Under the pieces are notes generated by a model. That model made no database searches. It worked only from the letters and a program-made list of their open reading frames with translations, and was not told the DNA's origin. Of a stretch of 49,232 nt of DNA, positions 1 through 49,232 are shown piece by piece. Where the stretch lies: positions 1 through 49,232 of the forward strand of contig LCQF01000006.1 in NCBI GenBank assembly GCA_001004005.1. Direction: 5' to 3'. Source of the stretch: Parcubacteria group bacterium GW2011_GWA2_49_9 (lineage in GTDB: Bacteria > Patescibacteriota > Minisyncoccia > Phycocordibacterales > UBA10002). Position 1 is the stretch's first letter; every line of letters starts with the position of its first letter. The position numbers were made by a program, and so were the translations under genes.

Positions 1-1059
1 AGGATTGCGGGCAGATTAGGGGGGGCATTTACTTACGACGGCGATGGTAAGTTGAATTTTTATATTCAAAAAGGAAGTTATCAGCTTTTGGAAAACACAT
101 TCGGTTTCGAGAAACTGGACTTTAACAATATAGAAGGACAGATCGGTCTGAAAAACGGAGCGCTCAAAATAAGCAAATTAGCACTGAAAGGCGACAAGAT
201 AAGCTATTTTCTGAAAGGCGATATCTGCGCACCACTCAAGATTGATGGACCCGTGGACTATATCATTCATCTCGCGGGTATCGCTTCACCTGTGTATTAC
301 ATTAAATATCCGCTTGAAACGATTCACACCGCGACTATCGGCACGGAGAATCTCTTGGAACTCGCCCGAAAGAAAAAGGCGAAGAAGTTTCTCTTTTTCA
401 GCTCAAGCGAAATTTACGGAGACCCCGCGCCTGAATTCGTGCCAACTCCCGAAACCTACCGCGGAAACGTATCCTCTACCGGTCCCCGCGCCTGCTATGA
501 CGAAAGTAAACGTCTTGGCGAGACACTCTGTATGGTGTACCACACGGTCCATAAGGTGCCTATTGTTATCGTGCGCCCCTTTAATGTCTATGGACCTGGG
601 ATGAAGCAGGAAGACCGGCGCGTGGTCCCGCAATTTCTCTCCTGCGCGTTCGCGGGGAAGCCCCTTCCGATTCACGGGAGTGGACTGCAGACACGAAGTT
701 ACTGTTACATCACCGACGCGGTTATCGGCTTTTTCAAAACGCTTCTTACGAAACGGAGCGGAGAAGTCTATAACATCGGCAGTCATGAAGGAGAAACGAA
801 CTTGGTTGATTTGGCCAAAGCGCTTGAAAAACTCTTGAAGCGTAAACTTGTTGTCGCGAAGATTCCGTATCCTCCCGAGTATCCTGCCGACGAACCAAGC
901 CGGAGATGTCCCGACCTCACCAAGGCGAAAAAGGAACTCGCGTATGTTCCTAAAGTGAACCTTGAAACGGGACTTCGCCGCATCATCAACTGGTATGAGG
1001 ACACCTATGTAGCGGAAGTTCCGGTTAAACGAAACGCGCAAACACGAAAGAAAAAGTAG
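1..1059 (+). CDS. NAD-dependent epimerase/dehydratase, UDP-glucuronate decarboxylase-like extended SDR; 5' end open to window edge; N-terminal ~50-60 aa do not look like an SDR
   Basis: The frame is open from nt 1 (ORF track 52..1059, TTG). From 'VDYIIHLAGIASPVYY' onward the SDR hallmarks are present: 'SSSEIYG', catalytic Y-x3-K in 'CYDESKRLGE', 'RPFNVYGPG', 'GSGLQTRSYCYITD'. There is no GxxGxxG Rossmann motif. The upstream 'GLKNGALKISKLALKGDKIS' segment looks like a different protein. Confidence 0.7.
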   Translation, partial: RIAGRLGGAFTYDGDGKLNFYIQKGSYQLLENTFGFEKLDFNNIEGQIGLKNGALKISKLALKGDKISYFLKGDICAPLKIDGPVDYIIHLAGIASPVYYIKYPLETIHTATIGTENLLELARKKKAKKFLFFSSSEIYGDPAPEFVPTPETYRGNVSSTGPRACYDESKRLGETLCMVYHTVHKVPIVIVRPFNVYGPGMKQEDRRVVPQFLSCAFAGKPLPIHGSGLQTRSYCYITDAVIGFFKTLLTKRSGEVYNIGSHEGETNLVDLAKALEKLLKRKLVVAKIPYPPEYPADEPSRRCPDLTKAKKELAYVPKVNLETGLRRIINWYEDTYVAEVPVKRNAQTRKKK

Positions 1060-1103
1060 GAGAGCGGGACGGGAGTGTTCGTTCGTACGCTCCATTCGGT
1101 GAA

Positions 1104-1253
1104 GTAACTCTCCACACCTGTCGAAGAATGTCTTAATTCCTCCTTTTCTAAAGGAGGTGCCCGAGTCTTCGAGGGCGGGGGATTTAGAAAATCCCTTCTG
1201 CATAAGAATGCAGTGCTCCCTTTAGGAAAGGGAGAATAAGAGTGGAGAGGTAC
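1104..1253. mobile_element. MITE-like palindromic element, intergenic full-length copy (~150 bp) with terminal inverted repeats
   Basis: Left end 'gtaactctccac' matches the reverse complement of the right end 'gtggagaggtac' at 11/12. The interior has hairpin modules 'cctccttttctaaaggagg', 'ctgcataagaatgcag' and 'ctccctttaggaaagggag'. The module order parallels the element at 34156-34301. Confidence 0.7.
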
Positions 1254-1328
1254 TTCGGGGGTGCGTTGACTTCTAACGTCTTCGTGTGAATATAGGTTGT
1301 ATTCCCATATAAGGTCTTGAATATTTGT

Positions 1329-2267
1329 ATGCAAACTAAAACTAAACTGTCTGTCGTTGTACCTCTCTATAACGAGGCGCAATCTGTCGCGCCGCTCCAC
1401 GGCCGCATCATTAAAGCTCTACGAGAATTTGATTCTTTTGAGGTACTCTTTGTTGACGACGGTTCAACAGACAGTACCTTCGCTGAAATACAAAAACTTG
1501 CGCCCATTGTCGCGCTTAAACTTTCGCGGAACTTCGGGCAAACTGCGGCACTTGCCGCGGGGATTTCCAAAGCAACCGGGGATGTAATAGTGACGCTTGA
1601 CGGTGATCTTGAAAACGACCCGAGTGATATCCCAAAACTTATTACCAAACTTCAAGAAGGTTTTGATGTAGTCTCGGGATGGAGAAAAAACCGCTGGCAA
1701 GGACAGTGGTTTTCAAGGCGCATTCCCTCCGTCATTGCGAATTCTCTCATCTCCCTTGCTACCGGAGCAAGACTCCATGACCACGGCTGTACATTAAAGG
1801 CCTATCGGCGGGACACCCTCACACACCTCAAACTCTACGGGGAAATGCATCGTATGATTGCGGCGTACGCGAAACTCTTTTGCCAAGCAAGACTCGCGGA
1901 GATTCCGGTTAGCTATACTTCACGCCAGTTTGGGAAGTCAAAGTACGGTATACTTCGGTCCTTTAAAGTAATTCTTGACCTTGTGGCAATACGTTTTTTT
2001 GTGAAATACGCGAATCGCCCGATGCACTTCTTCGGGGCCATCGGCTTTTTCTCATGTTTTCTCGGTCTCCTTGCGCTCGCAGGGATGTTCTATTTTAAAT
2101 ACGCTCTCGGCATCACCTTCATAGAAACACCGCTACCGACGCTTTCGGGAGTCTTTACCATCATCGGGGTTCAATTCATTTTAATGGGACTGCTAGCGGA
2201 GCTTATCGTGCGTAATTCTGCTGAGGCAAAGACGTTTATTGTTGAAGAAGAAGTTAGGAATACGTGA
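1329..2267 (+). CDS. GT2 polyprenyl-phosphate glycosyltransferase (ArnC/GtrB/DPM1-like) with C-terminal TM helices
   Basis: 'LSVVVPLYNE', 'VLFVDDGSTD', 'LSRNFGQTAAL', 'TLDGDLENDP'; two hydrophobic C-terminal segments. The ATG at 1329 is preferred over the TTG at 1317. Confidence 0.9.
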   Translation: MQTKTKLSVVVPLYNEAQSVAPLHGRIIKALREFDSFEVLFVDDGSTDSTFAEIQKLAPIVALKLSRNFGQTAALAAGISKATGDVIVTLDGDLENDPSDIPKLITKLQEGFDVVSGWRKNRWQGQWFSRRIPSVIANSLISLATGARLHDHGCTLKAYRRDTLTHLKLYGEMHRMIAAYAKLFCQARLAEIPVSYTSRQFGKSKYGILRSFKVILDLVAIRFFVKYANRPMHFFGAIGFFSCFLGLLALAGMFYFKYALGITFIETPLPTLSGVFTIIGVQFILMGLLAELIVRNSAEAKTFIVEEEVRNT

Positions 2268-2280
2268 AAGCGGGAAAGTA

Positions 2281-2382
2281 ACCCAGCCGTAGTTTTGGGG
2301 AATAGAGTATATCTTTTTATTAGTGTATAACACTCAAGGGCGGACTGTCAGGTGTTCACGTTGGGTGAAACTACAGCTGGGT
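2281..2382. repeat. Inverted repeat (15-16 bp arms) enclosing ~70 bp in the GT2-asnB intergenic region
   Basis: 'acccagccgtagtttt' (2281-2296) versus 'gaaactacagctgggt' (2367-2382), reverse complement with one mismatch. Confidence 0.6.
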
Positions 2383-2421
2383 GGCGATTTTTATAATTGC
2401 TCCGCTCCTTAAAAATCAGCC

Positions 2422-4293
2422 ATGTGTGGTATCGCAGGATTCGTCGGCGAAGGGACACGCGAACATCTCAAGAAGATGACGCGCGCCATTTCGTATAGGG
2501 GACCTGACGGAGAGGGTTTTCTTTTTGACGCGAAAGCTGGCGTAGGGCTTGGTCATCGGCGTCTCTCTATTATTGATCTCCAAGGAGGAGGCCAGCCTAT
2601 CTACAACGAAGATAGGAGCGTGGCGGTCATATTCAACGGAGAGATTTATAATTTTGAGGCATTACGCGCAACGCTTTTGCCGCGCCATACGTTTGCCACT
2701 AAGAGCGATACCGAAGTCATCGCGCATCTGTATGAAGAGAAAGGAGAAAAGCTTTTTGAGAACCTTTCTGGGATGTTTGCAATCGCGCTTTATGATTCAA
2801 AGAAAGAGCGCCTTCTTCTCGCACGTGACCGGCTGGGAAAGAAGCCTCTCTACTGGGGCATGTTCGGAGGGACGCTCCTGTTCGGTTCAGAGCAAAAAGC
2901 GCTTATGCAGCATCCACTTTTTACGCGAGAGCTTGATATAGAATCTTTGGCCTCTTATATGAGCCTCGACTATGTACCGACACCACGCGGCATCTTCAAG
3001 GGTGTGTATAAGCTTCCGCCTGCGTCATATCTCGTCTTTGAAAACCGGAAGATCAAGCAGGAGATATTCTGGAAACCACACTTCGAAGAGAGTAAGATCT
3101 CTTTCGCTGAAGCGCTTACCGGGCTTGATACCCGACTCGCACACAGTGTGAAGGAACGTCTTGTTGCCGACGTGCCACTTGGCATCTTTCTCTCGGGCGG
3201 GATTGATAGTACGACGATCGCCTACTACGCGCAAAAGAACAGTGCCAGGCCTATTGAAACATTTTCCGTAGCATTTAAGGAAAAGAGTTTTGACGAATCG
3301 GCGTATGCGAAGCTTGCGGCGAAACATCTCGGGACGAGTCACCATGAAGCTACCTTTACAGCAAAAGATCTTCTTGACTCTGTGCCGACTGTATTCGGCC
3401 TTCTTGACGAGCCCCTCGCCGACCCTTCAATCCTCCCTACGTCTCTTCTTTCATCATTCACCCGAAAAAAAGTCACCGTGGCGCTCGGCGGAGACGGGGG
3501 AGACGAACTTTTTGCTGGTTATCCGACGTTTCAGGCAGAGCGGTTTGCTACTCTGTTCGCACATCTACCTCGTGCTGTTAAAAGCGCTGCAGCCTTCTTT
3601 GCCGACAAGCTCCCCGTGCAGCAGCACAAGGGTCTCGGTATGCAATTCAAAGCGGAGAAATTCATAGAAGGCTTCGGTGTCGAGCCAAAATATCGTCACG
3701 CACGCTGGCTCGGGAGCTTTGGCACCGGCGACTATGTGAAGATGTTCACTCCCGATATTCTCCGGTCGCTCAGCTTCTATAATCCATATGAACCCGTAGA
3801 TCGATATCTTGAAGAGGCACGCATAGCTTCGCCTGAGAATGCGCTTCTGTATGTATATCTCCGGACCTATCTTATGGATCAAGTCCTTGTGAAAGTGGAC
3901 CGTGCCAGCATGTGGAATGCGCTTGAGGTGCGTGCCCCGTTCCTTGACGAGCATCTGGTTGATTTTGTGCAGTCGTTACCTTATGATTTCAAGTGCAACG
4001 GCTGGAGAACAAAATATATCCTGAAAGAGCTTATGCGTGACAAGTTACCGCGCGCAATCGTTGAGCGGCAAAAGAAGGGGTTCGGCGTTCCCGTTGGAGC
4101 GTGGCTCAAAGCGGACCTTCGTGATCTCACACATGACGCACTTTCGGAGTCAAGGATACGAAAGGACGGCATCTTCGAACCTAAGTATGTGCAGACGCTC
4201 CTTCGGGAGCATGAGAGAGGAACGCGAAACCACCGCAAGCTCCTTTGGTCGCTTCTCGTGTTTCAGTTATGGCAACTGAAGTGGGGAAGATAA
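2422..4293 (+). CDS. asnB: Asparagine synthase (glutamine-hydrolysing)
   Basis: N-terminal 'MCGIAGF' Ntn nucleophile, 'HRRLSIIDL', the PP-loop 'SGGIDST', and a length of 623 aa. Confidence 0.92.
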   Translation: MCGIAGFVGEGTREHLKKMTRAISYRGPDGEGFLFDAKAGVGLGHRRLSIIDLQGGGQPIYNEDRSVAVIFNGEIYNFEALRATLLPRHTFATKSDTEVIAHLYEEKGEKLFENLSGMFAIALYDSKKERLLLARDRLGKKPLYWGMFGGTLLFGSEQKALMQHPLFTRELDIESLASYMSLDYVPTPRGIFKGVYKLPPASYLVFENRKIKQEIFWKPHFEESKISFAEALTGLDTRLAHSVKERLVADVPLGIFLSGGIDSTTIAYYAQKNSARPIETFSVAFKEKSFDESAYAKLAAKHLGTSHHEATFTAKDLLDSVPTVFGLLDEPLADPSILPTSLLSSFTRKKVTVALGGDGGDELFAGYPTFQAERFATLFAHLPRAVKSAAAFFADKLPVQQHKGLGMQFKAEKFIEGFGVEPKYRHARWLGSFGTGDYVKMFTPDILRSLSFYNPYEPVDRYLEEARIASPENALLYVYLRTYLMDQVLVKVDRASMWNALEVRAPFLDEHLVDFVQSLPYDFKCNGWRTKYILKELMRDKLPRAIVERQKKGFGVPVGAWLKADLRDLTHDALSESRIRKDGIFEPKYVQTLLREHERGTRNHRKLLWSLLVFQLWQLKWGR

Positions 4294-5067
4294 GTGAATT
4301 TTATGGCATCGACCGAACGTTTTGGATACGAATGGGACAAGTACGCCTCGATGGACGAGCGCTATGAAGCGCAGTTTCGAAACTGGACCTATCCGCTCGC
4401 CGAAGATGATTTCAAAGGCAAAAAAATCCTTGACGCGGGGTGCGGAATGGGTAGGAATAGCTTCTGGCCTCTTTCGTGGGGAGCACGGGTGGCGGTCGCA
4501 TTCGACTTTGACCGACGCTCGGTGGCTCGCGCTAAAGAAACGCTCGCAACTTTTCCAAACGCACGCGTCGAGTACAAAAGTATCTACGAGCTTTCGTGGA
4601 AAGATGAATTTGATATCGCCTTCAGCATCGGAGTTATTCATCATCTGAAGGAACCGGAACTCGCTCTTCGCAATCTTGTTACGGCTCTCCGATCTGGCGG
4701 AACGCTTCTTGTGTGGGTGTATAGTTATGAAGGAAACGAATGGATAGTGAGTTATGTAAATCCAATTCGGAAACACATAACGTCAAAATTACCCCTTCCC
4801 CTGGTACACTTTCTTTCCTACTTCTGTTCCGTTCCGCTCTTTATACTCGTCAAGCTAATGAGAGGACCATCAAAGTATCTGAAACAACTTTCTACGTTCA
4901 GATTTCGGCATATACACAGCATTGTCTTTGACCAACTTATTCCCGAAATCGCCAATTATTGGTCAAAAACGGAGGTTGAAGCGCTGGGAAAGGGTATAGG
5001 GCTTTCCGGCTTTGACGTTTATGCGCCACCTAATAAACTCGGATGGATACTTTGCGGTAAAAAATAA
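4294..5067 (+). CDS. Class I SAM-dependent methyltransferase
   Basis: Motif I 'ILDAGCGMGRNS', 'IAFSIGVIHHL', 'LRSGGTLLVWVY'. GTG start at 4294 or ATG at 4303, abutting the asnB stop. Confidence 0.85.
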   Translation: MNFMASTERFGYEWDKYASMDERYEAQFRNWTYPLAEDDFKGKKILDAGCGMGRNSFWPLSWGARVAVAFDFDRRSVARAKETLATFPNARVEYKSIYELSWKDEFDIAFSIGVIHHLKEPELALRNLVTALRSGGTLLVWVYSYEGNEWIVSYVNPIRKHITSKLPLPLVHFLSYFCSVPLFILVKLMRGPSKYLKQLSTFRFRHIHSIVFDQLIPEIANYWSKTEVEALGKGIGLSGFDVYAPPNKLGWILCGKK

Positions 5068-5068
5068 C

Positions 5069-5651
5069 ATGAATGAAACATCTTCCAAGGACCGAGTGGA
5101 GAATATACGGGACGCTTTTAAGCGTTGGCCGCGTTTATATTTCTTCATTGCGACCGTCTTCGGTCCGCTTATGTTTTGCGGCTTAAGCGGAAAAGGGTTC
5201 CTCAAAAAGTACGGCAGTGAGGGGGTATGTCTCAATCTCGGTTCCGGTCCGAGAGTTATCGGTGAGGAGGTGGTTAATGTCGATATGTATCCATACAAGG
5301 GTGTATCGGTCATTGCGGATATTACCGCTCTTCCGTTCAAAGACGGAAGCGTGTCGCGAATCGTATGTGATACGGTGCTTGAGCATGTGCATGACCCCAT
5401 ACAAGCAGTGCGTGAGATGCACAGGGTGCTTATGCAGGGATCGGGCTGGTCCGTTTTCCGCCTTGACCGTGTGGCTTTGTTATTTCTTTGCAAGCGCGTT
5501 CTCGTTCGGTAGCAAGAGTCTCTATTGGGTTCTTATCAATATGGCAATGTTTATTTTCTTCCCCATAAAACTTCTTGATATCGTCGGTAATCATTTACCG
5601 CAGGCAACAAATATGGCAGCCGTGCTGTATGTGGTCATTAGGAAGAAGTAA
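5069..5651 (+). pseudogene. Class I SAM-dependent methyltransferase (type 11-like), split over two frames near 5436-5445
   Basis: Frame 1 reads 'LNLGSGPRVIG..NVDMYPY..ADITALPFKDGSVSRIVCDTVLEHVHDP..REMHRVLMQG' and then becomes nonsense. Frame 2 resumes with 'GPFSALTVWLCYFFASAFSFGSKSLYWV..PIKLLD..VVIRKK'. The combined length of ~190 aa seems ~40 aa short for this architecture. Confidence 0.65.
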
Positions 5652-5657
5652 CATCGT

Positions 5658-6407
5658 ATGAATAAGGATTTTGAAAAAAGGTATCTCACCCAAGGTCCCT
5701 CCCACTGGTGGACACGTTCAAGGCGGGATATATTACTCCGAATGGCGCGCGCGTATCCTCAAAGCACGCGAATTCTCGATATAGGTTGTGGCGGCGGGGA
5801 GCTCTTGCGAGACCTGCGTCACGCCGGGTTTCAGCATGTTACCGGCATAGATATAAGTGAAGAGTCAATTTCATTTTGCAGGAACCAGAACATATCGGAA
5901 GTCTATCGCATGGATGCCGCGAAGCTTAATTTTCCCGACGCTTCTTTCGATCTCGTTATTGCTTCCGATATCTTGGAACACATGAAAGATGACGAGGCAG
6001 TATTGCGGGAGTGGCGTCGCGTGCTTGCCGACAAGGGGGTACTCATCCTCTTTGTACCCGCGTTTATGTTTTTGTGGAGCAAACATGATGAAGTGAATCA
6101 CCATTACCGGAGGTATACAAAGAAGGTTCTTCTCGGGAAGTTTTCAGCGGCAGGTTTTTCAATCGGACACATAGGATATTGGAATTTTTTGCTGTTTCTT
6201 CCCATCGCTCTGGTCCGGCTCTTTCAGACCGCCCTTGGTGTTTTATTCGGTAAGAAAGACGCGGGCGACCGGATAAGCGGGCTGGGGACCGGTTTTTTGA
6301 ACGGGTTGCTATCACGTATCGTACGATGCGAGAACGCTTTTATCGGGGTAGGGTGCTCACTGCCTATCGGGTCAAGTATCTACGTCGTCGCCCGAAAAAC
6401 ACACTAA
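5658..6407 (+). CDS. Class I SAM-dependent methyltransferase
   Basis: 'ILDIGCGGGELLRDL', 'DLVIASDILEHMKDD', 'LADKGVLILFVP'. Confidence 0.88.
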   Translation: MNKDFEKRYLTQGPSHWWTRSRRDILLRMARAYPQSTRILDIGCGGGELLRDLRHAGFQHVTGIDISEESISFCRNQNISEVYRMDAAKLNFPDASFDLVIASDILEHMKDDEAVLREWRRVLADKGVLILFVPAFMFLWSKHDEVNHHYRRYTKKVLLGKFSAAGFSIGHIGYWNFLLFLPIALVRLFQTALGVLFGKKDAGDRISGLGTGFLNGLLSRIVRCENAFIGVGCSLPIGSSIYVVARKTH

Positions 6408-6409
6408 TC

Positions 6410-8215
6410 ATGTTACCGCGATTTTCTTTAATTCTCACCGGACAGGCAAGAGTCCACGTTGTGGCGCTGGTATGCGCTTTGTGTGTAGGCGTACTGTATG
6501 TAGCCCCGTACGTTTTCTTCAGAGTTTCGGCAGGTGATGCATATCGGAGAATACCGATGATGCAAAGTACGAATGAGGACGAGTACCTGATGCGCATACA
6601 GGAGATTATTGACGGACATCCGTCTCTCGGCTCGCCGGTCTTCTATGAATACAAAAGTGAACCCCCTCTGTCGCCTCCGGTTGGCGAATTTCTGTACGCG
6701 CTTCCGACTCTCATGCTCGGGATATCGCCCATTACGACGCTTGTCGCAAGTAAGTTTTTCCTGCCCGCACTCCTGTTTCTTTTAGTGTATCTTCTTGCGT
6801 GGCGGCTTTCTGGGGCCGAAAACGGTGTCGTAAGCAAGCTCTCCGCTCTTGCGGCGGCATTCTTCGTAACGCTCGGATACGACCTTATCGATTACAGAAC
6901 TGTTTGGAATTTTCTCACAGGTGCAGCTTCTCCCGGAAGTTTTTTGCTCTGGTCAAGGCCGGTGAATCCAATTCTCGGCGCACTTTTCCTGTTTTCTTTT
7001 TTACTTCCTCTCCACGCTCTTGTTGAAGGAACAAAGTGGCGCAAGACTGTCATAGCTCTCGCCGCCGTGTTCCTCGCCTGTATGTTCGGGAGCTATTTTT
7101 TCAGCTGGGGTATTGCGGTTTCAATTCTCGCTATACTAGTGCTCTTTCTTCTTATACGCAAAGAGTATCGAACCGCCGGTACGCTTGCCCTTGTGGTGCC
7201 GGCCGGTATGTTGTGCGCCTTGCCGTATTTCATAGCCATATGGCGCGCGGCGCAAAGTCCCTGGTATGAAACTTCAGTTCTCCGAAGCGGGCTATTTCTG
7301 ACGCACTATCCGCTTTGGAATAAGCTTCTGCTCGTCTCGCTCTTCTTTTTTGCAGTTACAGTCGCGTGTGATTTCTTTCTGAAGAAAAGGAAAAAAATTA
7401 TATTTCGTCTTGAATCGTGGCATTGGTTCTGTTTCTCGTTGCTTCTTGGCGGACTCTGGGTGTATATACAGCAACTATTTACGGGCAGAACAATTTGGCC
7501 GTATCATTTTGTGCAGTATACGATTCCGCTGTCCATAGTGGTCGGAATGACCGTTGTGGAGCGAAGTATCCGGCAGTACAGTCGGTATCTCTACTTCGTA
7601 CTCATATCGATTATCATCCTTTCCTCCGTTACTTTCGGAATATATACACAGGTGAGCGTCTATGCGCAGTTTCGCCCCTATTACGTCGAGTTACAACGTT
7701 ATGGAGCGTTATTTACCTTACTGAACGCACAAGAGAGCGACTGTGTCGTCTTGCAGACAAGTATGGAGGAACATACAGGTCTTGACCATCTGATTCCGGC
7801 CTTTACGCACTGCAATTTGTATGACTCGTCCTCCGTATACTCGCTTCTTCCCGAAGAGCGTATTTTACACAACTATCTGGTGCGCCTGTATTTTAGAGGC
7901 GTTAGTCCGGATACCATAGAGGAGTTTCTTCAAAGTCCCGATTCCGAAGCGCGGGGCTATCTCTCGTCAAACTGGAAAGGAGTGTTCGGGGTTACGGACT
8001 TTCCCGATTTTTCCGACCCACTTTTTGAGAAACGATTACAGGAATTCCCAGAGCAGTATAGAGCGTTTGCGCGAAAAGACTTCGAAACGGAACTTCGGAA
8101 GTATCGCTTGGACTATATTCTCGTTAAGGGCGAGCCGTCAGCAAACGCGCGGAAGTTACTTCAATTAAAGAAAGTGCTGTATGTGGACAAAGATGTGAGC
8201 GTGTATCAATTTTAG
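6410..8215 (+). CDS. Large polytopic membrane protein of unknown function with a C-terminal soluble domain (possible glycan polymerase or lipid-linked-sugar glycosyltransferase)
   Basis: About 12 hydrophobic segments over the first ~430 aa, then a hydrophilic ~170 aa tail. The ATG at 6410 overlaps the upstream stop (6407). I recognise no diagnostic motif. Confidence 0.6.
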   Translation: MLPRFSLILTGQARVHVVALVCALCVGVLYVAPYVFFRVSAGDAYRRIPMMQSTNEDEYLMRIQEIIDGHPSLGSPVFYEYKSEPPLSPPVGEFLYALPTLMLGISPITTLVASKFFLPALLFLLVYLLAWRLSGAENGVVSKLSALAAAFFVTLGYDLIDYRTVWNFLTGAASPGSFLLWSRPVNPILGALFLFSFLLPLHALVEGTKWRKTVIALAAVFLACMFGSYFFSWGIAVSILAILVLFLLIRKEYRTAGTLALVVPAGMLCALPYFIAIWRAAQSPWYETSVLRSGLFLTHYPLWNKLLLVSLFFFAVTVACDFFLKKRKKIIFRLESWHWFCFSLLLGGLWVYIQQLFTGRTIWPYHFVQYTIPLSIVVGMTVVERSIRQYSRYLYFVLISIIILSSVTFGIYTQVSVYAQFRPYYVELQRYGALFTLLNAQESDCVVLQTSMEEHTGLDHLIPAFTHCNLYDSSSVYSLLPEERILHNYLVRLYFRGVSPDTIEEFLQSPDSEARGYLSSNWKGVFGVTDFPDFSDPLFEKRLQEFPEQYRAFARKDFETELRKYRLDYILVKGEPSANARKLLQLKKVLYVDKDVSVYQF

Positions 8216-8237
8216 ACTGCGTGGTAACCTTCCATCT

Positions 8238-9071
8238 ATGACGCCCCGAGAAGTATACAAAACCTATTTCAGTTTTCCACCGCTTGATGGACTCATTAAG
8301 ATGTTGCTTAACAATGCCGTTACGTTCATTGCGTGGGTGAAAGGGTTTCATTTTCCCGAGAACTATTTCCGTCAGCAGAGATGGGAAATGCTCACTGGAC
8401 GTTACGAACCCGACAGCGTGGCGGTCTTTCGGAGTTTGATTACGCCCGGTATGGTCGTCGTTGATGTAGGCGCGCACATCGGCTATTTCTCCAGGCTGTT
8501 TTCTCTGCTGTCAGGGAGAAAAGGAACAGTTCTTGCGCTTGAAGCCGACCCGTTTATCTTCGAGCTCCTCAAAAAGAATGTCAGCAGACATTCCAACGTA
8601 GTGACACGGCACGTGGCGGTGAGTGACCAAAGCGGCATGATTGACTTCTATCATAGCGATGAAAAGAGCGGGTGCGGTTCGGTACTAGGAAAACTTCCCG
8701 TCTCATTTAAAAAGACAAGACTTACGGTTCCGGCAAATTCGCTTGATACCATCGTGGCGGAAGCCGGACTTTCACGTGTTGATTTTATCAAAATGGATAT
8801 TGAAGGTGGGGAGCCGCGTGCGCTTTCCGGTATGCAAAAGACTTTGGCAGAGAACCCTGCTATCATACTTGTGACCGAATTCGCTCCCGAATGGCTCCGT
8901 GCGGGAGGTATGGAGCCACTTAGGTTTCTTGAAGCGCTCAAAGATTTCGGTTTCGCCATCCACGCTATTATTGATGGATCACTGCTCCCCTTCAATCCGA
9001 AGACGGAAGAAGAAATGAAAGCGGCAATGCCCTCCTATTTTATGAATATTTGTTGCAAACGAGAGGGATAA
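8238..9071 (+). CDS. FkbM-family methyltransferase
   Basis: 'VVVDVGAHIGYFS', 'FIKMDIEGGEPRAL', and a length of 277 aa. Confidence 0.85.
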   Translation: MTPREVYKTYFSFPPLDGLIKMLLNNAVTFIAWVKGFHFPENYFRQQRWEMLTGRYEPDSVAVFRSLITPGMVVVDVGAHIGYFSRLFSLLSGRKGTVLALEADPFIFELLKKNVSRHSNVVTRHVAVSDQSGMIDFYHSDEKSGCGSVLGKLPVSFKKTRLTVPANSLDTIVAEAGLSRVDFIKMDIEGGEPRALSGMQKTLAENPAIILVTEFAPEWLRAGGMEPLRFLEALKDFGFAIHAIIDGSLLPFNPKTEEEMKAAMPSYFMNICCKREG

Positions 9072-9121
9072 CATATACGGCAGTATAAGGGTTCTATTCG
9101 TGTCATTTTTGTTTAACTTTT

Positions 9122-9166
9122 GGATTTCTCATTTAGAATTTGTTTCGGATTTCGATATTAGAATTT
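9122..9166 (+). promoter_or_regulatory. Tandem ~25-bp imperfect direct repeat upstream of gmd, each copy containing a TAGAAT (-10-like) hexamer
   Basis: 'ggatttctcatttagaattt' (9122-9141) and 'ggatttcgatattagaattt' (9147-9166), lying 19 bp upstream of the gmd ATG. Confidence 0.35.
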
Positions 9167-9184
9167 CGAATTTATACAGAAGTT

Positions 9185-10252
9185 ATGGCTCAAAAAGCAA
9201 TCATCAGTGGTATTACGGGGCAGGACGGTTCCTACCTTGCGGAACTCCTTTTATCGAAAGGCTACGAGGTATACGGTCTGCAGCGGCGGGCGAGCCTTCC
9301 CAACACAGGAAGGATTGATCACCTGTACGGCAAAAAGGGGTTCAACATGACCTATGCCGACCTCTCGGACAGTTCAAACCTGCTTCGCGTCATCAAAAAA
9401 ATAGAGCCGGACGAATTCTACAATCTCGGCGCGCAAAGTCATGTCGGCGTGAGCTTTGATGTACCGGAGTTTACCGTGAACACCAACGCGCTCGGACCAC
9501 TACGAATCCTTGAAACCATACGCAACCTCGGCATGCCGATAAAGTACTATCAGGCGAGTTCCTCGGAGATGTTCGGCAAAGTTCTGGAAATTCCGCAAAG
9601 AGAAACTACCCCGTTCAATCCGCAGTCACCCTATGGGCTTTCGAAAGTCTTCGCATTCCATATCACGAAGATTTACCGCACGGGATACAATATTTTCGCT
9701 TCGAACGGTATCCTCTTCAATCACGAGTCTCCCCGCCGCGGCATCAACTTCGTGACCCGCAAGGTGACGATAGGGCTTTCCCGCATTTCACTCGGGCTTC
9801 AAAAGACCCTTAAGCTCGGTAATCTTGACGCCAAGCGCGATTGGGGATATTCAAAAGATTATGTGGAAGCTATCTGGAAGATTTTACAGCACAAAGAACC
9901 CGATGATTTTCTTATCGCGACCGGGGAAACGCACTCGGTTCGGGAGTGGGTGGAGGAAGTAGGGAAGCACCTCGGTATGAGCATTACATGGAAAGGGAAG
10001 GGACTTCTCGAGAAAGGCATTGACCAGAAAACAGGGAAAACGATTATTGAAATAGACCCGATTCATTTTCGTCCGAATGAGGTGGAATTCTTGCAAGGTG
10101 ACTCTTCCAAGGCACAAAAGATTCTCAATTGGAAGCCCAAGACGACTTTCTCTGGTCTTGCGAAACTTATGACTGAACAAGACCTTGTGTATGTGAAGCG
10201 TGAGGCGACGGAAGGGCATCCGGTCGTGACGCAGCAAAAATTTCAAGTGTAG
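9185..10252 (+). CDS. gmd: GDP-mannose 4,6-dehydratase
   Basis: 'KAIISGITGQDGSYLAELLLSKGYEVYGL.RR.S', 'YNLGAQSHV', 'YQASSSEMFG', 'SPYGLSKVFA', 'NHESPRRG'. Confidence 0.95.
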   Translation: MAQKAIISGITGQDGSYLAELLLSKGYEVYGLQRRASLPNTGRIDHLYGKKGFNMTYADLSDSSNLLRVIKKIEPDEFYNLGAQSHVGVSFDVPEFTVNTNALGPLRILETIRNLGMPIKYYQASSSEMFGKVLEIPQRETTPFNPQSPYGLSKVFAFHITKIYRTGYNIFASNGILFNHESPRRGINFVTRKVTIGLSRISLGLQKTLKLGNLDAKRDWGYSKDYVEAIWKILQHKEPDDFLIATGETHSVREWVEEVGKHLGMSITWKGKGLLEKGIDQKTGKTIIEIDPIHFRPNEVEFLQGDSSKAQKILNWKPKTTFSGLAKLMTEQDLVYVKREATEGHPVVTQQKFQV

Positions 10253-10274
10253 AGCACGAAGTGAAAGCACAAAA

Positions 10275-10336
10275 CACAGTACCCAAAAACCCAGACAAAC
10301 AGTCCAAAGCACAGTATCCAAAAAACCAAACAAAAG
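10275..10336. repeat. A/C-rich imperfect direct repeat (2 x ~27 nt) in the gmd-downstream spacer
   Basis: 'cacagtacccaaaaacccagacaaacag' (10275-10302) and 'cacagtatccaaaaaaccaaacaaaag' (10310-10336). The top strand is almost G-free here. Confidence 0.5.
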
Positions 10337-10370
10337 AGATGAGTTTGTGTTTTGTAAAGTCTTAACTACC

Positions 10371-10757
10371 ATGCAGAAAATCTTTTTAGGAAAAAAATTA
10401 GTCGCCATTAAAGCCTCGCTCAAAAGCGTGCGAGACGGGACGCACCCGCTTTCTTTACCGGACGACGCGCTTCAGATTATGACTATGAAGCGCCCTAAAA
10501 GCTATGTTGCAAAGGCCCACCGGCATATCCCTAAGCGTCGCATCACCGAGCTCTTGCAGGAGTGTCTTATCGTGGTGAAAGGCAAAGTGCGTTTTGACCT
10601 CTTTGACTCGCGCGAGAAGCTGTTTAAAAAAGTGCTCGTGAGGGAGGGGGAAGCCATGCTTATCTTGGAAGTGGCGCACGAAGTTCGCTACCTAGAGGAT
10701 ACCCTCGCGTACGAGCTGAAGAACGGGCCGTTTATCGACGATAAGCAGTTCCTCTAG
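10371..10757 (+). CDS. Cupin-fold protein, WbuC-like
   Basis: A ~128 aa protein with 'AHRHIP...ECLIVVKGKVRFDLFD' and 'YELKNGPF', a pattern I associate with WbuC-type cupins found in O-antigen loci. This is a weak, memory-based assignment. Confidence 0.45.
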   Translation: MQKIFLGKKLVAIKASLKSVRDGTHPLSLPDDALQIMTMKRPKSYVAKAHRHIPKRRITELLQECLIVVKGKVRFDLFDSREKLFKKVLVREGEAMLILEVAHEVRYLEDTLAYELKNGPFIDDKQFL

Positions 10758-10778
10758 CTCTAGCAATCGGATATTTCA

Positions 10779-11585
10779 ATGACGGATTTTAATACAACAC
10801 TTACAGTCATGGAAAACGCGGCCATCAATGCCGCGCGCGTACTTGCGAAGATGCAACCGAAAAGCAAGCGGCTTGAATCCCGCAAAGATTTTCTTACGGA
10901 CGCCGACCTTGCATCCGAAAAGGTCATCCTCTCCGCACTTGCGGCGAAGTTTCCGGATATTCCCGTTCTTTCCGAAGAAAAAGGCGGTGCGGAAACAAAA
11001 GAAGGGTATCTTTGGGTCGTCGACCCGATTGACGGGACGATCAATTTCTTCCTGCAAGACGATCATTGGGGGATTTCCATAGCACTTGTTAAGAACGGGC
11101 GTACGATAGCCGGAGTCGTGTATCTTCCCGCCAGAGGACAGATGTTTTCGGCTTCTAGCGAGCACGCCGCAACATGCCGTCTCGTCGGCAAAAAACAGAG
11201 CGCACAAACGCACATCAAGGTTGCGACCGGAGGCAACTTGCACGACGAACAAATTTGGGTTGAATGGGGAAAAGAGGGGCATGGTGGAACTGACCACGCG
11301 AAGGTCTACGACCTCCTCGAGCGATTGGACCGTCACACCCTCTACCCCCAGATACGCAACTCTACCACCGCAACCCTGATGGCGGTCGCGTGCGGAAAGA
11401 TAGCGGGTGCTGTTATTCCCAAACCCGAACCGTTTGACATCGCCGCGGCAGGACTCATCGTAGAGCGCGCGGGCGGTACGGTTACTGATATGAGCGGAAA
11501 GCCGTGGGGACCGTTCTCGCGCTCCCTCGTTGCAAGCAACGGCCTCCTGCGCAACGACTTGCTCCGTATCCTCAAAGCTGATTGA
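10779..11585 (+). CDS. Inositol monophosphatase family protein
   Basis: 'LSEEKG', 'WVVDPIDGTINF', 'WGISIALV', and a C-terminal 'DIAAAGLIVERAGG'. Confidence 0.88.
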   Translation: MTDFNTTLTVMENAAINAARVLAKMQPKSKRLESRKDFLTDADLASEKVILSALAAKFPDIPVLSEEKGGAETKEGYLWVVDPIDGTINFFLQDDHWGISIALVKNGRTIAGVVYLPARGQMFSASSEHAATCRLVGKKQSAQTHIKVATGGNLHDEQIWVEWGKEGHGGTDHAKVYDLLERLDRHTLYPQIRNSTTATLMAVACGKIAGAVIPKPEPFDIAAAGLIVERAGGTVTDMSGKPWGPFSRSLVASNGLLRNDLLRILKAD

Positions 11586-12368
11586 ATGAGCAAGGAGAAA
11601 ATGAACATGAATGTCGAATCACTACAGTCCTTAGAGAATCAGGAACAAATCCCGAATGTTGAGGTTTTGGCGATCATCGGCCACAGCATCGAAGAAGATA
11701 CAACGAGAGGTTGGGTGCCCACGCGCCTCATCCAAAAGATGGACGAGAGTAAGAAACGGACCGGCGTTCGTGACCGCGGTTTAGGCCCGGATGACGAACG
11801 GGCATATGTCGGGGGAGGAAACGCCGTTGCGCTCGCCGCCGCCGAGATGTATGAAACCCTTATCGCGCGCGGGTCACCGCCCAGAGCGGTTTCTGTTGTT
11901 CCCGGGCGCCCCCTTTATCTTGAGAAAGCTCCACCCGATGTGAACGAAGGCACCGTGATGTTGGATGCTTTCAAGAAGAAAGTGAAACATCTACCCGATA
12001 CCTTCATCACTCTTGGAGCGGCGCGTAATACGCAAGGCGAATTGGAGCAGCATTTGAGGATGTGCGTTGAGCGCGGTTACAAAAGTATCGGTTTCGTTCT
12101 TCTTGACCTGCGTATCGAACGGGCGGAAGCCATACTCGAACGGCTGAAAGCAGAACACCCGGAGTTTTCATCCCTCGAAACCAAGTGTATTTCGGCCGAG
12201 ACCCTCTTGCGGCATCGATACCAGGATGAACCGGAGCGTCTTGTCCAAGTGGAGAAAATGCTGAAAGCTTTTTCTGTTTCAGCGGCAGCTACTAAAACAG
12301 TAACGGACGAAAAGGGGGGTGCCGAAGCGATACGACAGGGCACTTACAAAGGCAAGGGAAACTATTGA
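11586..12368 (+). CDS. Hypothetical protein, possibly DUF218/YdcF-like
   Basis: Loose resemblance only: 'GGGNAV..AAEMY', 'NEGTVMLDAF', 'ARNTQGEL'. The coding-like ORF is tightly packed against its neighbour. Confidence 0.4.
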   Translation: MSKEKMNMNVESLQSLENQEQIPNVEVLAIIGHSIEEDTTRGWVPTRLIQKMDESKKRTGVRDRGLGPDDERAYVGGGNAVALAAAEMYETLIARGSPPRAVSVVPGRPLYLEKAPPDVNEGTVMLDAFKKKVKHLPDTFITLGAARNTQGELEQHLRMCVERGYKSIGFVLLDLRIERAEAILERLKAEHPEFSSLETKCISAETLLRHRYQDEPERLVQVEKMLKAFSVSAAATKTVTDEKGGAEAIRQGTYKGKGNY

Positions 12369-12409
12369 GACGTATCTTTGACTTTCCTTTTCTTTCGGTA
12401 TCTTCATTC

Positions 12410-12434
12410 GGCGTCACCGCAAAACGGGGACGCC
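12410..12434. terminator. Hairpin between convergent genes (bidirectional terminator candidate)
   Basis: 'ggcgtcaccg-caaaa-cggggacgcc' followed by 'gagattttta'. Confidence 0.55.
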
Positions 12435-12441
12435 GAGATTT

Positions 12442-13539
12442 TTATGCGCGGTAGAATGCCTCTATCGCTTTAATGATGTAGTCTATCTCTTCGTCGGTAA
12501 GCTGTGACGAAGAGGGAAGCCAGAGGCCCCGTGCAGCATAATACTCGCTTACGGGGAAACTTCTTCCCGAGTAGTCTTTTTTATAGATTTCCTGCGTGTG
12601 TATCGGCGGATAGAAGAAACGCGTATCAATACCCGCTTTTTTCAGATGTGTCGCGAGCGCCTTCGGGTCATCCACGAAGATATCCATAAACCATGGAGTG
12701 GTGACACTCACATCGGTTTTGATGAATTCCACCTGCGGAAGAGCAGCAAGACCCTCTTTAATGCGCGTATACATCTCCTTCTTGCGCTTCATACGCCACG
12801 GGAGTTTTTTGAATTGTTCCACTCCGATGAGGGCGAGTATTCCCGACATCTTGAAGTTGAAGCCGAAGTGGTCGTGGATATCGGGACCTTTTCCCGTTCG
12901 TCCGAAATCTTTAAGCAGTTTTATCTTCTCGTACCAGAGTTGGTTGTTGGTTACGAGCGCCGCTCCTTGCGTTGTTGAGATAATCTTGAATAAGCTGAAC
13001 GAGAAGCTGCCAATGTCGCCGAAGGTACCCAGATGTCTTTTGAAAAAGTGCTTCCCTTTGTAATATGAACCGAGTGCTTGAGCGGCGTCTTCTATAAGAA
13101 AGAGATTGTGCTTTTTGCAGAACGCGACGACGTCGTCCATATTTCCCGAGCGTCCGTTAAGTGGCACATACATCATGGCCTTGGTGCGAGGAGTCACTGC
13201 TTTTTCCGCTTGCACGAGGTCAAGACAGAGCGTTTCCTCCTCAATATCTATGAGGATGGGTTTGAGACCGATAATACTGCATGAGTTCGGCGTGGCAATC
13301 ATCGTGGAGTTAGGGACAAGCACTTCGTCCCCCGGCTGTAGGGAAAGCGCAAGAAGCGCTTGTGTAAGCGAGATGGTGCCATTGAGTGATGAAACGGCGA
13401 ACGAAGCACCAGTCACATCCCCGACCGCTTTTTCAAACTCCGCGTTCCACGGCCTGCCTTTCAGGTTGCCCTTGAGATAAAGAGAAACGGCTTGCGCCTC
13501 TTCTTCGCCGAACCACGCTTCCATTTGAGGTATGTTCAT
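12442..13539 (-). CDS. DegT/DnrJ/EryC1/StrS-family PLP-dependent sugar aminotransferase
   Basis: 'MEAWFGEEEAQAV', 'NGTISLTQALLAL', 'VLVPNSTMIATPN', 'LIEDAAQALGS', 'GSFSFSLFKII'. The start is taken at the internal ATG (13539); the ORF extends to 13620. Confidence 0.88.
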   Translation of the reverse strand: MNIPQMEAWFGEEEAQAVSLYLKGNLKGRPWNAEFEKAVGDVTGASFAVSSLNGTISLTQALLALSLQPGDEVLVPNSTMIATPNSCSIIGLKPILIDIEEETLCLDLVQAEKAVTPRTKAMMYVPLNGRSGNMDDVVAFCKKHNLFLIEDAAQALGSYYKGKHFFKRHLGTFGDIGSFSFSLFKIISTTQGAALVTNNQLWYEKIKLLKDFGRTGKGPDIHDHFGFNFKMSGILALIGVEQFKKLPWRMKRKKEMYTRIKEGLAALPQVEFIKTDVSVTTPWFMDIFVDDPKALATHLKKAGIDTRFFYPPIHTQEIYKKDYSGRSFPVSEYYAARGLWLPSSSQLTDEEIDYIIKAIEAFYRA

Positions 13540-13692
13540 ATTGTCTGTAATCTTATCGTCTCCATATTTGTTATAAGCGACGCAGAGAGAGGCGAAACTG
13601 CCTCGGGTTTCCATTTCCACCTAGCTCGCTGACGAAGCCGGCCAAGGAGCCTATATGGTTTTTTTCTTAACTCATATAGTATACTACCCCAC

Positions 13693-14964
13693 ATGAAGAT
13701 TTTTTTCATCACGTCAAAACTGAAGAATCAAGATACCGCTTCGGGCTCTGTTATTGAAATTGACTATATGATGCGCGAACTTGTTTCGCTTGGAAACGAC
13801 GTTACTGCCGTGACGGTTTATTCACGCGACAACGACCTTACCGAAGAAACTCCCTATAAAGTTCTAAATGAACACGTCACCACTCCTCGCCTTATTCCGG
13901 CACAACTCGCGGTGTACCGGATACTGAAAAAATACGAAAAGAATGCCGATATTTTTCATATTGACGCGCAGTACATATATGGTGCTGGACTTTACCGTCT
14001 GCTCGGGGGGCTTCGGCCGCTTTTCGCGTATCTTATCCGCCCGCCACTCATCAAGGATGAATATGTTTCCTATTTCTTCCAGAAACGTTATCAGAAGAAA
14101 ACACGGTCCTTTGGCGGGATGGCGCTTGCCGTAAAGAAAGCCATCCGGTATTTCATTGAACGTTTTATCTTCACGCCTGTCCTCGCGAATCGCGTGGACT
14201 ACGTATCCTGCCTTAACCCGTTACTTCTGAAAGAACATAGGCAATTCGGTCTTACGAAAGCAGACTATGGGCTTATTATCGGAGATACCTATCCGATGGA
14301 TGCCGTCATGCGGAAAACAGAGATTACCGCAGAGCGTTACCAAGTGCACGCCGGCAGGAACGGAAAAGTGATGTTGTATTGTTCGGGGAGAATGGCACCA
14401 GGCAAGGGCTACGACCTGCTTCTTGAGGCGTTTGCGCGTGTACAGCATAAGGACCGTTTCAGAGTCGTACTCGGCGGCACCGGACCGGAGGAGGGAATGG
14501 TTCGGCAGGCGATACAGGACTTAGGACTCCCAAAATACGTGGAGCTTACCGGCTGGGTGTCGCGCGAGAAGATGTTTGAGTACCTCAAAATGACCGATAT
14601 CTACGTTTTTGCGCGCTGGGGGACGACCCTTTCGGCACTCACGCTTATGGAGACAATGGTGTTCGGGATTCCACTCATTGTGCCGCGCGGCACGGGGCTC
14701 GCATGGACGGCAGGGAAGAGCGCACTTACCTTCGAGCCTGAAAACCCGGATGACCTCGCGCGGCAGATTGAGCTCCTCGGGGCCGATGTGGAACTTCGCA
14801 AGGAACTTTCGCGTCAATGCTATGAGCGCCTCAAAGAAGCCGACATTGACCCACATCAGACGGTCGTGGCGATAAACGTTATCATGAAGAGTCTAATCTT
14901 TAGTCCCAAGGACAAGTATCCGCTTAAGAGCTTTCTTCAGGGGTACAGGCATGAACGTGAATAG
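13693..14964 (+). CDS. Glycosyltransferase family 4 (GT-B, group 1)
   Basis: The C-terminal half reads 'SGRMAPGKGYDLLLEAF', 'GGTGPEE', 'TLSALTLMETMVFGIPLIV' (EX7E-like region). Confidence 0.8.
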   Translation: MKIFFITSKLKNQDTASGSVIEIDYMMRELVSLGNDVTAVTVYSRDNDLTEETPYKVLNEHVTTPRLIPAQLAVYRILKKYEKNADIFHIDAQYIYGAGLYRLLGGLRPLFAYLIRPPLIKDEYVSYFFQKRYQKKTRSFGGMALAVKKAIRYFIERFIFTPVLANRVDYVSCLNPLLLKEHRQFGLTKADYGLIIGDTYPMDAVMRKTEITAERYQVHAGRNGKVMLYCSGRMAPGKGYDLLLEAFARVQHKDRFRVVLGGTGPEEGMVRQAIQDLGLPKYVELTGWVSREKMFEYLKMTDIYVFARWGTTLSALTLMETMVFGIPLIVPRGTGLAWTAGKSALTFEPENPDDLARQIELLGADVELRKELSRQCYERLKEADIDPHQTVVAINVIMKSLIFSPKDKYPLKSFLQGYRHERE

Positions 14965-15577
14965 TCGGTAGATCTTGTGCACAAGCACCAAGGCGTCTCC
15001 GTAGCATCGCATGCACAGCGCCTGCAGAGCATCGCGTAGGTGTCGCTCCTTTGTTTTCTCCATGATGGTCGTCGTGTCCACGATGCGTATGTTCCTCCAG
15101 CCCCGTTTCCCGAGCACAAACTTTCGGAGTATCTTACGCGGTCCTTTCCACCCGTGGAACGGCTGCTGCTCTTTGATGACGACGCGGAGTGCAGGATAGG
15201 TGTTGTGCAGCATGATGGTGCCGCCGTCTATGACGAATCTGCTCCACTTTTACGTCCCATGGATTTTTATATTCTTCTGCACACTCATACAACTCGATCG
15301 GGTATTCTGATACCACATCCAGACCAAGCGCTTCGAGGTGGTCGGGGCTTCCCGTATGCGGGTCTATGGCATACACCTTCACGCCCTTCCCCGCCCGCGA
15401 ACCTAAGCCAAGCGCGACCGTGGATTTTCCTTTCCATGAGCCAATCTCCACGATGACGCCCCTTCCCGTGCACGCTTTTGCAGAGTCAAAAAGCGCGCAT
15501 AACTCACGCTTTGACGCCCATCCTTGTATTGGGCAAGCAAATCTTTCTATACGCATCCATTCTTCTGCAGTTGACAT
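14893..15577 (-). pseudogene. Class I SAM-dependent methyltransferase (Methyltransf_24/CmcI-like) split over two frames near 15235-15250
   Basis: The N-terminal part 'VIVEIGSWKGKSTVALGLG..VYAIDPHTG' continues in another frame as 'WSRFVIDGGTIMLHNTYP..GPRKILRKF'. The expected 'IDG-H' segment between the two parts is not present. Confidence 0.55.
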
Positions 15578-15590
15578 ACTTTTTACTCGC

Positions 15591-17099
15591 TTACTTTTCA
15601 GGGCTTCCCATCTTGCTAAATAAAAATGCGGCGAGGTTATGTATCTGCTCGCTGTATTTCCCAAGATACAGCGCGGATTCAATATCCCACATTGTGATTA
15701 AATCAATTGGAACGCTTTCTGCGAAGAGCGCAGTCAAGAAATCAATAAGTTGTTTCTCGTCGTGCCTCGAGTCTTTCAAGAGATCGCTCACCACATACGG
15801 CAGTTCGTGTATGTTTTCGCACTTTGTAACCGAAGGAAAGATGTTGTAAAAAGCATCACCGAACGTAATAGCAGGTTTCCCAAACAAGACACCCTCCCAG
15901 CCGCATGTTCCGGTGAGCGTTATGATAATCTTAGCATGTTGCACTACCTTTAGACCGGTTTCTGTCGGCGGAATCAGTTTGACATTTGGTATATTCTTGA
16001 GTTTTTTGTAAAACGCACGTGTTCGGTAACTATACATTGCCGGGTGTTCTTTCACATAGAGTGTATAGCCGACCGGCAGTGAAGCGGCAGCCTGTGTGGC
16101 AAGCCAGAGCTGGTCTGTATAAAATCTTGAAAACAGAGTGGTTGCCATCTCTGGTTCAAGCTGGAGTGGGAAGAACGCATATGGCTCGGAGTAATCCGGT
16201 GTATCGTACAAATCGTCAAATCCAATAAGCACACGAAGTTTACGCTTGCAGCGGTCAAAAAGATGGTGCCACGGTTTTACTACGCTCGGGTCATCTTTAT
16301 GAGTGTTTTTCAGATAATCAATCCATATCTTTAGTAAAAAAGCGAGGGATGCATACATTCTACCGAATCTCAAAAAAGAAAATTGACGTTTCCTGGTAAG
16401 GTGTCTGATATCAGGAGTATCTTGAATTGAGTAGGTGGACGGCTTAGAACGGAATTCTTTCAGAAAAGATAGCGCGCTCTCTTTTTCTTTTTGCAAAAAA
16501 ATCTCTCCTTTTCGGATTTTATTAAACAGTGATCCAATGTAGCTAAAGGTTTCATACTTTTCTGTGGCGGTTAAGAGGTTACGTACACCGGAAGAAGCCA
16601 TCAGGAATACCTGTATGCCTCTTTTTTTTGCGGCTTGATAGAAAAATAAAGTACTTATATCGGTAATGACAGGAAGCAATAGAACATCGGGTTTTTCCTT
16701 ATCTAGGAAATTGGTGACGGCTTTTGTTTCTGCCTGAAGAATGCGCAGCATGTCTTCGTAGCTGTAGCGCGGTTTGTCATAGGGGTATTCACGTATATAC
16801 TGGCCGTGTCTTACGATACGGTCATTTTCAAAATACGGCCAGAGATTGGGCATACCAAAGTCATGCTCAAGTCGCGAGAGGTACGCAAGGTCAAGCGTTT
16901 CGTAGCGGTATGCATTAAATACATCTTCGTAGAGCAGAAGAGAGGTGTACGCAATGTCTTTTTGCGATGTAAGAAATGCTAAACTATCGCGGAGTTCAAC
17001 GAATCCGCAAAATTCCTCAACACCAAGTTTCTTCAGTTCTTTTGCGATTGCGTGGCCTATATACGCGAATCTCCGCTGAAGCATTAAACATACTTTCAT
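15591..17099 (-). CDS. Capsule polysaccharide biosynthesis protein family (Capsule_synth, KpsS/KpsC/LpsZ-like)
   Basis: 'FFPLQLEPEMAT', 'YVKEHPAM', 'NVKLIPP', 'IITLTGTCGWEGVLFGKPAITFG'. It is a paralogue of 31501-32928. The start is taken at 'MKVCLML' (17099). Confidence 0.75.
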   Translation of the reverse strand: MKVCLMLQRRFAYIGHAIAKELKKLGVEEFCGFVELRDSLAFLTSQKDIAYTSLLLYEDVFNAYRYETLDLAYLSRLEHDFGMPNLWPYFENDRIVRHGQYIREYPYDKPRYSYEDMLRILQAETKAVTNFLDKEKPDVLLLPVITDISTLFFYQAAKKRGIQVFLMASSGVRNLLTATEKYETFSYIGSLFNKIRKGEIFLQKEKESALSFLKEFRSKPSTYSIQDTPDIRHLTRKRQFSFLRFGRMYASLAFLLKIWIDYLKNTHKDDPSVVKPWHHLFDRCKRKLRVLIGFDDLYDTPDYSEPYAFFPLQLEPEMATTLFSRFYTDQLWLATQAAASLPVGYTLYVKEHPAMYSYRTRAFYKKLKNIPNVKLIPPTETGLKVVQHAKIIITLTGTCGWEGVLFGKPAITFGDAFYNIFPSVTKCENIHELPYVVSDLLKDSRHDEKQLIDFLTALFAESVPIDLITMWDIESALYLGKYSEQIHNLAAFLFSKMGSPEK

Positions 17100-17374
17100 A
17101 GATGTATCTGGAAACAAGTGCAACTGTGCTAAAGTTACACGTATAGTACACCATCATATAGAATATCAATATTATTCCCTGCGTGGATGTTAAGAGACCA
17201 CAAGACAAGTTTCTTCCGGCTACGTGTGTCGTTAGTCGTTTGATTTCGTCTAAAACGCTTCGCGAGATTTGCGACCCGATTCCGCGCCACACGACTGGCC
17301 TGGCTCTATCTATAAGCTTGTGGACGAGCAAGTTAATGTTATACTGCTGATGCCACGCAATTTCCCAAGCGCTT

Positions 17375-18346
17375 ATGCATGAAATACCCAGCATACAAAA
17401 GAACGCTCCAATCTATGTTGCAGGACACCGAGGACTCGTTGGTTCTGCAATTGTACGCGCACTTACATCACAGAGGTATACTAACCTTATCTGTCGTACG
17501 CACGGCGAGCTTGACCTGATTGATGCAGTTGCGACAACAGCATTTTTCGAGCGGGAAAGACCCGAATACGTATTTCTTGTAGCCGCGAAAGTCGGTGGCA
17601 TTATGGCAAATATGACGTACCCTGCTGATTTTATTTACCAAAATTTGGTACTGCAGAGTAATGTCATCCATGCCGCGTATCGTGTACGAGTCCGCAAGCT
17701 ATTGTTTTTAGCGAGTTCTAGCATTTACTCGCGCCACGCAATTCAGCCGTTCAAGGAAGAATATTTTTTGAACAGTCCTCTTGAAGAGACAACCGAGCCG
17801 TATGCCATCGCTAAGATAGCGGGCATCGCAACCTGCCAAGCGTACAACAAACAGTACGGCACGCATTTTTTAAGTGCCATACCAGCAAATTTATACGGTC
17901 CGAATGACAAGTTTGACCTTGATAATTCACACGTCATTCCCGGACTTATCCGACGGTTCCACGACGCGAAGATGTCACAGGCGAAGTCCGTGTCGCTGTG
18001 GGGAACTGGTGCTGCACGGCGCGAGTTCTTGTACGTTGACGACCTAGCAGAAGCGTGCCTGTTTCTCATGGGCCACTATGACGATTCAGAAATTATCAAT
18101 GTCGGTACTGGAGAAGATGTTTCTATCCGGGAACTCGCGGAGCTGGTGAAAGAAACAGTCGGTTTTCACGGTTCAATTGTTTGGGATGCGACAAAACCAG
18201 ACGGTACTCCGAAGAAAGTGATGGATATCACTCGAATAACTAAACTTGGATGGAAGGCGCGTACCAAGCTCCGGGACGGTATCCATCTCTCCTATGAGTG
18301 GTACCTAAGAAACTGTCTGAAACACCCGTACACTCCGAAGCATTGA
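17375..18346 (+). CDS. fcl: GDP-L-fucose synthase (GDP-4-keto-6-deoxy-D-mannose 3,5-epimerase/4-reductase)
   Basis: 'IYVAGHRGLVGSAIVR', 'VFLVAAKVGGI.AN', 'YAIAKIAG', 'NLYGPNDKFD...SHVIPGLIRRF', 'LWGTG.ARREFLYVDDLA'. Confidence 0.93.
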   Translation: MHEIPSIQKNAPIYVAGHRGLVGSAIVRALTSQRYTNLICRTHGELDLIDAVATTAFFERERPEYVFLVAAKVGGIMANMTYPADFIYQNLVLQSNVIHAAYRVRVRKLLFLASSSIYSRHAIQPFKEEYFLNSPLEETTEPYAIAKIAGIATCQAYNKQYGTHFLSAIPANLYGPNDKFDLDNSHVIPGLIRRFHDAKMSQAKSVSLWGTGAARREFLYVDDLAEACLFLMGHYDDSEIINVGTGEDVSIRELAELVKETVGFHGSIVWDATKPDGTPKKVMDITRITKLGWKARTKLRDGIHLSYEWYLRNCLKHPYTPKH

Positions 18347-18379
18347 AATAGAAATTGACCAATTTACAACACCATAACT

Positions 18380-19480
18380 ATGAAATACTGCATTGTTACA
18401 ACTACCATTAATGTTCCGCGACTCCTTTCTGCGTATGTAGAGGACTGTCGTCATTTTGGTCACGACTGTGTATTTGTCGTGGTTGGAGATAAACAGACGC
18501 CGCGCGCAGCCGAAACGTATTGCAAAACGCTCGCCAAAAGAACCGGCACAGAAATCGTGTATATGGATGTCTTAGACCAAGAACGTTATCTGGCGAGATT
18601 TCCGGAACTTCGACGATATCTTCCGTATCGTTCAGTGCAGCGGCGCAATGTTGGGCTGCTCTACGCGTATGAGCGTGGCGCGGATGTACTCGTGACGATT
18701 GACGACGATAATTTTCTTCAGACTAAAAATTTTCTTGGTGCGCATCGGCTCGGGCGCTCAAGCTTAGATGTGGCGAGAGCACGAGACGGTTGGTTTAATG
18801 TCTGCTCGTTTCTGCGGGAAAAAAACAAGCGCGAGTTCTTCCATCGTGGCACTCCGCTCGAGGCACGGTTTATGCAGGGTGGCGTGCGGATGCAGAAAAA
18901 AGAAGTATATGTAGCCGTGAATGCTGGGCTGTGGCTGGAAGACCCAGACATAGATGCTCTGACGCGCCTCTACTTTCTAGGCAATCCAATTCGTTCAATT
19001 GCATACAGCCGAAAGAAAAACTTCGCGCTTGCTCCCCAAACCTGGAGTCCGTTCAACTCCCAAAATACCGCACTCGCGCGCGAAGTTCTGCCGGCATATT
19101 TCTTAAGCCCAACAGTTGGTCGCTACGATGATATCTTTGGCTCATATGTGGTGCGGAGAATTGCAGATCACCTCGGACATGCAGTGTCATACGGATTTCC
19201 GCTCGTTGCGCAACACAGGAATCCGCATAACCATTGGAAGGACTTCCTTGAATTGGAAGCCACAGGGCACAGATTGGTCGGGGTGTTTACTGTTGCGCTC
19301 CGTAGCATCCGTGTCGTAGGTAGAGATTATCACGCTTGCTACAGCGAGATTATTCGTTCACTCCCGAAAGCACTTTTCAGTACTGGTAAAACATTGACCG
19401 CAGAGGAACGGGCATATTTCTTGGGGTATGTGAGCGGTATGAAAGTCTGGCACGCAACTTTTGACCGCATTCTTGTATAA
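18380..19480 (+). CDS. Reversibly-glycosylated-polypeptide (RGP/GT75, UDP-arabinopyranose-mutase-like) family protein
   Basis: 'IVTTTINVP', 'TIDDDNF', 'HRGTPLEAR..VAVNAGLWLEDPDIDALTRL', 'RYDDIFGSYVVRRIADHLGHAVSYGFPLVAQHRN'. This parallels my recollection of the plant RGP signature '..RGYPF..GLWLN.PDYDA.TQ..' and 'R.DDMW.G...K.I.DHLG.GVKTG.PY..H'. Confidence 0.6.
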   Translation: MKYCIVTTTINVPRLLSAYVEDCRHFGHDCVFVVVGDKQTPRAAETYCKTLAKRTGTEIVYMDVLDQERYLARFPELRRYLPYRSVQRRNVGLLYAYERGADVLVTIDDDNFLQTKNFLGAHRLGRSSLDVARARDGWFNVCSFLREKNKREFFHRGTPLEARFMQGGVRMQKKEVYVAVNAGLWLEDPDIDALTRLYFLGNPIRSIAYSRKKNFALAPQTWSPFNSQNTALAREVLPAYFLSPTVGRYDDIFGSYVVRRIADHLGHAVSYGFPLVAQHRNPHNHWKDFLELEATGHRLVGVFTVALRSIRVVGRDYHACYSEIIRSLPKALFSTGKTLTAEERAYFLGYVSGMKVWHATFDRILV

Positions 19481-19559
19481 TACCTGCGTATTGCCGTAAC
19501 GGCACGTAATGTCCTATGGTTATATTAAAGCTTATTTTGATTAGCTAGCGCCATCTCTT

Positions 19560-20414
19560 ATGGAACAGGAGCCGGAACTTACAGAAGGATATCAATATAC
19601 GCGAACGCGCTATGACCGCTTCATCGCCAAAACGAAAGCGCACTGGTATGCGGCAGTGGAGCCACGACTTTTGCGGTTGGCACGGTTTTTGCATGAGAGT
19701 GAATACCAAGACACATCTGAAAAGCCGCTTATTAGCATCATGATGCCGACGTTTAAACGTGGGCAGCTTCTCATTGACCGTACACTACCTTCAATTCTTG
19801 CGCAGACCTACCAGAATTTTGAAGTGATTATTGTCGGCGACCGGCGCATTGACAATACGGAGAAACTAATCCAAAACCTTAATCATCCAAAAGTTCATTT
19901 TTATCACCGTGCAGAGTACACGCATTACCCTAAGGATGTGAAAGCGCGTTGGCATGTCGGCGGCGGACCCCAACGTAACCGCGGACTTTCGCTTTCGCGT
20001 GGGAAGTGGATTGCCGAGCTTGATGATGACGATATTTTCACCCCAGACCATCTTGAGACGCTTCTATCACATGCGCAGAAGAATAATCTTGAGTTTGTTT
20101 CAAGTTCTAATGTTATGCGGAGGCGTGGGGTGGATTATGTCGTAGATTCCGGTTGGGAGACCCCGTTAGTCGGTGGCATCTCAACTTGGCTGTACCGGTC
20201 ATATCTCACCTTTTTCCGCTATAATATGGATTCTTGGCGAAAGGGATATAATCGACCACAAGATTATGACCGTGCTATGCGAATGTACAAGGCTGGCGCA
20301 CGTACTGGATTTATCAAAAAAGTACTGGCTTACAGTTATCCGGTGCCTGGCTCTGGTCTCACATCGGTTGGTCTCGACGCAATCGAGGAGCGGACCGGAC
20401 TTAAACTTCGCTAG
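19560..20414 (+). CDS. Glycosyltransferase family 2
   Basis: 'ISIMMPTFKRGQLL..SILAQTYQNFEVIIVGD', and the DXD motif in 'ELDDDDIF'. Confidence 0.85.
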   Translation: MEQEPELTEGYQYTRTRYDRFIAKTKAHWYAAVEPRLLRLARFLHESEYQDTSEKPLISIMMPTFKRGQLLIDRTLPSILAQTYQNFEVIIVGDRRIDNTEKLIQNLNHPKVHFYHRAEYTHYPKDVKARWHVGGGPQRNRGLSLSRGKWIAELDDDDIFTPDHLETLLSHAQKNNLEFVSSSNVMRRRGVDYVVDSGWETPLVGGISTWLYRSYLTFFRYNMDSWRKGYNRPQDYDRAMRMYKAGARTGFIKKVLAYSYPVPGSGLTSVGLDAIEERTGLKLR

Positions 20415-20463
20415 ACACAAATGCCATGAGGATTGGTTTTTACCTACAACGCCATATGAAAAA

Positions 20464-21243
20464 ATGGTTCGCGTGAATCTTTCAAAAAACATCCGTATTA
20501 TTCCACGGCTGGATATCAAAGGGCCAAATGTGGTGAAGCCGGTACACACCGAGGCGCTCCGGGTAGTCGGCAACCCGAAAGAGTTGGCGGCGCGCTACTA
20601 CCGCGAGGGGGCTGACGAGCTTCTCTATCTTGATATCGTCGCGAGTTTGTATCAGCGAAATCTTGATTTCGAGCTGTTGAAACAGGTAACCGACGGCATC
20701 TTCATTCCCGTCACGGTCGGCGGCGGTATCCGTTCACTCACCGATATCACCAACGCGCTCCGTGCCGGAGCCGACAAAGTGGCGATTAACACGTACGCGA
20801 TACATCATCCCGAATTCCTGACGGCAGCGGCGAAAGAATTCGGCTCGCAATGTATCGTCCTGTTTATCGAAGCGAAAAAGCAACCCAGTGGTTCCTATGA
20901 GGCGTATACCGATGGCGGACGCGAACACTCCGGTGTTGACGCGATTGACTGGGCGAAGCGGGGCATTGACCTCGGTGTCGGCGAGATTCTGATATCTTCC
21001 GTCGACCGTGACGGGACGCGGAAGGGCTTTGACAACGAACTTCTCCGGCGTATCGGCGAGTTTGCGCCGATACCGGTTATCGCGCACGGCGGAGCAGGTA
21101 GCATGGAATCATGCGTCACTGCGGTACGGGAAGGAAAGGCCGACGCACTTTCCGCATCGTCGGTATTCCACTACGGTGATTTCACTATCGGGGCGCTCAA
21201 AACATTTCTTACTGAGGCCGGCGTTAACGTACGACGAGTATGA
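20464..21243 (+). CDS. HisF-like cyclase subunit (glycosyl-amidation-associated WbuZ type)
   Basis: 'IIPRLDIKG..VVK', 'GADELLYLDI', 'PVTVGGGIRS', 'GADKVAINT', 'GVGEILISSVDRDGT..G', 'PVIAHGGAG'. The ORF track begins at 20173, but that part overlaps the preceding GT2 gene. Confidence 0.88.
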   Translation: MVRVNLSKNIRIIPRLDIKGPNVVKPVHTEALRVVGNPKELAARYYREGADELLYLDIVASLYQRNLDFELLKQVTDGIFIPVTVGGGIRSLTDITNALRAGADKVAINTYAIHHPEFLTAAAKEFGSQCIVLFIEAKKQPSGSYEAYTDGGREHSGVDAIDWAKRGIDLGVGEILISSVDRDGTRKGFDNELLRRIGEFAPIPVIAHGGAGSMESCVTAVREGKADALSASSVFHYGDFTIGALKTFLTEAGVNVRRV

Positions 21244-21776
21244 GCACAGGTGCAAAAGAACTAGTTATCGTGGATTATGGTGTCGGGAATCTTCAGAGCC
21301 TGAAGAGAGCTTTTAACTTTTGTGGCGTAGAGCCGGTTATCTCTGAAGACCCTGACGTCGTCGCCGTTGCCGATATACTGGTTCTTCCTGGAGTCGGCTC
21401 GTTTGAGGCCGGCATGCGTGGCCTCAAACTTCGTGGTCTTACCGAAGTTGTGAAACGGGTTATCAAATTTCAGGAGCTTCCCGAAAAAGAAAAAATCCCA
21501 CAGGTCGGCTGGAACAGTGTGCTTCCTTCAGCATCAGTTTCGTGGAGAGGCACCATCTTCAATGGCCTTGAGAAAAGATGTATTGTGTATTTTGTCCATT
21601 CGTATATCTTCAAGCCCGAAGATACGCAAAATGTGCTAGGAGAGACAATCTATGGAGGCCTCACATTTTGCTCGGCGGTGCGCAAGGGAAATGTCTACGG
21701 AACACAGTTTCATCCCGAAAAGAGCGGGACCGTCGGGCTTGAGATACTTAAGAATTTTGTTACGCTAGTAAACTAA
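21240..21776 (+). CDS. HisH-like glutamine amidotransferase subunit (WbuY type) lacking the nucleophile-cysteine segment
   Basis: 'VIVDYGVGNL.S', 'LVLPGVGSF', 'VGWNSV', 'YFVHSY', 'GTQFHPEKSG' are present. The 'G.CLGMQ' block normally between 'EVVKR' and 'KF..(M/V)GWN' is absent, and the protein is 178 aa versus ~200. Confidence 0.8.
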   Translation: MSTGAKELVIVDYGVGNLQSLKRAFNFCGVEPVISEDPDVVAVADILVLPGVGSFEAGMRGLKLRGLTEVVKRVIKFQELPEKEKIPQVGWNSVLPSASVSWRGTIFNGLEKRCIVYFVHSYIFKPEDTQNVLGETIYGGLTFCSAVRKGNVYGTQFHPEKSGTVGLEILKNFVTLVN

Positions 21777-21781
21777 GTTGT

Positions 21782-23095
21782 ATGGCAAAACGAGAATCAG
21801 AATCAAAAGAACTTGAAACAAAGTACGGACTTCCCCGTGATGTCCGGTTTTGCGCTCGGTGCATCATTTCGAACCAACGGCCGAATTCCACCGTGGAATT
21901 CACGCACACCCGCGACTCCAAAAAGAAGACTATTCATTTTGATACGCAAGGCGTCTGTGATGCCTGCAGATTTGCGGAAAAGAAGCAAAGCGAAATAGAC
22001 TGGAAAAAACGCGACGAGGAACTTCGGGAGCTTTGTGACAGGTTTCGCAAAACGAACGGCGAGTACGATTGCATCGTGCCCGGTTCGGGAGGCAAAGACA
22101 GCTTTTACGCGGCGCATATGCTGAAGTACGTCTATGGCATGCATCCGCTCACGGTGACATGGGCTCCACATCTGTACACCGACTGGGGTTGGAAGAATTT
22201 TCAATCGTGGATTCACGCGGGGTTTGATAACTATCTGCATACGCCAAACGGCCGAGTACACCGACTGCTCACGCGCCTTGCCGTCGAAAATCTATTTCAT
22301 CCGTTCCAGCCGTTTATCCTCGGCCAGAAGTCTCTCGCCCCCAAGCTCGCGCTCCGTTTCAACATCCCGCTCGTTTTTTATGGGGAAAACGAAGCCGAGT
22401 ACGGCAACGCGCTCGCGGACCTCGAAAAGGCGGAACGCGACTGGTCGTATTTCACCTCGTCCGACAAAACCAAAGTGTTTCTCGGCGGGGTTTCTGTCTC
22501 GGAACTGCAAAAAAAATACGGAGTCGACGCAGCAGACCTGAAGCCGTATTTTCCCGGGAACCCCAAGGATATGTCGAAGCTCGGACTTGAAGTACATTTT
22601 CTCGGATACTATCTCAAGTGGCACCCCCAATCCGCGTACTACTACGCGGTGGAACATGGCGGCTTTCAAGCCTCTCCCGAGCGCACACCCGGTACGTATA
22701 GTAAGTACAACTCGATTGACGACAAGGTGGACGACCTGCACTATTACACGACGTTCGTGAAATTTGGCATCGGGCGTGCGTCCTATGACGCCTCGCAGGA
22801 AATTCGCAATGGGGAGATAACGCGCACGGAAGGTGTCGCTTTGGTGAAGCGATTCGACGGGGAATATCCAACACGATTTGAAAAAGAACTTTTTGAGTAC
22901 TTGAGCATATCACCCAAAGAATTTCCGCTTGCCCACAAGGAGTTCGCGCATCCCGAGATGACCCGTCAGTATTTTATGAAACTCGCCGATTCGTTCCGCT
23001 CGCCACATTTGTGGAAGAAGGAAGGTACAGAATGGAAGCTTAGACATACCTTAGAGCCTGTTCATAATCTAACCGTATTCTATGGCTCAACATAA
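21782..23095 (+). CDS. N-acetyl sugar amidotransferase (PP-loop ATP pyrophosphatase; WbuX/PseA/WbpG-type)
   Basis: N-terminal Cys pairs 'CARCIISNQRP..GVCDAC', the PP-loop 'VPGSGGKDS', and adjacency to the HisH/HisF-like pair. Confidence 0.85.
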   Translation: MAKRESESKELETKYGLPRDVRFCARCIISNQRPNSTVEFTHTRDSKKKTIHFDTQGVCDACRFAEKKQSEIDWKKRDEELRELCDRFRKTNGEYDCIVPGSGGKDSFYAAHMLKYVYGMHPLTVTWAPHLYTDWGWKNFQSWIHAGFDNYLHTPNGRVHRLLTRLAVENLFHPFQPFILGQKSLAPKLALRFNIPLVFYGENEAEYGNALADLEKAERDWSYFTSSDKTKVFLGGVSVSELQKKYGVDAADLKPYFPGNPKDMSKLGLEVHFLGYYLKWHPQSAYYYAVEHGGFQASPERTPGTYSKYNSIDDKVDDLHYYTTFVKFGIGRASYDASQEIRNGEITRTEGVALVKRFDGEYPTRFEKELFEYLSISPKEFPLAHKEFAHPEMTRQYFMKLADSFRSPHLWKKEGTEWKLRHTLEPVHNLTVFYGST

Positions 23096-23239
23096 ACACT
23101 TGCCTGCCGAACTGTCCAAAATTCTGCTACAAATCGCGTCTTTCTCGTCAGCGTACCTCGATATGCTTGCCTCGAAATCCGCAATTTTCGCAACGAATTT
23201 TGAACATTTCGCCTAGGCATTAGATTTTGAACAGGCTCT
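23053..23239. repeat. 20-bp inverted repeat pair bounding ~190 bp that spans the amidotransferase 3' end and the downstream spacer
   Basis: 'agagcctgttcataatctaa' (23053-23072) versus 'ttagattttgaacaggctct' (23220-23239), reverse complement with one mismatch. Confidence 0.6.
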
Positions 23240-23253
23240 TACGTTAAACAACC

Positions 23254-23967
23254 ATGAAATTACTCGCCGTCATACCCGCCCGTGCGGGCTCCACACGCCT
23301 TCGCAATAAAAACATCCGGAATTTTTGCGGGAAGCCGCTTATCGCCTACGCCATCGAGCAGGCGAAACGACATCCTCGTGTTGATCGGGTCATTGTCGAT
23401 ACCGATTCACAAGCTATCGCCGATGTTGCGATTGCCTACGGAGCGGAAGCGCCGTTCCTGCGGCCGGCGGCACTCGCTACCGCAACCGCTGGTATCAATG
23501 ATGCGCTTCTGCTCCTGCTTCAAAGACTGCGGGAGAAAGAAAAGTATGTATCGACGCATGTACTGCTTCTCCAAGCGACATCACCGCTTCGTAGTGACGA
23601 AGACATTACCGAATGCATACGGGTAATGGAAAAGACCAAGGCGACGACCGCCATAACCGTGGTGAGTACTCACCCCCAGCTTCACAACCTGTCGCCGAAC
23701 GGAGAAATAGTTCTGGCGAATAAGAGGAAAGTTAATTCGACGAACAGTCAGGCATGGCCCCAAGGATATCTTCAGAACGGCGGCGTATACATCGTGAAGA
23801 CTTCCGCGTTTCTCCTCGAGAAAGAGATTGAGACTAAACATACGTACGCCGTTATCTCGGAAAAATGGCGCGCCGTCGATATTGATACTCCCGAAGATTT
23901 CGTAGTAGCCGAGTATCTGTATACAAAGAAAGACGCGATTAAAAAAGATATTACCGATTTTAACTAA
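23254..23967 (+). CDS. Acylneuraminate cytidylyltransferase family (CMP-nonulosonic acid synthetase, NeuA/LegF/PseF-like)
   Basis: 'AVIPARAGSTRL.NKN...GKPLIAYAI', 'LQATSPLR', and a length of 237 aa. Confidence 0.9.
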   Translation: MKLLAVIPARAGSTRLRNKNIRNFCGKPLIAYAIEQAKRHPRVDRVIVDTDSQAIADVAIAYGAEAPFLRPAALATATAGINDALLLLLQRLREKEKYVSTHVLLLQATSPLRSDEDITECIRVMEKTKATTAITVVSTHPQLHNLSPNGEIVLANKRKVNSTNSQAWPQGYLQNGGVYIVKTSAFLLEKEIETKHTYAVISEKWRAVDIDTPEDFVVAEYLYTKKDAIKKDITDFN

Positions 23968-23999
23968 CGAATCATGCCAAAGAAAAAAGTCTGTATCAC

Positions 24000-24239
24000 T
24001 TGTTTTTTTACGGTGAAAATGAAGCCGGCAGATATAATTCAATCGATGATAAGATAGACGATCTTCATTACTACACTACCTTCAAATTCGGTATCAGGAG
24101 AGCGTCACATGATGCTTCTCAAGAGATTCGGAGTGGTGATATGATACGCAGAGGGAGTATTGCTCTTGTCAGACGTTTCGATGGTGAATATCCAATACGA
24201 TTTGAAGAAGAATTGTTTGGCAGTTTAAACTCCCGGTGA
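24000..24239 (+). pseudogene. Relic of a second N-acetyl sugar amidotransferase paralogue (heavily truncated with internal losses)
   Basis: 'FFYGENEA|GRYNSIDDKIDDLHYYTTFKFGIRRASHDASQEIRSGDM..ALVRRFDGEYPIRFEEELF' matches two separated blocks of 21782-23095: 'VFYGENEAEYG' and 'YNSIDDKVDDLHYYTTFVKFGIGRASYDASQEIRNGE..ALVKRFDGEYPTRFEKELF'. An out-of-frame 'MPKKKVCITC' at 23974 resembles the family's N-terminus. Confidence 0.8.
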
Positions 24240-24434
24240 CTGAATCACTAAGACAGCACAAACCTTAATTGCAGAAGTCATTCACCCGTGACATAAGCAT
24301 GTCAGTATGCGAATGATATAAACTATCCGAGTCACCACGAATAAGACAACTCACGCTCGAGTGCAAAGTTGTTCGGATGACTGGGTAGGAGTTTAGCACT
24401 TCGCGGCGGCCCACTTAATCTTTCTTTTCTTATC

Positions 24435-25301
24435 ATGGGATTTCTCGTAGGTATTCTGACTGGATTTTTCACTTCGGTCGGCAATAACCAATTAAAGAAA
24501 CTGGCGGGAGTGCCAGCTTCGTTCATTGTCAGTAACCAATTTGTGATTGGAACTATCATGTTGGCAATAGCCGTTTCCTTGTTTGGAAACTGGGAATTGC
24601 CTCCTCTTGCATTTTTTGCACTGCTCGTGATACTCACCACTATCGAATATCTCAACTCGTATATATACGCGAGAGCACTTCAACTTTCTCCCCAATCTCT
24701 TGTTGGTCCACTCTATTCTCTTTCGGTTGTCTTTCTCGCCCCTCTTGGAATACTGTTTTTGGGTGAGACGCCAAACATGTCTGGGTGGCTCGGCATCATC
24801 CTCTCGGTTGTAGGTTCGCTACTACTTGGTTTTGATACGGGAGACCCTGGAATCCGTCCTGCTGTGCGCGCTCTGCTTAGGGAGCGGGGAAGTTATTTTA
24901 TGCTCGGCTCGGCGCTGCTTTCCGCCGTCGCCGTCATTCTCACCAAATTCTCATACGTCTCCGTGCCCCCGCTCCTTTCCGGGTTTTGGATTTATGTAGG
25001 ACTCACGGTCATTTCCACGGGTATAGCGTTTAGGAGAGGTCTTCCCGTGGTTTCAAAAGAGTTGAGCATGCCATTTTTGTACCTTCTTCTTGCCACAGGT
25101 TTTGGGGTGGTTTTTCACTATATCGGTCTCGCACTTATCCCCGCGGCTTACTTTATTGCTTGTAAGCGCTCCAGCGTTCTATTTGATGTCGTATTGGGGA
25201 GGGTGGTGCATGGCGAAACGCACTTTCGCTCCCGCCTTTTGGGAGCGTTTGTTATGTTTGTGGGGGTATTGCTTGTAATGTTTTCCGGGAGAACTTTTTA
25301 G
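24435..25301 (+). CDS. EamA/DMT-superfamily transporter
   Basis: About 10 predicted TM helices in two similar halves; 288 aa. Confidence 0.75.
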   Translation: MGFLVGILTGFFTSVGNNQLKKLAGVPASFIVSNQFVIGTIMLAIAVSLFGNWELPPLAFFALLVILTTIEYLNSYIYARALQLSPQSLVGPLYSLSVVFLAPLGILFLGETPNMSGWLGIILSVVGSLLLGFDTGDPGIRPAVRALLRERGSYFMLGSALLSAVAVILTKFSYVSVPPLLSGFWIYVGLTVISTGIAFRRGLPVVSKELSMPFLYLLLATGFGVVFHYIGLALIPAAYFIACKRSSVLFDVVLGRVVHGETHFRSRLLGAFVMFVGVLLVMFSGRTF

Positions 25302-25515
25302 GTTAGGGGGAGTTATACACAAGGCGGGAGCAGAGGACCAACAATTTGCATTGAAAGAATTTTCTTATATTGTATTTATCCATGATTCTTCTTGAAAATT
25401 GCCGATGTCTTCCGTCCCCCCACATCTCTAAGGAGAAAAAGAAAGAAATCTTGAAATTAGGACATCACGCCAGTTCGGGATGTATCACAATTCATTAGTT
25501 TAGTATACGATTTCT

Positions 25516-26463
25516 ATGTCAAAAACATCTAAGCAAGTATTTATCACCGGCGGTGCCGGATTCATCGGGCAGGCGGCAGCGAAAGCCTTCGCTAAAGCGG
25601 GTTACCGTGTAAAGACTTTTGACCTCTCCTCGCCCAAGGAGAGCATAGGGGAGCATGTAACCGGAACCATCATGTTTCCGGAAGAACTCTATAATGCCAT
25701 GAAGGGTTCTGACTATGTCGTGCATCTTGCGGCCATGCTCGGGGTGAAGCGAACGGAAACAGCACGGCTTCAGTGTCTGACCGTAAATACCATAGGTACC
25801 ATCAATGTGCTTGATGCGGCGGTTAAGGCGGGCGTGAAGAAAATAGTATTCGCCTCGTCGTCAGAGGTATACGGCGAACCTATCAAGACACCGCTTTCGG
25901 AAACCGACATTGTGTTTCCGAAATCCGTCTACGCGGTCTCAAAATTGGCCGGAGAAGAGTACATGCGGGCGTACAAGCAAAGCCACGACCTCGATTTTTC
26001 GATTGTCCGTTTTTTTAATGTGTACGGTCCGGGGCAGGTTGCGGAATTTGTGATGCCGAATTTTATCAAAGCCGCGCTTGCGGGAATGCCTATCCCAATA
26101 AACGGAGACGGGACGCAGGTGCGCTCATTCTGCTACGTGGATGACGCGGCGCGCGGAGTCCTCCTTTCGCTTGAGAGCAAGAAAGCGAACGGTGAGGTAT
26201 TCAACATCGGCAACGATGCCGCGGCTATTTCTCTCAATGACCTCGCGCACAAAGTGCTCACACACGCCGGCAAAAACAGGAAACATGTCGTGTATCTCAA
26301 AGAACATCAAGCTGACCGTCTTCACTCGCGCGAGATCAAGACCCGTACGGCAGATATTACCAAGGCTCGAAAAGTGCTGAAGTACAAACCCAGTGTACAC
26401 CTCGATGAAGGTATCAAGCGCATTATCAAAAGCCGGAATATCCCCGACTCGAAAGCGCTTTAA
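25516..26463 (+). CDS. NAD-dependent epimerase/dehydratase (UDP-sugar 4-epimerase-like SDR)
   Basis: 'VFITGGAGFIGQ', 'VVHLAAM', 'ASSSEVYG', 'YAVSKLAGE', 'RFFNVYGPG'. Confidence 0.88.
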   Translation: MSKTSKQVFITGGAGFIGQAAAKAFAKAGYRVKTFDLSSPKESIGEHVTGTIMFPEELYNAMKGSDYVVHLAAMLGVKRTETARLQCLTVNTIGTINVLDAAVKAGVKKIVFASSSEVYGEPIKTPLSETDIVFPKSVYAVSKLAGEEYMRAYKQSHDLDFSIVRFFNVYGPGQVAEFVMPNFIKAALAGMPIPINGDGTQVRSFCYVDDAARGVLLSLESKKANGEVFNIGNDAAAISLNDLAHKVLTHAGKNRKHVVYLKEHQADRLHSREIKTRTADITKARKVLKYKPSVHLDEGIKRIIKSRNIPDSKAL

Positions 26464-26474
26464 TTTCTTCACCC

Positions 26475-27569
26475 ATGAACAACAACATGATTCACTTCGG
26501 TTCTGTTTCCGTCGGCGAAGGGAAACCTTGCGTGGTTATCGCGGAGGGGTGTGATAACCACGGCGGGAGTCTCACGAAGGCAAAAGAAATGGCCGCGGCG
26601 GCAAAAGAGTCCGGCGCAGACATTATCAAATTCCAGTTGCACCTCCCCGACGAGGAAATGGTGAAAGATGAAATGGATAAAGTTTCTTCCGGCGGTGCGT
26701 TTAAGCAGTGGGGGTCACTCTACGGCTTTATCAAAGCTCACCAGCTTTCGGTGGAAGGCCATGCCGACCTTATGGCCTACTGCAAAAAAATCGGCATAGA
26801 GTACCTCTGCACGCCGTTTTCACTGAGGGCCGCCGAGCTCCTGCGCGACATGGGCGCGACCGCCTTCAAAATCGGTTCCGGCGAAACCGAGGATTTGCCC
26901 ATGCTCGAGGAGGTGGCGAAGATGGGGAAACCGATGATGATAGCGACTGGTATGACAACCAAGGAAGAACTCGACGGGACGGTCACAACGATGCGTGCCA
27001 TCGGCACGCCATTTTGTCTTGCCCATTGTATTTCGGTCTATCCCGTAAAACGCCTGCGAGATTTGCATTTCGGAACCATCGCCGCTTACAGGGAGCGCTA
27101 CGACGTACCGGTCGGCTGGTCGGACCACACGCCGCCCGAAGGCATCACCGATGAAGAATCGGGCCGACAGTTTTCCGAAAATGAAATTCTCGCGGTGGCG
27201 CTCGGATGCGGCGCGAAGTTCATCGAAAAACACTTCACGCTTGACCGCGCCACGAAAGACGCCGACAGCTACTTCTCGCACGATCCGCAGACTCTGAAAA
27301 GCCTTGTAGAAAATGTCCGGCTTTGGGAACGTGCGCTCAAGGAACGTGACGGCGTGCTGACGGGAGAAAAAGGCGTCCGTTTGTGGGCGAAGCGAAGTCT
27401 TGTCGCTGTAGCGGATATTACCCGCGGTACGCCGCTTACACGGGAGCTTTTTACGTCCAAGCGTCCCGGCGTCGGCGTGCTCTCAAAAGGATATAAAGCC
27501 GTTCTTGGCAAGAAAGCCTCGCGCGACATTGCTGCGGGTGAAATAATCTACCCAAAAGATTTGTTGTAG
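26475..27569 (+). CDS. neuB: N-acetylneuraminate/legionaminate synthase family (NeuB/LegI/PseI-like) with C-terminal SAF domain
   Basis: 'GKPCVVIAEGCDNHGGSL..AKEM..AAKESGADIIKFQ', 'FKIGSGE', and a C-terminal 'RSLVAVADI.RGTPLT.ELFTSKRPG.G'. Confidence 0.88.
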   Translation: MNNNMIHFGSVSVGEGKPCVVIAEGCDNHGGSLTKAKEMAAAAKESGADIIKFQLHLPDEEMVKDEMDKVSSGGAFKQWGSLYGFIKAHQLSVEGHADLMAYCKKIGIEYLCTPFSLRAAELLRDMGATAFKIGSGETEDLPMLEEVAKMGKPMMIATGMTTKEELDGTVTTMRAIGTPFCLAHCISVYPVKRLRDLHFGTIAAYRERYDVPVGWSDHTPPEGITDEESGRQFSENEILAVALGCGAKFIEKHFTLDRATKDADSYFSHDPQTLKSLVENVRLWERALKERDGVLTGEKGVRLWAKRSLVAVADITRGTPLTRELFTSKRPGVGVLSKGYKAVLGKKASRDIAAGEIIYPKDLL

Positions 27570-27575
27570 AAGTCT

Positions 27576-28730
27576 ATGCGAACGATATGCGCAATGACGG
27601 CCAATCGGGCGGACTTTAGCCGCATCGAAACCATACTCGAAGCGCTACAAAAACGCTCCGACGTAGAGCTTTCGCTTGTCGTGCTCGGTTCGCATATCAT
27701 GGAGCAGACGGGAAAAACGATCGAAGAGATAGAGCGGAAAGGATTTTCGATCACTGAAGTCGTCAAGAGCGGCCGGACCGGAGATACTCCTGCCGACATG
27801 GCCGCGTCGGTCGGCTCGTACATTGCGGAGCTCACGAAAGTTTTAGAGCGCCTCTCGCCCGATATCGCACTCGTGCCGGTTGACCGCTTCGAATCGCTCG
27901 CCATGGGGACCGCCGCGGCACTTATGAATATCTGCGTCGCGCACATTCAGGGCGGGGAAGTGACCGGTACCGTCGATGAAAGCATTCGCCACGCGCTTAC
28001 TAAGCTCTCGCATTTACATTTCGTTTCAACCGAAGAGTGCCGGAAACGCGTCATTAAAATGGGCGAGCCCAAGCAGTTTGTGTTTAACGTCGGCTGTGCG
28101 GGCACCGATCTTCTCTTGCGGGTTACGCCACTCTCCCGCGAGGCGACACTACAGGCGCTGAACGAGGGTGTTGCCGAAACGGAAAAGTTGGATCCGAAAA
28201 AGCCTTACCTACTCTTTTTGCAGCATCCGGTTACAACCGAATTTGGAGAGAGTGCTGCCCAGATAACCGAGACACTAGAAGCACTTTCCGGCTTTGACGA
28301 GCAACTCGTTGTGCTTTGGCCCAACATCGACGCGGGGAGCGACGCGGTGTCCCGTGCTCTCAAAAAATATCAAACCTCTTCCAAACGGCCGTTCGTTATT
28401 TTCAAGAATATCCCGTCGGGGCTGTACGCGAACGTGCTCCGAAACGCATCGGCTATGGTTGGAAATTCCTCGAGCGGCATCCGCGAAGCCTGCTACTTCG
28501 GCACGCCGGTCGTGAATGTCGGTTCGCGGCAGAACCGCCGTGAGCGGGGACACAATGTAACGGATGCCAGTTATGACCGTTCGGCAATTTCAAAAGCCGT
28601 TTCAAATCAGCTCGCGCACGGCACGTACAAACGGGAAGACGTGTACGGAGACGGAAAAAGCGGCGAGCGGGTCGCAGAGCTTCTCGCCACTGCTCCGTTG
28701 CCTCCCATTCAGAAGGTGATAACCTATTGA
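27576..28730 (+). CDS. neuC: UDP-N-acetylglucosamine 2-epimerase, hydrolysing (NeuC/LegG type)
   Basis: 'ICAMTANRADFSR', 'VAHIQGGEVTGTVDESIRHALTKLSHLHF', 'GNSSSGIREA..FGTPVVNVGSRQ.RRE'. Confidence 0.88.
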   Translation: MRTICAMTANRADFSRIETILEALQKRSDVELSLVVLGSHIMEQTGKTIEEIERKGFSITEVVKSGRTGDTPADMAASVGSYIAELTKVLERLSPDIALVPVDRFESLAMGTAAALMNICVAHIQGGEVTGTVDESIRHALTKLSHLHFVSTEECRKRVIKMGEPKQFVFNVGCAGTDLLLRVTPLSREATLQALNEGVAETEKLDPKKPYLLFLQHPVTTEFGESAAQITETLEALSGFDEQLVVLWPNIDAGSDAVSRALKKYQTSSKRPFVIFKNIPSGLYANVLRNASAMVGNSSSGIREACYFGTPVVNVGSRQNRRERGHNVTDASYDRSAISKAVSNQLAHGTYKREDVYGDGKSGERVAELLATAPLPPIQKVITY

Positions 28731-28734
28731 AACC

Positions 28735-29676
28735 ATGACCTGTGTCATTTGCGGCTCAACCAAACAAAGCGTCATCCGCGACACCCTTCGGTATGGGGTG
28801 AAGCGCGATGTCCTCCGTTGTTCGAAATGCGGACTCGTCTTTCTTGCCTCGCAGAAAGGGACGGACACCTATTATGCAGGCAAGGAGTACCGCAAACGCC
28901 ACGGTCCGACTCCCGGCAAGGCATCCTCAATGCGCGAGATTTTCGATGCTTATTTTCCGCACCAGGGTCCGATTGTGAAGGCGCTTAAGAACCACCTGCG
29001 ACCCGGAATGAGTGTGCTTGATGTCGGATGCTCCACCGGACACTTTCTTGCCGCCCTCAAAGGAAAGGTAAAAACTCGCGTCGGACTCGAACTCGGGCAG
29101 GACGAAGCCGCGTTTATCCGCAAGAACCTTGATTTTAAAGTCTATACCGAACCCATCGAATCCGCGCGTATAGACGAAGGTCCGTTCGACCTCGTCACCG
29201 CCTTTCAGGTTCTCGAGCATATTCCCGAACCTGTTTCGTTTCTCCGGGGCATCGCGAAGAATCTCAAACCAAACGGACTTCTGTATCTCGAGCTACCAAA
29301 CATCGATGACGCACTCCTTTCGGTGTTTAAGGTAAAGGGCTACGCCGATTTCTACTACCGGGAGCCGCACGTGTCCTACTATTCGAAAAACACACTTATG
29401 GCTTTGCTTCGAAAGACCGGATTCAACGGAGAAGTGAAAACGGTCCAGCGCTACAATTTTACGAATCAGATGCGCTGGATTCTTACCGGCAAACCGCAGA
29501 CGACCTTCGCGCAGGGAAACGGAACGCCGGTGCTCGTGACCGACGAAAGCGTCCCGTCAAGAATACGAGCTTCACTCAACGTTTTTTTTAAGGACGCCGA
29601 TATACGCTACCGAAAGCTTATCGAACAAAACGGAGCAGGGGACAATCTAACCTTTTTGGGGCGTAAAACGTTATAG
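28735..29676 (+). CDS. Class I SAM-dependent methyltransferase with N-terminal zinc-ribbon
   Basis: 'CVICGS...CSKCGLVF', 'VLDVGCSTGHFL', 'DLVTAFQVLEHI', 'LKPNGLLYLELPN'. Confidence 0.85.
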   Translation: MTCVICGSTKQSVIRDTLRYGVKRDVLRCSKCGLVFLASQKGTDTYYAGKEYRKRHGPTPGKASSMREIFDAYFPHQGPIVKALKNHLRPGMSVLDVGCSTGHFLAALKGKVKTRVGLELGQDEAAFIRKNLDFKVYTEPIESARIDEGPFDLVTAFQVLEHIPEPVSFLRGIAKNLKPNGLLYLELPNIDDALLSVFKVKGYADFYYREPHVSYYSKNTLMALLRKTGFNGEVKTVQRYNFTNQMRWILTGKPQTTFAQGNGTPVLVTDESVPSRIRASLNVFFKDADIRYRKLIEQNGAGDNLTFLGRKTL

Positions 29677-29723
29677 AATGTATGTCAATAAGGACTCACG
29701 CGACACTTATGGGTCGGGTTGTT

Positions 29724-31499
29724 ATGAAGAGGATTAGGTTGCAAAACCTATTTTCTTTGTGCTCCCGCGCATTCGGTCCGTATAAGGCGGCGGTTGTTGG
29801 TATGGCGATTCTTAGTTTTTTAAGCGGTACCCTTGAAGGCGTCGGCATTACTACCGTTATCCCGCTTTTTTCCGTTATCGTCGGAGGAGAAGCTACCGAC
29901 GTCATTTCACACGCGATAGCCGGCCTGTTCGCTTTCCTGCACCTCCCCTTTACGGCGAAGTTTCTGCTGGGGTTCATGGTGTGTTTGTTTTTTGCCAAAG
30001 CCGTTTTTCTTTTCTTCTCACAGCAACTTACCGCACATGTAACTTCCGACTTTGAAAAAAAGATGCGCAGTTCACTTCTGCGCCTTACCTTTACGGCGAA
30101 TTGGCCGTTTCTTTCTTCACAGAAAGTTGGGCATCTCGACCAGATGCTCACGACGGAAGTTTCCAACAGCTCAGCGATACTCCTGTATCTTAGCAACGCG
30201 ATTTTCGTGCTCGTCAACCTGTTCGTCTACAGCTTCCTTGTGTTCAATATTTCTCCTTCAATCGCCGCGCTCACAGTATTTTTCGGAGCCGTTGTCTTTT
30301 TCATCTTTATGCCGCTTATGCAGAAAACACGGATGACGTCGGAAAAAATGGTGCGCCGAAATAAGGAACTTGCCCACTACGCGAGCGAGCATATCATCGG
30401 TGCGAAAACGCTGAAGGCGATGCGTCTTGAAGAGCCTGTTTTCTTACGTGGGACATTCCTCGCCGAGAAGATGCGCGGACTCTATCTCCGGCTTTCATTC
30501 CTGAAAAACATAACCGGTGCACTCGTGCAACTCGCAGGCGTTTTCTTTGTAGTCGGCCTCTTTATTTTCCTCTACAAAACCTCGGTGTTTCAGTTCGCTT
30601 CGTTTGCCGTTGCTGTCTATGCGCTGAATAAGGTCTTCAGTAATGTTCAATTTGCCCAATCAAGCGCGCACGCGATCAGCATGCAAATACCGTATCTTGA
30701 AAGCCTTCTTCGCCATATCGACGAAGCCACGCTAAGTGGCGAGACGGAAACCGGACACGGGGATTTTTCCTTTACACATGAACTTGCCTTTAACAAAGTG
30801 GACTTTGCCTATTCCGGCAAAGATGCGGCGCTTTCCTCCGTCGGTTTTACGGTTAAGAAAGGTGACATGGTTGGGATTGTAGGTCCGTCTGGAGCCGGAA
30901 AGACCACATTGGTTGACCTACTGCTTCGCCTCATTGTGCCGCAGGCAGGAAGTATTCTTCTTGACGGAAAAGATATCAGCGATATCAGTCTCTCGAAATG
31001 GAGGGGGCATATAGGATATGTTTCGCAGGAAATATTCCTGCTGAACGATACGATTGAAAACAATATACGTTTTTACGATGCGGCCATGACCACGGAACAT
31101 ATCATTGAAGCCGCGAGGCTTGCCAATATCTACGATTTTGTTGATTCGCTTCCCGAAAAATTTAAGACCATCGTCGGTGAGCGGGGAGTCCTCCTTTCGG
31201 GCGGACAAAAACAACGCGTCGTGCTTGCGCGTGTGCTTGCTCGGAAGCGTGAAATCCTCGTGCTTGACGAAGCCACCAGCGCGCTTGATAACGAATCAGA
31301 AGTCCTGATACAGAAAGCCATTGAAGGACTTCGCGGCAGGATGACCGTACTTGTCATCGCGCATCGCCTCTCCACCGTGAAGGCTTCGGATAAGCTTATC
31401 GTGCTTGCCGAAGGGAAGGTCGTGGAAACAGGTTCGCCCGAAGCGCTTCTCAAAGACAAGGATTCGTATTTTTCCAAAGTAAATAATCTTCGAAACTGA
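29724..31499 (+). CDS. ABC transporter, fused permease/ATPase (MsbA-like exporter)
   Basis: Six N-terminal TM segments; Walker A 'GPSGAGKTT', signature 'LSGGQKQR', Walker B 'ILVLDEATSALD', H-loop 'IAHRLST'. The ORF is open from 29682. Confidence 0.92.
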   Translation: MKRIRLQNLFSLCSRAFGPYKAAVVGMAILSFLSGTLEGVGITTVIPLFSVIVGGEATDVISHAIAGLFAFLHLPFTAKFLLGFMVCLFFAKAVFLFFSQQLTAHVTSDFEKKMRSSLLRLTFTANWPFLSSQKVGHLDQMLTTEVSNSSAILLYLSNAIFVLVNLFVYSFLVFNISPSIAALTVFFGAVVFFIFMPLMQKTRMTSEKMVRRNKELAHYASEHIIGAKTLKAMRLEEPVFLRGTFLAEKMRGLYLRLSFLKNITGALVQLAGVFFVVGLFIFLYKTSVFQFASFAVAVYALNKVFSNVQFAQSSAHAISMQIPYLESLLRHIDEATLSGETETGHGDFSFTHELAFNKVDFAYSGKDAALSSVGFTVKKGDMVGIVGPSGAGKTTLVDLLLRLIVPQAGSILLDGKDISDISLSKWRGHIGYVSQEIFLLNDTIENNIRFYDAAMTTEHIIEAARLANIYDFVDSLPEKFKTIVGERGVLLSGGQKQRVVLARVLARKREILVLDEATSALDNESEVLIQKAIEGLRGRMTVLVIAHRLSTVKASDKLIVLAEGKVVETGSPEALLKDKDSYFSKVNNLRN

Positions 31500-31500
31500 T

Positions 31501-32928
31501 ATGCGGCTTTTTCTTATACAGTGGAGTGGCAAAGAATTGGGAATGATTGATGTCGTGAAGCGTTTACAGCGCGACTATACGATTGCGTATTGGGTGCTAC
31601 CCAATATCGAAAAAGAGGTGGATAAGGGAGAGTTCCCCTCGACAATCTTTCATGAACACGCAGATGCTCTTCAGGGGAAGCCAGCACCGGATGTGGACGT
31701 ATCGGGTTTCGAGCCGCCGAGCGCACAGCTGCTCGAAGAGCTCTCGACCACTGAATCAGTTGTTCTTACCATGATGAATAAGCTTCTCGGTCACCTGTCG
31801 GTTACCGAGCGCAAACGTCTCTATTACCGGATACTCGGTTATTGGTCCGGTGTCTTCAAAACACATCGCCCCGATGTGGTTATCTTTCCACTTGTGCCGC
31901 ACACAGTCTATGACCTCGTTATCTACGACCTAGCCAAGTCTTTGGGAATCCGGACCGTCATGTTTACGGCCACGCAGGACTTTATACGCCTCATGCCGAT
32001 GACCGATTTTGTTGAAGGTATTTCCAAACTTAACCGCGAGTTTACGGCACGGGAGAATGAACGGGTCACGCTTAGTGATATCGCTGTAGATATACGAGCG
32101 TACATCGCCAAACACACTGAAGCAAAGGGCGATCCCACCCCCCCGAATATGCGGAATATGAAGGAAAAGTACGGGACGAAAAAATCAGTCATTCTTGCGC
32201 GCGCGGTCAAAGACCTGACCGTATTTCAAAAAAGCTTTCACTATCTGCGCAAGCGGTTTGGCGCCAATCTAGAACGTGAATACCAGAATGTCTCGCGCAT
32301 TCCCGATCTTTCAAGGAAATTTGTCTACGTTCCGCTCCAGTTTCAGCCCGAAGCCACCACCTCGCCCCTTGGCGGTGTCTTTGTTGACCAGCGGCTTCTC
32401 ATAGAGACGCTTTCCGCAGCGCTTCCCAAAGACTGGGTTATCTACGTGAAGGAACACCCGCGCCAGTTCATCTTCTACGGCTTGAATTTTTCGCAGTATC
32501 GTTATCGGGGATATTATGAGGGTATCGCTAAACTCCCGAATGTTCGTATTGTTCCCACAGGTACGGACACATTCTCGCTCATCCAGGCCTCGCAGGCGGT
32601 GGCGCTCAATACCGGCACTGCGGGGCTTGAGGCGGTACTTCGTGGGAAGCCTGTGCTTGCGTTCGGATATGCGTGGTATAGAGGCTGTCCCGGGATATTT
32701 TCCGTTTCGGATACGGCCTCTTGCAAGGCGGTATTTGATACTATACTCTCTGGATTCTCAATTAACCGCAACAAGCTCATTACGTTTTTTGCCTGTGTGG
32801 ACCGTGTGAGCTTTAAGGGGTATGTCGAGCCACATATGCAAAAACTTTGCGGATTGAGTCCTTCGGAAAACGCGGATGCTTTGACAAAAGCACTCATTGC
32901 GGAAATAGGTCGATTGGCTTACACTTAA
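31501..32928 (+). CDS. Capsule polysaccharide biosynthesis protein family (Capsule_synth, KpsS/KpsC-like), second paralogue
   Basis: 'FVYVPLQFQPEATT', 'VIYVKEHPRQ', 'NVRIVP', 'AVALNTGTAGLEAVLRGKPVLAFG'. It aligns block by block with 15591-17099. Confidence 0.72.
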   Translation: MRLFLIQWSGKELGMIDVVKRLQRDYTIAYWVLPNIEKEVDKGEFPSTIFHEHADALQGKPAPDVDVSGFEPPSAQLLEELSTTESVVLTMMNKLLGHLSVTERKRLYYRILGYWSGVFKTHRPDVVIFPLVPHTVYDLVIYDLAKSLGIRTVMFTATQDFIRLMPMTDFVEGISKLNREFTARENERVTLSDIAVDIRAYIAKHTEAKGDPTPPNMRNMKEKYGTKKSVILARAVKDLTVFQKSFHYLRKRFGANLEREYQNVSRIPDLSRKFVYVPLQFQPEATTSPLGGVFVDQRLLIETLSAALPKDWVIYVKEHPRQFIFYGLNFSQYRYRGYYEGIAKLPNVRIVPTGTDTFSLIQASQAVALNTGTAGLEAVLRGKPVLAFGYAWYRGCPGIFSVSDTASCKAVFDTILSGFSINRNKLITFFACVDRVSFKGYVEPHMQKLCGLSPSENADALTKALIAEIGRLAYT

Positions 32929-33074
32929 TTTCTAACGCTATGATGTTTTTACATCGTTTAAAAGACAAAATAGAAGATTTTAGCTACCGTCGCATTGCCT
33001 CCTGTCTAGAAAATGATAACCTATTGAGATAACCTACTAAGGAGCACTATACATCCCAACTACTCAAGGAAAAT

Positions 33075-34115
33075 ATGACCAATCAATATACACATAAGTG
33101 CGTGTTCGTCACCGGAGGCACGGGCTCGATTGGCTGGCAAATCGTGCTTGAAGCGCTCCGGCACCGCCCAAAGGAGGTTGTCGTCTACAGCCGCGATGAA
33201 ACGGCGCAGTTCGAGCGCAAGTGGGAACTCCCGTCGGACGCGGCGGTCCGTTTTGTCATCGGCGATATCCGCGACAAAGAGCGTCTGCATGAGGCGATGC
33301 GCGGCAGCCACATCGTGTTCCATGCTGCGGCGCTCAAGCACGTGCCGATATGCGAGAGCAACCCTTCCGAGGCGGTGAAGACCAATGTTGTCGGTACGCA
33401 GAACGTGATTGATTGCGCCCTTGAACACAATGTGGAAAAAGTGATCGGCATTTCCACCGATAAAGCCGCGAACGCCAGCAACGTGCTCGGCAGCACCAAG
33501 TTCCTTGCCGAAAAACTTATGCGGGCTACGAATTTGCAGACAGGCGACCGGCAGACTAAATTCTGTTTCGTGCGGTTCGGTAATGTGCTGGGCAGCCGTG
33601 GCTCGGTGGTGCCGCTTTTTGTCGCGCAGGCGAAAGCCGGCGGTCCTCTTACGATTACCGATCCCGCGATGACGCGTTTTTTCATGACCCTTCCGCAGGC
33701 GGTAACGCTTATTTTCAAGGCTGCACAGCTTGTACGCAACCGCGAGATTTTCATCTTGAAAATGCCGACAGCCCGAATGGGGGATCTCGCGCAAGCGGTC
33801 ATTTCGCTTGTCGTTCCGTTGGGAACGAAAAGAAAGAATATCGCGATACGTGTTATCGGCATCCGGGAGGGGGAACGCACTCACGAGGTAATGCTTTCGT
33901 ATGAGGAATCTCGGGTCGCCCTTGAAACGGACGATATGTTCATTCTTTTGCCCGATTCTCATTCGTCTTCGGAACAGGGGTGGAAACAGTCCTATCCGTC
34001 TATGCGTCCGGCCCGCATCGGTGCGTATGAATCGCAAAAAGAGAAGACTCTTTCAGTTGCCGATCTCAAGAAGATGTTGGAACAGGATAACGTACTACGC
34101 CATGCAGACCTGTAA
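33075..34115 (+). CDS. UDP-N-acetylglucosamine 4,6-dehydratase, PseB/FlaA1/CapD family
   Basis: 'VFVTGGTGSIG', 'VYSRDE..Q', 'FVIGDIRDKERL', 'VFHAAALKHVP.CE.NP.EAVKTNV.GT.NVI', 'STDKAANA.NV.G.TK', 'VRFGNVLGSRGSVVPLF', 'ITDP.MTRFFM'. Confidence 0.9.
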   Translation: MTNQYTHKCVFVTGGTGSIGWQIVLEALRHRPKEVVVYSRDETAQFERKWELPSDAAVRFVIGDIRDKERLHEAMRGSHIVFHAAALKHVPICESNPSEAVKTNVVGTQNVIDCALEHNVEKVIGISTDKAANASNVLGSTKFLAEKLMRATNLQTGDRQTKFCFVRFGNVLGSRGSVVPLFVAQAKAGGPLTITDPAMTRFFMTLPQAVTLIFKAAQLVRNREIFILKMPTARMGDLAQAVISLVVPLGTKRKNIAIRVIGIREGERTHEVMLSYEESRVALETDDMFILLPDSHSSSEQGWKQSYPSMRPARIGAYESQKEKTLSVADLKKMLEQDNVLRHADL

Positions 34116-34155
34116 GATGTGCGATTCACCACAAAGAGCATACTCGTTCTCGGTA

Positions 34156-34301
34156 GTAACTCCTCACGCTCTTAACATCCCCCTTATTAAAGGGGGTGGA
34201 CGCATTCTTATGCGCCGGGGGATGTTACCGAACACCCCTCCTGCCGAAGACGGCAGTGCTCCCCTTGCTTAGGGGAGATACAGACGAGTGTGAGGGGTTA
34301 C
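34156..34301. mobile_element. MITE-like palindromic element, intergenic full-length copy (~146 bp) with 16-bp terminal inverted repeats
   Basis: 'gtaactcctcacgctc' (34156-34171) matches the reverse complement of 'gagtgtgaggggttac' (34286-34301) at 14/16. Internal hairpins are 'cccccttattaaaggggg', 'gcgcattcttatgcgc', 'ctgccgaagacggcag' and 'ctccccttgcttaggggag'. Confidence 0.75.
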
Positions 34302-34380
34302 TCTCGATAGAGTGGACACTTTGGCTACTTTGTACTATTTCATTAAACAATAGCGCGGCTCATAACGAGCACACTGTAAA

Positions 34381-35151
34381 ATGACTCGAGAAAAACTGCT
34401 TGCAAACTTAGGGGAACACATGCGGGAGCTCTATGTTACCGGAAAGTATTATGTATCGGTACCGCCGATTCCCGACAAGAACTTTGAAGAGGGGTATTGG
34501 CACACGATTATAGACCCCGACGGAAAGAAGCGCGACCGCCTTGCCGAGAAGGACCAATGTCTTGCCGATATAGACTATGTGTTTGAGTACCTGAAAACCG
34601 TGAAGCACGGTTCGGTGCTTGATGTCGGTTGCGGACTCGGTTGGTTTCTCTCCGCGTTACCCAAGGGTTGGAAAAAATACGGACTTGAGGTCTCGAAAGT
34701 AGCCGCCGAGTATGCGGCAAAGTTTGGAGATATTTTCCATGGAACACTCCTTACGAGTCGTTACAAGGAAAATATGTTTGACGTGATTTTTATGCACCAC
34801 GTCATAGAGCATCTCCCAAAGCCGGAAGATGATTTTAAAGTCATCAAACGGATACTAAAGCCTGGCGGACTGCTGATACTGGGTACCCCCGATTTTGATT
34901 CAGGTTGCGCACGTTTGTTCGGAAAAAATTACCGCCTGCTTCATGACGGGACGCATGTCAGCCTATTCTCAAACGACTCTCTTCATCGCTTTTTACGCGA
35001 CAATGGATTCAGTATAGTGCGTGTTGAATATCCGTTCTGGAAGACACGGTTCTTCACCAAAGAAAATCTGATGCGCCTTTTCAACATCCGTGTTATGTCG
35101 CCACCTTTCTACGGCAATTTTATGACTTTCTTCTGCACCAATGAAAAATAA
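34381..35151 (+). CDS. Class I SAM-dependent methyltransferase
   Basis: 'VLDVGCGLGWFL', 'FDVIFMHHVIEHL', 'LKPGGLLILGTPD'. Confidence 0.87.
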   Translation: MTREKLLANLGEHMRELYVTGKYYVSVPPIPDKNFEEGYWHTIIDPDGKKRDRLAEKDQCLADIDYVFEYLKTVKHGSVLDVGCGLGWFLSALPKGWKKYGLEVSKVAAEYAAKFGDIFHGTLLTSRYKENMFDVIFMHHVIEHLPKPEDDFKVIKRILKPGGLLILGTPDFDSGCARLFGKNYRLLHDGTHVSLFSNDSLHRFLRDNGFSIVRVEYPFWKTRFFTKENLMRLFNIRVMSPPFYGNFMTFFCTNEK

Positions 35152-35791
35152 ACCACGCATCGTGTCCGTACTGTTGGCCCGCGGCGGAAGCAAGGGAATA
35201 CCTCGGAAGAACATCATACCTCTTGGAGGGAAGCCGCTCATACAGTATACGATTGACGCCTCAATACATGGAGGAGCTGATGAAACGTGGGTCAGTACGG
35301 ACAGTGATGAGATTGCCGAAGTCTCTGAACGTCTTGGTGCGAAGATATTGAAACGACCCGCCGAACTTGCGGGCGATACGGCGTCCAGTGAATCCGCGCT
35401 CCTGCATTTCGCGGAGAATGTTGATTTTGACTGGCTTATCTTCATCCAGCCGACGTCGCCCCTCCTCCTTCCCGATGATATAAAAAAGGGAATAACGAAG
35501 ATGAAAGAAGGGAAGTACGATTCGGTTTTCAGTGCCTACGAAGAGCATTGGATGGCGACGTGGGATGAGAAAGGACAGCCGCGGGGGTGGGATATCTTTC
35601 ATCGTCCCCGTCGGCAGGATGCAGAACCAGTCTTCCGCGAGAACGGCGCGTTTTATATCACCAAAAAAGAGCATCTTCTCAAATCAAGACTTCGTTACAG
35701 CGGTATCATTGGTATCGTGGAGATGCCGTTCTATAGAAGCTTTCAGATAGATACGCAAGAGGACCTCGCCTTTGTTGAGAAAATTATATAA
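35141..35791 (+). CDS. Acylneuraminate cytidylyltransferase family, second copy (CMP-ulosonic acid synthetase-like)
   Basis: 'LLARGGSKGIPRKN...GGKPLI.YTI', 'IQPTSPLL', 'RRQD..PVFRENGAFYI'. It overlaps the upstream gene by 11 nt. Confidence 0.87.
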   Translation: MKNKPRIVSVLLARGGSKGIPRKNIIPLGGKPLIQYTIDASIHGGADETWVSTDSDEIAEVSERLGAKILKRPAELAGDTASSESALLHFAENVDFDWLIFIQPTSPLLLPDDIKKGITKMKEGKYDSVFSAYEEHWMATWDEKGQPRGWDIFHRPRRQDAEPVFRENGAFYITKKEHLLKSRLRYSGIIGIVEMPFYRSFQIDTQEDLAFVEKII

Positions 35792-36092
35792 AAGCGGTAT
35801 TGACCCCAGAGCAAGCCCTAGTTTTAAGGAACAAGCAATGCTCGTACTTTGTGGGGACAAGCCTTGCGGTAGTAAACCCTTATATCTGCGTCTAGCTCGG
35901 ACGCCATGAAAACTAAGAAGTTTTCGCGGCTTTCCCTACGGGAACGGTACACCTTTCGCCTTTGAAGACAAACGCTCAAGGTCTTGCGGAAGCTCCACGT
36001 CTTCGCTTCCTCACCTCGCTAGCCGAAATAAACAGACATAGAATTCTCTCTCCCGATTCCGGCATACGTGAGAACTCAAGCGTACCAACTCT

Positions 36093-36665
36093 TTAATCGG
36101 AAAAGGTGTCCTCTACCTCTCCGCATATCGCGTGGATAAGGGCAATCTGTACTTCCTGTATATGCGTCGTACGCGTATCGGTAAGCGCTATCGTGATGTT
36201 GGCGCATCCAGCGAGCAACCCCCCGCTATTTCCTAGAAGACACACACTTGTTATACCAAGGGTTTTTGCTTTTTCCACGGCACGGACGATATTTTTGGAG
36301 GTACCACTTGTGGAAATACCGAAAAAAATATCCTCCGGTTTTGCGAACGCTTCAAGCTGTCTCGCGAATACATCTTCAAACTTATGGTCATTGCTCCACG
36401 CGGTAATGGTTGGAGAAGAAGTGAGAGCGATGGCGGGGCGTGCTCGGCGTTCTTTCATGAATCGTCCGACAAACTCGGTGGCGAAATGCTCTGCGTCTGC
36501 CGCGCTTCCACCGTTTCCGGCGATAAGCAGTTTACCGCCTTTGGCGAAGCACTTGGAAATAAGAGTAGCCGCTGCGCTCACATTTCTCATCAATACCGTG
36601 TCTTCACGTGCCGCATCAATGGCTGCGGCCGTTTCTTTCAAATGTTGTGTAATAAAGGTTTCCAT
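36093..36665 (-). CDS. SIS-domain sugar-phosphate isomerase (GmhA/phosphoheptose isomerase-like)
   Basis: 'GGKLLIAGNGGSAADAEHFATEFVGRF', 'ISTSGTSKN', and a length of 190 aa. Confidence 0.85.
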   Translation of the reverse strand: METFITQHLKETAAAIDAAREDTVLMRNVSAAATLISKCFAKGGKLLIAGNGGSAADAEHFATEFVGRFMKERRARPAIALTSSPTITAWSNDHKFEDVFARQLEAFAKPEDIFFGISTSGTSKNIVRAVEKAKTLGITSVCLLGNSGGLLAGCANITIALTDTRTTHIQEVQIALIHAICGEVEDTFSD

Positions 36666-36690
36666 ATAGATTAGGACCTACGCAATCGGT

Positions 36691-36766
36691 GTCATTCTCC
36701 TGAAAAGGGGAATCCAGAACCTCATTAAAGGGCTTTATACTGGATTCCCGCCTCCGCGGGAATGAC
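36691..36766. repeat. Inverted pair of 27-nt 'GTCATTC..GGAATCCAG' palindromic units (dRS3-like ATTCCC-N8-GGGAAT type)
   Basis: 'gtcattctcctgaaaaggggaatccag' (36691-36717) and 'ctggattcccgcctccgcgggaatgac' (36740-36766), in opposite orientation and 22 nt apart. Confidence 0.7.
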
Positions 36767-36862
36767 AGAAAAGTGCGAAATGCGTAAGTCCTACAGATGT
36801 TACTTTTTTCTTATAGATGAGTTGTATATACTATAACAATTCTTTATCGTTAAAGTAACACC

Positions 36863-37729
36863 ATGAGTACGGTCATTGTAGGTAAGAAGAAAGTCGGCAA
36901 CGAGCATCCTTGTTTTTTCGTTGCCGAAATAGGTATCAATCATAACGGCTCACTTGAAACGGCGAAAAAGCTTATTGACGCGGCTTTTGAGGCAGGGTGC
37001 GACGCCGTCAAATTTCAGAAACGGACTGTTGAAGTGGTGTATACAGCAGAAGACCTCGCGAAACCCCGTGACAATCCGTTCGGGCCGACGAACGGTCATT
37101 TGAAGCGGGGTCTTGAGTTCGGAGAGAAGGAATATGCCGAAATTGATCGTTATGTAAAAGAGAAAGGACTTTTGTGGTTCGCTTCTCCGTGGGATGAGCA
37201 GTCGGTGGACTTCCTCCACCGGTTCGACCCCCCTTGCTACAAAATCGCTTCCGCCAGCCTAACCGACGATGGACTCCTCCGTCATATACGTTCTAAAGGG
37301 AAGCCAGTGATGCTCTCTACGGGTATGAGCACCATGGAAGAAATTGAGCATGCCGTTAAAGTTTTAGGAAAACAGGATCTTGTGCTCCTGCATACGGTGG
37401 CAACCTATCCCGCGAATAATGAAGAGTTGAATCTCAAAATGATTAGAACGTTTCAGGAGAGATTTCCGAATGTGCTCATTGGTTATAGTGGACACGAGAA
37501 GGGGGTATCGCCTTCGGTTATGGCGGCTGTACTCGGAGCGTGCGTGATAGAACGTCACATAACGCTTGACCGCACTAGCTGGGGTTCTGATCAGGCAGCA
37601 AGCCTAGAGCCGAAAGGTCTTGAGCTTATGGTGCGCGACATTCGCACATGGGAGGTCTCAAGAGGTGACGGGGTGAAGCGAGTACTTGACACTGAAATCC
37701 CTGTGAAGAAGAAACTGCGCCGAAAGTGA
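36863..37729 (+). CDS. NeuB-family ulosonic-acid (phosphate) synthase paralogue without a SAF domain
   Basis: 'PCFFVAEIGINHNGSLETAKKLIDAAFEAGCDAVKFQKR', 'YKIASASL', 'GYSGHE.G'. It ends at 288 aa, just before the point where the SAF domain begins in 26475-27569. Confidence 0.8.
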   Translation: MSTVIVGKKKVGNEHPCFFVAEIGINHNGSLETAKKLIDAAFEAGCDAVKFQKRTVEVVYTAEDLAKPRDNPFGPTNGHLKRGLEFGEKEYAEIDRYVKEKGLLWFASPWDEQSVDFLHRFDPPCYKIASASLTDDGLLRHIRSKGKPVMLSTGMSTMEEIEHAVKVLGKQDLVLLHTVATYPANNEELNLKMIRTFQERFPNVLIGYSGHEKGVSPSVMAAVLGACVIERHITLDRTSWGSDQAASLEPKGLELMVRDIRTWEVSRGDGVKRVLDTEIPVKKKLRRK

Positions 37730-37847
37730 CTCCGCGCAGTCGGAGTCATCCCCACGACGGAACAGCAGTGAAGTAAGCCTGTGTCGTAGTGGAATAGTCG
37801 TAGACTGACTATCGTAGACTATGCGGGGATCCAGAGAATAGTGCATA

Positions 37848-38288
37848 ATGGTACTCTCTATGTCCGCCCACGTTATTAGGAAAGGAATGATTGACGAGAT
37901 GCTCGCGCTCGCTCCGCGGCAGGGGAAGCGATTACTTGAACCGCTTAAAGATATTTCCTCAAAGGAGAAGTTACCGTTTAACCTACTTGAGGAAACGAAC
38001 GTATCTAATGACGCAGAAGTACACACTCATGAAGCCGACCTTTGGTATTGTTTGTCGGGGGAAGTGACGTTTATCTGTGGTGGTGAACTTGTTCACGGAA
38101 TTCCGAGGAAATTAAAAGACGGAACCATAGATGAGCGCGAATGGAAGGCGAAGGAGATACGAGGAGGCGAAGCAATTATTCTCAAAGCGGGAGACTGGCT
38201 GCATATTCCCGCGGGCGTACCGCATCAACATCGTGCGGTCGGCACCGCGAAACTCATCATAATCAAAGTGCCGTCTGTTTCAGGATGA
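37848..38288 (+). CDS. Cupin-domain protein (small, possibly sugar-phosphate isomerase/epimerase type)
   Basis: 'HTHEADLWYCLSGEVTF' and 'GDWLHIPAGVPHQH', the two cupin motifs. Confidence 0.7.
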   Translation: MVLSMSAHVIRKGMIDEMLALAPRQGKRLLEPLKDISSKEKLPFNLLEETNVSNDAEVHTHEADLWYCLSGEVTFICGGELVHGIPRKLKDGTIDEREWKAKEIRGGEAIILKAGDWLHIPAGVPHQHRAVGTAKLIIIKVPSVSG

Positions 38289-38300
38289 ATGCCTAAAATT

Positions 38301-38329
38301 ATCGCCCGTCTTTTCCGAAGACGGGCGAT
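38301..38329. terminator. Perfect 12-bp hairpin between convergent genes
   Basis: 'atcgcccgtctt-ttccg-aagacgggcgat', located between the stop codons at 38288 (+) and 38333 (-). Confidence 0.65.
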
Positions 38330-38332
38330 GGC

Positions 38333-39031
38333 TCACACGGGACAGGACTCTTTGATAACGTAGTATTTTCCCGCCCCCAAGTGATAGATAATCTTCTCCG
38401 GCCGGTCGGCAAAGAACTCATTAATCGCTCTGCTACAGCCCGGCCACTTTTCAGCGCCGTCGTACGGCGGTTCAGGGTGAATTTCGAGATATTCGTCAAA
38501 AGCGACGATTCCACCCGATACGACTTTGGGGAACAAGCATGTCAGCGCGTCGTGGTATCCACGATATAGGTCCACATCAAGATGAAGAAAAGCAATCTGC
38601 TGTACTTTCGCGCTCGGCAGGCTGTCCGAAAGGAACCCTGCAACGAGACGCAGTTCCAGTTCAGGAAATGAAGTGAATATACTTGCCTCCGCGAGCCGCT
38701 GACGTACTTGTTTTTCACTTACCTTCCATTCGCCTCTTTTCGGATTTCGCGGTGACGCATCGCAAACGTCTGGTTCAGGCCAGCCTTCAAATGAATCAAA
38801 TCCCCATACGTGGCGGGAACAAAATCCTTCCTCGCTTCCAGCAAGGTACGCAAGCATGGAAAAGGTTGAACCTTCCCCGAGTCCGCACTCAACGATGTCG
38901 CCGGAAAGCAGATGAATCTTATCAAAGAGAAAGCAGAAATAACGGAATTGACGCATCCACGCCACAGGGACGGCGGGAACGGTGTGCCACTGGGTCGGGA
39001 ACGGAGTCGGTACGGATGATGTGGTATTCAT
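38333..39031 (-). CDS. TylF/macrocin-O-methyltransferase-family methyltransferase
   Basis: 'GDIVECGLGEGSTFSMLA', 'FLHLDVDLYRGYHDALTCLFPKVVSGGIVAFDEY'. Confidence 0.82.
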   Translation of the reverse strand: MNTTSSVPTPFPTQWHTVPAVPVAWMRQFRYFCFLFDKIHLLSGDIVECGLGEGSTFSMLAYLAGSEEGFCSRHVWGFDSFEGWPEPDVCDASPRNPKRGEWKVSEKQVRQRLAEASIFTSFPELELRLVAGFLSDSLPSAKVQQIAFLHLDVDLYRGYHDALTCLFPKVVSGGIVAFDEYLEIHPEPPYDGAEKWPGCSRAINEFFADRPEKIIYHLGAGKYYVIKESCPV

Positions 39032-39123
39032 TTGATTTACTGTTTGGTCTCGTAATATCTAATCACGTCTGAGACATGATGTCAATGATGGGGCGCACGG
39101 AAAAGTTTGTTATTATTGTGTGT

Positions 39124-39530
39124 ATGGATATAACTCTTAAAACAAAACTAGAAAATATACGGCTGGTCGCCACCGACTTTGACGGCGTGCATACGAACGG
39201 GTGCGTTCATGTTGACGAACACGGCGTTGAAAGCGTCACCTGTAGCCGTAAAGACGGACTGGGCATTGACCTCCTTAAGAAAGCGGGGATAGAGGTGCAT
39301 GTCATCTCTAAAGAGAGAAATCCTGTTGTTGCGGCGCGCTGTATATGGGTGACGACCTCAACGACAAAGCTCCGCTTGAATATGCCGGAGTCGCGATTAC
39401 CGTCGCGGACGGCCATTCCACCCTTTTGTCGTTATGCGACTACGTAACCGAAAGGAGGGGAGGAGACCATGCCATACGGGAAGTAGCGGAACTTATTCTT
39501 GAAGCACAAGGTCACGCGGTCACTTTTTAG
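39124..39530 (+). pseudogene. KdsC-like HAD phosphatase (ulosonate-phosphate phosphatase) split over two frames near 39338-39345
   Basis: Frame A reads 'IRLVATDFDGVHTNG..DEHG.E...CSRKDGLGIDLLKKAGIEVHVISKE.NPVVAAR'. Frame B reads 'YMGDDLNDKAPLEYAGVAITVADGH....CDYVTERRGGDHAIREVAELILEAQG'. About 40-45 aa of the expected linker ('..LGI......DK......') are missing. Confidence 0.75.
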
Positions 39531-39552
39531 TGTTTCTTTTGACATACTGAAA

Positions 39553-39576
39553 CGGCGCCACAGGCGCCGCTTTTTG
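39553..39576 (+). terminator. Rho-independent terminator candidate
   Basis: 'cggcgcc-aca-ggcgccg' followed by 'ctttttg'. Confidence 0.65.
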
Positions 39577-39601
39577 TTGATATTGCGGAGAGAACGCATT
39601 G

Positions 39602-39610
39602 TGCTACTAT
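39602..39610 (+). promoter_or_regulatory. Extended -10-like element (TGcTACTAT) 7 nt upstream of the ATG at 39618 (possible leaderless transcript)
   Basis: Sequence 'tgctactat'. There is no Shine-Dalgarno-like purine run between it and the start codon. Confidence 0.25.
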
Positions 39611-39617
39611 AGCGCGT

Positions 39618-41810
39618 ATGCAAACTATAGATAAAGCACTGTTATGGGTGGCCCGCATCGGGGTCTTTTTCGTGCCGTTTGTGCCGCTAATTATCGCTTC
39701 CAGTCTTTTCTTTCCGTTCATTACGGGGAAGGGGTTTGCGTTCAGAATTATCGTTGAAATCATCTTCGCCTGCTATCTCTTGCTCGCGCTCCGGCGGCCG
39801 GAATTTCGTCCAAAGCACTCGCTCATTCTGTACGGCGCGCTCGCGTTCATCGCGGTGGTGTTTCTTGCGGACGCGTTCGCGGTAAATCCTTTCAAGGCGT
39901 TCTGGAGCAACTTTGAACGTATGGAAGGGTTCGTCACGATGATTCACCTTGTCGCGTACTTTTTGGTTGCCACCGCCGTACTCAACACGGAGAAGTGGTG
40001 GCACCGCTTTTTCGCGACCTCGGTCGGCGTCTCGGCGTTTCTTGGTATCTATGGCATTCTTCAGCTGGCGGGGAAGATTGTCATCAATCAGGGCGGTGTC
40101 CGTCTGGATGGCACGTTTGGCAACGCGGCCTATTTTGCCGGCTATATGCTTTTTCATATTTTTCTTTCGGTGTTTCTTATTCTCCGACATCGGTTGGATA
40201 CCGGATGGAAATGGCTGTACGGCGCGGCGATAATACTTCAAGCATTTACTCTTATCTTCACCGCGACGCGCGGAGCGGCACTCGGCCTTGTCGGTGGACT
40301 CTCGCTCGCGTTTCTACTTGTTGCACTCTTTGAAAAGAGTAATCGCCGTCTCCGCATGGGTGCAGCGGGCGCGTTTCTCGCCCTCATCCTTCTTGTCGTA
40401 GGTTTGTACGCGGCGAGAGATATTTCATTCGTGAAAAACAGCTCCGCGCTCACGCGTTTCGCTTCCGTCTCGGTCAGCGACGCGGGTCCACGTCTTATGG
40501 TCTGGGGTATGGCATGGCAGGGTTTTAAGGAAAATCCGGTTCTCGGTTGGGGGCAGGAGGGATTCAACTATGTGTTCAACAAGTACTACAATCCGAATAT
40601 GTGGTCGCAGGAACAGTGGTTTGACCGTACGCACAATATCTTCTTTGACTGGCTGATTTCCGCGGGACTGCTTGGGTTACTCTCATATCTGTCGCTTTTT
40701 GCTTTTCTGCTCTGGTACATTTGGAGGGGGAAGACAGCAGAAGGCGAGCAGTCATTCTCATTCGCCGAGAAAAGCGTACTCTCCGGACTCCTTGCCGCCT
40801 ATATGATTCATAATTTCTTTGTGTTTGATAACCTAATTAGTTATATTCTCTTCTTCTCGCTCCTCGCCTTCGTGCACACTCGGTTCGGAAAGCCGTTTCC
40901 GTCACTCGCGAACAGTGCGCCGGTACGGAGCGAACAGACTGCCTCAATCTTCGGGGCGGTGCTCCTTGTCCTTCTTTGTTTCGGCATCTATTACGTAAAT
41001 CTCCGCCCGCTCGGAGTTGCCGGCAACCTGATACAAGCGCTTCGGCCTCAACCGAAAGGTCTCACCGAGAACTTAGCGTTCTATAAGCGTGCATTCGCGG
41101 TAGAAAGCATCGGCACGCAGGAAGTGGGGGAGCAGGCCATTCAGGCCGCCGCGAATATCGCCGCCGCGCCAAACGCGCCGGAGTCCATGAAAGTAGAATT
41201 CGTGTCGTTCGGTCTTTCTGCGATGCAGAGAGAAATTACGAGAGCACCTGATGACGCGAGACTCCGTATGTTCATCGGCGGGTTCTTGAATCAACTCGGA
41301 CACTACACGGAAGCGCTTCCACATCTTGAAAAAGCCAACGCGCTTTCCCCGAACAAACAGACCATCGCGTTCTCGCTTTCCAATGCATATGTGAGTCTTG
41401 GGAAGACGGACGAAGCACTTTCGCTTATGAAGACAGCTTTTGAAAATGCCCCGAACTATACGGGAGCGCGAATCGCTTACGCGGCGACAGCCGTGTACGC
41501 GAAACAGTTTTCCGTCGCGGACGAACTTCTTGCCTCCACAACCGATAGTACTATGCTCACCGACGAACGGCTTGTCAAAGCGTATTTCCAAGCGAAGCAA
41601 CTCAAGAAAGTCATTAGTCTGTTGCAGCTACGGCTATCGGCTAATCCGAATGACGCGCAGACCCATATCTCACTCGCGGCGGCGTACATCGCGAACGGCA
41701 ATCGCAAGGAATCCATCGCCGAACTGCAAAAGGCGATTGAGCTCAATCCAGACTTCAAACAGCAAGGTGAATTCTATATCGGTGAAATTAAAGCGGGGCG
41801 GAATCCGTAA
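39618..41810 (+). CDS. O-antigen ligase/Wzy_C-family membrane protein fused to C-terminal TPR repeats
   Basis: About 11-12 TM helices, the Wzy_C-like 'FTATRGAALGLVGG' loop region, and a C-terminal ~250 aa with repeated 'A...Y...G....EA......A....P' TPR-like units. Confidence 0.8.
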   Translation: MQTIDKALLWVARIGVFFVPFVPLIIASSLFFPFITGKGFAFRIIVEIIFACYLLLALRRPEFRPKHSLILYGALAFIAVVFLADAFAVNPFKAFWSNFERMEGFVTMIHLVAYFLVATAVLNTEKWWHRFFATSVGVSAFLGIYGILQLAGKIVINQGGVRLDGTFGNAAYFAGYMLFHIFLSVFLILRHRLDTGWKWLYGAAIILQAFTLIFTATRGAALGLVGGLSLAFLLVALFEKSNRRLRMGAAGAFLALILLVVGLYAARDISFVKNSSALTRFASVSVSDAGPRLMVWGMAWQGFKENPVLGWGQEGFNYVFNKYYNPNMWSQEQWFDRTHNIFFDWLISAGLLGLLSYLSLFAFLLWYIWRGKTAEGEQSFSFAEKSVLSGLLAAYMIHNFFVFDNLISYILFFSLLAFVHTRFGKPFPSLANSAPVRSEQTASIFGAVLLVLLCFGIYYVNLRPLGVAGNLIQALRPQPKGLTENLAFYKRAFAVESIGTQEVGEQAIQAAANIAAAPNAPESMKVEFVSFGLSAMQREITRAPDDARLRMFIGGFLNQLGHYTEALPHLEKANALSPNKQTIAFSLSNAYVSLGKTDEALSLMKTAFENAPNYTGARIAYAATAVYAKQFSVADELLASTTDSTMLTDERLVKAYFQAKQLKKVISLLQLRLSANPNDAQTHISLAAAYIANGNRKESIAELQKAIELNPDFKQQGEFYIGEIKAGRNP

Positions 41811-41823
41811 ACTCAAAGCAATA

Positions 41824-41864
41824 GACGAGGCTCAACCTCAACCACGACGAGGTTGAGCCTCGTC
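41824..41864. repeat. Perfect 16-bp-stem hairpin at the 3' flank of the RAYT-like gene
   Basis: 'gacgaggctcaacctc-aaccacgac-gaggttgagcctcgtc'. The transposase stop codon lies inside it. Confidence 0.8.
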
Positions 41865-42539
41865 AGCGTATCGGAGCCAGTCAGAAATCTCCCGATTAAA
41901 AGTTGTCTTCTCTGGAAAGTAACCGGGGAACTCTTTTTGGTTGAGAAGTTTAGAAAATTGCCGACTGATGCCGAGATAATCGAAGTAACTTGAATAAGGA
42001 TATTCTGCCAGATATTGTTTCGCTCTCCTCCTGTCTCTAATGCCGTTCTCTTTCCATTTCGGTTCAATGATTTTTACAGGATTAAGGTGAATATATGAAA
42101 ATAGATAGCGCAAATAGGTATCGGTTTTTGCGTGCTTCGCTTTGAACCTTCCTTGAAAAAGCACCCCGTCTCTTTTTCGTCCGATGTTAAAGTACATAGT
42201 ATACGCGGTGGAAAGGCGGTGCATAAAAGCGCTAATGCCGTTTTCCGTGGTTTCGCGTACTAGGAGGTGGAAGTGATTTGGCATAAGACAATATGCGCCG
42301 ATGGCTATGATAGGGGAGTCCATCTTTTCACCGAGCGCGGACTTGATAAGCTCAAGCGAAGTCTCATCTTTCCATGCGGGCAGTCGGTCAAAACGAAAAG
42401 GAGCTTTTCCGTTGCATAGATACAGTAGAAGCATGAACCGTTTTCGGTCCGAATCATTCTCAAAGACAGGTCTTCTCTCAACCCCGCGATTGTAGAGGTG
42501 ATAGTACTCTCCTTCGGCAAATTGTATTTTGCGTGACAT
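41838..42539 (-). mobile_element. IS200/IS605-superfamily Y1 (HUH) transposase, REP-associated tyrosine transposase (RAYT)-like
   Basis: 'YYHLYNRGVERRPVF', the HUH motif in 'YCLMPNHFHLLV', and the catalytic-Tyr region 'RYLFSYIHLNPVK'; 233 aa. Confidence 0.85.
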
Positions 42540-42570
42540 GGTCTGTTAAGCATAACACAACAACAAAATT

Positions 42571-42600
42571 GACGAGGCTCAACCTCGTCACAACCTCGTC
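42571..42600. repeat. Hairpin repeat at the 5' flank of the RAYT-like gene, sharing a 16-mer with 41824-41839
   Basis: 'gacgaggctcaacctcgtcacaacctcgtc'. The first 16 nt are identical and in direct orientation to the other flank; 'gacgagg/cctcgtc' forms a 7-bp stem. Confidence 0.75.
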
Positions 42601-42624
42601 AAGACGAACCATAGAAACGCCTTG

Positions 42625-43458
42625 TTAGAGAATGGTGAGCGCGAGGCCGATGACGATAACGGCAAGCGCGAGTAATTTTACGTACAGGCCTTTTTCCCTG
42701 AAATACATTTTTCCCGAGAGAATTGCCCACAGAACGGAAAGGCCGCGCTTTGCGGTGGTTATAATTGAGGCGGCGCCATAGAGGTACGCGAAACCCATCA
42801 GCACGTTTCCAAGTCCCGCCGAAAGCGACTGTACGAAAAAGTCCGGCCGAAGCAACGACCGCAGCGGATTTTCTTTCGCGACGAACACGGCCATACAAAA
42901 AAAGTACAAAACAAGAATCGCCCCAACGATACCTTCCTCGGCCTCCACCGAATTGAAATGGGTAATGTTGTATTTATAAAGTGAGAGCGTGGCCACAGCG
43001 AGGAGCGTGGTGGCGATAACGGGCAACACTCCTTTTTTCCCGACGCCGTGGTTTCGGAACAATATGAGCAGGGCGAGGATAATAATGCCGATGCCGAAGA
43101 GTGCGGGAAGTGTTATTGAATAGCCCAATATAAGGTCGGTGATGAGCAAGAGGGGAATTGTGCCCACCCGTATGAAGTTGTACGTGCTCCGGTCCGCGCG
43201 GGTTATCGCGATCACCGAGACCTGCGCGAGGATTAGTTCAAGCACTACTCGTGTAATGAATGTCGGGAGAGACGCGAGAGAAAACACGAACGTGTGTTTC
43301 GTGATGATGATGCACAGGAAAAACACCGTGCTCCAGAGCATGCTTAAGAACCCCATCGTGTAGATGCTTTGTTTTCCCTCTGCGACCTTTTGTTTTCCAA
43401 GCGACTCCTGCGCTTCGGTGAAGAATGTCGCGGCGAACGTGAGAAGTAATCCGATCAT
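42625..43458 (-). CDS. EamA/DMT-like membrane transporter
   Basis: About 9-10 TM helices and no soluble domain. The start is taken at 'MIGLLLTF' (43458); the ORF extends to 43488. Confidence 0.65.
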   Translation of the reverse strand: MIGLLLTFAATFFTEAQESLGKQKVAEGKQSIYTMGFLSMLWSTVFFLCIIITKHTFVFSLASLPTFITRVVLELILAQVSVIAITRADRSTYNFIRVGTIPLLLITDLILGYSITLPALFGIGIIILALLILFRNHGVGKKGVLPVIATTLLAVATLSLYKYNITHFNSVEAEEGIVGAILVLYFFCMAVFVAKENPLRSLLRPDFFVQSLSAGLGNVLMGFAYLYGAASIITTAKRGLSVLWAILSGKMYFREKGLYVKLLALAVIVIGLALTIL

Positions 43459-43525
43459 GGTGTCTATAGTATAACAAAGTTTGCACAAGCGTTTTTTTGT
43501 ACTAGTATGAAGCGACGAATCTTCT

Positions 43526-44839
43526 ATGCATATTCAGGAACATATTTCTCTTAAAGAACTGACGACGATGAAAATCGGGGGAGACGCCCGCTATTTTTGT
43601 TCTGCCTCGACTGCCGAAGCTTTGGCGGAGGCGGTTTTGTTTGCTCGCGAAAAGAATGTGCCCGTTATTGTGCTTGGTGGAGGTTCCAACACGCTTGTCG
43701 CGAGTGGTGATATTAACGCGCTGGTTCTGAAAATTGAAATCAAGGGGGTTGAGTGGGAATCTCCCTTAGGAAAGTGGAATAGTCGTAGACGAGGAGCACT
43801 CCGACGTGGCGTCGGGGGAGGGTTGTTACAACCCCCGGCGCATCGGAATGCGTCCACCCCCTTTAGTAAGGGGGATTCCGTTCCGGTCGTTGTCGGCGCC
43901 GGTGAGAGCTGGGACGGCTTTGTCGCGCAAGCTGTTGAGAAAGGATTGTGGGGTATTGAAAATCTTTCCGGTATTCCCGGCACCGTAGGCGCCGCCCCTA
44001 TCCAAAATATCGGTGCGTATGGAACGGAAGTCAAAGATACGATTCTGTGGGTAGAGGTGTTTGATATCAAGGCGGGGAAGCTCCGGCGGCTTACAAACGC
44101 CGAATGCCGGTTCGCGTACCGCGACAGTATGTTTAAGCATCAGGTGGAAGGACCGTTCATCGTCTGCCGTGTGGCTTTTCTCCTCCGGAAAGATGGCGTT
44201 CCTAATTTGGAATATAAAGATTTACAAAAATATTTCGGGAATCTTTCCTCCCCTCCTTTCCAAGGTGAGAAGCGAATACTTGGAGCTTCGCAAGACCTTG
44301 AGCGTCCGTCTTCGGACGCGAAAGGTGTACAGCTTCGGTACGAAGGGGATAAGAGGGGTGGTAGTTTTCCTTCTCTCCAGCAAATCCGCAACGCTGTTAT
44401 TGAAATCCGTTCCGGGAAATTCCCCGACCTGCGGGAATTTGGTACCGCCGGTTCATTCTTCAAAAATCCGATTATCTCAAAGAAACAGTTTGATGAATTG
44501 AAAGAGAGATACCCGAATCTTCCAGGATTTCCTCTTAGCCTCTCCCCCTCTTTAGAGGGGGAGATTGAGAGGTGGTGCACCCCACCCACCCTCCCCTCTA
44601 AAGAGGGGAGGAGGGAAGAAAAGGTGAAAATCCCGCTTGCGTGGGTACTCGACAATATTTGCAATCTTAAAGGTTTCAAAAAAGGAAATGTCGCCTTGTT
44701 TGAGAAACAGCCGATTGTGCTCGTGCACAGCGGAGAGGCGACCTCGGAAGAAATTGAATTGTTCGCGAAAGAAATTGCGGACATCGTAAAAGTAAAAACC
44801 GGAATTGAAATTGAGTGGGAGGTGCAAAGAATATTTTAA
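43526..44839 (+). CDS. murB: UDP-N-acetylenolpyruvoylglucosamine reductase, enlarged by three in-frame repeat-derived insertions
   Basis: 'LTTMKIGGDARYF', 'VLGGGSNTLV', 'VVVGAGESWD', 'GIENLSGIPGTVGAAPIQNIGAYG.EV', 'C.FAYRDS.FK', 'GSFFKNP', 'IPLAWVLD..G.KG...G...L.EKQPIVLV'. It is 437 aa versus ~300 aa typical. Confidence 0.9.
   Translation: MHIQEHISLKELTTMKIGGDARYFCSASTAEALAEAVLFAREKNVPVIVLGGGSNTLVASGDINALVLKIEIKGVEWESPLGKWNSRRRGALRRGVGGGLLQPPAHRNASTPFSKGDSVPVVVGAGESWDGFVAQAVEKGLWGIENLSGIPGTVGAAPIQNIGAYGTEVKDTILWVEVFDIKAGKLRRLTNAECRFAYRDSMFKHQVEGPFIVCRVAFLLRKDGVPNLEYKDLQKYFGNLSSPPFQGEKRILGASQDLERPSSDAKGVQLRYEGDKRGGSFPSLQQIRNAVIEIRSGKFPDLREFGTAGSFFKNPIISKKQFDELKERYPNLPGFPLSLSPSLEGEIERWCTPPTLPSKEGRREEKVKIPLAWVLDNICNLKGFKKGNVALFEKQPIVLVHSGEATSEEIELFAKEIADIVKVKTGIEIEWEVQRIF
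43760..43879. repeat. Palindromic-element copy inside murB (reverse orientation relative to 34156-34301), in-frame
   Basis: 43832-43874 matches the reverse complement of 34179-34221 at 40/43. The flanking modules 'tctcccttaggaaag' and 'gcactccgacg..cgtcggggg' are co-linear with the reverse complement of 34222-34275. Confidence 0.8.
44247..44361. repeat. Second hairpin-rich insertion inside murB, in-frame (boundaries approximate)
   Basis: Bounded by the inverted 'cctcccctc' / 'gaggggtgg'. It contains 'gcgtccg-tctt-cggacgc' and encodes 'LSSPPFQGEKRILGASQDLERPSSDAKGVQLRYEGDKRGGSFP', which has no counterpart in the MurB fold as I know it. Confidence 0.55.
44540..44612. repeat. Third insertion inside murB: two G/C-homopolymer hairpins, in-frame (boundaries approximate)
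   Basis: 'ctccccctctttagagggggag' and 'cctcccctctaaagaggggagg', encoding 'LSPSLEGEIERWCTPPTLPSKEGRRE'. Confidence 0.6.
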
Positions 44840-44995
44840 AAAGATATCCACACATTTACGTCGCGCGCTATTGTATTCATCTACATTGATGCGATAATTA
44901 AGTCGGTCGATTCTCATTAATGCTAATCAGAAGAAAAGAAAAATGAACGCACGATGTTCTCGATTCCGGCCGAAAGGATTCTTTTCTTTAACATA

Positions 44996-45082
44996 ATGGC
45001 AAAGAAGAAACGAAAAGCGACGAAGAAGCGCAAGACGGCGAAGAAAGGCAAGAAGCGCAAGACCGCAAAGCGACGCCGATAA
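44996..45082 (+). CDS. 28-aa lysine/arginine-rich micro-protein (hypothetical)
   Basis: An ATG..TAA ORF 'MAKKKRKATKKRKTAKKGKKRKTAKRRR', followed 3 nt later by a strong terminator hairpin. It was not in the ORF track because it is under 60 aa. Confidence 0.4.
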   Translation: MAKKKRKATKKRKTAKKGKKRKTAKRRR

Positions 45083-45085
45083 ATC

Positions 45086-45117
45086 AAAACTCCTCCGACA
45101 TATGTCGGGGGAGTTTT
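45086..45117 (+). terminator. Rho-independent terminator candidate
   Basis: 'aaaactcctccgaca-tat-gtcgggggagtttt' followed by 'gtat'. Confidence 0.65.
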
Positions 45118-47071
45118 GTATCCGTGATTGTCACTCGAAAATAAGCAGAGCACGGGTGAAGGGTTAAGGATTAAAGATTAAGGATTTCTATGTTAGTATT
45201 GCCCCATGTTTGATGGATTAAAAAAGCTATTCGGGGACGACACGGTGGCCAAGCTAAAGCCTCTTTTGGGGAACGTAGAGAAAATAAACCGCTTGGAAGA
45301 AGGCCTCAAAGCGCTGCCTAAAGAGGCGCTTAAAGAAAAGACCGCTGAACTGAAAGCCCGATTACAGAAGGGTGAGACGTTGGATGATATCCTACCCGAA
45401 GCGTTCGCGCTCGTGCGCGAATCGTCGCGGCGCACGCTTGGCGAACGGCACTTTGACGTACAACTTCTCGGCGGACAAGTCTTACATAACCGCGGCATCG
45501 CGGAGATGCGTACCGGAGAAGGGAAGACACTTGTCGCGACGCTCCCTTCGTATCTTAACGGGGGTTGTTAATCATGATTCTTCTTTTTTGTATGACCCAC
45601 TGCATAGTTCTAAGTTGGAAGTTGAAAGTTCAGAGTCAGAAAACCTAAAACTTAAAACTGATAACTTAAAACTTGACGAGACAAGGGACACACTTGGCTC
45701 GTTCAAGGTCGTGCATGAATTCCTGCGGCCGTGCACCCGGCGTGAAGCGTACGCCGCGGATATCACGTACGGCACCAACAACGAATTCGGGTTTGATTAC
45801 CTTCGCGACAATCTTGAGTATGACCCTGCGCGGCTCCGTCAGCGCGATTTCAACTATGCGATTGTGGACGAGATTGACTCCATCCTTATTGACGAGGCGC
45901 GAACCCCGCTCATTATTTCCGCCCCCACGGGTGATTCGGAAGATTTATACGCGCGGTTCGCGCAGATTGCGGGAGGCCTTGCGGCGGATACGGATTTTAC
46001 GGTAGACGAAAAACAAAAAGCGATTCAGCTCACGCCCGCGGGTATTGAGAAAGCGGAAAAGGCGCTCGGAATCGGCAATATCTACACCGAGAAAGGCATC
46101 AAGTACGTACACCATCTTGAAACCGCCGTACGGGCGAAAGCGCTCTTCCAACTTGATAAAGAGTACGTGGTGAAGAACGGCGAAATCATTATCGTGGACG
46201 AATTTACCGGCCGTATGATGCCGGGGAGGCGTTGGAGTGAAGGGTTGCATCAGGCGATTGAAGCGAAAGAAGGCGTGAAGGTGCAGAAAGAATCCCGCAC
46301 GTTTGCGTCCATCACGTTCCAGAATTATTTCAGAATGTACAAAAAGCTCGCCGGGATGACGGGTACCGCGAAAACCAGCTCCGAAGAGTTTTACAAAGTG
46401 TATGGACTTGACGTCGTTTCTATCCCGACTAACAAGCCGATTGCCCGTGCTGACCGGAACGACCAGATTTTTCAGACGGAGACGGGGAAGTACAAGGCCA
46501 TCGCGAAGAAGGTCGCGGAACTGAACAAAAAAGGCCAGCCCGTTCTCATCGGCACGGTCTCCATTGAGAAAAACGAAGTGCTTTCCGAGTACCTGCGTAC
46601 GGTCGGCGTCCCTCACGAACTTTTGAATGCCAAAAATCACGAACGGGAAGGAGAAATTATCGCCCAAGCGGGACGGCGTGGAGCGGTGACCGTCGCGACT
46701 AATATGGCTGGCCACGGCGCATTGATAACCAGCTTCGCGGACGCAGCGGACGACAGGGAGACCCCGGCGAAACGCAATTCTTCGTTTCAATGGAAGACAC
46801 ATTGATGCGGGTCTTTGCCGCGGATACTATCAAGAGTGTTATGGGGAAATTCGGTATTCCCGAAGACGAGCCGATTGAAAACAGGATGATTACCCGCTCG
46901 CTTGAATCGGCACAGACGAAAATTGAAGGCTTCAACTTTGATTCGCGCAAGCACGTACTGGAATACGACAACGTGCTCAATCACCAGCGCACCGTTATTT
47001 ATGAACGCCGGCGCAAGATGTTGCTCGGCGGCCCCGAAGCGGTGGATGAGTATCTCACTATGCTCTCGGCA

Positions 47072-47126
47072 GGGGAATCCCCCTTAGAAAAGGGGGTGCC
47101 TCCGTCTTCGGAGGCGGGGGTTGTGA
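47072..47126. repeat. Palindromic-element core inside the secA C-terminal region, in-frame
   Basis: 'cccccttagaaaagggggtg-cctccgtcttcggagg-cgggggttgtga' has the same hairpin1-TG-hairpin2-CGGGGG layout as 1139-1181 and 34179-34221. It encodes 'ESPLEKGVPPSSEAGVV'. Confidence 0.7.
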
Positions 47127-47493
47127 ATTTCGGCAAGCTCGTTGAGCAGAAAAAGCAGCAGCTCGGTGCGGAGTTCTACCCGGCCATTTCGCGCCTTATC
47201 CTCCAGACCATTGACCTCTTCTGGGTGGAGCATCTGGAAGTGATGGATTATTTGCGCGGTTCCGTAAATTTGCGCGCGTATGGCCAGCGCGACCCGCTCG
47301 TGGAATATAAGCGGGAAGGACTCAAACTTTTCAAGGATATGGAAGAGAATATCGTGAATCAGGTACTGCACGTCTTTCCACACGTTGGCGGTGCTCCCAT
47401 ACAGGAACAGGTCAAATTACAGGAGGTACACGAGCAGGCCCAGCTTATCGGCTCGGGCGATGAAGAGTCCGATGCGCAGCATCACGGCAATAT

Positions 47494-47524
47494 CCCCCTT
47501 AACAAAGGGGGTGGCCTGGGGGGG
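47494..47524. repeat. Truncated palindromic-element core inside the secA C-terminal linker, in-frame
   Basis: 'cccccttaacaaagggggtggcctggggggg', encoding 'IPLNKGGGLGGL'. Confidence 0.6.
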
Positions 47525-47683
47525 TTGTCGTCTTCACGTTCGGAACCGAAAAATCCCGACGGTTCGCGCATCGGTCGCAACGACCCCTGCTTCTGCGGAA
47601 GCGGCAAGAAGTATAAGAAGTGCCATGGAGTGTAGAGTCAGCGTTTTTCTTGCCCTCTGTAGAAAGAGGCAAAAACCCTTGTT

Positions 47684-48043
47684 ATGAAAGAAACACTCTC
47701 GCTTAAACTTGCCAGGGTCTTTCTCGGCAAAGAAGTTGAGGTTGTCTTTGACCGGCCTATCGGGACACGGCACCCGAAATATAATTTTGTGTACAAGCAG
47801 AATTATGGGAATATCCAGGGGGTACCAGCTCCTGATGGGGAAGACCTTGACGCCTTTTATCTCGGAGAGACCAAGCCGCTCCAAAAAGCGAGAGGACTAT
47901 GTATCGCGATTATTCATCGGCGGGACGATGACGACGATAAGCTAGTGGTTGTTCCAAAAGGGTTCAATCCGAGCGATGAAGAAATTATGAAGCTGGTGCA
48001 TTTTCAGGAACAATTTTTTGATTCGGCTGTTGTTAGGAAATAA
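47684..48043 (+). CDS. Small inorganic pyrophosphatase-family protein
   Basis: 'DRPIGTRHP', 'NYGNIQGV.APDGEDLDAFYLG', 'IAIIHRRDDDDDKLVVVP'; 119 aa. Confidence 0.6.
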   Translation: MKETLSLKLARVFLGKEVEVVFDRPIGTRHPKYNFVYKQNYGNIQGVPAPDGEDLDAFYLGETKPLQKARGLCIAIIHRRDDDDDKLVVVPKGFNPSDEEIMKLVHFQEQFFDSAVVRK

Positions 48044-48101
48044 CATTCTGACATTCTTAAGAATGTGAGAATAAGAAAAAGAGGGTGTAATCAAGAACGG
48101 T

Positions 48102-48629
48102 ATGAAATTGGTATTGCCGACAATTGAATACGAACAAAGTTTCCGCGAAGCCGCGGAGGAGTTCCGGAAGGAGGAGAAGAGATTGGATATTGAAAACAGT
48201 CTGGTCAAACGTCTTGGCGAAAGCTCGGATTTTTCCGCCTTTGTAGAAAAACTCCACGGCGAGGCGGAAGGGAAATTTCTGCCTGAAGGGTACGTCCCAC
48301 ATACGGTGTTTTGGCTTGTGGATGGTGAGAAATTTATTGGATGGCTGAATATTCGGCATCGGCTGAATGAGCATTTGCGTGAAGTCGGCGGACATATTGG
48401 GTATGCGATACGGCCGAGCGAGCGGGGAAAGGGATATGGCAACAAAATTCTTGAGCTTGCTTTGACGAAAGCGCGCGAGCTGGGGATAGAAGATGTGCGA
48501 ATCACCTGTAATGCCGACAATATCCGTTCGGCGAAAGTGATTGAAAAGAACGGCGGAGTATTTGAGAATACCGCGACAACCGCGGGTGACACCACGCGTC
48601 GCCGCTATTGGATTCACCTGCAAAAATAA
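48102..48629 (+). CDS. GNAT-family N-acetyltransferase
   Basis: 'IGWLNIRHRLNE..REVGGHIGYAIRPSERGKGYGNKILELAL.KARELGIEDVRITCNADNIRSAKVIEKNGG'. Confidence 0.82.
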   Translation: MKLVLPTIEYEQSFREAAEEFRKEEKRLDIENSLVKRLGESSDFSAFVEKLHGEAEGKFLPEGYVPHTVFWLVDGEKFIGWLNIRHRLNEHLREVGGHIGYAIRPSERGKGYGNKILELALTKARELGIEDVRITCNADNIRSAKVIEKNGGVFENTATTAGDTTRRRYWIHLQK

Positions 48630-48634
48630 ATGGT

Positions 48635-49075
48635 ATGAAAAAGAAAACCATTATCATTTGCTCCAGCGCGTCGTTTTACCGGCAAGCGCTTGAGGTGGAA
48701 AAGCTGCTGCGAAAACGCGGTTTTCGCGCGCTCGTTCCTTTTATCGCGAAGCGTATGAAGCGAAGCGGCAACTTTGAGGTTTCCACGTATAAGACGTGGT
48801 ATGCGAACAGTAACGATTGGAACAAAAAGACCGCGCTTATGAAGCGGCACTTTAAGAAAGTATTGGAGGGAGACGCGGTTCTCGTGCTTAACTACCGAAA
48901 GAATAAGACAGATGGATATATCGGAGGAAATGTGCTTATGGAAATGGCGCTCGCGTTCCACTACAAGAAACCAATCTTCATCCTGCATCCGGTGACCGCG
49001 GCACTGCCGCTCTATGAGGAAGTGATGGGGGTGCAACCGATATTTCTGAATGGCGACTTGCGGCATCTCTCATAA
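48635..49075 (+). CDS. Nucleoside 2-deoxyribosyltransferase-like protein (hypothetical)
   Basis: Flavodoxin-like 'KTIIICSSASF' N-terminus, then 'EGDAVLVLNY...DGYIGGNVLMEMALAFHYKKPIFIL'. This is a weak, memory-based assignment. Confidence 0.45.
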   Translation: MKKKTIIICSSASFYRQALEVEKLLRKRGFRALVPFIAKRMKRSGNFEVSTYKTWYANSNDWNKKTALMKRHFKKVLEGDAVLVLNYRKNKTDGYIGGNVLMEMALAFHYKKPIFILHPVTAALPLYEEVMGVQPIFLNGDLRHLS

Positions 49076-49084
49076 ACAGGAATA

Positions 49085-49118
49085 GTTATGCTGTTATTCT
49101 TGAGAATAACAGCATAAC
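49085..49118. promoter_or_regulatory. Perfect 15/16-bp hairpin ending immediately before the maf-like start codon
   Basis: 'gttatgctgttattc-ttga-gaataacagcataac' directly abuts the ATG at 49119. Confidence 0.6.
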
Positions 49119-49232
49119 ATGGAAACGATGAAAATTATTTTAGGCTCACAATCGGAGAACAGAAAACACGTGCTTGAACAGGCCGGCTATATGTTTGAGG
49201 TGATGGTCTCAAATATAGATGAGAAAGCGATT
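49119..49232 (+). CDS. maf: Maf-like nucleoside-triphosphate pyrophosphatase, 5' fragment running off the window
   Basis: 'KIILGSQSENRKHVLEQAGYMFEVMVSNIDEKAI' matches the Maf N-terminal pattern 'ILAS.SP.R..LL...G..F.V..S.IDE'. Confidence 0.7.
   Translation, partial: METMKIILGSQSENRKHVLEQAGYMFEVMVSNIDEKAI

Follow-up and report, generated by a model that had tools for sequence, protein, structure and literature searches.

A surface-glycan island of a Parcubacteria genome encodes two separate ulosonic acid pathways and an amidine-forming module

The window analyzed here, 49,232 nucleotides of contig LCQF01000006.1, carries a surface-glycan island of ~40 kb from a Parcubacteria (CPR) groundwater genome, with the region under study forming its core [Table 1]. 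In line with the CPR origin put forward in the original prediction, the nearest named homologues come from Candidatus Giovannonibacteria and from Taylorbacteria, a contig of the latter showing synteny with the region. Every ORF listed in that prediction was recovered in place and matched the family expected of it, but the list had overlooked a second NeuB, a second CMP-transferase, the GmhA-like and KdsC-like genes and two putative CMP-sugar glycosyltransferases. Equivalog-level HMM cutoffs were reached only by WbuX, NeuC, HisH and KdsC, all other genes missing theirs. The genes are genuine, and the island holds two separate sialic-acid-like (ulosonic acid) pathways, hereafter modules A and B, together with an amidine-forming module; legionaminic acid as a product is not established.

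Table 1 Features of the island, by position in the window
Feature	Position	Strand	Evidence
DegT-family sugar aminotransferase, putative NulO link	12442..13620	-	LegC HMM 204, PseC HMM 200 bits, both far under cutoffs
Second Capsule_synth/BFO_1060-like glycosyltransferase	15591..17123	-	PF05159 E=1e-8; BFO_1060 E=2.7e-7
WbuZ/HisF-like cyclase-fold subunit	20464..21243	+	His_biosynth 214 bits; HisF 287, WbuZ 253 bits, just under cutoffs
WbuY/HisH-like glutaminase	21240..21776	+	TIGR01855 149 bits (cutoff 105)
WbuX-type N-acetyl sugar amidotransferase, PP-loop ATPase	21782..23095	+	TIGR03573 386.5 bits (cutoff 203.2)
CMP-nonulosonate synthetase 1 (NeuA/LegF/PseF family)	23254..23967	+	CTP_transf_3 91.5 bits; best PDB matches NeuA enzymes
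EamA/DMT membrane transporter	24435..25301	+	EamA x2
Extended SDR, LegB/GMD-like putative NDP-HexNAc 4,6-dehydratase	25516..26463	+	Top NCBIfam LegB 153 bits, far under cutoff 475
NeuB1, nonulosonate synthase with SAF domain	26475..27569	+	NeuB 206 bits + SAF; under NeuB and PseI equivalog cutoffs
NeuC-type hydrolysing NDP-HexNAc 2-epimerase	27576..28730	+	TIGR03568 393 bits (cutoff 235.9); WecB just 72
SAM methyltransferase	28735..29676	+	Methyltransf_23; same post-NeuC position in 79.7-kb relative and L182
ABC exporter (MsbA/PglK/HepA-like), candidate lipid-linked-glycan flippase	29682..31499	+	ABC_membrane + ABC_tran; HepA 322, MsbA 309, PglK 218 bits, all under cutoffs
Capsule_synth/BFO_1060-like glycosyltransferase, putative CMP-ulosonate transferase	31501..32928	+	PF05159 E=4.5e-10; BFO_1060 family E=7e-7
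Soluble PseB/Pen/CapD-type UDP-GlcNAc 4,6-dehydratase	33075..34115	+	Polysacc_synt_2 344 bits; PseB HMM 317 bits, under cutoff 408
SAM methyltransferase	34381..35151	+	Methyltransf_23 89 bits
CMP-ulosonate synthetase 2	35141..35791	+	CTP_transf_3 91 bits; PDB PpNeuA 138, mouse CMP-sialic acid synthetase (CMAS) 121 bits
GmhA-like SIS sugar-phosphate isomerase	36093..36665	-	gmhA 177 bits, under cutoff 209
NeuB2, short ulosonate(-phosphate) synthase without SAF	36863..37729	+	NeuB 261 bits
Small cupin, possible sugar(-phosphate) isomerase or epimerase	37848..38288	+	Cupin_2
TylF-type O-methyltransferase	38333..39031	-	TylF 87 bits
KdsC-family HAD phosphatase, frame-broken in window	39076..39600	+	TIGR01670 (intact L006 copy)
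Wzy_C (O-antigen ligase/PglL-type) membrane protein, C-terminal TPRs; candidate glycan ligase or oligosaccharyltransferase	39618..41810	+	Wzy_C 75 bits + TPRs

Collapses of ~100–130 bp disrupt the HisH, phosphatase and SecA genes of the window, all three being intact in independent assemblies. HisH is short by 133 bp, including the catalytic Cys of GICLG. The missing stretch (GICLGAQ) was seen by alignment to L001 and L003, and in X5 and X6, two real runs, the contigs part from the window sequence at the collapse point, 21458. The loss is an assembly collapse, and the independent assemblies and real-run contigs contain the missing stretch. The KdsC-family phosphatase is frame-broken at about 39341 by a ~100 bp collapse that leaves its halves in frames 0 and 2; its counterpart in L006 is intact (187 aa, TIGR01670 110.9 bits, cutoff 106.95).

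Module A (20464–34115) is one unit, in that WbuZ/WbuY/WbuX, a CMP-transferase, the LegB-like SDR, NeuB1, NeuC, a methyltransferase, the ABC exporter and the PseB-like dehydratase recur together. Another groundwater contig, L182, carries a one-strand operon of overlapping genes in the order HisH-WbuX-CMP-NeuB(SAF)-NeuC-SDR-MT-PseB-like-ABC, a 79.7-kb contig reads HisF-HisH-WbuX-SDR...CMP-NeuB-NeuC-MT-ABC, and the SDR-NeuB-NeuC(-CMP) block is repeated in L010, L011 and L102. The downstream position of the exporter is kept in L182, the 79.7-kb contig and the Taylorbacteria contig, and the first CMP-nonulosonate synthetase immediately follows WbuX in L182 and on an Azospirillum TSA2s plasmid. WbuX itself harbors the PP-loop (SGGKDS, residues 102-107) and tetracysteine (residues 24-62) motifs defined for its family (PMC10607449), and is adjoined by HisF/HisH in relatives too (79.7-kb contig, annotated plasmids). 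Four annotated plasmids carry WbuX homologues (40-71% identity) within NulO cassettes, two of which, those of Rhizobium WL3 and A. thermophilum, are canonical Leg-type cassettes. That the nearest annotated relatives of WbuX are found in canonical legionaminic cassettes favours an acetamidino nonulosonic acid. Together with the single operon of L182, these cassettes bear out the earlier assignment of the WbuX/HisH/HisF trio to a NulO pathway.

A better dehydratase candidate than the PseB-like gene, overlooked in the original prediction, is the LegB-like SDR encoded beside NeuB1. With 30.5% identity, it is the best match in the window to Rhizobium WL3 LegB, and it adjoins NeuB-NeuC in L010, L011, L102 and L182. 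Its SSSEVYG and YxxxK motifs are invariant, like those of LegB and GMD and unlike those of a 4-epimerase; judging from this Ser-Glu dehydratase signature, common to LegB and GMD, the protein looks dehydratase-like rather than reductase-like. NeuB1 belongs to a clade of its own centred on CPR genomes, sister to N. meningitidis NeuB (bootstrap 65%) and not to Leg-context NeuBs, and NeuC clusters with human GNE rather than LegG (bootstrap 74-89%; 250 vs 206 bits), in neighbour-joining trees of few references and modest support; neither protein groups with pseudaminic references. Reference LegH/NeuD, PtmE and PseG, and a GNAT acetyltransferase standing in for PseH, were used as tblastn queries and found no counterpart in L182 or anywhere on the 54-kb scaffold, window included. 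The island accordingly has no dedicated N-acetyltransferase, as had been noticed before, and neither the LegH-like (LegH/PglD) enzyme nor PtmE, for which the original prediction suggested looking beyond the window, lies on the scaffold. With PseG and PseH missing, the route is not pseudaminic.

Directly observed were the families to which the genes belong, their intact motifs and the conservation of their linkage; substrates, step order and acceptor are proposed from these. NDP-GlcNAc would be 6-deoxygenated by the LegB-like SDR, alongside or in place of the PseB-like dehydratase; NeuC would then remove the nucleotide and invert C2, NeuB1 condense the resulting hexosamine with PEP, and the first cytidylyltransferase yield the CMP-sugar. 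WbuX would adenylate an N-acetyl carbonyl, whose oxygen would be replaced by ammonia from HisH/HisF to give an acetamidino group, and methylation by the neighbouring methyltransferase may follow. The product is probably a NeuC-dependent, 9-deoxy, 5-acetamidino nonulosonic acid of legionaminic-like skeleton, with an amino or hydroxyl group at C7. On this reading, module A is not a canonical Leg5Ac7Ac pathway.

Module B (35141–39600) is, from its gene families, predicted to be a Kdn-type route through phosphorylated sugars, for which there is precedent (PMC6200933). An aldose phosphate from the GmhA-like isomerase would be joined to PEP by the short NeuB2, and the product dephosphorylated by the KdsC-like phosphatase and activated by the second cytidylyltransferase. 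Among 80 GTDB loci, the short NeuB is adjoined by a KdsC-like gene in 66 (median gap 43 bp), by a GmhA-like gene in 30 and by NeuC in none; no cupin sits beside NeuB2 in any of the 80. The NeuB2 family is strongly conserved across phyla (65-81% identity), the layout of the module is syntenic in Taylorbacteria and collinear in Acidobacteriaceae, and this type of route is present in hundreds of genomes. PpNeuA, with mouse CMAS the best match of the second CMP-ulosonate synthetase, is taken for the P. parvum CMP-Kdn synthetase solely because of its name and chain length. By comparison with E. coli GmhA, the GmhA-like protein presumably has the metal/catalytic residues H-x3-E and Q...H. The GmhA-like gene lies on the opposite strand, and is not near NeuB2 in most loci.

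We favour, with moderate confidence, the view that the island yields two different CMP-activated ulosonic acids through modules A and B. Against it stands that plain Neu5Ac would require no more than NeuC, NeuB and NeuA, and that Neu5Ac-type references group with NeuB1 and NeuC; therefore, the dehydratases and WbuXYZ could serve a different sugar. In such an E. coli O145-like scheme, which we hold to be doubtful, NeuC, NeuB1 and the first CMP-transferase would make ordinary CMP-Neu5Ac from UDP-GlcNAc, while a 2-acetamidino-2,6-dideoxy-hexose, such as FucNAm or QuiNAm, would come from the PseB/FnlA-like dehydratase, an SDR reductase and WbuXYZ. Every step would be accounted for, the dehydratase is closest to the inverting PseB/CapE/FnlA group, and L-FucNAc is the substrate upon which WbuX of E. 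coli O145 acts (PMC10607449). Among CPR contexts, moreover, WbuXYZ accompanies a PseB-like gene of full length both in the window and in L182; in the 79.7-kb contig Polysacc_synt_2 is no more than a 196-aa fragment, and L010, L011 and L102 have neither WbuXYZ nor a PseB-like gene. However, FnlB/CapF-type and FnlC-type enzymes are both absent, the dehydratase-like SDR stays with NeuB-NeuC also in contigs that lack the PseB-like gene, annotated WbuX relatives occur in NulO cassettes devoid of an FnlA-like gene, and the CMP-transferase directly follows WbuX.

The original prediction of a legionaminic rather than pseudaminic route holds as to a NeuC-dependent CMP-NulO pathway lacking PseG and PseH, but not as to its legionaminic label. 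A canonical CMP-legionaminic route to Leg5Am7Ac, in which WbuXYZ would turn the 5-N-acetyl into an acetamidino group on the product of the PseB/CapD-type dehydratase, DegT, a LegH encoded elsewhere, NeuC/LegG, NeuB/LegI and the CMP-synthetase, is unlikely. NeuC is there and PseG is not, and WbuX shares 71% identity with its homologue in the Rhizobium WL3 Leg cassette, but NeuB1 is only 31% identical to WL3 LegI, neither NeuB1 nor NeuC is placed within a Leg-context clade, and an acetyltransferase and PtmE are absent from the 54-kb scaffold and L182. The dehydratase, confirmed as to ORF and family and found in the same L182 operon as NeuB and NeuC, is nearest to PseB/Pen/CapE/FnlA (253-229 bits; PDB matches Pen 253, FlaA1 247, CapE 234) rather than PglF (159 bits), which speaks against the legionaminic step ascribed to it; a soluble CapD-type dehydratase, SpsM, does serve Leg synthesis in B. 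subtilis, where Pen-Pal can substitute (PMC7439481). DegT, the sole aminotransferase, has the LegC family as its top NCBIfam match, and in two relatives a DegT is likewise present within 6-7 kb, but its predicted place in the pathway is weakened by its closer match to perosamine synthase (165 bits) than to PglE (131) or PseC (103), by its location on the opposite strand, 12 kb off and 2 kb from GMD, and by its absence from the compact L182 operon.

A lipid-linked glycan would receive the two ulosonic acids that we propose from the two glycosyltransferases, be flipped by the ABC exporter and be ligated onto an acceptor by the Wzy_C-TPR protein. The gene of this last protein comes after NeuB2 in half of eight CPR loci (4/8) as well as in the Taylorbacteria contig. 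Neither an initiating phosphoglycosyltransferase nor the glycan acceptor was found for the island. The two glycosyltransferases are paralogues of 24% identity with PLQxxPE and YVKEHP motifs in common. Both contain the HP motif and weakly resemble T. forsythia BFO_1060, which is listed as a homologue of Tanf_01245 and TFUB4_00887, both Pse/Leg transferases (PMC5420450).

The genes between 20464 and 34115 (module A) form one unit. On an 8.7-kb contig from another groundwater sample (L182), the genes for HisH, WbuX, a CMP-transferase, a SAF-containing NeuB, NeuC, an SDR, a methyltransferase, a PseB-like enzyme and an ABC exporter follow one another on the same strand with overlapping ends. A 79.7-kb contig carries CapGT on the minus strand followed by HisF, HisH, WbuX and SDR genes and, further along, by CMP-transferase, NeuB, NeuC, methyltransferase and ABC genes, with an SDR-DegT-GT4 set located 6 kb upstream. 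The core SDR-NeuB-NeuC, with or without the CMP-transferase, is repeated in a Giovannonibacteria locus (L010) and in two other related CPR loci (L011 and L102). A metagenome scan with NeuB1 returned only three close relatives, and an archaeal NeuB1 homologue, surrounded by housekeeping genes, was uninformative. Two Epimerase_2 (NeuC-like) paralogues are found in each of L011 (7190-15084) and L102 (6347-8783), the former stretch also encoding two CMP-transferases, two NeuBs and a 2-hydroxyacid dehydrogenase; because of these paralogues, duplication of nonulosonic acid (NulO) modules seems common in this CPR group.

WbuX homologues sharing 40-71% identity were further found within NulO cassettes on annotated plasmids of Rhizobium sp. 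WL3, Azospirillum thermophilum, Azospirillum sp. TSA2s and Roseovarius. In WL3, genes for LegB, LegC, NeuC, NeuB, an acetyltransferase, a nucleotidyltransferase and a CMP-transferase precede WbuX, WbuZ and HisH; the other three arrangements are similar. Since WbuX recurs in NulO cassettes and operons, assignment of the acetamidino-forming WbuX/HisH/HisF trio to a nonulosonic acid, as originally predicted, is well founded by context, namely L182, the 79.7-kb contig and the plasmid cassettes.

All genes named in the original prediction were recovered, each matching its proposed family in Pfam or NCBIfam searches. WbuX displays both the SGGxDS PP-loop and the tetracysteine Zn motif defined for this protein (PMC10607449), at residues 102-107 and as C24..C27..C59..C62, respectively. 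The components required of an N-acetyl sugar amidotransferase system are all present: WbuX with its motifs, a glutaminase with a catalytic Cys (in independent assemblies) and a HisF-like partner. The G+C content of the NeuB1-NeuC stretch (0.525-0.545 at 26001-30000, versus ~0.49 for the window) could hint at a different history, though its closest homologues are from CPR.

Features of the glycan island and its flanks (positions in the window unless a locus is named)
Feature	Position	Strand	Family match or remark
Methyltransferase	4294-6407
Methyltransferase	8238-9071
GMD	9140-10252		GDP-fucose branch
WbuC-family cupin	10347-10757		weak match
DegT	12442-13620	-	DegT family; perosamine-synthase-like
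Glycosyltransferase	15591-17123	-	Capsule_synth/BFO_1060-like paralogue, weak matches; YVKEHP
GDP-fucose synthase	17375-18346		GDP-fucose branch
HisF/WbuZ-like	20464-21243		287 and 253 bits, slightly under cutoffs
HisH-like	21240-21776		149 bits, cutoff 105
WbuX	21782-23095		TIGR03573 386.5 bits, cutoff 203.2; PP-loop SGGKDS and Zn tetracysteine
CMP-transferase (CMP1)	23254-23967		CTP_transf_3
SDR	25516-26463
NeuB1	26475-27569		NeuB + SAF
NeuC	27576-28730		TIGR03568 393 bits, cutoff 235.9; WecB 72
Methyltransferase	28735-29676
ABC exporter	29682-31499		MsbA/PglK-like
Glycosyltransferase	31501-32928		Capsule_synth/BFO_1060-like, weak matches; YVKEHP
PseB-like	33075-34115		Polysacc_synt_2 344 bits
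Methyltransferase	34381-35151
CMP-transferase (CMP2)	35141-35791
GmhA-like SIS isomerase	36093-36665	-
NeuB2	36863-37729		short, no SAF domain
Methyltransferase	38333-39031	-
Wzy_C-TPR protein	39618-41810		O-antigen-ligase/PglL-type
IS200/Y1-transposase-like ORF	41838-42539	-	233 aa
GNAT	48102-48629		no NCBIfam match
PMT_2/ArnT-like GT-C protein	L018:167-1660		just upstream of window

Collapses aside, the window is identical to a 54-kb groundwater-metagenome scaffold (ENA ERZ28564302 scaffold_1485), and the same sequence was independently assembled from SRR1658344 (PRJNA268031). Relative to independent assemblies of the same population, about 100-130 bp are absent from the window at each of 5440, 21458, ~39341, 45560 and 46712, and bases 1-207 match no other assembly, the break falling at 207/208. 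These defects truncate or frameshift the genes for an SDR, a methyltransferase, HisH, the KdsC-like phosphatase and, twice, SecA. The collapse at 21458 deletes the catalytic GICLG cysteine of HisH, which is present in two independent assemblies (L001 and L003); contigs from two real groundwater runs part from the window precisely at this position, one of them with ~110 additional bases between both flanks. Likewise, the collapse at ~39341 breaks the frame of the KdsC-like phosphatase, which is intact (187 aa) in assembly L006, and SecA is intact (879 aa) in L005. Exact copies of the window were found only in runs labelled 'simulated metagenome'. Because the independent assemblies and real-run contigs differ from the window in these ways, we take HisH, the phosphatase and SecA to be intact in the organism; the recovered stretch rules out a genuine HisH pseudogene. 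The CPR-like origin first proposed was borne out, as NeuB1, NeuB2 and WbuX have their closest named homologues in Candidatus Giovannonibacteria, Taylorbacteria and other Parcubacteria/Patescibacteria, and the NeuB2/Wzy_C-TPR/MurB/SecA stretch is syntenic with a Taylorbacteria contig. The transposase-like ORF, retained in independent assemblies, lies between the glycan island and MurB/SecA.

Which nonulosonic acid module A produces was examined gene by gene. Among the proteins of the window, the SDR next to NeuB1 comes closest to a genuine LegB, that of WL3 (30.5% identity), and its LegB HMM score is 153 bits (cutoff 475). Its invariant SSSEVYG...YxxxK resembles LegB (TSTSEVYG) and GMD (SSSEMFG), the 4-epimerase having SSSSVYG. 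The Leg route of B. subtilis uses an enzyme of the PseB/Pen kind, SpsM, which is replaceable by Pen-Pal (PMC7439481). The PseB-like enzyme of the window scored 253-229 bits with Pen, FlaA1, CapE and FnlA versus 159 with PglF, placing it by sequence nearer the inverting enzymes than PglF. DegT matched perosamine synthase (165 bits) ahead of PglE (131) and PseC (103) in the PDB, and reached 204 bits on the LegC HMM (cutoff 420); it lies 2 kb from GMD and 12 kb from NeuB1, on the opposite strand, and is absent from L182. Pfam and NCBIfam searches of the island ORFs revealed no LegH/PglD/NeuD, PtmE, PseG or PseH, including no GT28/PseG-like gene, PseH-like GNAT or Hexapep/NeuD-type match. Nor did tblastn with reference LegH/NeuD/PglD-type (three acetyltransferases), PtmE and PseG proteins, and with a GNAT acetyltransferase standing in for PseH, identify any in the window, loci L017 and L018 (the latter just upstream on the scaffold) or L182. 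The absence of PseG and LegH/PseH noted originally was thus confirmed, and the wider search for LegH-like proteins and PtmE, run on the 54-kb scaffold and L182, detected neither. An RGP-like ORF (18380-19480) and two other ORFs (6326-8215 and 11586-12368), considered as hidden PseG or acetyltransferases, were rejected, having neither family match nor tblastn similarity.

In a crude neighbour-joining tree of the NeuB catalytic barrel, in which SpsE is the only biochemically characterised LegI, the NeuB1 clade (100% bootstrap) was sister to N. meningitidis NeuB (65%) and fell outside both the clade of four Leg-context NeuBs (86%) and the PseI clade (100%). NeuB1 scored 248 bits on the NeuB equivalog HMM (cutoff 399.65). 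The NeuC clade grouped with human GNE (74-89%); LegG (5xvs) and WL3 LegG formed a separate clade (90%) with a common one-residue insertion that is absent from the NeuC of the window. In these crude trees both enzymes branch with Neu5Ac-type rather than Leg or Pse proteins. To our knowledge, a dehydratase-type SDR is part of no Neu5Ac pathway. The legionaminic type originally proposed therefore stands only in part: the LegB-like SDR and the PseB/Pen-type dehydratase in the operon speak for a 6-deoxy, Leg-like skeleton, and the trees, the PseB-like scores, DegT and the missing acetyltransferase and PtmE against canonical Leg. The conserved cassette matches none of the Neu, Leg and Pse schemes exactly. 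It is rather doubtful, if conceivable, that this aminotransferase- and acetyltransferase-free CPR cassette yields an undescribed 9-deoxy, 7-hydroxy, 5-acetamidino (possibly N-methylated) acid intermediate between sialic and legionaminic acids.

The interval originally described closes at 35791, the end of a second CMP-transferase, CMP2, which belongs with genes further along to another putative ulosonic-acid module (B, 35141-39600). Downstream of CMP2 are found, in addition to the GmhA-like isomerase and the short NeuB2, a cupin, a TylF methyltransferase, a KdsC-like phosphatase and a Wzy_C-TPR membrane protein. Members of the short NeuB2 family occur in CPR, Acidobacteriota, Gastranaerophilales, Omnitrophota, Firmicutes and Proteobacteria and are highly conserved (65-81% identity); GTDB representative genomes contain at least 544 such loci. 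In the 80 of these loci whose neighbours were counted, short NeuB is accompanied by a KdsC-like phosphatase in 66 (median gap 43 bp), by a GmhA-like isomerase in 30 (median gap 270 bp) and by NeuC in none; among the eight CPR loci, seven have a CMP-transferase and four a Wzy_C-TPR gene alongside. The intact phosphatase of L006 matched TIGR01670 (110.9 bits, cutoff 106.95), and the module B phosphatase scored 89 bits on the Kdn-9-P phosphatase model (cutoff 180). The best PDB matches of CMP2 were PpNeuA and mouse CMP-sialic acid synthetase (CMAS).

By family and linkage, a synthase, a KdsC-family phosphatase and a CMP-transferase, the enzymes expected of a phosphorylated route, are all present. 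By analogy, module B would work in the same way as the KdsD/KdsA/KdsC/KdsB series and as the route to Kdn in B. thetaiotaomicron and P. parvum (PMC6200933). The putative aldose phosphate could be Man-6-P, which would lead to Kdn, or, should the GmhA-like enzyme have retained its usual substrate, a heptose 7-phosphate. It is conceivable, though doubtful, that the GmhA-like enzyme, short NeuB and KdsC-like phosphatase convert heptose 7-phosphate and PEP to a ten-carbon ulosonic acid. A literature search on ten-carbon ulosonic acids returned nothing, and the literature searched describes no product of the short NeuB/KdsC/GmhA module.

The remainder of the island is rich in glycan genes. It encodes a GDP-L-fucose branch that is complete, with GMD and GDP-fucose synthase, as well as an AsnB-type amidotransferase and several GT2/GT4 enzymes. 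Because DegT and the WbuC-like cupin are near GMD, GDP-perosamine or a related 4-amino-6-deoxyhexose may be a further product of the island. At least seven SAM methyltransferases, including FkbM-type and TylF-type enzymes, represent an unusually high density, which suggests a heavily methylated glycan. Upstream on the scaffold, a C-methyltransferase-like gene was also observed. The Wzy_C-TPR gene follows NeuB2 both here and in other CPR genomes, and the ABC exporter gene lies downstream of NeuC; these two proteins and the PMT_2/ArnT-like protein are candidates for flipping and ligating the glycan. No gene for an initiating phosphoglycosyltransferase came to light.

The data show to which families the proteins belong, that their motifs are intact and how the genes are linked; substrates, the order of steps and the acceptor are inferred from this. 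The best joint explanation, which we favour with modest confidence, is that the island combines a module A acid, a module B acid and the machinery for their assembly, flipping and ligation. Module A would produce a NeuC-dependent, probably 9-deoxy, 5-acetamidino nonulosonic acid, and module B, by way of phosphorylated intermediates, an acid of the Kdn type; glycan assembly would fall to the two HP-motif glycosyltransferases, flipping to the ABC exporter and ligation to the Wzy_C-TPR protein.

Proteobacteria, Bacteroidota and Archaea are well known to carry NulO clusters that include acetamidino modules, and the CPR proteins described here are already named in database annotation. In the literature searched, no study deals with nonulosonic or sialic acids of CPR, Patescibacteria or Parcubacteria. 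What is new here is that the cassette is reduced in composition and that NeuB1 and NeuC fall in clades of their own, which makes the system a variant rather than a new kind. CPR bacteria, most of them uncultured, have tiny cells and a reduced metabolism, and their cell surface mediates host attachment. A 40-kb island with two CMP-ulosonic acid branches is a heavy outlay for capping sugars that are acidic and can be positively modified, and the genes are likely to matter for Parcubacteria because they occur in many of them. Module A is a possible fourth route beside the textbook Neu, Leg and Pse schemes, the short NeuB/KdsC/GmhA module spans hundreds of genomes from Acidobacteriota to CPR, and both modules are amenable to recombinant-enzyme testing.

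Among known systems, the E. coli O145 cluster combines nnaABC (Neu5Ac) with fnlABC and wbuXYZ (L-FucNAm). It shares with the island NeuB/NeuC/NeuA, a PseB/FnlA-family dehydratase and WbuXYZ, in which WbuX acts on L-FucNAc (PMC10607449). An O145-like pair of unrelated sugars, Neu5Ac and an acetamidino-6-deoxyhexosamine, is nevertheless unlikely here, where FnlB/FnlC equivalents are absent and an extra LegB-like SDR is fixed beside NeuB; a blastn search with wbuX found no match in any complete E. coli genome. The Leg cassettes of WL3 and A. thermophilum, to whose kind the Leg5Am7Ac LPS locus of Legionella pneumophila also belongs, likewise have NeuC, NeuB and a CMP-transferase with WbuX-HisF-HisH, a LegB-like SDR and, in WL3, a 71% identical WbuX, but we judge a canonical route to Leg5Am7Ac, for which LegH would have to be encoded in another part of the genome, to be improbable, as these operons include LegC, a NeuD/LegH acetyltransferase and a PtmE nucleotidyltransferase, none of which is found here save the distant DegT, and as NeuB1 and NeuC are only 31-36% identical to their counterparts there and lie outside that clade.

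Three further known systems resemble parts of the island. In Bacillus, the Pse route of B. thuringiensis (Pen/Pal) and the Leg route of B. subtilis (SpsM) begin, as module A may, with a soluble CapD-type enzyme paired with an extended SDR, and Pen is the top PDB match of the PseB-like protein. The SDR, however, is nearer 8VR2, its best structural relative (156 bits), than Pal (104 bits), a literature search on 8VR2/8VR3/8VR5 yielded nothing useful, and the aminotransferase and acetyltransferase that act later in Bacillus are absent here. The CMP-Kdn pathway (Kdn-9-P synthase, Kdn-9-P phosphatase and CMP-Kdn synthetase; PMC6200933) resembles module B in its NeuB-family synthase, KdsC-family phosphatase, CMP-transferase and lack of NeuC; module B differs in the GmhA-like phosphosugar isomerase linked in ~40% of loci, in a phosphatase under the Kdn-9-P model cutoff and in a putative substrate that may be either Man-6-P or a heptose phosphate. 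Finally, the O-glycan of Tannerella forsythia, capped by Pse5Am7Gra or a Leg derivative, shares an acetamidino NulO and a CMP-NulO transferase family with an HP motif; BFO_1060 is among the homologues of Tanf_01245 and TFUB4_00887, which are required to add the Pse/Leg derivative (PMC5420450). The island glycosyltransferases reach just 28-30 bits on the BFO_1060 model (cutoff 200) and have unrelated N-terminal parts. By analogy with T. forsythia, an S-layer or protein O-glycan would be one plausible acceptor.

Follow-up and report, generated by a model that had tools for sequence, protein, structure and literature searches.

The window analysed here, a stretch of 49,232 nucleotides from Parcubacteria group bacterium GW2011_GWA2_49_9, carries two short elements, copies A and B, that are old copies of a small non-autonomous transposon, and the finding is a real one. 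Taken as a whole, the evidence is best explained if A and B and their relatives in other genomes are MITEs of the ISBst12 group of the IS66 family, an assignment to which we give a probability of roughly 0.78. The interior of each element is a mirror-image pair of hairpin units with no relic of a transposase gene, and these units form a separate, far more abundant repeat family that is common without inverted ends.

Both copies are intergenic, with co-directional sugar-biosynthesis genes on either side: copy A follows an epimerase gene (52-1059) and precedes a GT2 glycosyltransferase gene (1317-2267), and copy B follows a PseB-like Polysacc_synt_2 gene (33075-34115) and precedes a methyltransferase gene (34381-35151), all four on the plus strand. 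When the sequence was read again, the positions that an earlier sequence-only reading had given for the two copies, and the matches that it had counted between their ends, proved to be right (Table 1). An independent assembly, L076, has copy B with exactly the same sequence. The only open reading frames over the copies are overlapping program-listed ones (for example 33901-34272), and both elements (150 bp and 146 bp) are, like MITEs, short, non-coding and bounded by inverted repeats.

The ends of copy B (34156-34171 against the reverse complement of 34286-34301) agree at 14 of 16 positions, and those of copy A (1104-1115 against the reverse complement of 1242-1253) at 11 of 12, or 14 of 15 if the outer GAA/TTC is counted. 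The inverted end motif common to A and B is GTAACYCYYCAC, 12-16 bp in length; all four ends begin with GTAAC or GTACC, and the right end of A has one change within the GTAAC core. At zero or one mismatch the motif is found at four sites in the whole window, which are the ends of A and B. A window scan with a 16-nt end matrix derived from relatives of the elements likewise places the A and B ends at the top, the sole further candidate being a solo right-end-like site at 45152-45167.

Table 1. Coordinates in the window of the two elements, their ends, flanking duplications and hairpin units, and of related units and inserts elsewhere.
Feature	Position	Strand	Description
MITE copy A	1104-1253	+	150 bp; more decayed than B
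A left terminal inverted repeat	1104-1115	+	GTAACTCTCCAC; end-matrix score 23.3
A right terminal inverted repeat	1242-1253	-	reverse complement GTACCTCTCCAC; end-matrix score 9.5
B duplication, left copy	34148-34155	.	tctcggta
MITE copy B	34156-34301	+	146 bp
B left terminal inverted repeat	34156-34171	+	GTAACTCCTCACGCTC; end-matrix score 19.9
First hairpin unit in B	34179-34239	+ (forward)	H1 34179-34196, H2 34198-34216, H3 34217-34239
Second hairpin unit in B, mirror image	34217-34277	+	shares H3; then H4 34241-34256, H5 34259-34277
B right terminal inverted repeat	34286-34301	-	reverse complement GTAACCCCTCACACTC; end-matrix score 22.3
B duplication, right copy	34302-34309	.	tctcgata; 7/8 identical to left copy
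Intergenic bare copy of murB site-2 element type	35937-35988	-	83% complementary over 52 nt to 44289-44340
Second palindromic unit, bare	36690-36767	+	GTCATTC..GGAATCCAG ... CTGGATTCC..GGAATGAC
murB site 1	43756-43885	-	unit doublet (H1-H2-H3-H4, decayed H5), no inverted ends, in frame
murB site 2	44241-44367	+	second element type, GTCCG-TCTT-CGGAC hairpin, in frame
murB site 3	44536-44613	+	two inverted CTCCCCCTC-TTTA-GAGGGGGAG hairpins, 78 nt, in frame
secA unit, wing/scaffold region	47074-47122	+	single unit in frame, encodes ESPLEKGVPPSSEAGVV
secA unit, C-terminal linker	47489-47530	+	shortened unit in frame, encodes NIPLNKGGGLGGLS

Copy B is flanked by a target-site duplication of 8 bp that abuts both ends, and at copy A, where the flanks (tcggtgaa and ttcggggg) agree at 3 of 8 positions, no duplication is preserved. 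The sequence-only reading had tentatively taken short direct repeats near the ends for 5-bp duplications with offset left copies. Its repeat at A (ttcgg, 1095-1099 and 1254-1258) is as described, the left tctcg of B is at 34148-34152, one base away from where it had been placed, and the 3-4 nt offset vanishes when the duplication is taken as 8 bp abutting the ends. Among 78 elements an abutting 8-bp duplication is perfect in 18 and matches at 7 of 8 positions in nine (27/78 at 7-8/8), a level never attained in a control in which the flank was shifted by 20 nt; a duplication of fixed length next to the ends is therefore present both at B and in many of its relatives.

Those relatives were recovered by scanning one genome per prokaryotic species with the pattern GTAACYCYYCAC-N(105-135)-GTGRRGRGKTAC, which returned 75 loci with equal ends and spacing from Patescibacteria, Caulobacteraceae, Legionellales and others; the window's own copies are not among the returns. 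Under uniform base composition, about 8-17 matches to this pattern would be expected by chance in the 596 Gb scanned. The matches cluster within MAGs, with about 12 in one proteobacterial MAG and nine in Patescibacteria H51-bin228_1 (JBBTVI01), where three 155-nt copies are identical, and several in Saccharibacteria, Paceibacterota, Kaiserbacteria, Staskawiczbacteria, Caulobacteraceae, Brevundimonas, Hyphomicrobium, Legionellales, Chthonomonadaceae and others. Ca. Paceibacterota WB01no19_43_19 (JAVHQE01) has four 146-nt copies at four loci that differ by 0-2 mismatches; three have their own perfect 8-bp duplication, and the fourth (L072) matches at 6 of 8 positions. An element of Ca. Nomurabacteria (L004) at a non-syntenic locus is 84% identical to copy A and has the perfect duplication aaactcct. 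The 49-kb window holds two copies, compared with 4 to about 12 per genome, some of them identical, in other MAGs.

The clustering within MAGs, the duplications above the control level and the near-identical sets together establish a genuine transposon family that has recently been active in some Patescibacteria, of which the window copies are older, decayed members. The MITE-like, non-autonomous interpretation of the sequence-only reading is thus borne out, and the perfect 8-bp duplications and multi-copy near-identical sets of the relatives lend it further weight. The alphaproteobacterial elements with the same 12-nt ends have longer inverted repeats (GGC-GTAAC...GTTAC-GCC) and lack a duplication directly beside the motif, the true termini being situated further outward, and they may constitute a subfamily that behaves differently.

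GTAA ends and 8-bp direct repeats are the signature of the IS66 family in the ISfinder classification. For comparison we assembled a set of single-ORF genes annotated as 'IS66 family transposase' from plasmids and located the ends of the elements that carry them. The copies measured are an ISBst12-group element of pHTA426 (end GTAACTATTCAGCC, duplication GACGAGTT), ISGst1 of pGS18 (ends GTAACTATTCAGCC and GTAACTATTCACCC, duplication AAAAGAAC), and elements of B. thuringiensis pBMB0231 (end GTAACTACTCAGCT, duplication AATTTATC), Bradyrhizobium p192_1 (end GTAACTGCCCAGGT, duplication TGCATATC) and Azospirillum (end GTATTTGCTCACCT, duplication GCGTTGGG); in all five the 8-bp duplication is perfect. 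Bona fide single-ORF members of the ISBst12 group thus have ends of the form GTAACTnnTCAS plus 8-bp duplications, and ISDge4, another single-ORF member, is described with the ends GTAACTGCTCAGCA and GTGACTACTCAGCA and a direct repeat of 8 bp (PMC12898284).

The window ends GTAACTCCTCACGC, GTAACCCCTCACAC and GTAACTCTCCACAC have GTAACT..TCA(C/G)C in common with this group and match the ends of ISGst1, pBMB0231 and ISDge4 at 10-11 of 14 positions, which is likeness and not identity (the ISGst1 right end GTAACTATTCACCC against GTAACTCCTCACGC is an example). The elements therefore resemble ISBst12-group insertion sequences such as ISBst12, ISGst1, ISDge4 and the pHTA426 copy in their GTAA start, in end similarity that extends beyond GTAA (GTAAC..TCA(C/G)) and in the abutting 8-bp duplication, and it is on these shared GTAAC ends and duplications that we assign A and B as ISBst12-type MITEs. 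They differ in size and content: the insertion sequences are 1.5-1.6 kb long with one DDE transposase, whereas A and B, at 146-150 bp, are too short to code for a protein of their own and have an interior with no sequence in common with them. The element would have been inserted, through staggered cuts 8 bp apart, by a DDE transposase of ISBst12 type that bound its ends in trans and whose gene lies elsewhere or has since been lost.

No such partner was found in the material searched. Searches by tblastn with seven ISBst12-group transposases yielded no ISBst12-like transposase, either in the window or across some 1.5 Mb of retrieved loci, and no transposase with matching ends lies in the window, as the sequence-only reading had noted. 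The 75 genome loci contain no IS-sized end pairs, whether unpaired or long-range. A scan of viral contigs for GTAACCCCTCACNCC gave 51 single matches, with no partner end or duplication, a result compatible with chance. No ISBst12-like transposase or long element with matching ends (window, about 1.5 Mb of retrieved loci, viral-contig matches), and no autonomous insertion sequence sharing the ends (window, genome and metagenome loci, viral-contig matches), was recovered. In the literature searched, no paper gives the exact end motif or joins ISBst12 and MITEs, and a 2024 review of MITEs does not mention IS66.

Among known MITEs, the Correia elements of Neisseria and the enterobacterial ERIC elements are similar in being about 100-150 bp long and bounded by inverted repeats; that they are transcribed along with adjacent genes and form long hairpins is well established (see also PMC10969869). 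Their ends and duplications differ from those of the window elements (Correia duplicates TA), and their interiors, unlike those described here, are not made of independently repeated hairpin units.

Folding of A and B as single-stranded DNA and as RNA, which the sequence-only reading had proposed as a check, gives a terminal stem that closes five hairpins. The z-scores are -7.8 for B and -6.9 for A as DNA, and as RNA, for the two strands, -9.1 and -7.9 (minus strand) for B and -5.5 and -6.3 for A; none of 200 shuffles folds as well. Lying between co-directional genes, both copies would be transcribed together with these and would take up the stem-closed five-hairpin structure in the transcript; any effect on the mRNA is hypothetical. 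Copies A and B share 70% identity, and B shares 72.6% with its own reverse complement. About the central hairpin H3, the end, H1 and H2 on the left are mirrored by H4, H5 and the end on the right, and since the two mirror-image units share H3 the whole element is near-palindromic. The first unit of B reads CCCCCTT-loop-AAGGGGG-TG-variable hairpin-GGGGGAT. This symmetry also accounts for a module that had been described as inverted between the copies, gcataagaatgc at 1200-1211 and gcattcttatgc at 34202-34213: both sequences are where they were said to be, and shuffling is not needed to explain them, because in near-palindromic elements H4 of A is the mirror counterpart, that is the reverse complement, of H2 of B.

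The modules are more separable than the modular organisation noted from the sequence had led one to suspect, and they constitute an independent and abundant family that also occurs without inverted ends. A unit of about 40 nt consists of CCCCCTT-loop-AAGGGGG, TG, a hairpin of variable sequence and GGGGG(A/T)T. Within the window, 43825-43876, in an insert in murB, is 90% identical over 52 nt to 34177-34228 of B in the opposite orientation, and two further copies without inverted ends (47074-47122 and 47489-47530) lie inside a long open reading frame. A scan of metagenomes for the unit gave at least 120 stretches, from samples that include termite gut, lake sediment and groundwater. Among the matches listed, no GTAAC end is found near any of 137 units, and the variable hairpin has a perfect stem of at least 4 bp in 95 of 138 units (15 of 138 when shuffled), with 71 different arm sequences. 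The idea that the units are mostly REPIN-like doublets was rejected, a partner within 120 nt being present for only 19 of 137 among the matches listed.

The relative abundance of the two components is evident in a depth profile over 33800-34700, calculated as word depth of assembler contigs in four soil and groundwater metagenomes. The unique flanks have a depth of about 3x and the bins over the inverted ends 2-6x; the interior reaches 32-4144x with a peak over H4-H5 (1480-4140x for the second unit), and many different sequences adjoin the element interior in the metagenome contigs. The units are thus hugely repeated in the community and the inverted-end shell is rare. The unit family would accordingly be one that spreads without inverted ends and without target duplications. 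A second palindromic unit, of the type at 36690-36767, makes up the interior of GTAAC-ended elements in other Patescibacteria, and among L001-L075 it matches 13 times inside such elements and five times outside them; it is likewise found both bare and in the shell.

Bare units and other palindromic inserts also reside in frame within genes, among them murB. The open reading frame at 43526-44839 encodes a 437-aa MurB in which Pfam recognises FAD_binding_4 split in two stretches and a stretched MurB_C, and comparison with solved MurB structures yields four matching blocks with three query-only segments between them. The same protein with its three inserts is encoded identically in the independent assemblies L076, L077 and L078, so the inserts are not assembly artefacts. 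The closest homologues, which belong to Ca. Taylorbacteria and other Parcubacteria, are between 328 and 477 aa long, and in the alignment the differences in length gather at the same three sites: P0012 (338 aa) has no insert, and P0004 (421 aa), with an almost identical backbone, has all three sites filled. Site 1 is 130 nt long compared with 28 nt in the insert-free allele. The same peptide can occupy different sites, as GASQDLEHSSSDAKGVQPRYEG at site 1 of P0002 and GASQDLERPSSDAKGVQLRYEG at site 2 of the window protein. The first 30 nt of site 3 are identical at 29 of 30 positions to the insert in the gene for P0004 (L208), the host genes being 73% identical; since the insert is better conserved than the gene around it, the inserts are younger than the divergence of their hosts. 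No inverted ends or duplications flank the murB inserts, and with the 16-nt end matrix no degenerate GTAAC ends are detected near the inserts of murB or secA.

An AlphaFold model of the MurB protein, built on the homologue alignment, has a mostly confident core, with pLDDT of 80-95 in most 10-residue blocks. The three inserts (residues 82-115, 241-279 and 343-361) have values below 50, as do the short stretches 52-54 and 151-158. Both of the secA units are in variable regions, and in-frame units occur elsewhere in PFOR, aminopeptidase N (PepN), D-Ala-D-Ala ligase (Ddl), TrpC, an RseP-like protease and RHS proteins. Units are nonetheless depleted in open frames, with 30 of 141 so placed among the matches listed from metagenome loci, against 715 of 1500 random positions. 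The family is evidently able to reside in frame in loops of essential genes, as at the three sites in murB and two in secA in this window.

This behaviour is like that of the Rickettsia palindromic elements (RPEs), hairpin repeats that are both intergenic and in frame in unrelated housekeeping genes, where the protein gains a peptide and keeps its fold (PMC10969869), as the confidently predicted core and low-pLDDT inserts of MurB would also indicate. It is a feature of the bare units and not of the intergenic copies A and B. RPEs are about 100-150 bp and are reported from Rickettsia as the families RPE-1 to RPE-10, and the units are about 40 nt and are found in Patescibacteria and many metagenomic lineages; the two are likened here by behaviour.

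Of the other explanations for the elements, the one with most in its favour, though still an improbable one, is that they are not DDE-type MITEs at all, and are REP/REPIN-type repeats that the window's Y1 (RAYT-like) transposase moves in the form of single-stranded hairpins. A Y1_Tnp gene is present at 41838-42539 (Pfam E = 6e-9) between inverted hairpins, in the classic REP-RAYT-REP layout. The units resemble REP, REPIN and BIME repeats in being short, GC-rich, mosaic hairpins of very high copy number that are sometimes arranged as inverted doublets, make no target duplication when bare and are in some instances inside genes, where REPs are occasionally located too (PMC3733652). However, the Y1 gene is not flanked by the unit repeat: the hairpins on either side of it (GACGAGGCTCAACCTCGTC, with CGTC at the end) bear no sequence relation to the units and are confined to that place. 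The product of the gene scores 44.6 bits against the NCBIfam model for REP-associated tyrosine transposases, below the 80-bit cut-off. The GTAG or CGTC tag that defines the REP superfamilies (PMC3733652) is absent from the units, which are flanked instead by (A/T)TCCCCC and GGGGGWT, and no Y1 homologue is present in the other retrieved unit-bearing loci. Copies A and B have DDE-type inverted ends and a target duplication, and their relatives bounded by such ends make 8-bp duplications, which Y1 transposition does not. Movement by Y1 is consequently not tenable for the inverted-end shell, and its scope is confined to the bare units.

We consider it still less probable that the elements are structured cis-regulatory or small RNAs of sugar-biosynthesis operons, conserved for their fold. 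The predicted fold is very stable (z = -9.1 for B as RNA), both copies sit between co-directional genes, and the hairpin stems differ in sequence with pairing kept. Yet the two strands of B fold almost equally well, Rfam gives no match at the gathering score in the whole window and none at E <= 1 in 34100-34360, and a scan around B predicts no promoter-like or terminator-like sites. Relatives occur in unrelated contexts with target duplications, and units also lie inside coding sequences in either orientation. That the similarity is due to chance, or to faulty assembly of low-complexity palindromes, is hardly credible. The window does have assembly-type defects elsewhere, and some matches to the end pattern are expected by chance, as estimated above; against this stand the identity of copy B in L076, the agreement of three assemblies on the murB inserts, the clustering of scan matches within MAGs and duplications at levels never seen in the control. 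An origin of A and B as ISBst12-type MITEs accordingly remains the preferred reading.

A bolder proposal, which we put forward as speculation and think doubtful as it stands, is that the ~40-nt units are the real actors: a selfish repeat family, distributed over many phyla, that spreads without duplications, colonises loops of essential genes in frame, turns over faster than host genes diverge and rides in unrelated transposon shells. If this were true, the GTAAC-ended MITE would be a vehicle that carries units between genomes, and the second unit family (GTCATTCC..GGAATCCAG), with its own bare and in-shell copies, would point to a general rule and not an accident.

To our knowledge, mobile elements have rarely been documented in Patescibacteria, and the MITE family offers a handle on them. 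It is widespread, a single 12-nt end motif being common to members in lineages as far apart as Patescibacteria and Caulobacteraceae, is unnamed as far as the searched literature shows, and is now assigned to the little-studied ISBst12 branch of IS66. In practical terms, the repeats inflate protein lengths, create spurious open reading frames and break short-read assemblies. The cargo is the more interesting part, with hairpin repeats read in frame as part of murB, secA and other core genes, filled and insert-free murB alleles in near-identical genomes, and inserts that are better conserved than the genes that host them. With it, selfish DNA in protein-coding genes, a phenomenon already described for Rickettsia, is seen also in ultra-small bacteria of groundwater and more widely.

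The conserved SecA coding sequence lacks two segments in the window, one of 104 bp at 45560/45561 and one of 106 bp at 46712/46713. Both segments are found, in highly conserved stretches, in the independent assemblies L076 and L077, where secA is a single 879-aa ORF; as a result of the two losses the window's secA is broken across three frames. A third gap of ~100 bp is evident relative to L077 at 39338-39343, within a Hydrolase_3-like ORF (39076-39447) whose L077 counterpart is an intact 187-aa gene; L076 carries a run of N at the matching place. The split of secA is most likely not biological but a fault introduced when the window's source sequence was assembled or processed.

Several RHS/YD-repeat proteins from termite-gut and other metagenomes (L088, L131, L170, L189, L190 and L194) carry, in frame and in comparable positions, the hairpin unit that also forms the interior of the window's GTAAC-ended elements; there it encodes the peptide SPLLKGGGG..GGL. 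In four of these loci (L088, L170, L189 and L190) it directly follows a conserved YxYDAFGN-type repeat. GTAACCCCTCAC ends are also carried by alphaproteobacterial elements (L001, L005, L009, L012, L057, L065 and others, from Caulobacteraceae and related MAGs), which have no abutting duplication; their inverted repeats reach further outward, with CTGGCGGC immediately outside GTAAC and GCCGCCAG immediately outside GTTAC, and their interiors are based on CTCTCCC-loop-GGGAGAG hairpins. These may be the published Caulobacter CIR repeats, as a candidate match.

Other repeats and a possible remnant are listed in the table. The palindromic unit, which resembles the Neisseria dRS3/NIME ATTCCC-N8-GGGAAT repeats, is common across loci of Patescibacteria, Legionellales and Planctomycetes, and occurs both within GTAAC-ended elements and bare. 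A strong hairpin, CTCCTCCGACATATGTCGGGGGAG, comes after the 28-codon ORF, which is made of imperfect tandem repeats of 18-27 nt. No left end to pair with the solo right-end-like site was found, and the site may be a remnant.

Window coordinates of the secA ORFs, the Y1 gene and the additional repeats
Feature	Position	Strand	Remarks
Palindromic unit	36690-36767		GTCATTCTCC..GGAATCCAG ... CTGGATTCCCGC..GGGAATGACA
IS200-like/REP-associated-type Y1 transposase gene	41838-42539	minus	HUH motif NHFH
28-codon ORF	44996-45082		encodes MAKKKRKATKKRKTAKKGKKRKTAKRRR; between murB and secA
Solo MITE right-end-like sequence	45152-45167		GGGTGAAGGGTTAA; score 15.1 with the 16-nt end matrix
secA ORFs	45206-45571, 45372-46805, 46790-47635
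Perfect palindrome	49085-49118		15-bp stem; GTTATGCTGTTATTC TTGA GAATAACAGCATAAC; close to window end

Two copies of the hairpin GACGAGGCTCAACCTCGTC, which has CGTC at its end, bracket the Y1 gene in inverted orientation to each other (region 41824-42590). In L209 and L210, the syntenic loci of the relatives, the stretch from Wzy_C to murB holds no Y1-type gene. According to Di Nocera et al., CGTC-tagged REPs have no dedicated transposase, so the pairing of the Y1 gene with a CGTC-ending hairpin may merit a look.

Follow-up and report, generated by a model that had tools for sequence, protein, structure and literature searches.

Genes of the block and the broken phosphatase

The window analyzed here (49,232 nucleotides, contig LCQF01000006.1 of Parcubacteria group bacterium GW2011_GWA2_49_9) holds two NeuB-family synthase genes, the first of which, NeuB1 (26475–27569), has a SAF domain. 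The second, NeuB2, is without one, as the preliminary description had claimed, and lies in the gene block of Table 1, downstream of a legionaminic-type module (module 1). The six open reading frames that this description reported here are all present, and the domains observed in Pfam and NCBIfam profile searches bear out its assignments. A class-I methyltransferase gene can be added as a seventh member, and the start of the block moved to 34381, because the last 11 nt of this gene run into the cytidylyltransferase gene and because orthologues of the methyltransferase adjoin the CMP-transferase, TylF and NeuB genes in two loci (L021 and L029) of the candidate phyla radiation (CPR). TylF orthologues lie beside CMP-transferase and NeuB in the same two loci. 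The SIS isomerase is transcribed divergently from NeuB2, and, the phosphatase aside, every gene of the module is intact. Across the region, the terminator count shows no excess over chance.

Table 1. Features of the gene block and a candidate transferase gene upstream of it
Feature	Coordinates	Strand	Evidence
KpsC/KpsS-like Capsule_synth protein	31501..32928	+	PF05159 E 4.5e-10; weak BFO_1060 glycosyltransferase match
Class-I SAM methyltransferase (Methyltransf_23)	34381..35151	+	Pfam E 3.3e-25
Second CMP-ulosonate synthetase (CTP_transf_3)	35141..35791	+	Pfam E 1e-25
GmhA-type SIS sugar-phosphate isomerase	36093..36665	-	SIS_2 E 4.8e-24
SAF-less NeuB-family synthase, KFQKR clade, 288 aa (NeuB2)	36863..37729	+	NeuB domain E 9.7e-78
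Small metal-binding-type cupin	37848..38288	+	Cupin_2 E 4.6e-12
TylF-family sugar O-methyltransferase	38333..39031	-	PF05711 E 1.3e-24
YrbI/KdsC-family HAD phosphatase, N-terminal part	39124..39342	+	tblastn vs L001 HAD; NCBIfam KdsC and KDN-9-P phosphatase matches
YrbI/KdsC-family HAD phosphatase, C-terminal part, other frame	39339..39530	+	tblastn vs L001 HAD
Terminator-like GC hairpin then T-run, directly 3' of phosphatase	39553..39579	+	7 GC pairs

The cupin, whose translation probably begins with the ATG at 37860, recurs among 82 loci only in the Taylorbacteria locus L001 (77% identity), and the six genes are not conserved together as a block. With no informative PDB relative and an unusable AF2 model (pLDDT 45), the cupin is a rare, Taylorbacteria-specific accessory to which no role is assigned, and the suggestion that it might be a mannose-6-phosphate isomerase finds no support. 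The TylF gene, like that of the cupin, is a lineage-specific addition. The Capsule_synth gene of Table 1, one of two KpsC/S-like genes in the window, has orthologues in four CPR loci, L001 and L021 among them. It is a candidate ulosonic-acid transferase, although whether for this module or for module 1 is uncertain.

Residues 5–73 and 109–171 of the intact Taylorbacteria phosphatase (L001:9329–9844) align to the window by tblastn at 77–78% identity in two different frames, the open reading frames being 39076/39124–39447 and 39345–39530 (both +). The alignments share the 4 nt 39339–39342, and ~109 nt (35 aa) are missing, a stretch that we take to include the HAD motif III lysine. The gene had been called disrupted, and broken it is, but by an internal deletion of this size and not by a simple frameshift. 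Six kb away, the essential secA gene (45218–47629) is broken in the same manner at two places, and because it carries two like junctions, which would be impossible in a viable cell, the phosphatase break is probably an assembly artefact rather than a real pseudogene. That the phosphatase has truly been deleted in this organism, leaving a decaying remnant, is unlikely; such decay would concern the activity of the module and is independent of the other explanations considered below. The lost 35 aa and the frameshift speak for it, as does the complete lack of the HAD gene from several CPR loci, but both halves remain as close to the orthologue as the intact neighboring genes are to theirs, the rest of the module is whole, and an unrelated phosphatase, such as the inositol-monophosphatase-family gene at 10779–11585, could stand in. 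Nor is the phosphatase a pseudogene everywhere, since it is intact in relatives.

Kinship of the synthase and the cytidylyltransferase

Two Kdn pathways offer characterized counterparts. In the alga Prymnesium parvum, a Kdn-9-P synthetase with Man-6-P as its demonstrated substrate is accompanied by a CMP-Kdn synthetase (PMC6200933), while the Bacteroides thetaiotaomicron pathway comprises the Kdn-9-P synthase BT1714, the phosphatase BT1713, and a CMP-Kdn synthetase (Wang et al. 2008, via PMC6200933). NeuB2 matches the algal synthetase at 37% identity and 146 bits (NeuB1 reaches only 79 bits) and BT1714 at 34%. In the phylogenetic tree, NeuB2 is found on the same side as both characterized Kdn-9-P synthases and away from NmNeuB, SpsE, 6NCS, and NeuB1, so that it does not group with ordinary enzymes of non-phosphorylated sugars, an outcome that would have refuted the preliminary description. 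A K[FM][QT]KR motif and an extended loop are common to NeuB2 and both Kdn-9-P synthases; the motif, KFQKR in NeuB2, is missing from the four proteins on the other side. All 120 close homologues examined have KFQKR, and more than 8000 homologues of NeuB2 exist, with 61–81% identity across phyla. The loop that follows reads TNGDLK.GLEF here, as against TYGEH..FLEF in the characterized Kdn-9-P synthases. By these likenesses NeuB2 would condense PEP with an aldose phosphate, a substrate that is inferred, no enzyme of its clade having been assayed. Absence of the SAF domain alone does not mark a phosphate route: BT1714 has the domain, and 6NCS lacks both the domain and the motifs.

The P. parvum pathway provides the best characterized match to the cytidylyltransferase as well (41% identity, 149 bits, to its CMP-Kdn synthetase, versus 32% and 74 bits for the module 1 paralogue). 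On family models, the cytidylyltransferase scores 117 bits with PseF (cut-off 205.7) and no more than 50 bits with KdsB. The algal synthase resembles NeuB2 in lacking SAF and in its length of ~300 aa; the alga is nonetheless a eukaryote with no dedicated phosphatase or isomerase known, and Man-6-P, the substrate there, is untested for the window. With B. thetaiotaomicron, the window shares a NeuB-family PEP condensation on a sugar phosphate followed by CMP activation, a YrbI-family HAD phosphatase gene adjoining the synthase (L083), and the motif, extended loop, and tree position given above. BT1714 differs in its SAF domain and loop sequence, and the GmhA-type isomerase, the cupin, and both methyltransferases are additions on the side of the window. 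No SIS gene is present in the Bacteroidales Kdn locus L084, and contig L083 of B. thetaiotaomicron does not extend far enough to tell.

Neighborhoods, fusions, and the GmhA-type isomerase

Of 63 related loci, 49 have a gene for a YrbI/KdsC-type phosphatase within 200 bp of NeuB, and this pair forms the conserved core, with SIS and CMP-transferase genes often present. Gene fusions, too, are observed to tie the parts together: HAD-SIS fusions make up at least 120 protein clusters, and HAD-NeuB, NeuB-HAD, CMP-transferase-NeuB, and CMP-transferase-HAD-NeuB fusions also occur. No published account of the cassette was found. SIS orthologues lie within 10 kb of NeuB at 28 of the 63 loci, with loop subtypes i and ii alike; none lies within that distance at the other 35, four CPR loci (L021 among them) included.

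The NeuB-linked isomerases have 41–56% identity to the GmhA enzymes of Campylobacter jejuni (1TK9) and Burkholderia pseudomallei (2XBL), a distance no greater than that between these two, and keep the catalytic and zinc positions. Relatives score 202–203 bits on the gmhA equivalog model (cut-off 209), and at one locus the linked isomerase is a canonical GmhA with a transaldolase gene adjacent. The window protein departs furthest from the canonical form within the set: QEVQ replaces QExH, and the score is 176.9 bits against the exact cut-off of 209.45, though the protein still matches 1TK9 at 142 bits with the His/Glu/Gln/His positions conserved. In every sequence comparison the linked isomerase comes out as a GmhA, and a near-canonical one. 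What sets the cassette apart from NDP-heptose synthesis is its company: the isomerase gene shares an operon with, or is fused to, a gene for a KdsC-type phosphatase, next to a NeuB-type synthase gene, and the window carries no gene for a heptose kinase, for GmhB, or for a heptose nucleotidyltransferase to follow it.

In Acidobacteria and uncultured organisms (loci L090–L093), a NeuB-HAD(-SIS) cassette lies directly 5' of a gene for a YerE-like ThDP enzyme, in Acidobacteria within CDP-3,6-dideoxyhexose clusters. This fits a cassette that also supplies ThDP enzymes in other phyla with a long α-keto-acid donor. For acyl-branched sugars (YerE, ErwE, MMAR_2332, MyGE), however, the keto acid comes in the published cases from a pyruvate aldolase (PMC9306805) and not from a PEP-dependent NeuB-type synthase, and the window has CMP activation instead of a ThDP enzyme.

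Route and chain length

The block is best explained as a self-contained phosphate-route module, separate from module 1, whose product is a 3-deoxy-2-ulosonic acid that is O-methylated and activated with CMP. The GmhA-type isomerase would turn a ketose phosphate into an aldose phosphate of manno configuration, which NeuB2 would condense with PEP to an ulosonate bearing a terminal phosphate; the HAD phosphatase would then remove the phosphate and the second CTP_transf_3 enzyme would form the CMP-sugar. Methylation by the TylF-type and class-I enzymes may follow, and a KpsC/S-like transferase would probably place the sugar on a surface glycan. Confidence in the phosphate route itself is high. Domain identities, the place of the synthase in the tree, and the neighborhoods and fusions that join synthase, phosphatase, isomerase, and cytidylyltransferase are observed; how the steps follow one another, which substrates serve, and what is methylated are inferred. 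A second ulosonic-acid module using a phosphate route had been proposed beforehand, and the tree, the motif and loop, the HAD adjacency, the fusions, and the likeness to CMP-Kdn synthetase support it.

The proposed analogy to KdsD/KdsA/KdsC/KdsB holds for the four steps and for the phosphatase family, but only the phosphatase has a counterpart of its own family: a GmhA-type isomerase stands in the place of KdsD, a NeuB-fold synthase in that of KdsA, and a NulO-type cytidylyltransferase in that of KdsB, none of these three being an orthologue. A non-homologous Kdo route, with the SIS protein as arabinose-5-P isomerase, the NeuB-like protein as Kdo-8-P synthase, and the HAD as KdsC, supplying CMP-Kdo to the KpsC/S-like proteins as Kdo transferases, would account for those two genes and for an intact Taylorbacteria HAD slightly closer to KdsC than to Kdn-9-P phosphatase (125.7 versus 101.4 bits in NCBIfam; 99–104 bits for KdsC structures versus 77 for BT1713). 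It is nevertheless highly improbable given the isomerase type and the cytidylyltransferase scores. We know of no NeuB-family enzyme that uses a pentose phosphate, and Acidobacteria, which carry the cassette, should as diderms already own the standard Kdo pathway. No better placed is the idea that no single pathway exists, NeuB2 being an ordinary Leg/Pse/Neu-type paralogue acting on the non-phosphorylated hexose of module 1 while the isomerase, cupin, and methyltransferases serve a separate heptose glycan. A complete nucleotide-sugar NulO module and a PseB-like dehydratase do adjoin the block, and in Campylobacter the heptose pathways bring together GmhA, cupin epimerases, and O-methyltransferases; the missing heptose genes, the position of NeuB2 in the tree, and the adjacency and fusions that bind the parts argue against it.

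The harder choice concerns the substrate. We tentatively favor a phosphate-route module running from sedoheptulose-7-P through D-glycero-D-manno-heptose-7-P to a ten-carbon Kdn homologue, because the isomerase is a near-canonical GmhA and, in the absence of the heptose genes, its product has no other local user. To our knowledge, every characterized enzyme of the GmhA family acts on sedoheptulose-7-P. The lack of a linked SIS gene at the Kdn locus L084 and in Nonomuraea, and the transaldolase gene next to the canonical isomerase at one locus, also speak for ten carbons. A close second, and quite possible, is the nine-carbon alternative, in which Man-6-P and PEP would yield Kdn-9-P, Kdn, and CMP-Kdn, later O-methylated, with the GmhA-like protein a mannose-6-P isomerase acting on Fru-6-P or a mere supply booster. 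The closest characterized synthases (both using Man-6-P), the closest cytidylyltransferase, and, for the fused HADs, the best-matching phosphatase model are all Kdn enzymes; a Gmd gene in the window implies that the organism makes Man-6-P in any case; and more than half of the loci have no isomerase nearby, as would be expected if central metabolism furnished the substrate. In Nonomuraea, a related triple fusion lies beside a polysialyltransferase-like gene without any SIS gene at the locus, but its NeuB has a different loop subtype, so this context carries over poorly. Actinomycete teichulosonic acids are Kdn polymers, and O-methyl-Kdn occurs in rhizobia. Kdn is also abundant in environmental EPS (PMC10483923). 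On the other hand, a nine-carbon product requires a GmhA that has changed substrate without losing any GmhA hallmark or its near-equivalog score, gives no reason for the pathway phosphatase to be fused to a heptose-type isomerase and not to a phosphomannose isomerase, and sits poorly with the divergent loop after KFQKR. CMP-activated ulosonic acids with ten carbons are known from mass spectrometry, without genes assigned to them (bioRxiv 10.64898/2026.04.20.719630), although from one organism only and di-N-acetylated. The ten-carbon reading must also contend with the least canonical isomerase of the set and a phosphatase gene broken in this sequence.

Whatever the chain length, the product of the block is very probably a sialic-acid-like sugar, made from a sugar phosphate, methylated, and activated with CMP; because the isomerase is, unusually, of the heptose type, a sugar of ten carbons instead of the usual nine is a possibility that can be tested.

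Gene content of the block and of the surrounding island

The preliminary description built a second ulosonic-acid module from six open reading frames, and all six were recovered at the positions and with the domains it had given them (see table). To these we add a class-I methyltransferase, counted as part of the module (34381-39530) because its reading frame overlaps that of the second cytidylyltransferase and because such a gene recurs with TylF, CMP-transferase and NeuB genes in other CPR loci; the pair of TylF and class-I methyltransferases recurs in three CPR loci. The window has a GC content of ~49% and most nearly resembles Candidatus Taylorbacteria of the Parcubacteria/CPR lineage, the best NeuB match being 81% identical. 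Upstream lies a separate NulO module of the nucleotide-sugar type, with WbuZ/HisH/WbuX amidotransferase genes, the first cytidylyltransferase, a LegB-like SDR, a NeuB with a SAF domain, and NeuC. The remainder of the window is a single large glycan island containing Gmd, DegT, GT1 and GT2 enzymes, many methyltransferases and two KpsC/S-like genes. A promoter and terminator scan returned counts no higher than shuffled expectation, and Rfam and tRNA scans of the window returned no matches.

Other features of the island deserve mention in their own right. The two KpsC/KpsS-like genes and a fused ABC exporter are candidates for the transferases and export system serving both ulosonic acids in an organism without an outer membrane. 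A gene resembling REP-associated tyrosine transposases sits between a Wzy_C/TPR gene and the next conserved gene, and is missing at that place in L001, the syntenic Taylorbacteria locus. MurB, in one reading frame, is longer (437 aa) than its counterparts in L001 (380 aa) and a further locus, L019 (344 aa), its ~60 additional residues being present as internal insertions.

Coordinates of the features discussed, in the window unless prefixed by the handle of a genome locus compared with it (L and a number)
Feature	Position	Strand	Remarks
Class-I methyltransferase	34381-35151		11-nt overlap with second cytidylyltransferase
CTP_transf_3 (second) cytidylyltransferase	35141-35791		PF02348, E 1e-25
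GmhA-like SIS_2 protein	36093-36665	minus	
NeuB-domain synthase (NeuB2)	36863-37729		288 aa, without SAF; PF03102, E 9.7e-78, residues 37-272
Cupin_2 protein	37848-38288		
TylF methyltransferase	38333-39031	minus	PF05711, 87.3 bits vs gathering score 23
KdsC/YrbI-type HAD phosphatase	39124-39530		two fragments
Inositol-monophosphatase-family sugar phosphatase	10779-11585	plus	
Capsule_synth KpsC/KpsS-like gene	15591-17123	minus	
Capsule_synth KpsC/KpsS-like gene	31501-32928	plus	
Fused ABC exporter	29682-31499	plus	
HisH-like glutamine amidotransferase	21240-21776		178 aa
REP-associated tyrosine transposase-like gene	41838-42539	minus	44.6 bits, under cut-off 80
MurB	43526-44839		
secA	45218-47629		reading frames 45218-45562, 45528-46727, 46712-47629
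Intact HAD phosphatase	L001:9329-9844		171 aa
HAD-SIS fusion	L064:10890-11942, L076, L085-L087:7001-8065, L090-L093:9001-10074		
CMP-transferase-HAD-NeuB fusion and neighbours	L088:8001-12322		Nonomuraea maritima FNFB01000003.1
Cassette after flagellin gene	L085:346-8053		
Heptose operon adjoining cassette	L086:1274-8065		Lachnospiraceae
AP_endonuc_2 gene beside cassette	L001:5773-7339, L003, L028, L045, L069, L073, L087:9846-12329, L090:10113-12792		
Cassette with ThDP enzyme	L004-L082 (e.g. L016:~7000-14000, L079), L090:6958-16405, L092:8173-11831		

The synthase, its partners and the probable phosphate route

The SAF-less synthase of the block, NeuB2, belongs to a very large family. Over 8000 homologues received scores, a separate search of 50%-identity representatives returned 2718 at E ≤ 1e-30, and relatives with 61-81% identity are spread across Parcubacteria, Acidobacteriota, Omnitrophota, Gastranaerophilales, Gammaproteobacteria, Clostridia and others. 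It stays under the NCBIfam cut-offs of the ordinary NulO synthases (NeuB_NnaB, 255.8 vs 399.65; PseI, 214.2 vs 340.25). The Kdn-9-P synthetase of P. parvum, which like NeuB2 has no SAF domain, matches it with 146 bits and 37% identity, as against 79 bits for NeuB1, the SAF-bearing NeuB of the upstream module, and at most 80 bits for every solved NeuB, PseI and SpsE.

The same affinity emerges from a neighbour-joining tree of 282 columns and 200 bootstraps, albeit of only 20 sequences, for which that of the B. thetaiotaomicron enzyme BT1714 was taken from its genomic locus. Here the two characterised Kdn-9-P synthases fall together with the SAF-less clade, and NmNeuB, SpsE, NeuB1 and 6NCS, a SAF-less protein of Leptospira, fall opposite, the split having support of 72 or 100 depending on which side is read after rooting. 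NeuB2 is thereby placed with synthases of the phosphate route and not with those for non-phosphorylated sugars, as had been proposed. Only on this side of the tree does one find a K[FM][QT]KR motif after strand beta-2 together with an extended loop ending LE[FL]; NeuB2 reads VKFQKRT...NPFGPTNGHLKRGLEF, its loop being of a distinct subtype (TNG.LK vs TYGEH). Phosphate binding by the corresponding loop has been stated for human NANS, and SAF-less NeuBs had previously received mention only as a group termed “environmental”, its significance unknown (PMC8208679). Loss of the SAF domain is not itself diagnostic, since BT1714 carries one; a rule equating its absence with the phosphate route is further contradicted by SAF-less 6NCS, which lacks the KFQKR motif and the loop and groups with ordinary NeuBs.

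To survey the partners of the synthase we used 63 related genome loci in which NeuB is flanked by 3 kb or more in both directions. A YrbI-type HAD phosphatase lies within 200 bp of NeuB in 49 of the 63, a GmhA-like SIS within 600 bp in 17 and within 10 kb in 28, and a CMP-transferase within 10 kb in 11; because Acidobacteriaceae dominate the sample, these counts are not independent events. Gene fusions add evidence of an independent kind. In Anaerovoracaceae, HAD and SIS are fused into one protein of ~350 aa encoded 3' of NeuB. All of the best 120 database matches share this architecture, down to 43% identity, and the fusion adjoins a SAF-less KFQKR NeuB in each of the seven cases inspected; a search for cultured carriers of the fusion found only MAGs among those that are named. 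The cassette itself is carried by cultured organisms such as Acidobacteria bacterium AB60 (L007), Mucilaginibacter lappiensis and Nonomuraea maritima. Further fusions are HAD-NeuB (Mucilaginibacter), NeuB-HAD, CMP-transferase-NeuB and, in Nonomuraea maritima, CMP-transferase-HAD-NeuB, a single 683-aa protein. The last is followed by GT2 and polysialyltransferase-like (PF07388) genes, without an SIS, and the locus looks like a compact poly-ulosonic-acid (teichulosonic-type) polymer cluster in a cultured actinomycete.

The cytidylyltransferase of the block reaches no equivalog cut-off (PseF, 117 vs 205.7; KdsB models, at most 50 bits), and shares 41% identity with the characterised CMP-Kdn synthetase, compared with 32% for its paralogue in the first module. 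Phosphatase adjacency, the fusions, the tree, the motif and this likeness to CMP-Kdn synthetase together uphold the sequence of steps envisaged in the preliminary description, namely isomerase, synthase, phosphatase and CMP activation. We consider such a phosphate route highly probable; its catalysis is inferred from the genes, no enzyme having been assayed. Set beside these adjacencies and fusions, the notion that the genes are unrelated and make up no single pathway receives little weight. So does a Kdo-like route: the module works in the manner of KdsD/KdsA/KdsC/KdsB without being a member of that pathway, and neither a KdsA-type (DAHP-synthase fold) Kdo-8-P synthase domain nor a KdsD isomerase domain was found in the block.

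The phosphatase had been described as disrupted, and in the sequence as assembled it is. Residues 5-73 and 109-171 of the intact HAD of L001 align with it at 77-78% identity in two reading frames; as the two partial alignments share 4 nt (39339-39342), ~109 nt have been lost, a stretch into which, we presume, the motif III lysine falls. It is not, on the other hand, a proven pseudogene. Some 6 kb downstream, the essential gene secA bears the same signature as the HAD gene: it is broken into three reading frames, and ~13 and ~30 residues are lost where they meet. No viable cell could have a secA split in this way, and we therefore attribute these junctions to the assembly. The shared signature points to local assembly errors in the window, and the HAD deletion is probably such an artefact. 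Were the deletion real, an inositol-monophosphatase-family sugar phosphatase present in the same glycan island could stand in. As a separate observation, the HisH-like protein of the acetamidino-forming trio is short and matches its HMM in two parts, with at most ~65 residues covering the first ~95 profile positions; the gene may contain another internal deletion.

As to the family of the phosphatase, the L001 enzyme passes TIGR01670 (110.2, cut-off 106.95; the window's fragments score 33 and 48) and fails the KdsC and KDN-9-P phosphatase equivalogs (125.7 and 101.4, cut-offs 208 and 180), as does the fused HAD of L086, a Lachnospiraceae locus (92.3 and 107.7). Overall similarity was tried as a guide to specificity and does not discriminate, the L001 HAD being slightly nearer KdsC and the fused HADs slightly nearer Kdn-9-P phosphatase. 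The residues that determine phosphatase specificity have reportedly been defined, by Wang in 2008 and Lu in 2009.

The isomerase and the length of the carbon chain

The window's isomerase has the SIS_2 fold and keeps both the conserved His/Glu/Gln/His residues and those of the phosphate loop, all of which we assume to play the roles ascribed to them in GmhA. It misses the TIGR00441 equivalog cut-off of 209.45 with a score of 176.9, and its NeuB-linked relatives miss it narrowly (203.5 in L079; 202.2 in the L086 fusion). These NeuB-linked proteins are 41-56% identical to the GmhA enzymes of C. jejuni and B. pseudomallei, no further from them than those two are from each other, and keep the key residues. 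No heptose-7-P kinase, GmhB or nucleotidyltransferase was found in the window, nor, L086 excepted, among the annotated genes recurring nearby in other loci. In L086 a full heptose operon (transaldolase, HddA-like kinase, HddC-GmhB fusion and a divergent SIS scoring 60 bits on the gmhA model) adjoins the NeuB/HAD-SIS cassette, and the canonical SIS, at 202 bits, is the HAD-fused copy beside NeuB, not that of the heptose operon.

If the product is the nine-carbon acid Kdn, this isomerase must have switched substrate, and it shows no sign of having done so; for that reason we lean slightly to a ten-carbon (C10) homologue made from heptose-7-P, to which we give nearly an even chance. By every sequence measure the NeuB-linked SIS is GmhA, the window holds no other consumer of heptose-7-P, and the division of labour in L086 favours the same reading. 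So do the subtypes of the loop following KFQKR, that of the window and of the HAD-SIS-linked synthases being unlike those of the characterised Man-6-P users and of Nonomuraea. Finally, mass spectrometry of Magnetospirillum has revealed CMP-activated C10 ulosonic acids to which no genes have been assigned (bioRxiv 10.64898/2026.04.20.719630).

Kdn is nonetheless a real possibility, if a slightly lesser one, for the closest characterised enzymes are all Kdn enzymes and more than half of the loci have no local isomerase; among complete genomes, CP011215.1 is an example with the cassette and no SIS close by. Actinomycetes have Kdn polymers, with which the Nonomuraea triple fusion, adjoining a polysialyltransferase-like gene and lacking an SIS, is in keeping. 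Carrying a Kdn assignment over from Nonomuraea is weakened by its different loop subtype. Kdn is also common in environmental samples (PMC10483923). Any link to the Streptomyces teichulosonic (Kdn) cluster, SCO4873-4882 (PMC13011467), would be conjectural.

On the ten-carbon reading, the SAF-less KFQKR synthase would condense D-glycero-D-manno-heptose-7-phosphate with PEP, and the cassette, as it occurs in CPR, Acidobacteriota, Clostridia, Omnitrophota and others, would deliver a 3-deoxy-dec-2-ulosonic acid, a class without assigned biosynthesis. This acid might then be activated with CMP for surface or flagellin glycans, or else decarboxylated by YerE-like ThDP enzymes to give very long acyl-branched sugars. 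The proposal as a whole, in which a GmhA-type SIS is true to its sequence and the widespread cassette, through either fate, is a candidate source of the Magnetospirillum C10 acids, is one that we hold tentatively and as somewhat less than an even bet.

Accessory genes, ThDP enzymes and significance

That the cupin might be a mannose-6-P isomerase, as had been entertained, finds no support. It occurs only in the window and L001; NCBIfam yielded nothing, Pfam only Cupin_2 and the PDB only short quercetin dioxygenase segments, and a single-sequence AlphaFold model (pLDDT 45) was unusable. Many relatives carry another accessory set, comprising an aminotransferase, an AP_endonuc_2 protein, a Gfo/Idh/MocA oxidoreductase and SDRs, which probably tailors the acid after condensation. 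Within it, the AP_endonuc_2 (xylose-isomerase-like) gene repeatedly adjoins the cassette together with SDRs, and often with the oxidoreductase and aminotransferase. In Leptospira, a protein that joins a NulO synthase to an endonuclease-IV-like domain has been read as a synthase-phosphatase (PMC3438082). In the cassette's family the phosphatase is the HAD protein, with AP_endonuc_2 a separate recurrent partner; we infer that the latter is more likely an isomerase or dehydratase, and that the Leptospira protein may instead combine a synthase with a sugar-tailoring enzyme. In L085, a locus on a 2.4-Mb contig of an uncultured bacterium, a flagellin gene and a Maf/MptE-like gene immediately precede the cassette (methyltransferase, CMP-transferase, pyruvyl-transferase-like, NeuB and HAD-SIS genes), a context that suggests flagellin glycosylation with the cassette's sugar.

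A different setting is seen in Acidobacteriota, Binatia, one gammaproteobacterium and Anaerovoracaceae, where NeuB-HAD(-SIS) lies inside a CDP-3,6-dideoxyhexose cluster (RfbF, RfbG, RfbH) and immediately precedes a gene for a YerE-like ThDP enzyme, a CMP-transferase being absent from the vicinity; the order NeuB, HAD-SIS, ThDP enzyme returns in the uncultured organisms of L090-L093. A published scheme has long alpha-keto acids joined to CDP-4-keto-3,6-dideoxyglucose by ThDP enzymes (PMC9306805). The cassette fits this scheme, except that the keto acid would here come from a PEP-dependent synthase and there comes from a pyruvate aldolase. Whether the acid has nine or ten carbons, the ThDP link predicts new long or giant acyl-branched sugars in Acidobacteria and the L090-L093 organisms.

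Sialic-acid-like sugars on bacterial surfaces and flagella affect host and phage recognition, and two bacterial routes to them are well known: the nucleotide-sugar route (Neu5Ac, Leg, Pse) and the Kdn-9-P route of Bacteroides. The phosphate route as such has precedents in the synthesis of Kdo, of Kdn by Bacteroides and Prymnesium, and of Neu5Ac by animals. The novelty lies in a third cassette, very common and uncharacterised, made up of SAF-less KFQKR synthase, KdsC-type phosphatase and GmhA-type isomerase, of which we found no description in the searchable literature on a link between GmhA and NulO synthases or on deculosonic acids. New in it are a SAF-less synthase clade of its own, the integral part played by a GmhA-type isomerase, often in fusion with the phosphatase, and two fates for the acid. 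Spread over many poorly studied phyla, the cassette would, if it makes Kdn, constitute a widespread bacterial Kdn synthase family that might help to explain the environmental abundance of that sugar; if it makes a C10 acid, it would represent a new class of sugar and supply candidate genes for the unassigned mass-spectrometry signals of Magnetospirillum.

Follow-up and report, generated by a model that had tools for sequence, protein, structure and literature searches.

In the tiny genome of a groundwater bacterium, Parcubacteria group bacterium GW2011_GWA2_49_9, a gene for an HUH/Y1 nuclease is bracketed by hairpins that share their sequence, which raises the question of whether the locus holds a REP-associated tyrosine transposase (RAYT) with its palindromes, an insertion sequence, or a host gene with regulatory sites of its own. 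Patescibacteria have genomes of about 1 Mb and very few mobile elements. REP/RAYT systems have been described mainly in Proteobacteria and other bacteria with large genomes, and class 2 genes are reported to favour large genomes (PMC6006769). We analyzed 49,232 nt of contig LCQF01000006.1 (assembly GCA_001004005.1, forward strand), called the window hereafter, together with homologous loci. The reading that we favour, with moderate confidence, is that the locus is REPtron/TIRtron-like: its gene for a single-domain HUH/Y1 nuclease has been domesticated, passes on by vertical inheritance and stands between cognate hairpins of its own.

The HUH/Y1 nuclease and its gene

The sequence shows an intact HUH/Y1 enzyme that belongs to the same class as the RAYTs. 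It matches Pfam Y1_Tnp at 36.5 bits (cut-off 23) over residues 57-151 of 233 and matches no other Pfam family, with neither Bac_DnaA_C nor an HTH detected in the C-terminus, which is helical in the AF2 model. Its motifs are NHFH at 88-91 (H89 and H91), FQ at 128-129, YIHLNP at 149-154 (Y149) and SS at 183-184. The HUH (HFH) and tyrosine (SYIHLNP) motifs of the original prediction are thus confirmed, and H89, H91 and Y149 are invariant in an alignment of 28 homologues, as are the Y, L, N and P of Y149-I-H-L-N-P, which conforms to the class 2 pattern Y-x-x-x-N-P. The sole NCBIfam match is the RAYT equivalog NF047646, at 44.6 bits and under its cut-off of 80, and no IS200 model matched; three further family members score 38-43 bits against NF047646, also under the cut-off.

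Structure comparison was needed because a PDB search by sequence gave only marginal matches (4ER8 at E = 0.37). The AF2 model is confident (pLDDT 87.6), and its best structural match in the PDB is 4ER8 (E 1.8e-6, TM 0.69 on the target), the structure of E. coli TnpA_REP (YafM) bound to a REP hairpin, followed by the TnpA proteins of IS608, IS200 and ISDra2. Compared with REPtron RAYTs, the window protein has an insert of ~30 aa before strand 2 and a C-terminal extension of ~75 aa.

As predicted, the gene is single-copy in the 49-kb window. It is surrounded by housekeeping genes, and no tnpB neighbour was found in the window or in any homologous locus examined. Its upstream neighbour encodes a membrane protein and its downstream, convergent neighbour is a Wzy/TPR gene; Rfam on the region and a tRNA scan found nothing. 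The identical protein occurs in the same synteny in 5 samples, relatives at 75-87% identity adjoin the same Wzy/TPR gene, and another clade adjoins gap/rpiB/rpe/tkt in five lineages. Where the neighbouring protein has only 55-57% identity, the Y1 protein retains 75-77%, and this conservation above that of its neighbours in reduced genomes suggests a function that the host needs. The family comprises 333 clusters (50% identity) at E<=1e-30, and some genomes have two members, such as L174, where two diverged paralogues lie 4 kb apart.

Hairpins at the two ends of the gene

Table 1. Position of the nuclease gene and of the repeat units around it in the window.
Feature	Positions	Strand	Description
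HUH/Y1 (TnpA_Y1 class 2) nuclease gene	41838..42539	-	233 aa; ORF, family matches, alignment, AF2 model
Upstream hairpin unit TGACGAGGCTCAACCTCGTCA	42570..42590		8-bp stem, 5-nt loop; forms the right arm of the inverted repeat (20 bp)
Repeated 3' half of the hairpin CAACCTCGTCA	42591..42601		Exact 11-nt tandem repeat
Downstream hairpin unit CGACGAGGTTGAGCCTCGTCA	41845..41865		Opposite in orientation to the upstream unit; forms the left arm of the inverted repeat (20 bp)
Second, degenerate unit GACGAGGCTCAACCTCAACCA	41824..41844		Pairs with 41849-41864; 16-bp-stem doublet, REPIN-like

Three copies of the 16-mer GACGAGGCTCAACCTC are present, at 41824-41839(+), 41849-41864(-) and 42571-42586(+), all of them around the nuclease ORF, the first and third being the direct flanking copies that had been predicted. 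No further copy exists elsewhere in the 49,232 bases, even allowing 3 mismatches; 0.34 matches are expected by chance, and 0 of 100 shuffles reached 5 matches. The two sides are related most strongly through a perfect 20-nt inverted repeat, whose arms lie at 41846-41865 and 42570-42589; this identity was found in 0 of 100 shuffles, and it doubles as a direct repeat because each arm is a near-palindrome. The better description of the locus is a 20-bp inverted repeat that brackets the gene, each arm a hairpin.

The upstream hairpin stands between the preceding membrane-protein gene, whose stop is 35 nt away, and the ATG of the nuclease gene, 31 nt away. On the gene strand the unit is followed by ATTTTGTTG, a terminator-like arrangement, and together with a small neighbouring stem it is predicted to fold at -10.4 kcal/mol (z = -5.4). 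The original prediction gave this hairpin a 7-bp stem plus an extra 'cctcgtc'; the hairpin is there with one more base pair, and an exact tandem duplication, two copies of the 11 nt CAACCTCGTCA at 42580-42601, follows it. Half-unit duplications of this kind also adjoin hairpin copies in L161, L141 and L126.

On the downstream side, the proposed perfect 16-bp stem over 41824-41864 that takes in the stop codon was recovered, with a 9-nt loop and a predicted ssDNA energy of -19.9 kcal/mol (z = -9.5). The downstream unit falls within the last codons of the nuclease ORF; the degenerate unit holds the stop codon (complement of 41838-41840) and the convergent Wzy/TPR gene has its stop 14 nt away. As a whole, the 3' hairpin encodes the last ~8 codons (DEAQPRRG) and the stop. 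The orthologous locus L076 retains the doublet with a single change in the loop, and in L129 the doublet occurs as an orphan at the 3' end of truB. In a terminator scan both window hairpins score as terminator-like on the gene strand, each at a gene end and with weak T-tracts, and the downstream doublet could terminate both convergent genes. Neither a GT[AG]G foot nor any conserved tetranucleotide stands beside the hairpins in the aligned copies, where the original prediction had advised looking for one on their 5' side; all that the copies have in common is a T·A pair that closes the hairpin and, frequently, TG at the 5' side.

Hairpins across the family and away from the gene

Twelve genes were compared for their hairpins, that of the window and 11 homologues picked by the size of the surrounding assembled piece. 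All 11 of the others are flanked by hairpins. For 11 of the 12, a k-mer of at least 11 nt (17-29 nt in most) links the stop region to the 100 nt upstream, against 3.7% of background window pairs that share at least 10 nt; in the twelfth, the copies lie somewhat deeper in the ORF. Within a locus the hairpins match, and among lineages they diverge by compensatory stem changes, as in the pairs GACGAGG/CCTCGTC versus GAGGAGG/CCTCCTC and GGCGAAACC/GGTTTCGCC versus GGCTAAACC/GGTTTAGCC; stems of other lineages include GAGGAGG... and TCGCAAGG... Hairpin sequence co-varies with the gene lineage and, inside one genome, with the paralogue, those of L174 each carrying a hairpin of its own. Common to the lineages is a conserved tip, R-AGG-N5-CCT-Y. 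Homogenised within genomes yet divergent between them, the hairpins need some copying process. We dropped the rule that hairpin pairs stand in direct orientation at every locus, as they do at the ends of IS200: it fitted the first six loci but failed in L176.

At homologous loci the upstream hairpin occupies the -35 position of the gene's own promoter, in most of them directly before an (extended) -10 box (TGATATACT, TGTTATACT, TGTTATAAT, TGATATAAT, TATAAT). Four other lineages have an internal copy of the hairpin in the nuclease gene, absent or decayed in that of the window, and the protein's conserved K/Q/R-G-x-T-S/L/F loop is encoded, in several lineages, by such an intragenic copy.

In L170 an orphan hairpin lies at the rplU/recR junction, and in L174 one is found 4.5 kb from the gene. 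L169 has orphans at two other gene ends, L129 has them at the end of truB and inside it, and further orphans occur in L126 and L102; the intragenic ones lie in frame in unrelated genes such as truB. Counted over some 190 kb of DNA from 10 genomes, orphan sites number only about 4, a density well under that of classical REPs. Of the REP family proposed for the source genome, the 49-kb window has no orphan copy even with 2-3 mismatches; such a family, if it exists in the host genome, is low-copy, and dispersal there is probably low or absent. A scan of genome collections with the 16-mer over 596 Gb returned 120 rows, mostly chance matches in unrelated high-GC genomes because a 16-mer is too short for 596 Gb, and only L010, L076 and L102 were informative (L107 in passing). 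A metagenome scan with a 19-mer gave 35 matches, mostly coding-region coincidences or the unrelated nested hairpin of one study; it was relevant only in L126, L129 and L141 (L121 in passing), a handful of Patescibacteria-like contigs.

Known systems and competing explanations

The locus resembles the REPtrons (E. coli YafM; Pseudomonas and Stenotrophomonas RAYTs; Quentin subclasses 2.2, 2.4, 2.5, 2.7 and 2.8) in its single-domain HUH/Y1 fold, with 4ER8 as the best match, in the Y-x-x-x-N-P motif, and in a single-copy, vertically inherited gene without tnpB. As in those systems, cognate palindromes, in many cases inverted doublets, bracket the gene, a separate palindrome family goes with each paralogue, and orphans occur at gene 3' ends and in frame within genes. 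The window hairpins, however, lack the 5' GT[AG]G foot that guides cleavage in studied RAYTs, and they share their tip across lineages, unlike classical REPs, which are specific to a species. They are present in very few copies, and the 49-kb window has none other than those at the gene. The protein falls short of the NCBIfam RAYT cut-off, and the host is one of the Patescibacteria, with genomes of ~1 Mb. Palindrome copies inside the nuclease gene are a further likeness, having been reported for subclass 2.4 (PMC6006769).

By its motifs the protein appears closest not to the classical REP-associated groups but to the group described as TIRtrons/TIRYT (Di Nocera et al. 2013), subclass 2.1 (Quentin et al. 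2018) or RAYT group 1 (Bertels et al. 2017). It shares the signature of subclass 2.1 (NH[YF]H, FQ, Y[IV]HLNP, SS, ~238 aa; PMC6006769 Table 1), the approximate length and a C-terminal extension, and its gene has terminal inverted repeats with the 3' arm inside the ORF, as those of TIRYT often overlap the gene ends (PMC3733652). Some TIRYT repeats are self-complementary and form only moderately abundant families, and the 16-mers flanking Bertels group 1 genes are only slightly enriched genome-wide, with about 12 occurrences. The group is described as having no REPs or only terminal inverted repeats (PMC6006769, PMC3733652), and Quentin et al. report subclass 2.1 without REP-like structures (PMC6006769); in the Patescibacteria family hairpins are regular. 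Unlike many 2.1 members, the window protein has no C-terminal HTH or Bac_DnaA_C, and it is just 27% identical, over its full length, to a typical proteobacterial member (Skermanella plasmid). The TIR motif GGGGWSAS is absent from the window repeat units, which are short hairpins rather than long TIRs. The CGTC-tagged REPs without known transposase (Di Nocera et al. 2013) are also short palindromes, with 8-9-bp stems and 4-5-nt loops, and the window unit ends in CGTC, but their tag is unpaired and terminal, their stems start with A/T pairs and they have a CCA tail. We rejected this likeness as coincidental because CGTC is paired with GACG inside the stem here and reads CCTC in a related lineage.

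The label RAYT-like stands for the fold, the Y-x-x-x-N-P motif, the cognate hairpins and the missing tnpB, but not for the NF047646 score, the GT[AG]G foot or the motifs, which are those of TIRYT/2.1. Cognate hairpins, the 4ER8 fold and the family evidence largely support the RAYT/REP reading in kind, in an atypical form. The original prediction had set two findings together against itself, a 16-mer occurring only here and a gene within a complete IS200/IS605 unit with a tnpB neighbour in other copies; in the window the 16-mer is indeed local to the gene, but none of the homologous loci forms an IS200/IS605 unit.

By analogy with E. coli TnpA_REP and the TnpA proteins of IS608 and ISDra2, the protein of this REPtron/TIRtron-like locus would bind the folded hairpin on ssDNA, on the lagging-strand template, and probably read the conserved tip. 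It may then cleave beside the hairpin through Tyr149 and a metal ion bound by His89/His91 and rejoin the strands, so that now and then a hairpin unit or doublet is copied or moved to a new site. Through such activity, the flanking and, in some lineages, the intragenic copies would stay identical in each genome. The host, too, probably makes use of the flanking copies: the upstream unit is placed where it could terminate the preceding gene and the downstream doublet where it might terminate the two convergent genes.

Both window hairpins resemble intrinsic terminators and the upstream one lies at the promoter in homologous loci, and a regulatory role alone would also explain their position. On that account the Y1 gene is domesticated, the hairpins are only cis-regulatory or structural sites of their own locus (an autoregulatory operator at the promoter, terminators at the flanks), the protein does not mobilise them, and its cellular job lies elsewhere, for example in processing hairpinned ssDNA in replication or repair. 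The place of the upstream hairpin immediately before the -10 box in most homologous loci fits this, as do the terminator scan, the window without an orphan copy, and a gene that is unusually conserved and syntenic in very small genomes. Yet orphans identical to the flanking copies lie kilobases away and in frame inside truB, homogenisation within genomes with divergence between them needs copying, and paralogues carry distinct hairpins, and we regard this account as unlikely. We give a similarly small chance to a broader proposal, that Patescibacteria as a phylum have adopted the Y1 protein, together with its hairpins, as a module for processing ssDNA, which would then be no parasite that spreads repeats. 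All family members would recognise the common tip, the enzyme would keep the 5', 3' and in-frame intragenic copies identical by concerted evolution, and the main role might be autoregulation or the handling of hairpins during replication and repair in minimal genomes.

Considerably less probable is that the 766-bp hairpin-to-hairpin unit (41824-42589) is a minimal autonomous IS200-like element that still transposes whole. Its layout is that of IS200 (subclass 1.1), a unit of ~700-770 bp with one tnpA-like Y1 ORF of ~700 bp, hairpins near both ends and the upstream one positioned to block read-through transcription; the fold is related to IS200/IS608 TnpA, some genomes hold two family members, and recognition of ssDNA hairpins with HUH/Tyr chemistry should be common to both. 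IS200, however, has DH[VI]H, Y-x-x-x-Q and ~150 aa, where the window protein has NHFH, Y-x-x-x-N-P (as YIHLNP) and 233 aa (PMC6006769 Table 1). It is also multi-copy, with near-identical copies at variable insertion sites, none of which is seen here: the window has one copy, synteny is kept down to 75% identity with the gene outconserving its neighbour, the L174 copies are diverged paralogues with different hairpins, and orphan hairpins exist without the gene. That the hairpins are ordinary intrinsic terminators, alike by chance or local duplication and unrelated to the enzyme, is highly improbable and already effectively refuted by the comparative data, since their terminator-like score at gene ends comes with weak T-tracts and stands against the shuffles, the upstream/downstream identity far above background, hairpin sequence that tracks the paralogue, and in-frame intragenic copies.

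Among transposases that have been domesticated along with miniature DNA partners, those of REP/RAYT systems have been studied best. If the REPtron/TIRtron-like reading is true, RAYT-type systems would extend to the Patescibacteria, despite the scarcity of mobile elements in that phylum. The 21-nt hairpins with their known variants would be simple substrates for biochemistry, and oligonucleotide assays with purified protein have a precedent (PMC8266576). With more than 300 clusters (50% identity) among close relatives, and with lineage-specific, compensated hairpins on both sides of the gene, the family would also offer a natural covariation data set for how Y1 enzymes read hairpins.

Hairpins at both ends of the Y1 gene

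The Y1 gene of the window, ORF 41838..42539(-), is bracketed by a perfect 20-nt inverted repeat identified by a repeat search, and each arm folds on itself into a hairpin (8-bp stem, 5-nt loop; GACGAGG-CTCAA-CCTCGTC). The original prediction described direct flanks made of a common 16-mer, GACGAGGCTCAACCTC, which is indeed present at 41824(+), 41849(-) and 42571(+); the inverted repeat is the sharper description, and the direct-repeat reading arises because each arm is itself a hairpin. No further 16-mer was found elsewhere in the window with up to three mismatches allowed, while 0.34 matches were expected by chance and the observed count was reached in 0 of 100 shuffles. As predicted, the 3′ side folds into a 16-bp-stem doublet that contains the stop codon (−19.9 kcal/mol as single-stranded DNA, z = −9.5), whereas the proposed 5′ arrangement, a 7-bp stem plus an extra 'cctcgtc', was found as the 8-bp hairpin followed by an 11-nt duplication. 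The doublet occupies the 27-nt gap separating two convergent genes, the upstream unit lies 35 nt past the stop of the preceding gene, and both hairpins pass a terminator scan on the gene strand; from their sequence and placement, they look useful to the host as well.

Eleven other homologous genes were picked for comparison by the length of their contigs, without regard to their flanks, and all of them carry hairpins both 15-60 nt before the start codon and at the stop codon or spanning it. The hairpin sequence is identical on both sides within a locus and different between lineages, with compensatory stem differences, and the tip R-AGG-N5-CCT-Y is common to most lineages. In 11 of 12 genes (the window's and the 11 others), the stretch of 100 nt before the gene and the region of the stop codon have an exact k-mer of at least 11 nt, mostly 17-29 nt, in common; among background window pairs drawn from these loci, 3.7% have at least 10 nt in common. 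In the twelfth gene, the downstream copies lie slightly deeper within the ORF. In the L076 orthologue, the 41-nt 3′ doublet is retained in full apart from one loop change, its protein being 13% different. Two Y1 paralogues 4 kb apart on contig L174 have separate hairpins, GAAGG-CTAAG-CCTTC doublets versus ATCGAGG-TTGAA-CCTCGAT, in line with the rule for RAYTs by which each gene has a single repeat family. These comparisons establish, for the genes compared, cognate and co-varying hairpins at both ends of the Y1 gene.

Hairpins, palindromes and promoter elements (no locus, window; L numbers, contigs or loci from other genomes or metagenomes)
Feature	Locus	Position	Sequence or remark
Inverted-repeat arm		41846-41865	GACGAGGTTGAGCCTCGTCA; perfect 20-nt match with other arm
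Inverted-repeat arm		42570-42589	TGACGAGGCTCAACCTCGTC; perfect 20-nt match with other arm
Second degenerate 3′ unit		41824-41844	pairs with first unit
Exact 11-nt duplication of 3′ half of 5′ unit		42580-42601	repeat search
Flanking hairpin	L172		GACGAGG-CTTAG-CCTCGTC
Flanking hairpin	L163		GAGGAGG-CTCAA-CCTCCTC
Flanking hairpin	L167		GGCGAAACC-TTAA-GGTTTCGCC
Flanking hairpin	L170		GGCTAAACC-TTAA-GGTTTAGCC
Flanking hairpin	L169		CCGTGAAGG-ACTGA-CCTTCACGG
Flanking hairpin	L010		ATACAAAGG-TCGAA-CCTTTGTAT
Flanking hairpin	L176		TCGCAAGG-TTCGA-CCTTGCGA
Flanking hairpin	L178		long palindrome
−10 boxes	L161, L172, L010, L169, L163, L167	upstream of Y1 starts	TGATATACT, TGTTATACT, TGTTATAAT, TGATATAAT, TATAAT
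Internal copy	L169	10162-10184	23/23 nt
Internal copy	L176	10167-10185	19/19 nt
Internal copy	L163	10170-10186	16/17 nt
Internal copy	L174	7863-7881	17/19 nt
Orphan	L170	34-nt rplU/recR junction	exact copy, 4 kb from Y1 gene
Orphan	L169	two other gene ends	
Orphan	L174	4.5 kb off	doublet
Orphan	L129	truB 3′ end	window-type GACGAGG doublet
Internal in-frame truB doublet	L129	575-620 and 780-840 (both truB doublets)	GGGTAAGGCTCAACCTT...AAGGTTGAGCCTTACCC; related to the window-type doublet; codes GKAQP..KVEP
Copies without Y1 gene	L126; start of L102		
19-nt unit	L107	2583-2601	loop TTGAG
19-nt unit	L121	123-141	loop CTCAA
Nested hairpin	L127, L128, L131, L133-L138, L140, L148, L150, L153, L154		GC 46-50%
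murB palindromes		44541-44564, 44590-44611	looser one upstream, 43855-43878
CCTCC/CTCCC...GGAGG/GGGAG palindromes		1139-1157, 1216-1234	resemble murB ones
15-bp-stem palindrome		49085-49118	GTTATGCTGTTATTC-TTGA-GAATAACAGCATAAC

The Y1 protein and its gene neighbourhood

The 233-aa product carries the predicted HUH and Tyr motifs (NHFH, SYIHLNP) and matches Pfam Y1_Tnp with 36.5 bits (cut-off 23), its only NCBIfam match being the RAYT equivalog NF047646 (44.6 bits, under the cut-off of 80). The homologue search listed >7,900 matches, and the closest among those listed are all Patescibacteria/Parcubacteria metagenome bins (Taylorbacteria, Yonathbacteria, Minisyncoccota); an exhaustive search of 50%-identity clusters gave 333 at E<=1e-30 and 6,549 at E<=1e-10. 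Retention of the catalytic residues was borne out by an alignment of 28 homologues, in which H89, H91, Y149, N153, P154, S183 and S184 are invariant. The AlphaFold model from this alignment is confident (pLDDT 87.6), and among PDB entries it comes closest to 4ER8, E. coli TnpA_REP in complex with a REP hairpin (E 1.8e-6, TM 0.69 on target), followed by the IS608, IS200 and ISDra2 transposases. Compared along its entire length, a typical 2.1-like protein of Proteobacteria, encoded on a Skermanella plasmid, shows 27% identity and lacks an insert of ~30 aa that precedes strand 2 in the Patescibacteria family. Alignment and model show an intact Y1 enzyme.

The scaffold comes from Rifle groundwater, and an identical protein in the same gene order occurs in five samples. 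At L161, L172 and L076 (75-87% identity), the Y1 gene adjoins the same convergent Wzy/TPR gene, and in five more distant lineages, 53-64% identical to the window protein (L163, L166-L168, L170/L171, L176 and the P0103 contig), it lies beside gap (GAPDH) and the rpiB-rpe-tkt cluster, a placement that is deeply conserved for a 'transposase'. Where the adjacent Wzy/TPR proteins are only 55-57% identical, the Y1 proteins reach 75-77%; the Y1 gene is therefore vertically inherited and more strongly constrained than its neighbour. The window holds one copy, and no tnpB was found at any Y1 locus, all neighbours being housekeeping genes; a tnpB neighbour would have counted against the original prediction. 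Judged by these comparisons, the Y1 gene behaves as a domesticated gene and not as an insertion sequence. GC skew is positive across almost the entire window, so the + strand probably has the leading-strand sequence, with transcription of the Y1 gene running against replication.

Dispersed and internal hairpin copies

The predicted dispersal of hairpins holds for relatives, where orphan copies occur sparsely, but not for the window, where no additional hairpin was found beyond the gene with 2-3 mismatches allowed. Orphans amount to about four sites in ~190 kb from ten genomes, very roughly tens per Mb-sized genome, which is near Bertels group 1, where the flanking 16-mer occurs about 12 times (PMC5581495), and the 'moderately abundant' TIR families of Di Nocera (PMC3733652), and far below classical REPs. 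On L129, a 1.1-kb Patescibacteria contig on which no Y1 gene is present, the truB reading frame terminates within the window-type doublet (...TDEAQPQP*).

A 16-mer scan of the genome collection was swamped by chance matches, and a 19-mer metagenome scan gave few relevant contigs. In two Patescibacteria contigs, L107 and L121, the 19-nt unit lies at the same place in homologous genes with inverted loops, which could mean that the hairpin flipped or that two insertions occurred independently. In many contigs from a single metagenome study, the 19-mer also caps a longer nested hairpin, GACGTCGAGGC-C-CGACGAGGCTCAACCTCGTCG-A-GCCTCGAC, and no Y1 gene was found nearby. Separately, the unusually long murB (43526..44839, 437 aa) contains two G/C-rich palindromes in frame, TCTCCCCCTCTTTAGAGGGGGAGA and CCTCCCCTCTAAAGAGGGGAGG, separated by 26 nt; with the similar ones near 1139 and 1216, they may represent another family of short palindromes inserted into genes. 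By its sequence, the perfect palindrome near the window end does not belong with the Y1 hairpins.

In four lineages, the Y1 gene itself contains an in-frame copy of its locus-specific flanking hairpin, always at about the same residues (aa ~54-64, inside the insert that precedes strand 2), where it codes for the family motif K/Q/R-G-x-T-S/L/F. The corresponding segment in the window's clade is AWKDETSLEL, with the hairpin copy decayed. This pattern suggests that the 5′, internal and 3′ copies evolve in concert.

Relation to REPtrons and possible function

By analogy with TnpA_REP (PMC3479197, PMC8266576) and the IS608/ISDra2 structures, the enzyme would bind the folded hairpin on single-stranded DNA and Tyr149 would cut beside it, with His89 and His91 coordinating a metal ion; strand rejoining would spread units and keep copies within one genome alike. 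In most homologous loci, an (extended) −10 box abuts the upstream hairpin within a few bases, placing the hairpin at the −35 position of the Y1 promoter and making autoregulation possible. This arrangement leaves room for a regulatory-only role of the hairpins in the window's genome, where 42540-42570 offers only a weak TATGCT as a −10 candidate.

An IS200 identity was rejected, as the catalytic motifs are wrong and the gene is single-copy and syntenic, and the likeness to CGTC-tagged REPs is superficial. The RAYT/REP reading of the original prediction was right in kind, but the protein is under the NCBIfam RAYT cut-off, and the conserved tetranucleotide expected 5′ of the hairpins, a GT[AG]G foot, was sought beside them and not found. 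Classical RAYT repeats also reach high copy number; the 49-kb window covered here has gene-flanking copies only. The NHFH / FQ / YIHLNP / SS signature and length of the protein are those of subclass 2.1 (Table 1 of PMC6006769), which equals Bertels group 1 and which, in the view of Quentin et al. (PMC6006769), probably corresponds to what Di Nocera et al. named 'TIRYT' (PMC3733652). The GGGGWSAS motif of typical TIRYTs is absent from the window repeats, and no HTH domain was detected in the protein by Pfam. Quentin et al. described subclass 2.1 without REP-like neighbours and class 2 genes as favouring large genomes (PMC6006769), and in the library searched, no publication describing systems of this type in Patescibacteria turned up.

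Taken together, the system appears to work like a REPtron, its motifs placing the protein with TIRYT/subclass 2.1, and sequence comparison identifies a divergent, Patescibacteria-wide branch of putative RAYT/TIRYT enzymes with short hairpins of their own, present in low copy number. The comparative data set, in which stems are compensated, hairpins are specific to paralogues and some copies lie in frame, is the most valuable part of this work.

Follow-up and report, generated by a model that had tools for sequence, protein, structure and literature searches.

The murB gene in the DNA analysed here, a stretch of 49,232 nucleotides referred to below as the window, contains three in-frame, hairpin-rich repeat pieces, and such repeat DNA is found between genes as well. 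The murB insert is a real case of behaviour resembling that of the palindromic elements of Rickettsia (RPEs): a palindromic repeat occurs both in intergenic DNA and in frame within unrelated genes, and the host protein keeps its fold. The source lineage is Candidatus Taylorbacteria-like Parcubacteria from Rifle groundwater.

The murB gene and its hairpin array

The murB gene (UDP-N-acetylenolpyruvoylglucosamine reductase; 43526..44839, + strand) encodes 437 aa, about 100 aa more than its insert-free orthologues. Its product matches the Pfam families FAD_binding_4 (1.7e-21) and MurB_C (2.4e-16), and a phmmer search of the PDB gives 2.6e-56. The YRDS and GSFFKNP motifs align with those of solved MurB. 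None of the 62 MurB orthologues compared departs from R199, S310, or E432, and we take these residues to be the counterparts of the catalytic Arg159, Ser229, and Glu325 of Escherichia coli MurB. Both domains, the conserved motifs, and the fold of the family are thus present. In the AlphaFold (AF2) model, which the initial annotation had suggested building, the core reaches a pLDDT of 85-97 and the MurB fold is kept; Foldseek aligns it with P. aeruginosa MurB (4jay) at a TM(target) of 0.93. Confidence drops below 50 in inserts 1 and 2 (residues 83-113 and 242-278) and to about 56 in insert 3. Insert-derived stretches of the predicted protein include GVGGGLLQPPAHR, NASTPFSK, ILGASQDLERPSSDAK, and WCTPPTLPSK.

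Insert 1 (43759..43876, + strand, with ends uncertain by a few bases) is an array of five hairpins, H1 to H5, that runs from ATCTCCC to GGGGGAT. It is read as SPLGKWNSRRRGALRRGVGGGLLQPPAHRNASTPFSKGD, in the protein context ...VEWES-PLGKWNSRRRGALRRGVGGGLLQPPAHRNASTPFSKG-DSVPVVVG. Two of its six frames are open, and its RNA is predicted to fold at -59.9 kcal/mol (z -4.7). Hairpin H1 is broken up at 43780-43790 by a mini-repeat, TAGTCGTAGAC, lodged within it. Two murB copies have this mini-repeat within H1, and copies of an intergenic element described below have it nested in H1/H5. The initial annotation had proposed that a mobile-element copy lies here within an open murB frame, at a point where other MurB proteins have a short turn. 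The frame is indeed uninterrupted from 43526 to 44839, and the turn measures 2-7 aa in many orthologues, with only 7 residues of solved P. aeruginosa MurB standing opposite query residues 75-115.

The proposal drew on a nucleotide match between 43832-43874 and the reverse complement of 34179-34221, which is exactly as described, with 40 of 43 positions identical. When the window was shuffled 200 times, the best match of a 43-mer scored 24.2 on average and at most 27. A repeat search gives a longer alignment, 52 nt at 90% (34177-34228 / 43825-43876), which corresponds to the best-conserved core of the insert (43825..43876, + strand; 3' half of H3, H4, and H5), and blastn reports 65 nt at 84.6%. 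The neighbouring modules said to be co-linear also align, namely H1 ('TCTCCC..') and 'GAGCAC' with the H2 hairpin. When insert 1 was compared by blastn with about 155 kb of related DNA, many matches appeared, always with the modules in the same order.

The intergenic partner, at 34156..34301 on the - strand between two + strand genes, is a true, classical MITE. This full-length 146-bp element carries 16-nt terminal inverted repeats (TIRs), GTAACCCCTCACACTC and GAGCGTGAGGAGTTAC, around the same five-hairpin array as insert 1. It is flanked by an 8-bp duplication, TCTCGGTA (34148-34155) and TCTCGATA (34302-34309), with 7 of 8 positions matching, and its RNA fold has a z of -7.1 / -6.5. Related metagenome contigs hold at least nine MITE loci in all; contigs of IMG bin Ga0075991 account for at least seven, at 86-95% identity. 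The TIRs (GTAACCCCTCACACTC / GAGTGTGAGGGGTTAC) are found at both ends at nine loci, and the 8-bp duplications (TSDs) match fully at five of these, at 7/8 in two (window copy included), at 5/8 in one, and at 3/8 in one. A match of at least 7/8 has a chance probability of about 0.0005. Copies span 145-188 bp without an ORF of their own, so that TIRs, a fixed-length TSD, and a small, non-coding, multicopy nature are all found in the family. ORFs that cross copies in L008 and L009 were considered as coding insertions and rejected, as they are mechanical extensions upstream of real starts. The idea that intergenic copies are murB pseudogene fragments was likewise discarded, because these copies come with TIRs and TSDs of their own. 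No autonomous transposase or IS with the ends of the MITE was seen in about 165 kb of the DNA examined or in viral contigs, and the viral contigs contained no match to the insert-1 core or the MITE TIR.

A second, diverged five-hairpin MITE-like element lies at 1101..1256 (+ strand), with about 73% identity to the 34-kb copy and its own terminal inverted repeat. Every hairpin in it is preserved through compensatory changes. Across the hairpin consensus, 9 of 22 pairs are altered on both sides, and the loops TCTT/AAGA are kept while the stems vary. Searches with Rfam 15 gave zero matches over the whole window at gathering thresholds, and only a chance snoRNA match at E up to 1 over 33900-36200. 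No terminator-type T-tail follows the insert hairpins, and no tRNA was found near the murB insert.

The 16-nt TIR and the 8-bp duplication are absent from the copies in the window murB, in the murB genes of L004 and L006, and in pheT, all of which end in ATCTCCC / GGGGGAT. Because the ends and the duplication are absent at 43759-43876, ordinary transposition of the 146-bp MITE did not place the murB copy. The description of a mobile-element copy in murB therefore stands as DNA homology to a dispersed palindromic repeat and needs amending on the unit involved, which is the inner array only, without MITE ends or duplication.

Related repeats in murB, secA, pheT, and other genes

Two further repeat-derived additions lie in murB beyond the segment flagged initially. 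Insert 2 (44263..44365, + strand), read as GEKRILGASQDLERPSSDAKGVQLRYEGDKRGG, belongs to a repeat family other than that of insert 1. It matches the reverse complement of intergenic 35947-36016 at 87% over 70 nt, intergenic L016 4928-5036 at 85% over 109 nt, and site 1 of the P0002 murB at 90% over 83 nt. The intergenic copy in the window extends over 35937..36016 (- strand), between convergent genes. The family thus occupies site 2 in the window murB and site 1 in that of P0002, read in both as GASQDLE…DAKGVQ, and appears in another frame, VRSEDLELRKTLS…, in the P0004 murB. Insert 3 (44539..44614, + strand) is a 76-nt palindrome of two inverted hairpins, TCTCCCCCTCTTTAGAGGGGGAGA and CCTCCCCTCTAAAGAGGGGAGG, read as LSPSLEGEIERWCTPPTLPSKEGRR, with a fold z of -4.3. 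Its family is also found at site 2 of the P0014, P0004, P0016, and P0020 MurBs. Since the position within murB and the reading frame both vary for a single repeat family, the homology of the inserts lies at the DNA level.

The five-hairpin array is not limited to murB. A related bin has it in frame within pheT (L011 737-847), with ends as in murB and an identical left junction (GA/ATCTCCC, the slash marking the junction), and it stands free between genes with the same ends. Arrays with these ends are thus found in murB of the window, L006, and L004, in pheT, in intergenic DNA, and at sites 2 and 3 of the P0002 murB, in both orientations. In the window secA, hairpin modules of H5 type and of an H4-type variant lie in frame at 47074..47121 (+ strand), read as ESPLEKGVPPSSEAGV, and are missing from SecA of the P0014 genome. 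A second hairpin module occupies the C-terminal linker at 47489..47530 (+ strand), in frame as IPLNKGGGLGGLS, and is missing from two SecA orthologues. All five inserts of the window, three in murB and two in secA, are in frame and free of stops. Frame breaks in secA were considered as an effect of the elements and rejected, as true SecA coding stretches of 104 and 106 nt are missing from the window record relative to other assemblies.

Related arrays therefore cover murB (three sites), secA (two), pheT, and dinB-like and transketolase-C genes, along with intergenic copies. The RPE precedent invoked by the initial annotation proves apt for this wider repeat family, because related arrays lie in frame in pheT, secA, and other murB sites. 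The exact core behaves more narrowly. A strict core with 24 specified bases, searched in one genome per GTDB species, matched solely the murB of MAG JBBUCR01. No candidate emerged when a word index was searched with an insert peptide of 42 aa, and HMMER with a 38-aa insert peptide against 1.84 billion cluster representatives gave no match at E up to 0.001. Since the peptide search found no other carrier protein, the exact core is not spread through many genes. Judged from sequence comparison, this variant looks confined to murB as its coding host.

Conservation and origin of the inserts

Inserts at the same three loops occur in about half of the 62 MurB orthologues, and 30 of the 62 lack any insert of at least 15 aa; the survey was drawn from a protein database of intact ORFs only and is biased to in-frame cases. 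The P0012 MurB, for example, is insert-free at 338 aa and retains the same Wzy_C…murB-secA gene order. It had been argued beforehand that a homologous peptide at this position in relatives would indicate an ancestral loop. This holds in part, as a homologous insert occupies this site, with the frame unchanged, in the MurBs of P0005/L004 and JBBUCR01/L006. Because it is common to several species, the site-1 insert is old and not a fresh transposition. The murB copies of three species also have derived features in common (H4 loop CGGA instead of AAGA, and a short H3), which speaks for a single old insertion and against present mobility.

The window core is identical to that of the L006 murB at 42 of 42 positions and to that of the L004 murB at 47 of 48, whereas flanking third codon positions between those species are only 42-65% identical. 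Synonymous positions within insert 1 are more conserved than in the flanks. Depending on the orthologue, the reading of the H1-H2 module gives GALPSSAGG or KGSTPSSEEG. Its H2 is of the CCGACG type in the window murB and of the GCCGTCTTCGGC type in the L006 murB, and both types exist among MITE copies. The nearest donor-like copy to the murB variant (L007/L015) shows 95% identity over 62 nt, and no identical donor was found. In a rough neighbour-joining MurB tree, star-like and weak, site-1 carriers each group with insert-free sisters. With carriers as patchy as this weak tree has them, a single origin would need many precise losses or lateral exchange. On the sequences compared, the site-1 insertion is old and inherited, or site-specific, and not a recent hop.

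We consider it likely that hairpin-repeat families colonised loops of MurB and SecA and then changed through nesting and module exchange. The lineage carries families of small non-coding repeats, each a chain of short G+C-rich hairpins. A unit of about 100-120 nt, bounded by ATC(T/C)CCC…GGGGGAT, exists alone between genes, nested in a MITE with TIRs and TSD, and within genes. One copy may have been acquired by murB in a common ancestor of several species, at the loop that follows the 'EWES' strand. It would have survived there since the site is a surface loop, its net length is a multiple of three, and one of two stop-free frames is used. The C-run and G-run stems would yield a peptide rich in Pro, Gly, Ser, and Arg with pLDDT below 50 and, according to the model, leave the MurB fold intact. 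Both the murB mRNA and the MurB protein most probably contain the insert. Two more MurB loops and two variable SecA regions would have been colonised likewise by related repeat families. The inserts seem to keep changing, as further hairpins nest in hairpin loops and modules swap with dispersed copies, probably by gene conversion. Near-identity of the core between species is not predicted by neutral 'junk in a loop'; module exchange with dispersed copies would explain why the core is conserved beyond the surrounding codons.

Several other explanations compete with loop colonisation. Homing, a site-specific and still active insertion, is improbable. It would have the array, lacking TIR and TSD, move as single-stranded DNA through a hairpin-recognising enzyme, for instance an IS200/IS605-type or REP-associated Y1 tyrosine transposase like that upstream of murB, with separate entries at one murB position in several species. 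It would accommodate the constant hairpin ends without TIR or TSD and the shared left junction in murB and pheT, the conserved loops on variable stems, the patchy carriers, and a core that stays near-identical between diverged flanks. A Y1_Tnp gene (41838-42539, E 6e-9) does lie 1 kb upstream of murB. However, its flanking hairpins, GACGAGGnnnnnCCTCGTC (41824-41864 and 42570-42590), are unlike H1-H5 and recur only once, on the L006 contig. For this reason, the adjacent transposase was demoted to a minor rival as mobiliser of the array. The derived features of the murB copies fit common descent instead, the donor closest to the murB variant is not identical to it, and the tree behind the patchiness is poorly resolved. 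A broader idea, which we regard as doubtful, is that the arrays are undescribed mobile or self-propagating DNA. They would enter preferentially into the loops of existing hairpins and a few specific coding sites, without TIR or TSD, through a hairpin-recognising single-strand transposase or template switching. Retention at the nucleotide level would then serve a role of DNA or RNA structure (a hot spot of recombination or conversion, translation pausing, or mRNA stabilising), with the peptide as a by-product.

Removal of the inserts, by RNA excision or translational bypass to give a mature MurB of normal size, is very unlikely. Their strong RNA structure and a nucleotide conservation of the core above what the peptide needs would suit it. 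Yet all five window inserts and all orthologous ones examined as DNA keep frame and avoid stops, with two of six frames of insert 1 open, and such retention is expected only if the inserts are translated. Moreover, no known intron or ribozyme family in Rfam matches, and the elements are far below the size of any self-splicing intron. It is scarcely credible that insert 1 is an ordinary lineage-specific loop whose intergenic resemblance is coincidental or irrelevant. The homologous peptide at the same position in P0005 and L006, and the general length variation of this MurB region, are compatible with such a loop. Against it stand a nucleotide match far above every shuffle, a module order repeated in at least nine non-coding MITE loci, related modules in different frames, orientations, and sites, perfect hairpins in the predicted fold, and the conservation of synonymous positions. 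A repeat misjoined into murB during assembly or scaffolding can practically be dismissed, even with the window record faulty in secA. Three separate assemblies (the ENA scaffold, a megahit assembly of SRR1658344, and JGI 3300025308) give an identical protein with 1-3 mismatches per 6.2 kb, and their agreement means that the insert is not an artefact. Orthologous inserts also recur in other species and samples, and the flanking MurB sequence continues uninterrupted and in frame.

Relation to known elements and significance

RPEs (Ogata et al.) offer the closest comparison. They are palindromic, non-autonomous repeats of 100-150 nt, which occur in intergenic DNA as well as in frame within unrelated housekeeping genes, with an added peptide compatible with the host fold and orthologous insertions common to several species. 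RPEs belong to Rickettsia and the present elements to Patescibacteria/CPR; the likeness is one of behaviour, and the sequences are presumably unrelated. The elements here differ in that they string together five short G+C-rich hairpins and expand through nesting, and in that the array is also found inside a MITE with TIRs and TSD. Three loops of a single gene form recurrent hot spots across an orthologue family, the same DNA is used in several reading frames, and the exact core has murB as its only coding host.

Bacterial MITEs with occasional in-frame gene fusions have precedents in the QMITEs of Coxiella (PMC5896051), intragenic ERIC, and the MITEs of Anabaena (review PMC10969869). The intergenic 146-bp element resembles classical MITEs in its TIRs, 8-bp TSDs, multiple near-identical copies, and lack of an ORF, whereas the murB insert is an internal MITE module without TIRs or TSD. 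REP/REPIN sequences with RAYT and the palindrome-associated elements of IS200/IS605 share short G+C-rich hairpins and insertion without TIR or TSD, and the Y1 (IS200-like) gene near murB has inverted flanking hairpins. These hairpins are, however, of another sequence and not dispersed in the DNA examined, so the arrangement falls outside a REP/RAYT system. REPs are extragenic by definition, whereas the murB array is intragenic. A literature search on MITE, REP, or RPE-type elements in CPR/Patescibacteria returned nothing relevant.

The findings would add the Candidate Phyla Radiation, where genomes are small and murB, secA, and pheT are presumed to be strongly constrained, to the hosts of selfish DNA inside protein-coding genes, which for 25 years has been known almost exclusively in Rickettsia. 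Such insertions would account for the extra length of many CPR proteins relative to their homologues and for the low-complexity loops, rich in Pro and Gly, that these proteins contain, with consequences for annotation, structure prediction, and alignment-based phylogeny in this group. The three hot spots in 62 MurB orthologues, with one DNA used in different frames, offer a naturally occurring collection of loop insertions that the protein tolerates. Together, nucleotide-level conservation and hairpin nesting turn the movement of TIR-less arrays into a testable question.

In-frame inserts in the murB gene

The initial annotation reported a 40/43 match between 43832-43874 in murB and the reverse complement of the intergenic stretch 34179-34221, and a recount returned exactly this value. 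When the window was shuffled 200 times, the best 43-mer score averaged 24 and never rose above 27. A repeat search of the window extended the alignment to 52 nt (90%; 34177-34228 and 43825-43876), and blastn aligned 65 nt at 84.6%. The strongest self-match in the window is a 190-nt direct repeat (71%; 22706-22895 and 24033-24219), probably two paralogous coding segments. The ORF at 43526-44839 was identified as murB by Pfam FAD_binding_4 and MurB_C and is open across the segment, as previously described. The window originates from a Rifle groundwater scaffold, and its closest homologues are labelled Candidatus Taylorbacteria or Parcubacteria by their sources. The insert is not a misassembly, because three independent assemblies agree on the murB region.

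Comparison with the solved MurB of P. aeruginosa yields four aligned blocks (2-74, 116-231, 273-337, and 365-432), separated by 41, 41, and 27 residues in the window protein versus 7, 4, and 2 in the crystal structure. The extra residues first noticed at site 1, where MurB proteins have a short turn, number 41 versus 7, and three inserts were counted, not one. The same three sites are variable across 62 MurB orthologues, which range from 328 to 477 aa. At least 15 residues are present at site 1 in 24/62, at site 2 in 12/62, and at site 3 in 10/62; 32 orthologues carry at least one insert of this size and 30 carry none. The insert-free orthologue P0012 (338 aa) retains the same Wzy_C…murB-secA gene order, hence the insert-bearing and insert-free proteins compared are true orthologues. 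In the AlphaFold model, pLDDT reaches 85-97 in the core, falls below 50 at residues 83-113 and 242-278, and is ~56 at 338-364. The model superimposes on the solved MurB with a TM of 0.93 and an rmsd of 2.3 Å; R199, S310, and E432 are invariant in the orthologue alignment, and the YRDS and GSFFKNP motifs line up with the solved protein. Five homologues (P0013, P0014, P0020, P0032, and P0051) share a C-terminal extension, 'AFIGG(N/D)KSHPA(L/R)DAGS…', past the normal end, as if the stop codon had been replaced by another repeat.

The intergenic MITE and its five-hairpin array

A metagenome scan with the H4-H5 core as query gave 10 loci, whose alignment defines an element of 145-188 bp. Its ends are 16-nt terminal inverted repeats (TIRs; GTAACCCCTCACACTC…GAGTGTGAGGGGTTAC), and its interior consists of five hairpins, H1 to H5. 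The 8-bp target-site duplication (TSD) is identical at 8/8 positions in five loci; two others, one of them the window copy (TCTCGGTA / TCTCGATA), have 7/8. A match of at least 7/8 has a chance probability of ~5e-4. The intergenic partner of the murB segment (34156-34301, minus strand) is thus a classical MITE. Its fold is very stable on the two strands (z -7.1 and -6.5), no family match was found in Rfam, and the DNA examined showed no autonomous partner. A Y1 tyrosine transposase gene (IS200-like / RAYT-like; 41838-42539, minus strand; Pfam Y1_Tnp, E 6e-9) lies between the Wzy_C gene and murB, 1 kb upstream of the latter, and is missing at the syntenic P0012 locus. Inverted REP-like hairpins, GACGAGGnnnnnCCTCGTC (41824-41864 and 42570-42590), border the gene on either side and also occur in a related MAG, on its murB contig (L006 1289-1307); these are unrelated to the array and not dispersed.

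A second MITE-like element with five hairpins is located at 1101-1256, 3' of an epimerase gene, and shares ~73% identity with the 34-kb copy. A terminal inverted repeat of its own (GAAGTAACTCTCCAC…) is present, and no clear target duplication was seen. The element belongs to a diverged sister family of the array, in which all five hairpins are kept via compensatory changes (both sides changed in 9/22 consensus pairs). Among the aligned arrays (window 34177-34279 and 1136-1237, and loci L004-L014 of relatives), the whole array displays dyad symmetry, H1 resembling H5 and H2 resembling H4, each as the reverse complement. The stems of H2 and H4 are entirely different between copies, and the tetraloop is almost always TCTT (AAGA on the opposite strand).

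The murB insert (43759-43876) comprises the MITE interior alone, from ATCTCCC to GGGGGAT. The 16-nt TIR and the duplication are both absent, and for this reason the murB copy does not pass as a MITE insertion. The five-hairpin array is a discrete unit, since identical ends recur in several other contexts. Two other species have it in their murB (L004/P0005; the GTDB MAG L006), P0002 murB carries it in both orientations, at sites 2 and 3, and free-standing copies lie in intergenic DNA. In the related bin Ga0075991, the whole array lies in frame near the PheT N-terminus (L011 737-847; read ESPLEKGALPSSAGG…PPLLRG), at the point matching the B2 domain of E. coli PheT. The exact insert-1 peptide was found in no other protein by word search or among 1.84 billion cluster representatives. 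A scan covering a single genome for each GTDB species recovered the strict core solely in a murB orthologue of one MAG, and the viral contigs scanned contained none.

Further repeat families in murB, secA, and other genes

Insert 2 (44263-44365, plus strand) represents a separate repeat family from insert 1. Its identity is 87% with an intergenic copy at 35947-36016, 85% across 109 nt with a site between genes in a relative (L016), and 90% across 83 nt with P0002 murB, where it occupies site 1 rather than site 2. In P0004 murB, insert-2 DNA is nested in a site-2 hairpin and read in a different frame (VRSEDLELRKTLS… versus GASQDLE…DAKGVQ). Insert 3 (44539-44614, plus strand) is a 76-nt palindrome (z -4.3) whose family is found at site 2 of MurB in P0014, P0004, P0016, and P0020. 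The reading of the H1-H2 module varies likewise, with some orthologues encoding GALPSSAGG and others KGSTPSSEEG. Because one and the same DNA recurs at more than one site, in more than one frame, and in either orientation, the homology lies at the nucleotide level; these are insertions of repeats and not conserved protein loops. The initial annotation treated a homologous MurB peptide in relatives lacking the intergenic element as the mark of an ancestral loop; the array is indeed present in other species' murB, and the repeat homology is at the nucleotide level.

The secA gene, directly after murB, contains two hairpin modules, of the same repeat family as the arrays, in frame within variable SecA regions (47074-47121 and 47489-47530, read ESPLEKGVPPSSEAGV and IPLNKGGGLGGLS). 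The P0014 genome's SecA lacks both modules, and that of the P0003 genome shares the first. Single C5/G5 hairpins also lie in frame in bin Ga0075991, in a dinB-like gene (L009 2248-3435), a transketolase C gene (L011 13024-13626), and a TPR protein gene (L013 5165-5866). From the sequence we infer that the inserts are translated, since all five window inserts are in frame and stop-free, just 2/6 frames of insert 1 are open, and no terminator-like tail occurs 3' of the hairpins.

The window is without 104 nt and 106 nt of true SecA coding sequence at 45560/45561 and 46712/46713, which splits its secA into three frames; two further assemblies from this population (L001 and L002) contain both stretches. 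A third difference, near 39341, falls at an N-gap of L001. These differences appear to be artefacts in the window's record rather than biological. Between murB and secA, a 28-codon Lys/Arg-rich ORF (44997-45083, plus strand; MAKKKRKATKKRKTAKKGKKRKTAKRRR) holds 18-27-nt tandem repeats and is followed by a near-perfect hairpin (45085-45118); the source records have no gene call for it.

Age of the site-1 array and known precedents

A recent hop can be set aside for the site-1 array: in three species, the murB copies have in common a reading frame, a derived H4 loop (CGGA; AAGA in the MITEs), and a short H3, likewise derived. Window murB and L006 murB agree at 42/42 positions of the 42-nt core, and 47/48 positions of the core region are identical in L004 murB, while third codon positions flanking the insert are just 42-65% identical between these species. 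The probability of such core identity is ~6e-6 for L006 (4e-4 at the most generous flank identity) and ~6e-8 for L004. H2 of the window murB copy differs from that of L006, and each variant is also found among MITE copies. In two murB copies (43780-43790 in the window insert), the 11-nt mini-repeat TAGTCGTAGAC lies nested in the loop of H1, and in MITE copies it lies in the loops of H1/H5; three related copies form an intergenic cluster at 37775-37822, and at least 10 sites occur in loci L006-L016. In a rough neighbour-joining tree, each carrier of the site-1 array has insert-free sisters.

Core identity, H2 variants, the nested mini-repeat, and patchy carriers are at odds with simple neutral descent. 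They probably reflect an old insertion of the array into site 1 of murB, with module exchange (gene conversion) between copies and nested insertions within the array taking place afterwards. Repeated site-specific insertion at site 1 is kept as a rival explanation.

The palindromic elements of Rickettsia (RPEs) are the closest precedent. The likeness drawn in the initial annotation holds for how the murB case works: it is RPE-like in behaviour. Looser precedents are other MITEs that form in-frame fusions (PMC10969869, PMC5896051). Literature searches for elements of this kind in CPR/Patescibacteria yielded nothing, in line with the earlier statement that no precedent was known there. The most noteworthy features are the modular nested architecture, three recurrent hot spots, and nucleotide-level conservation.
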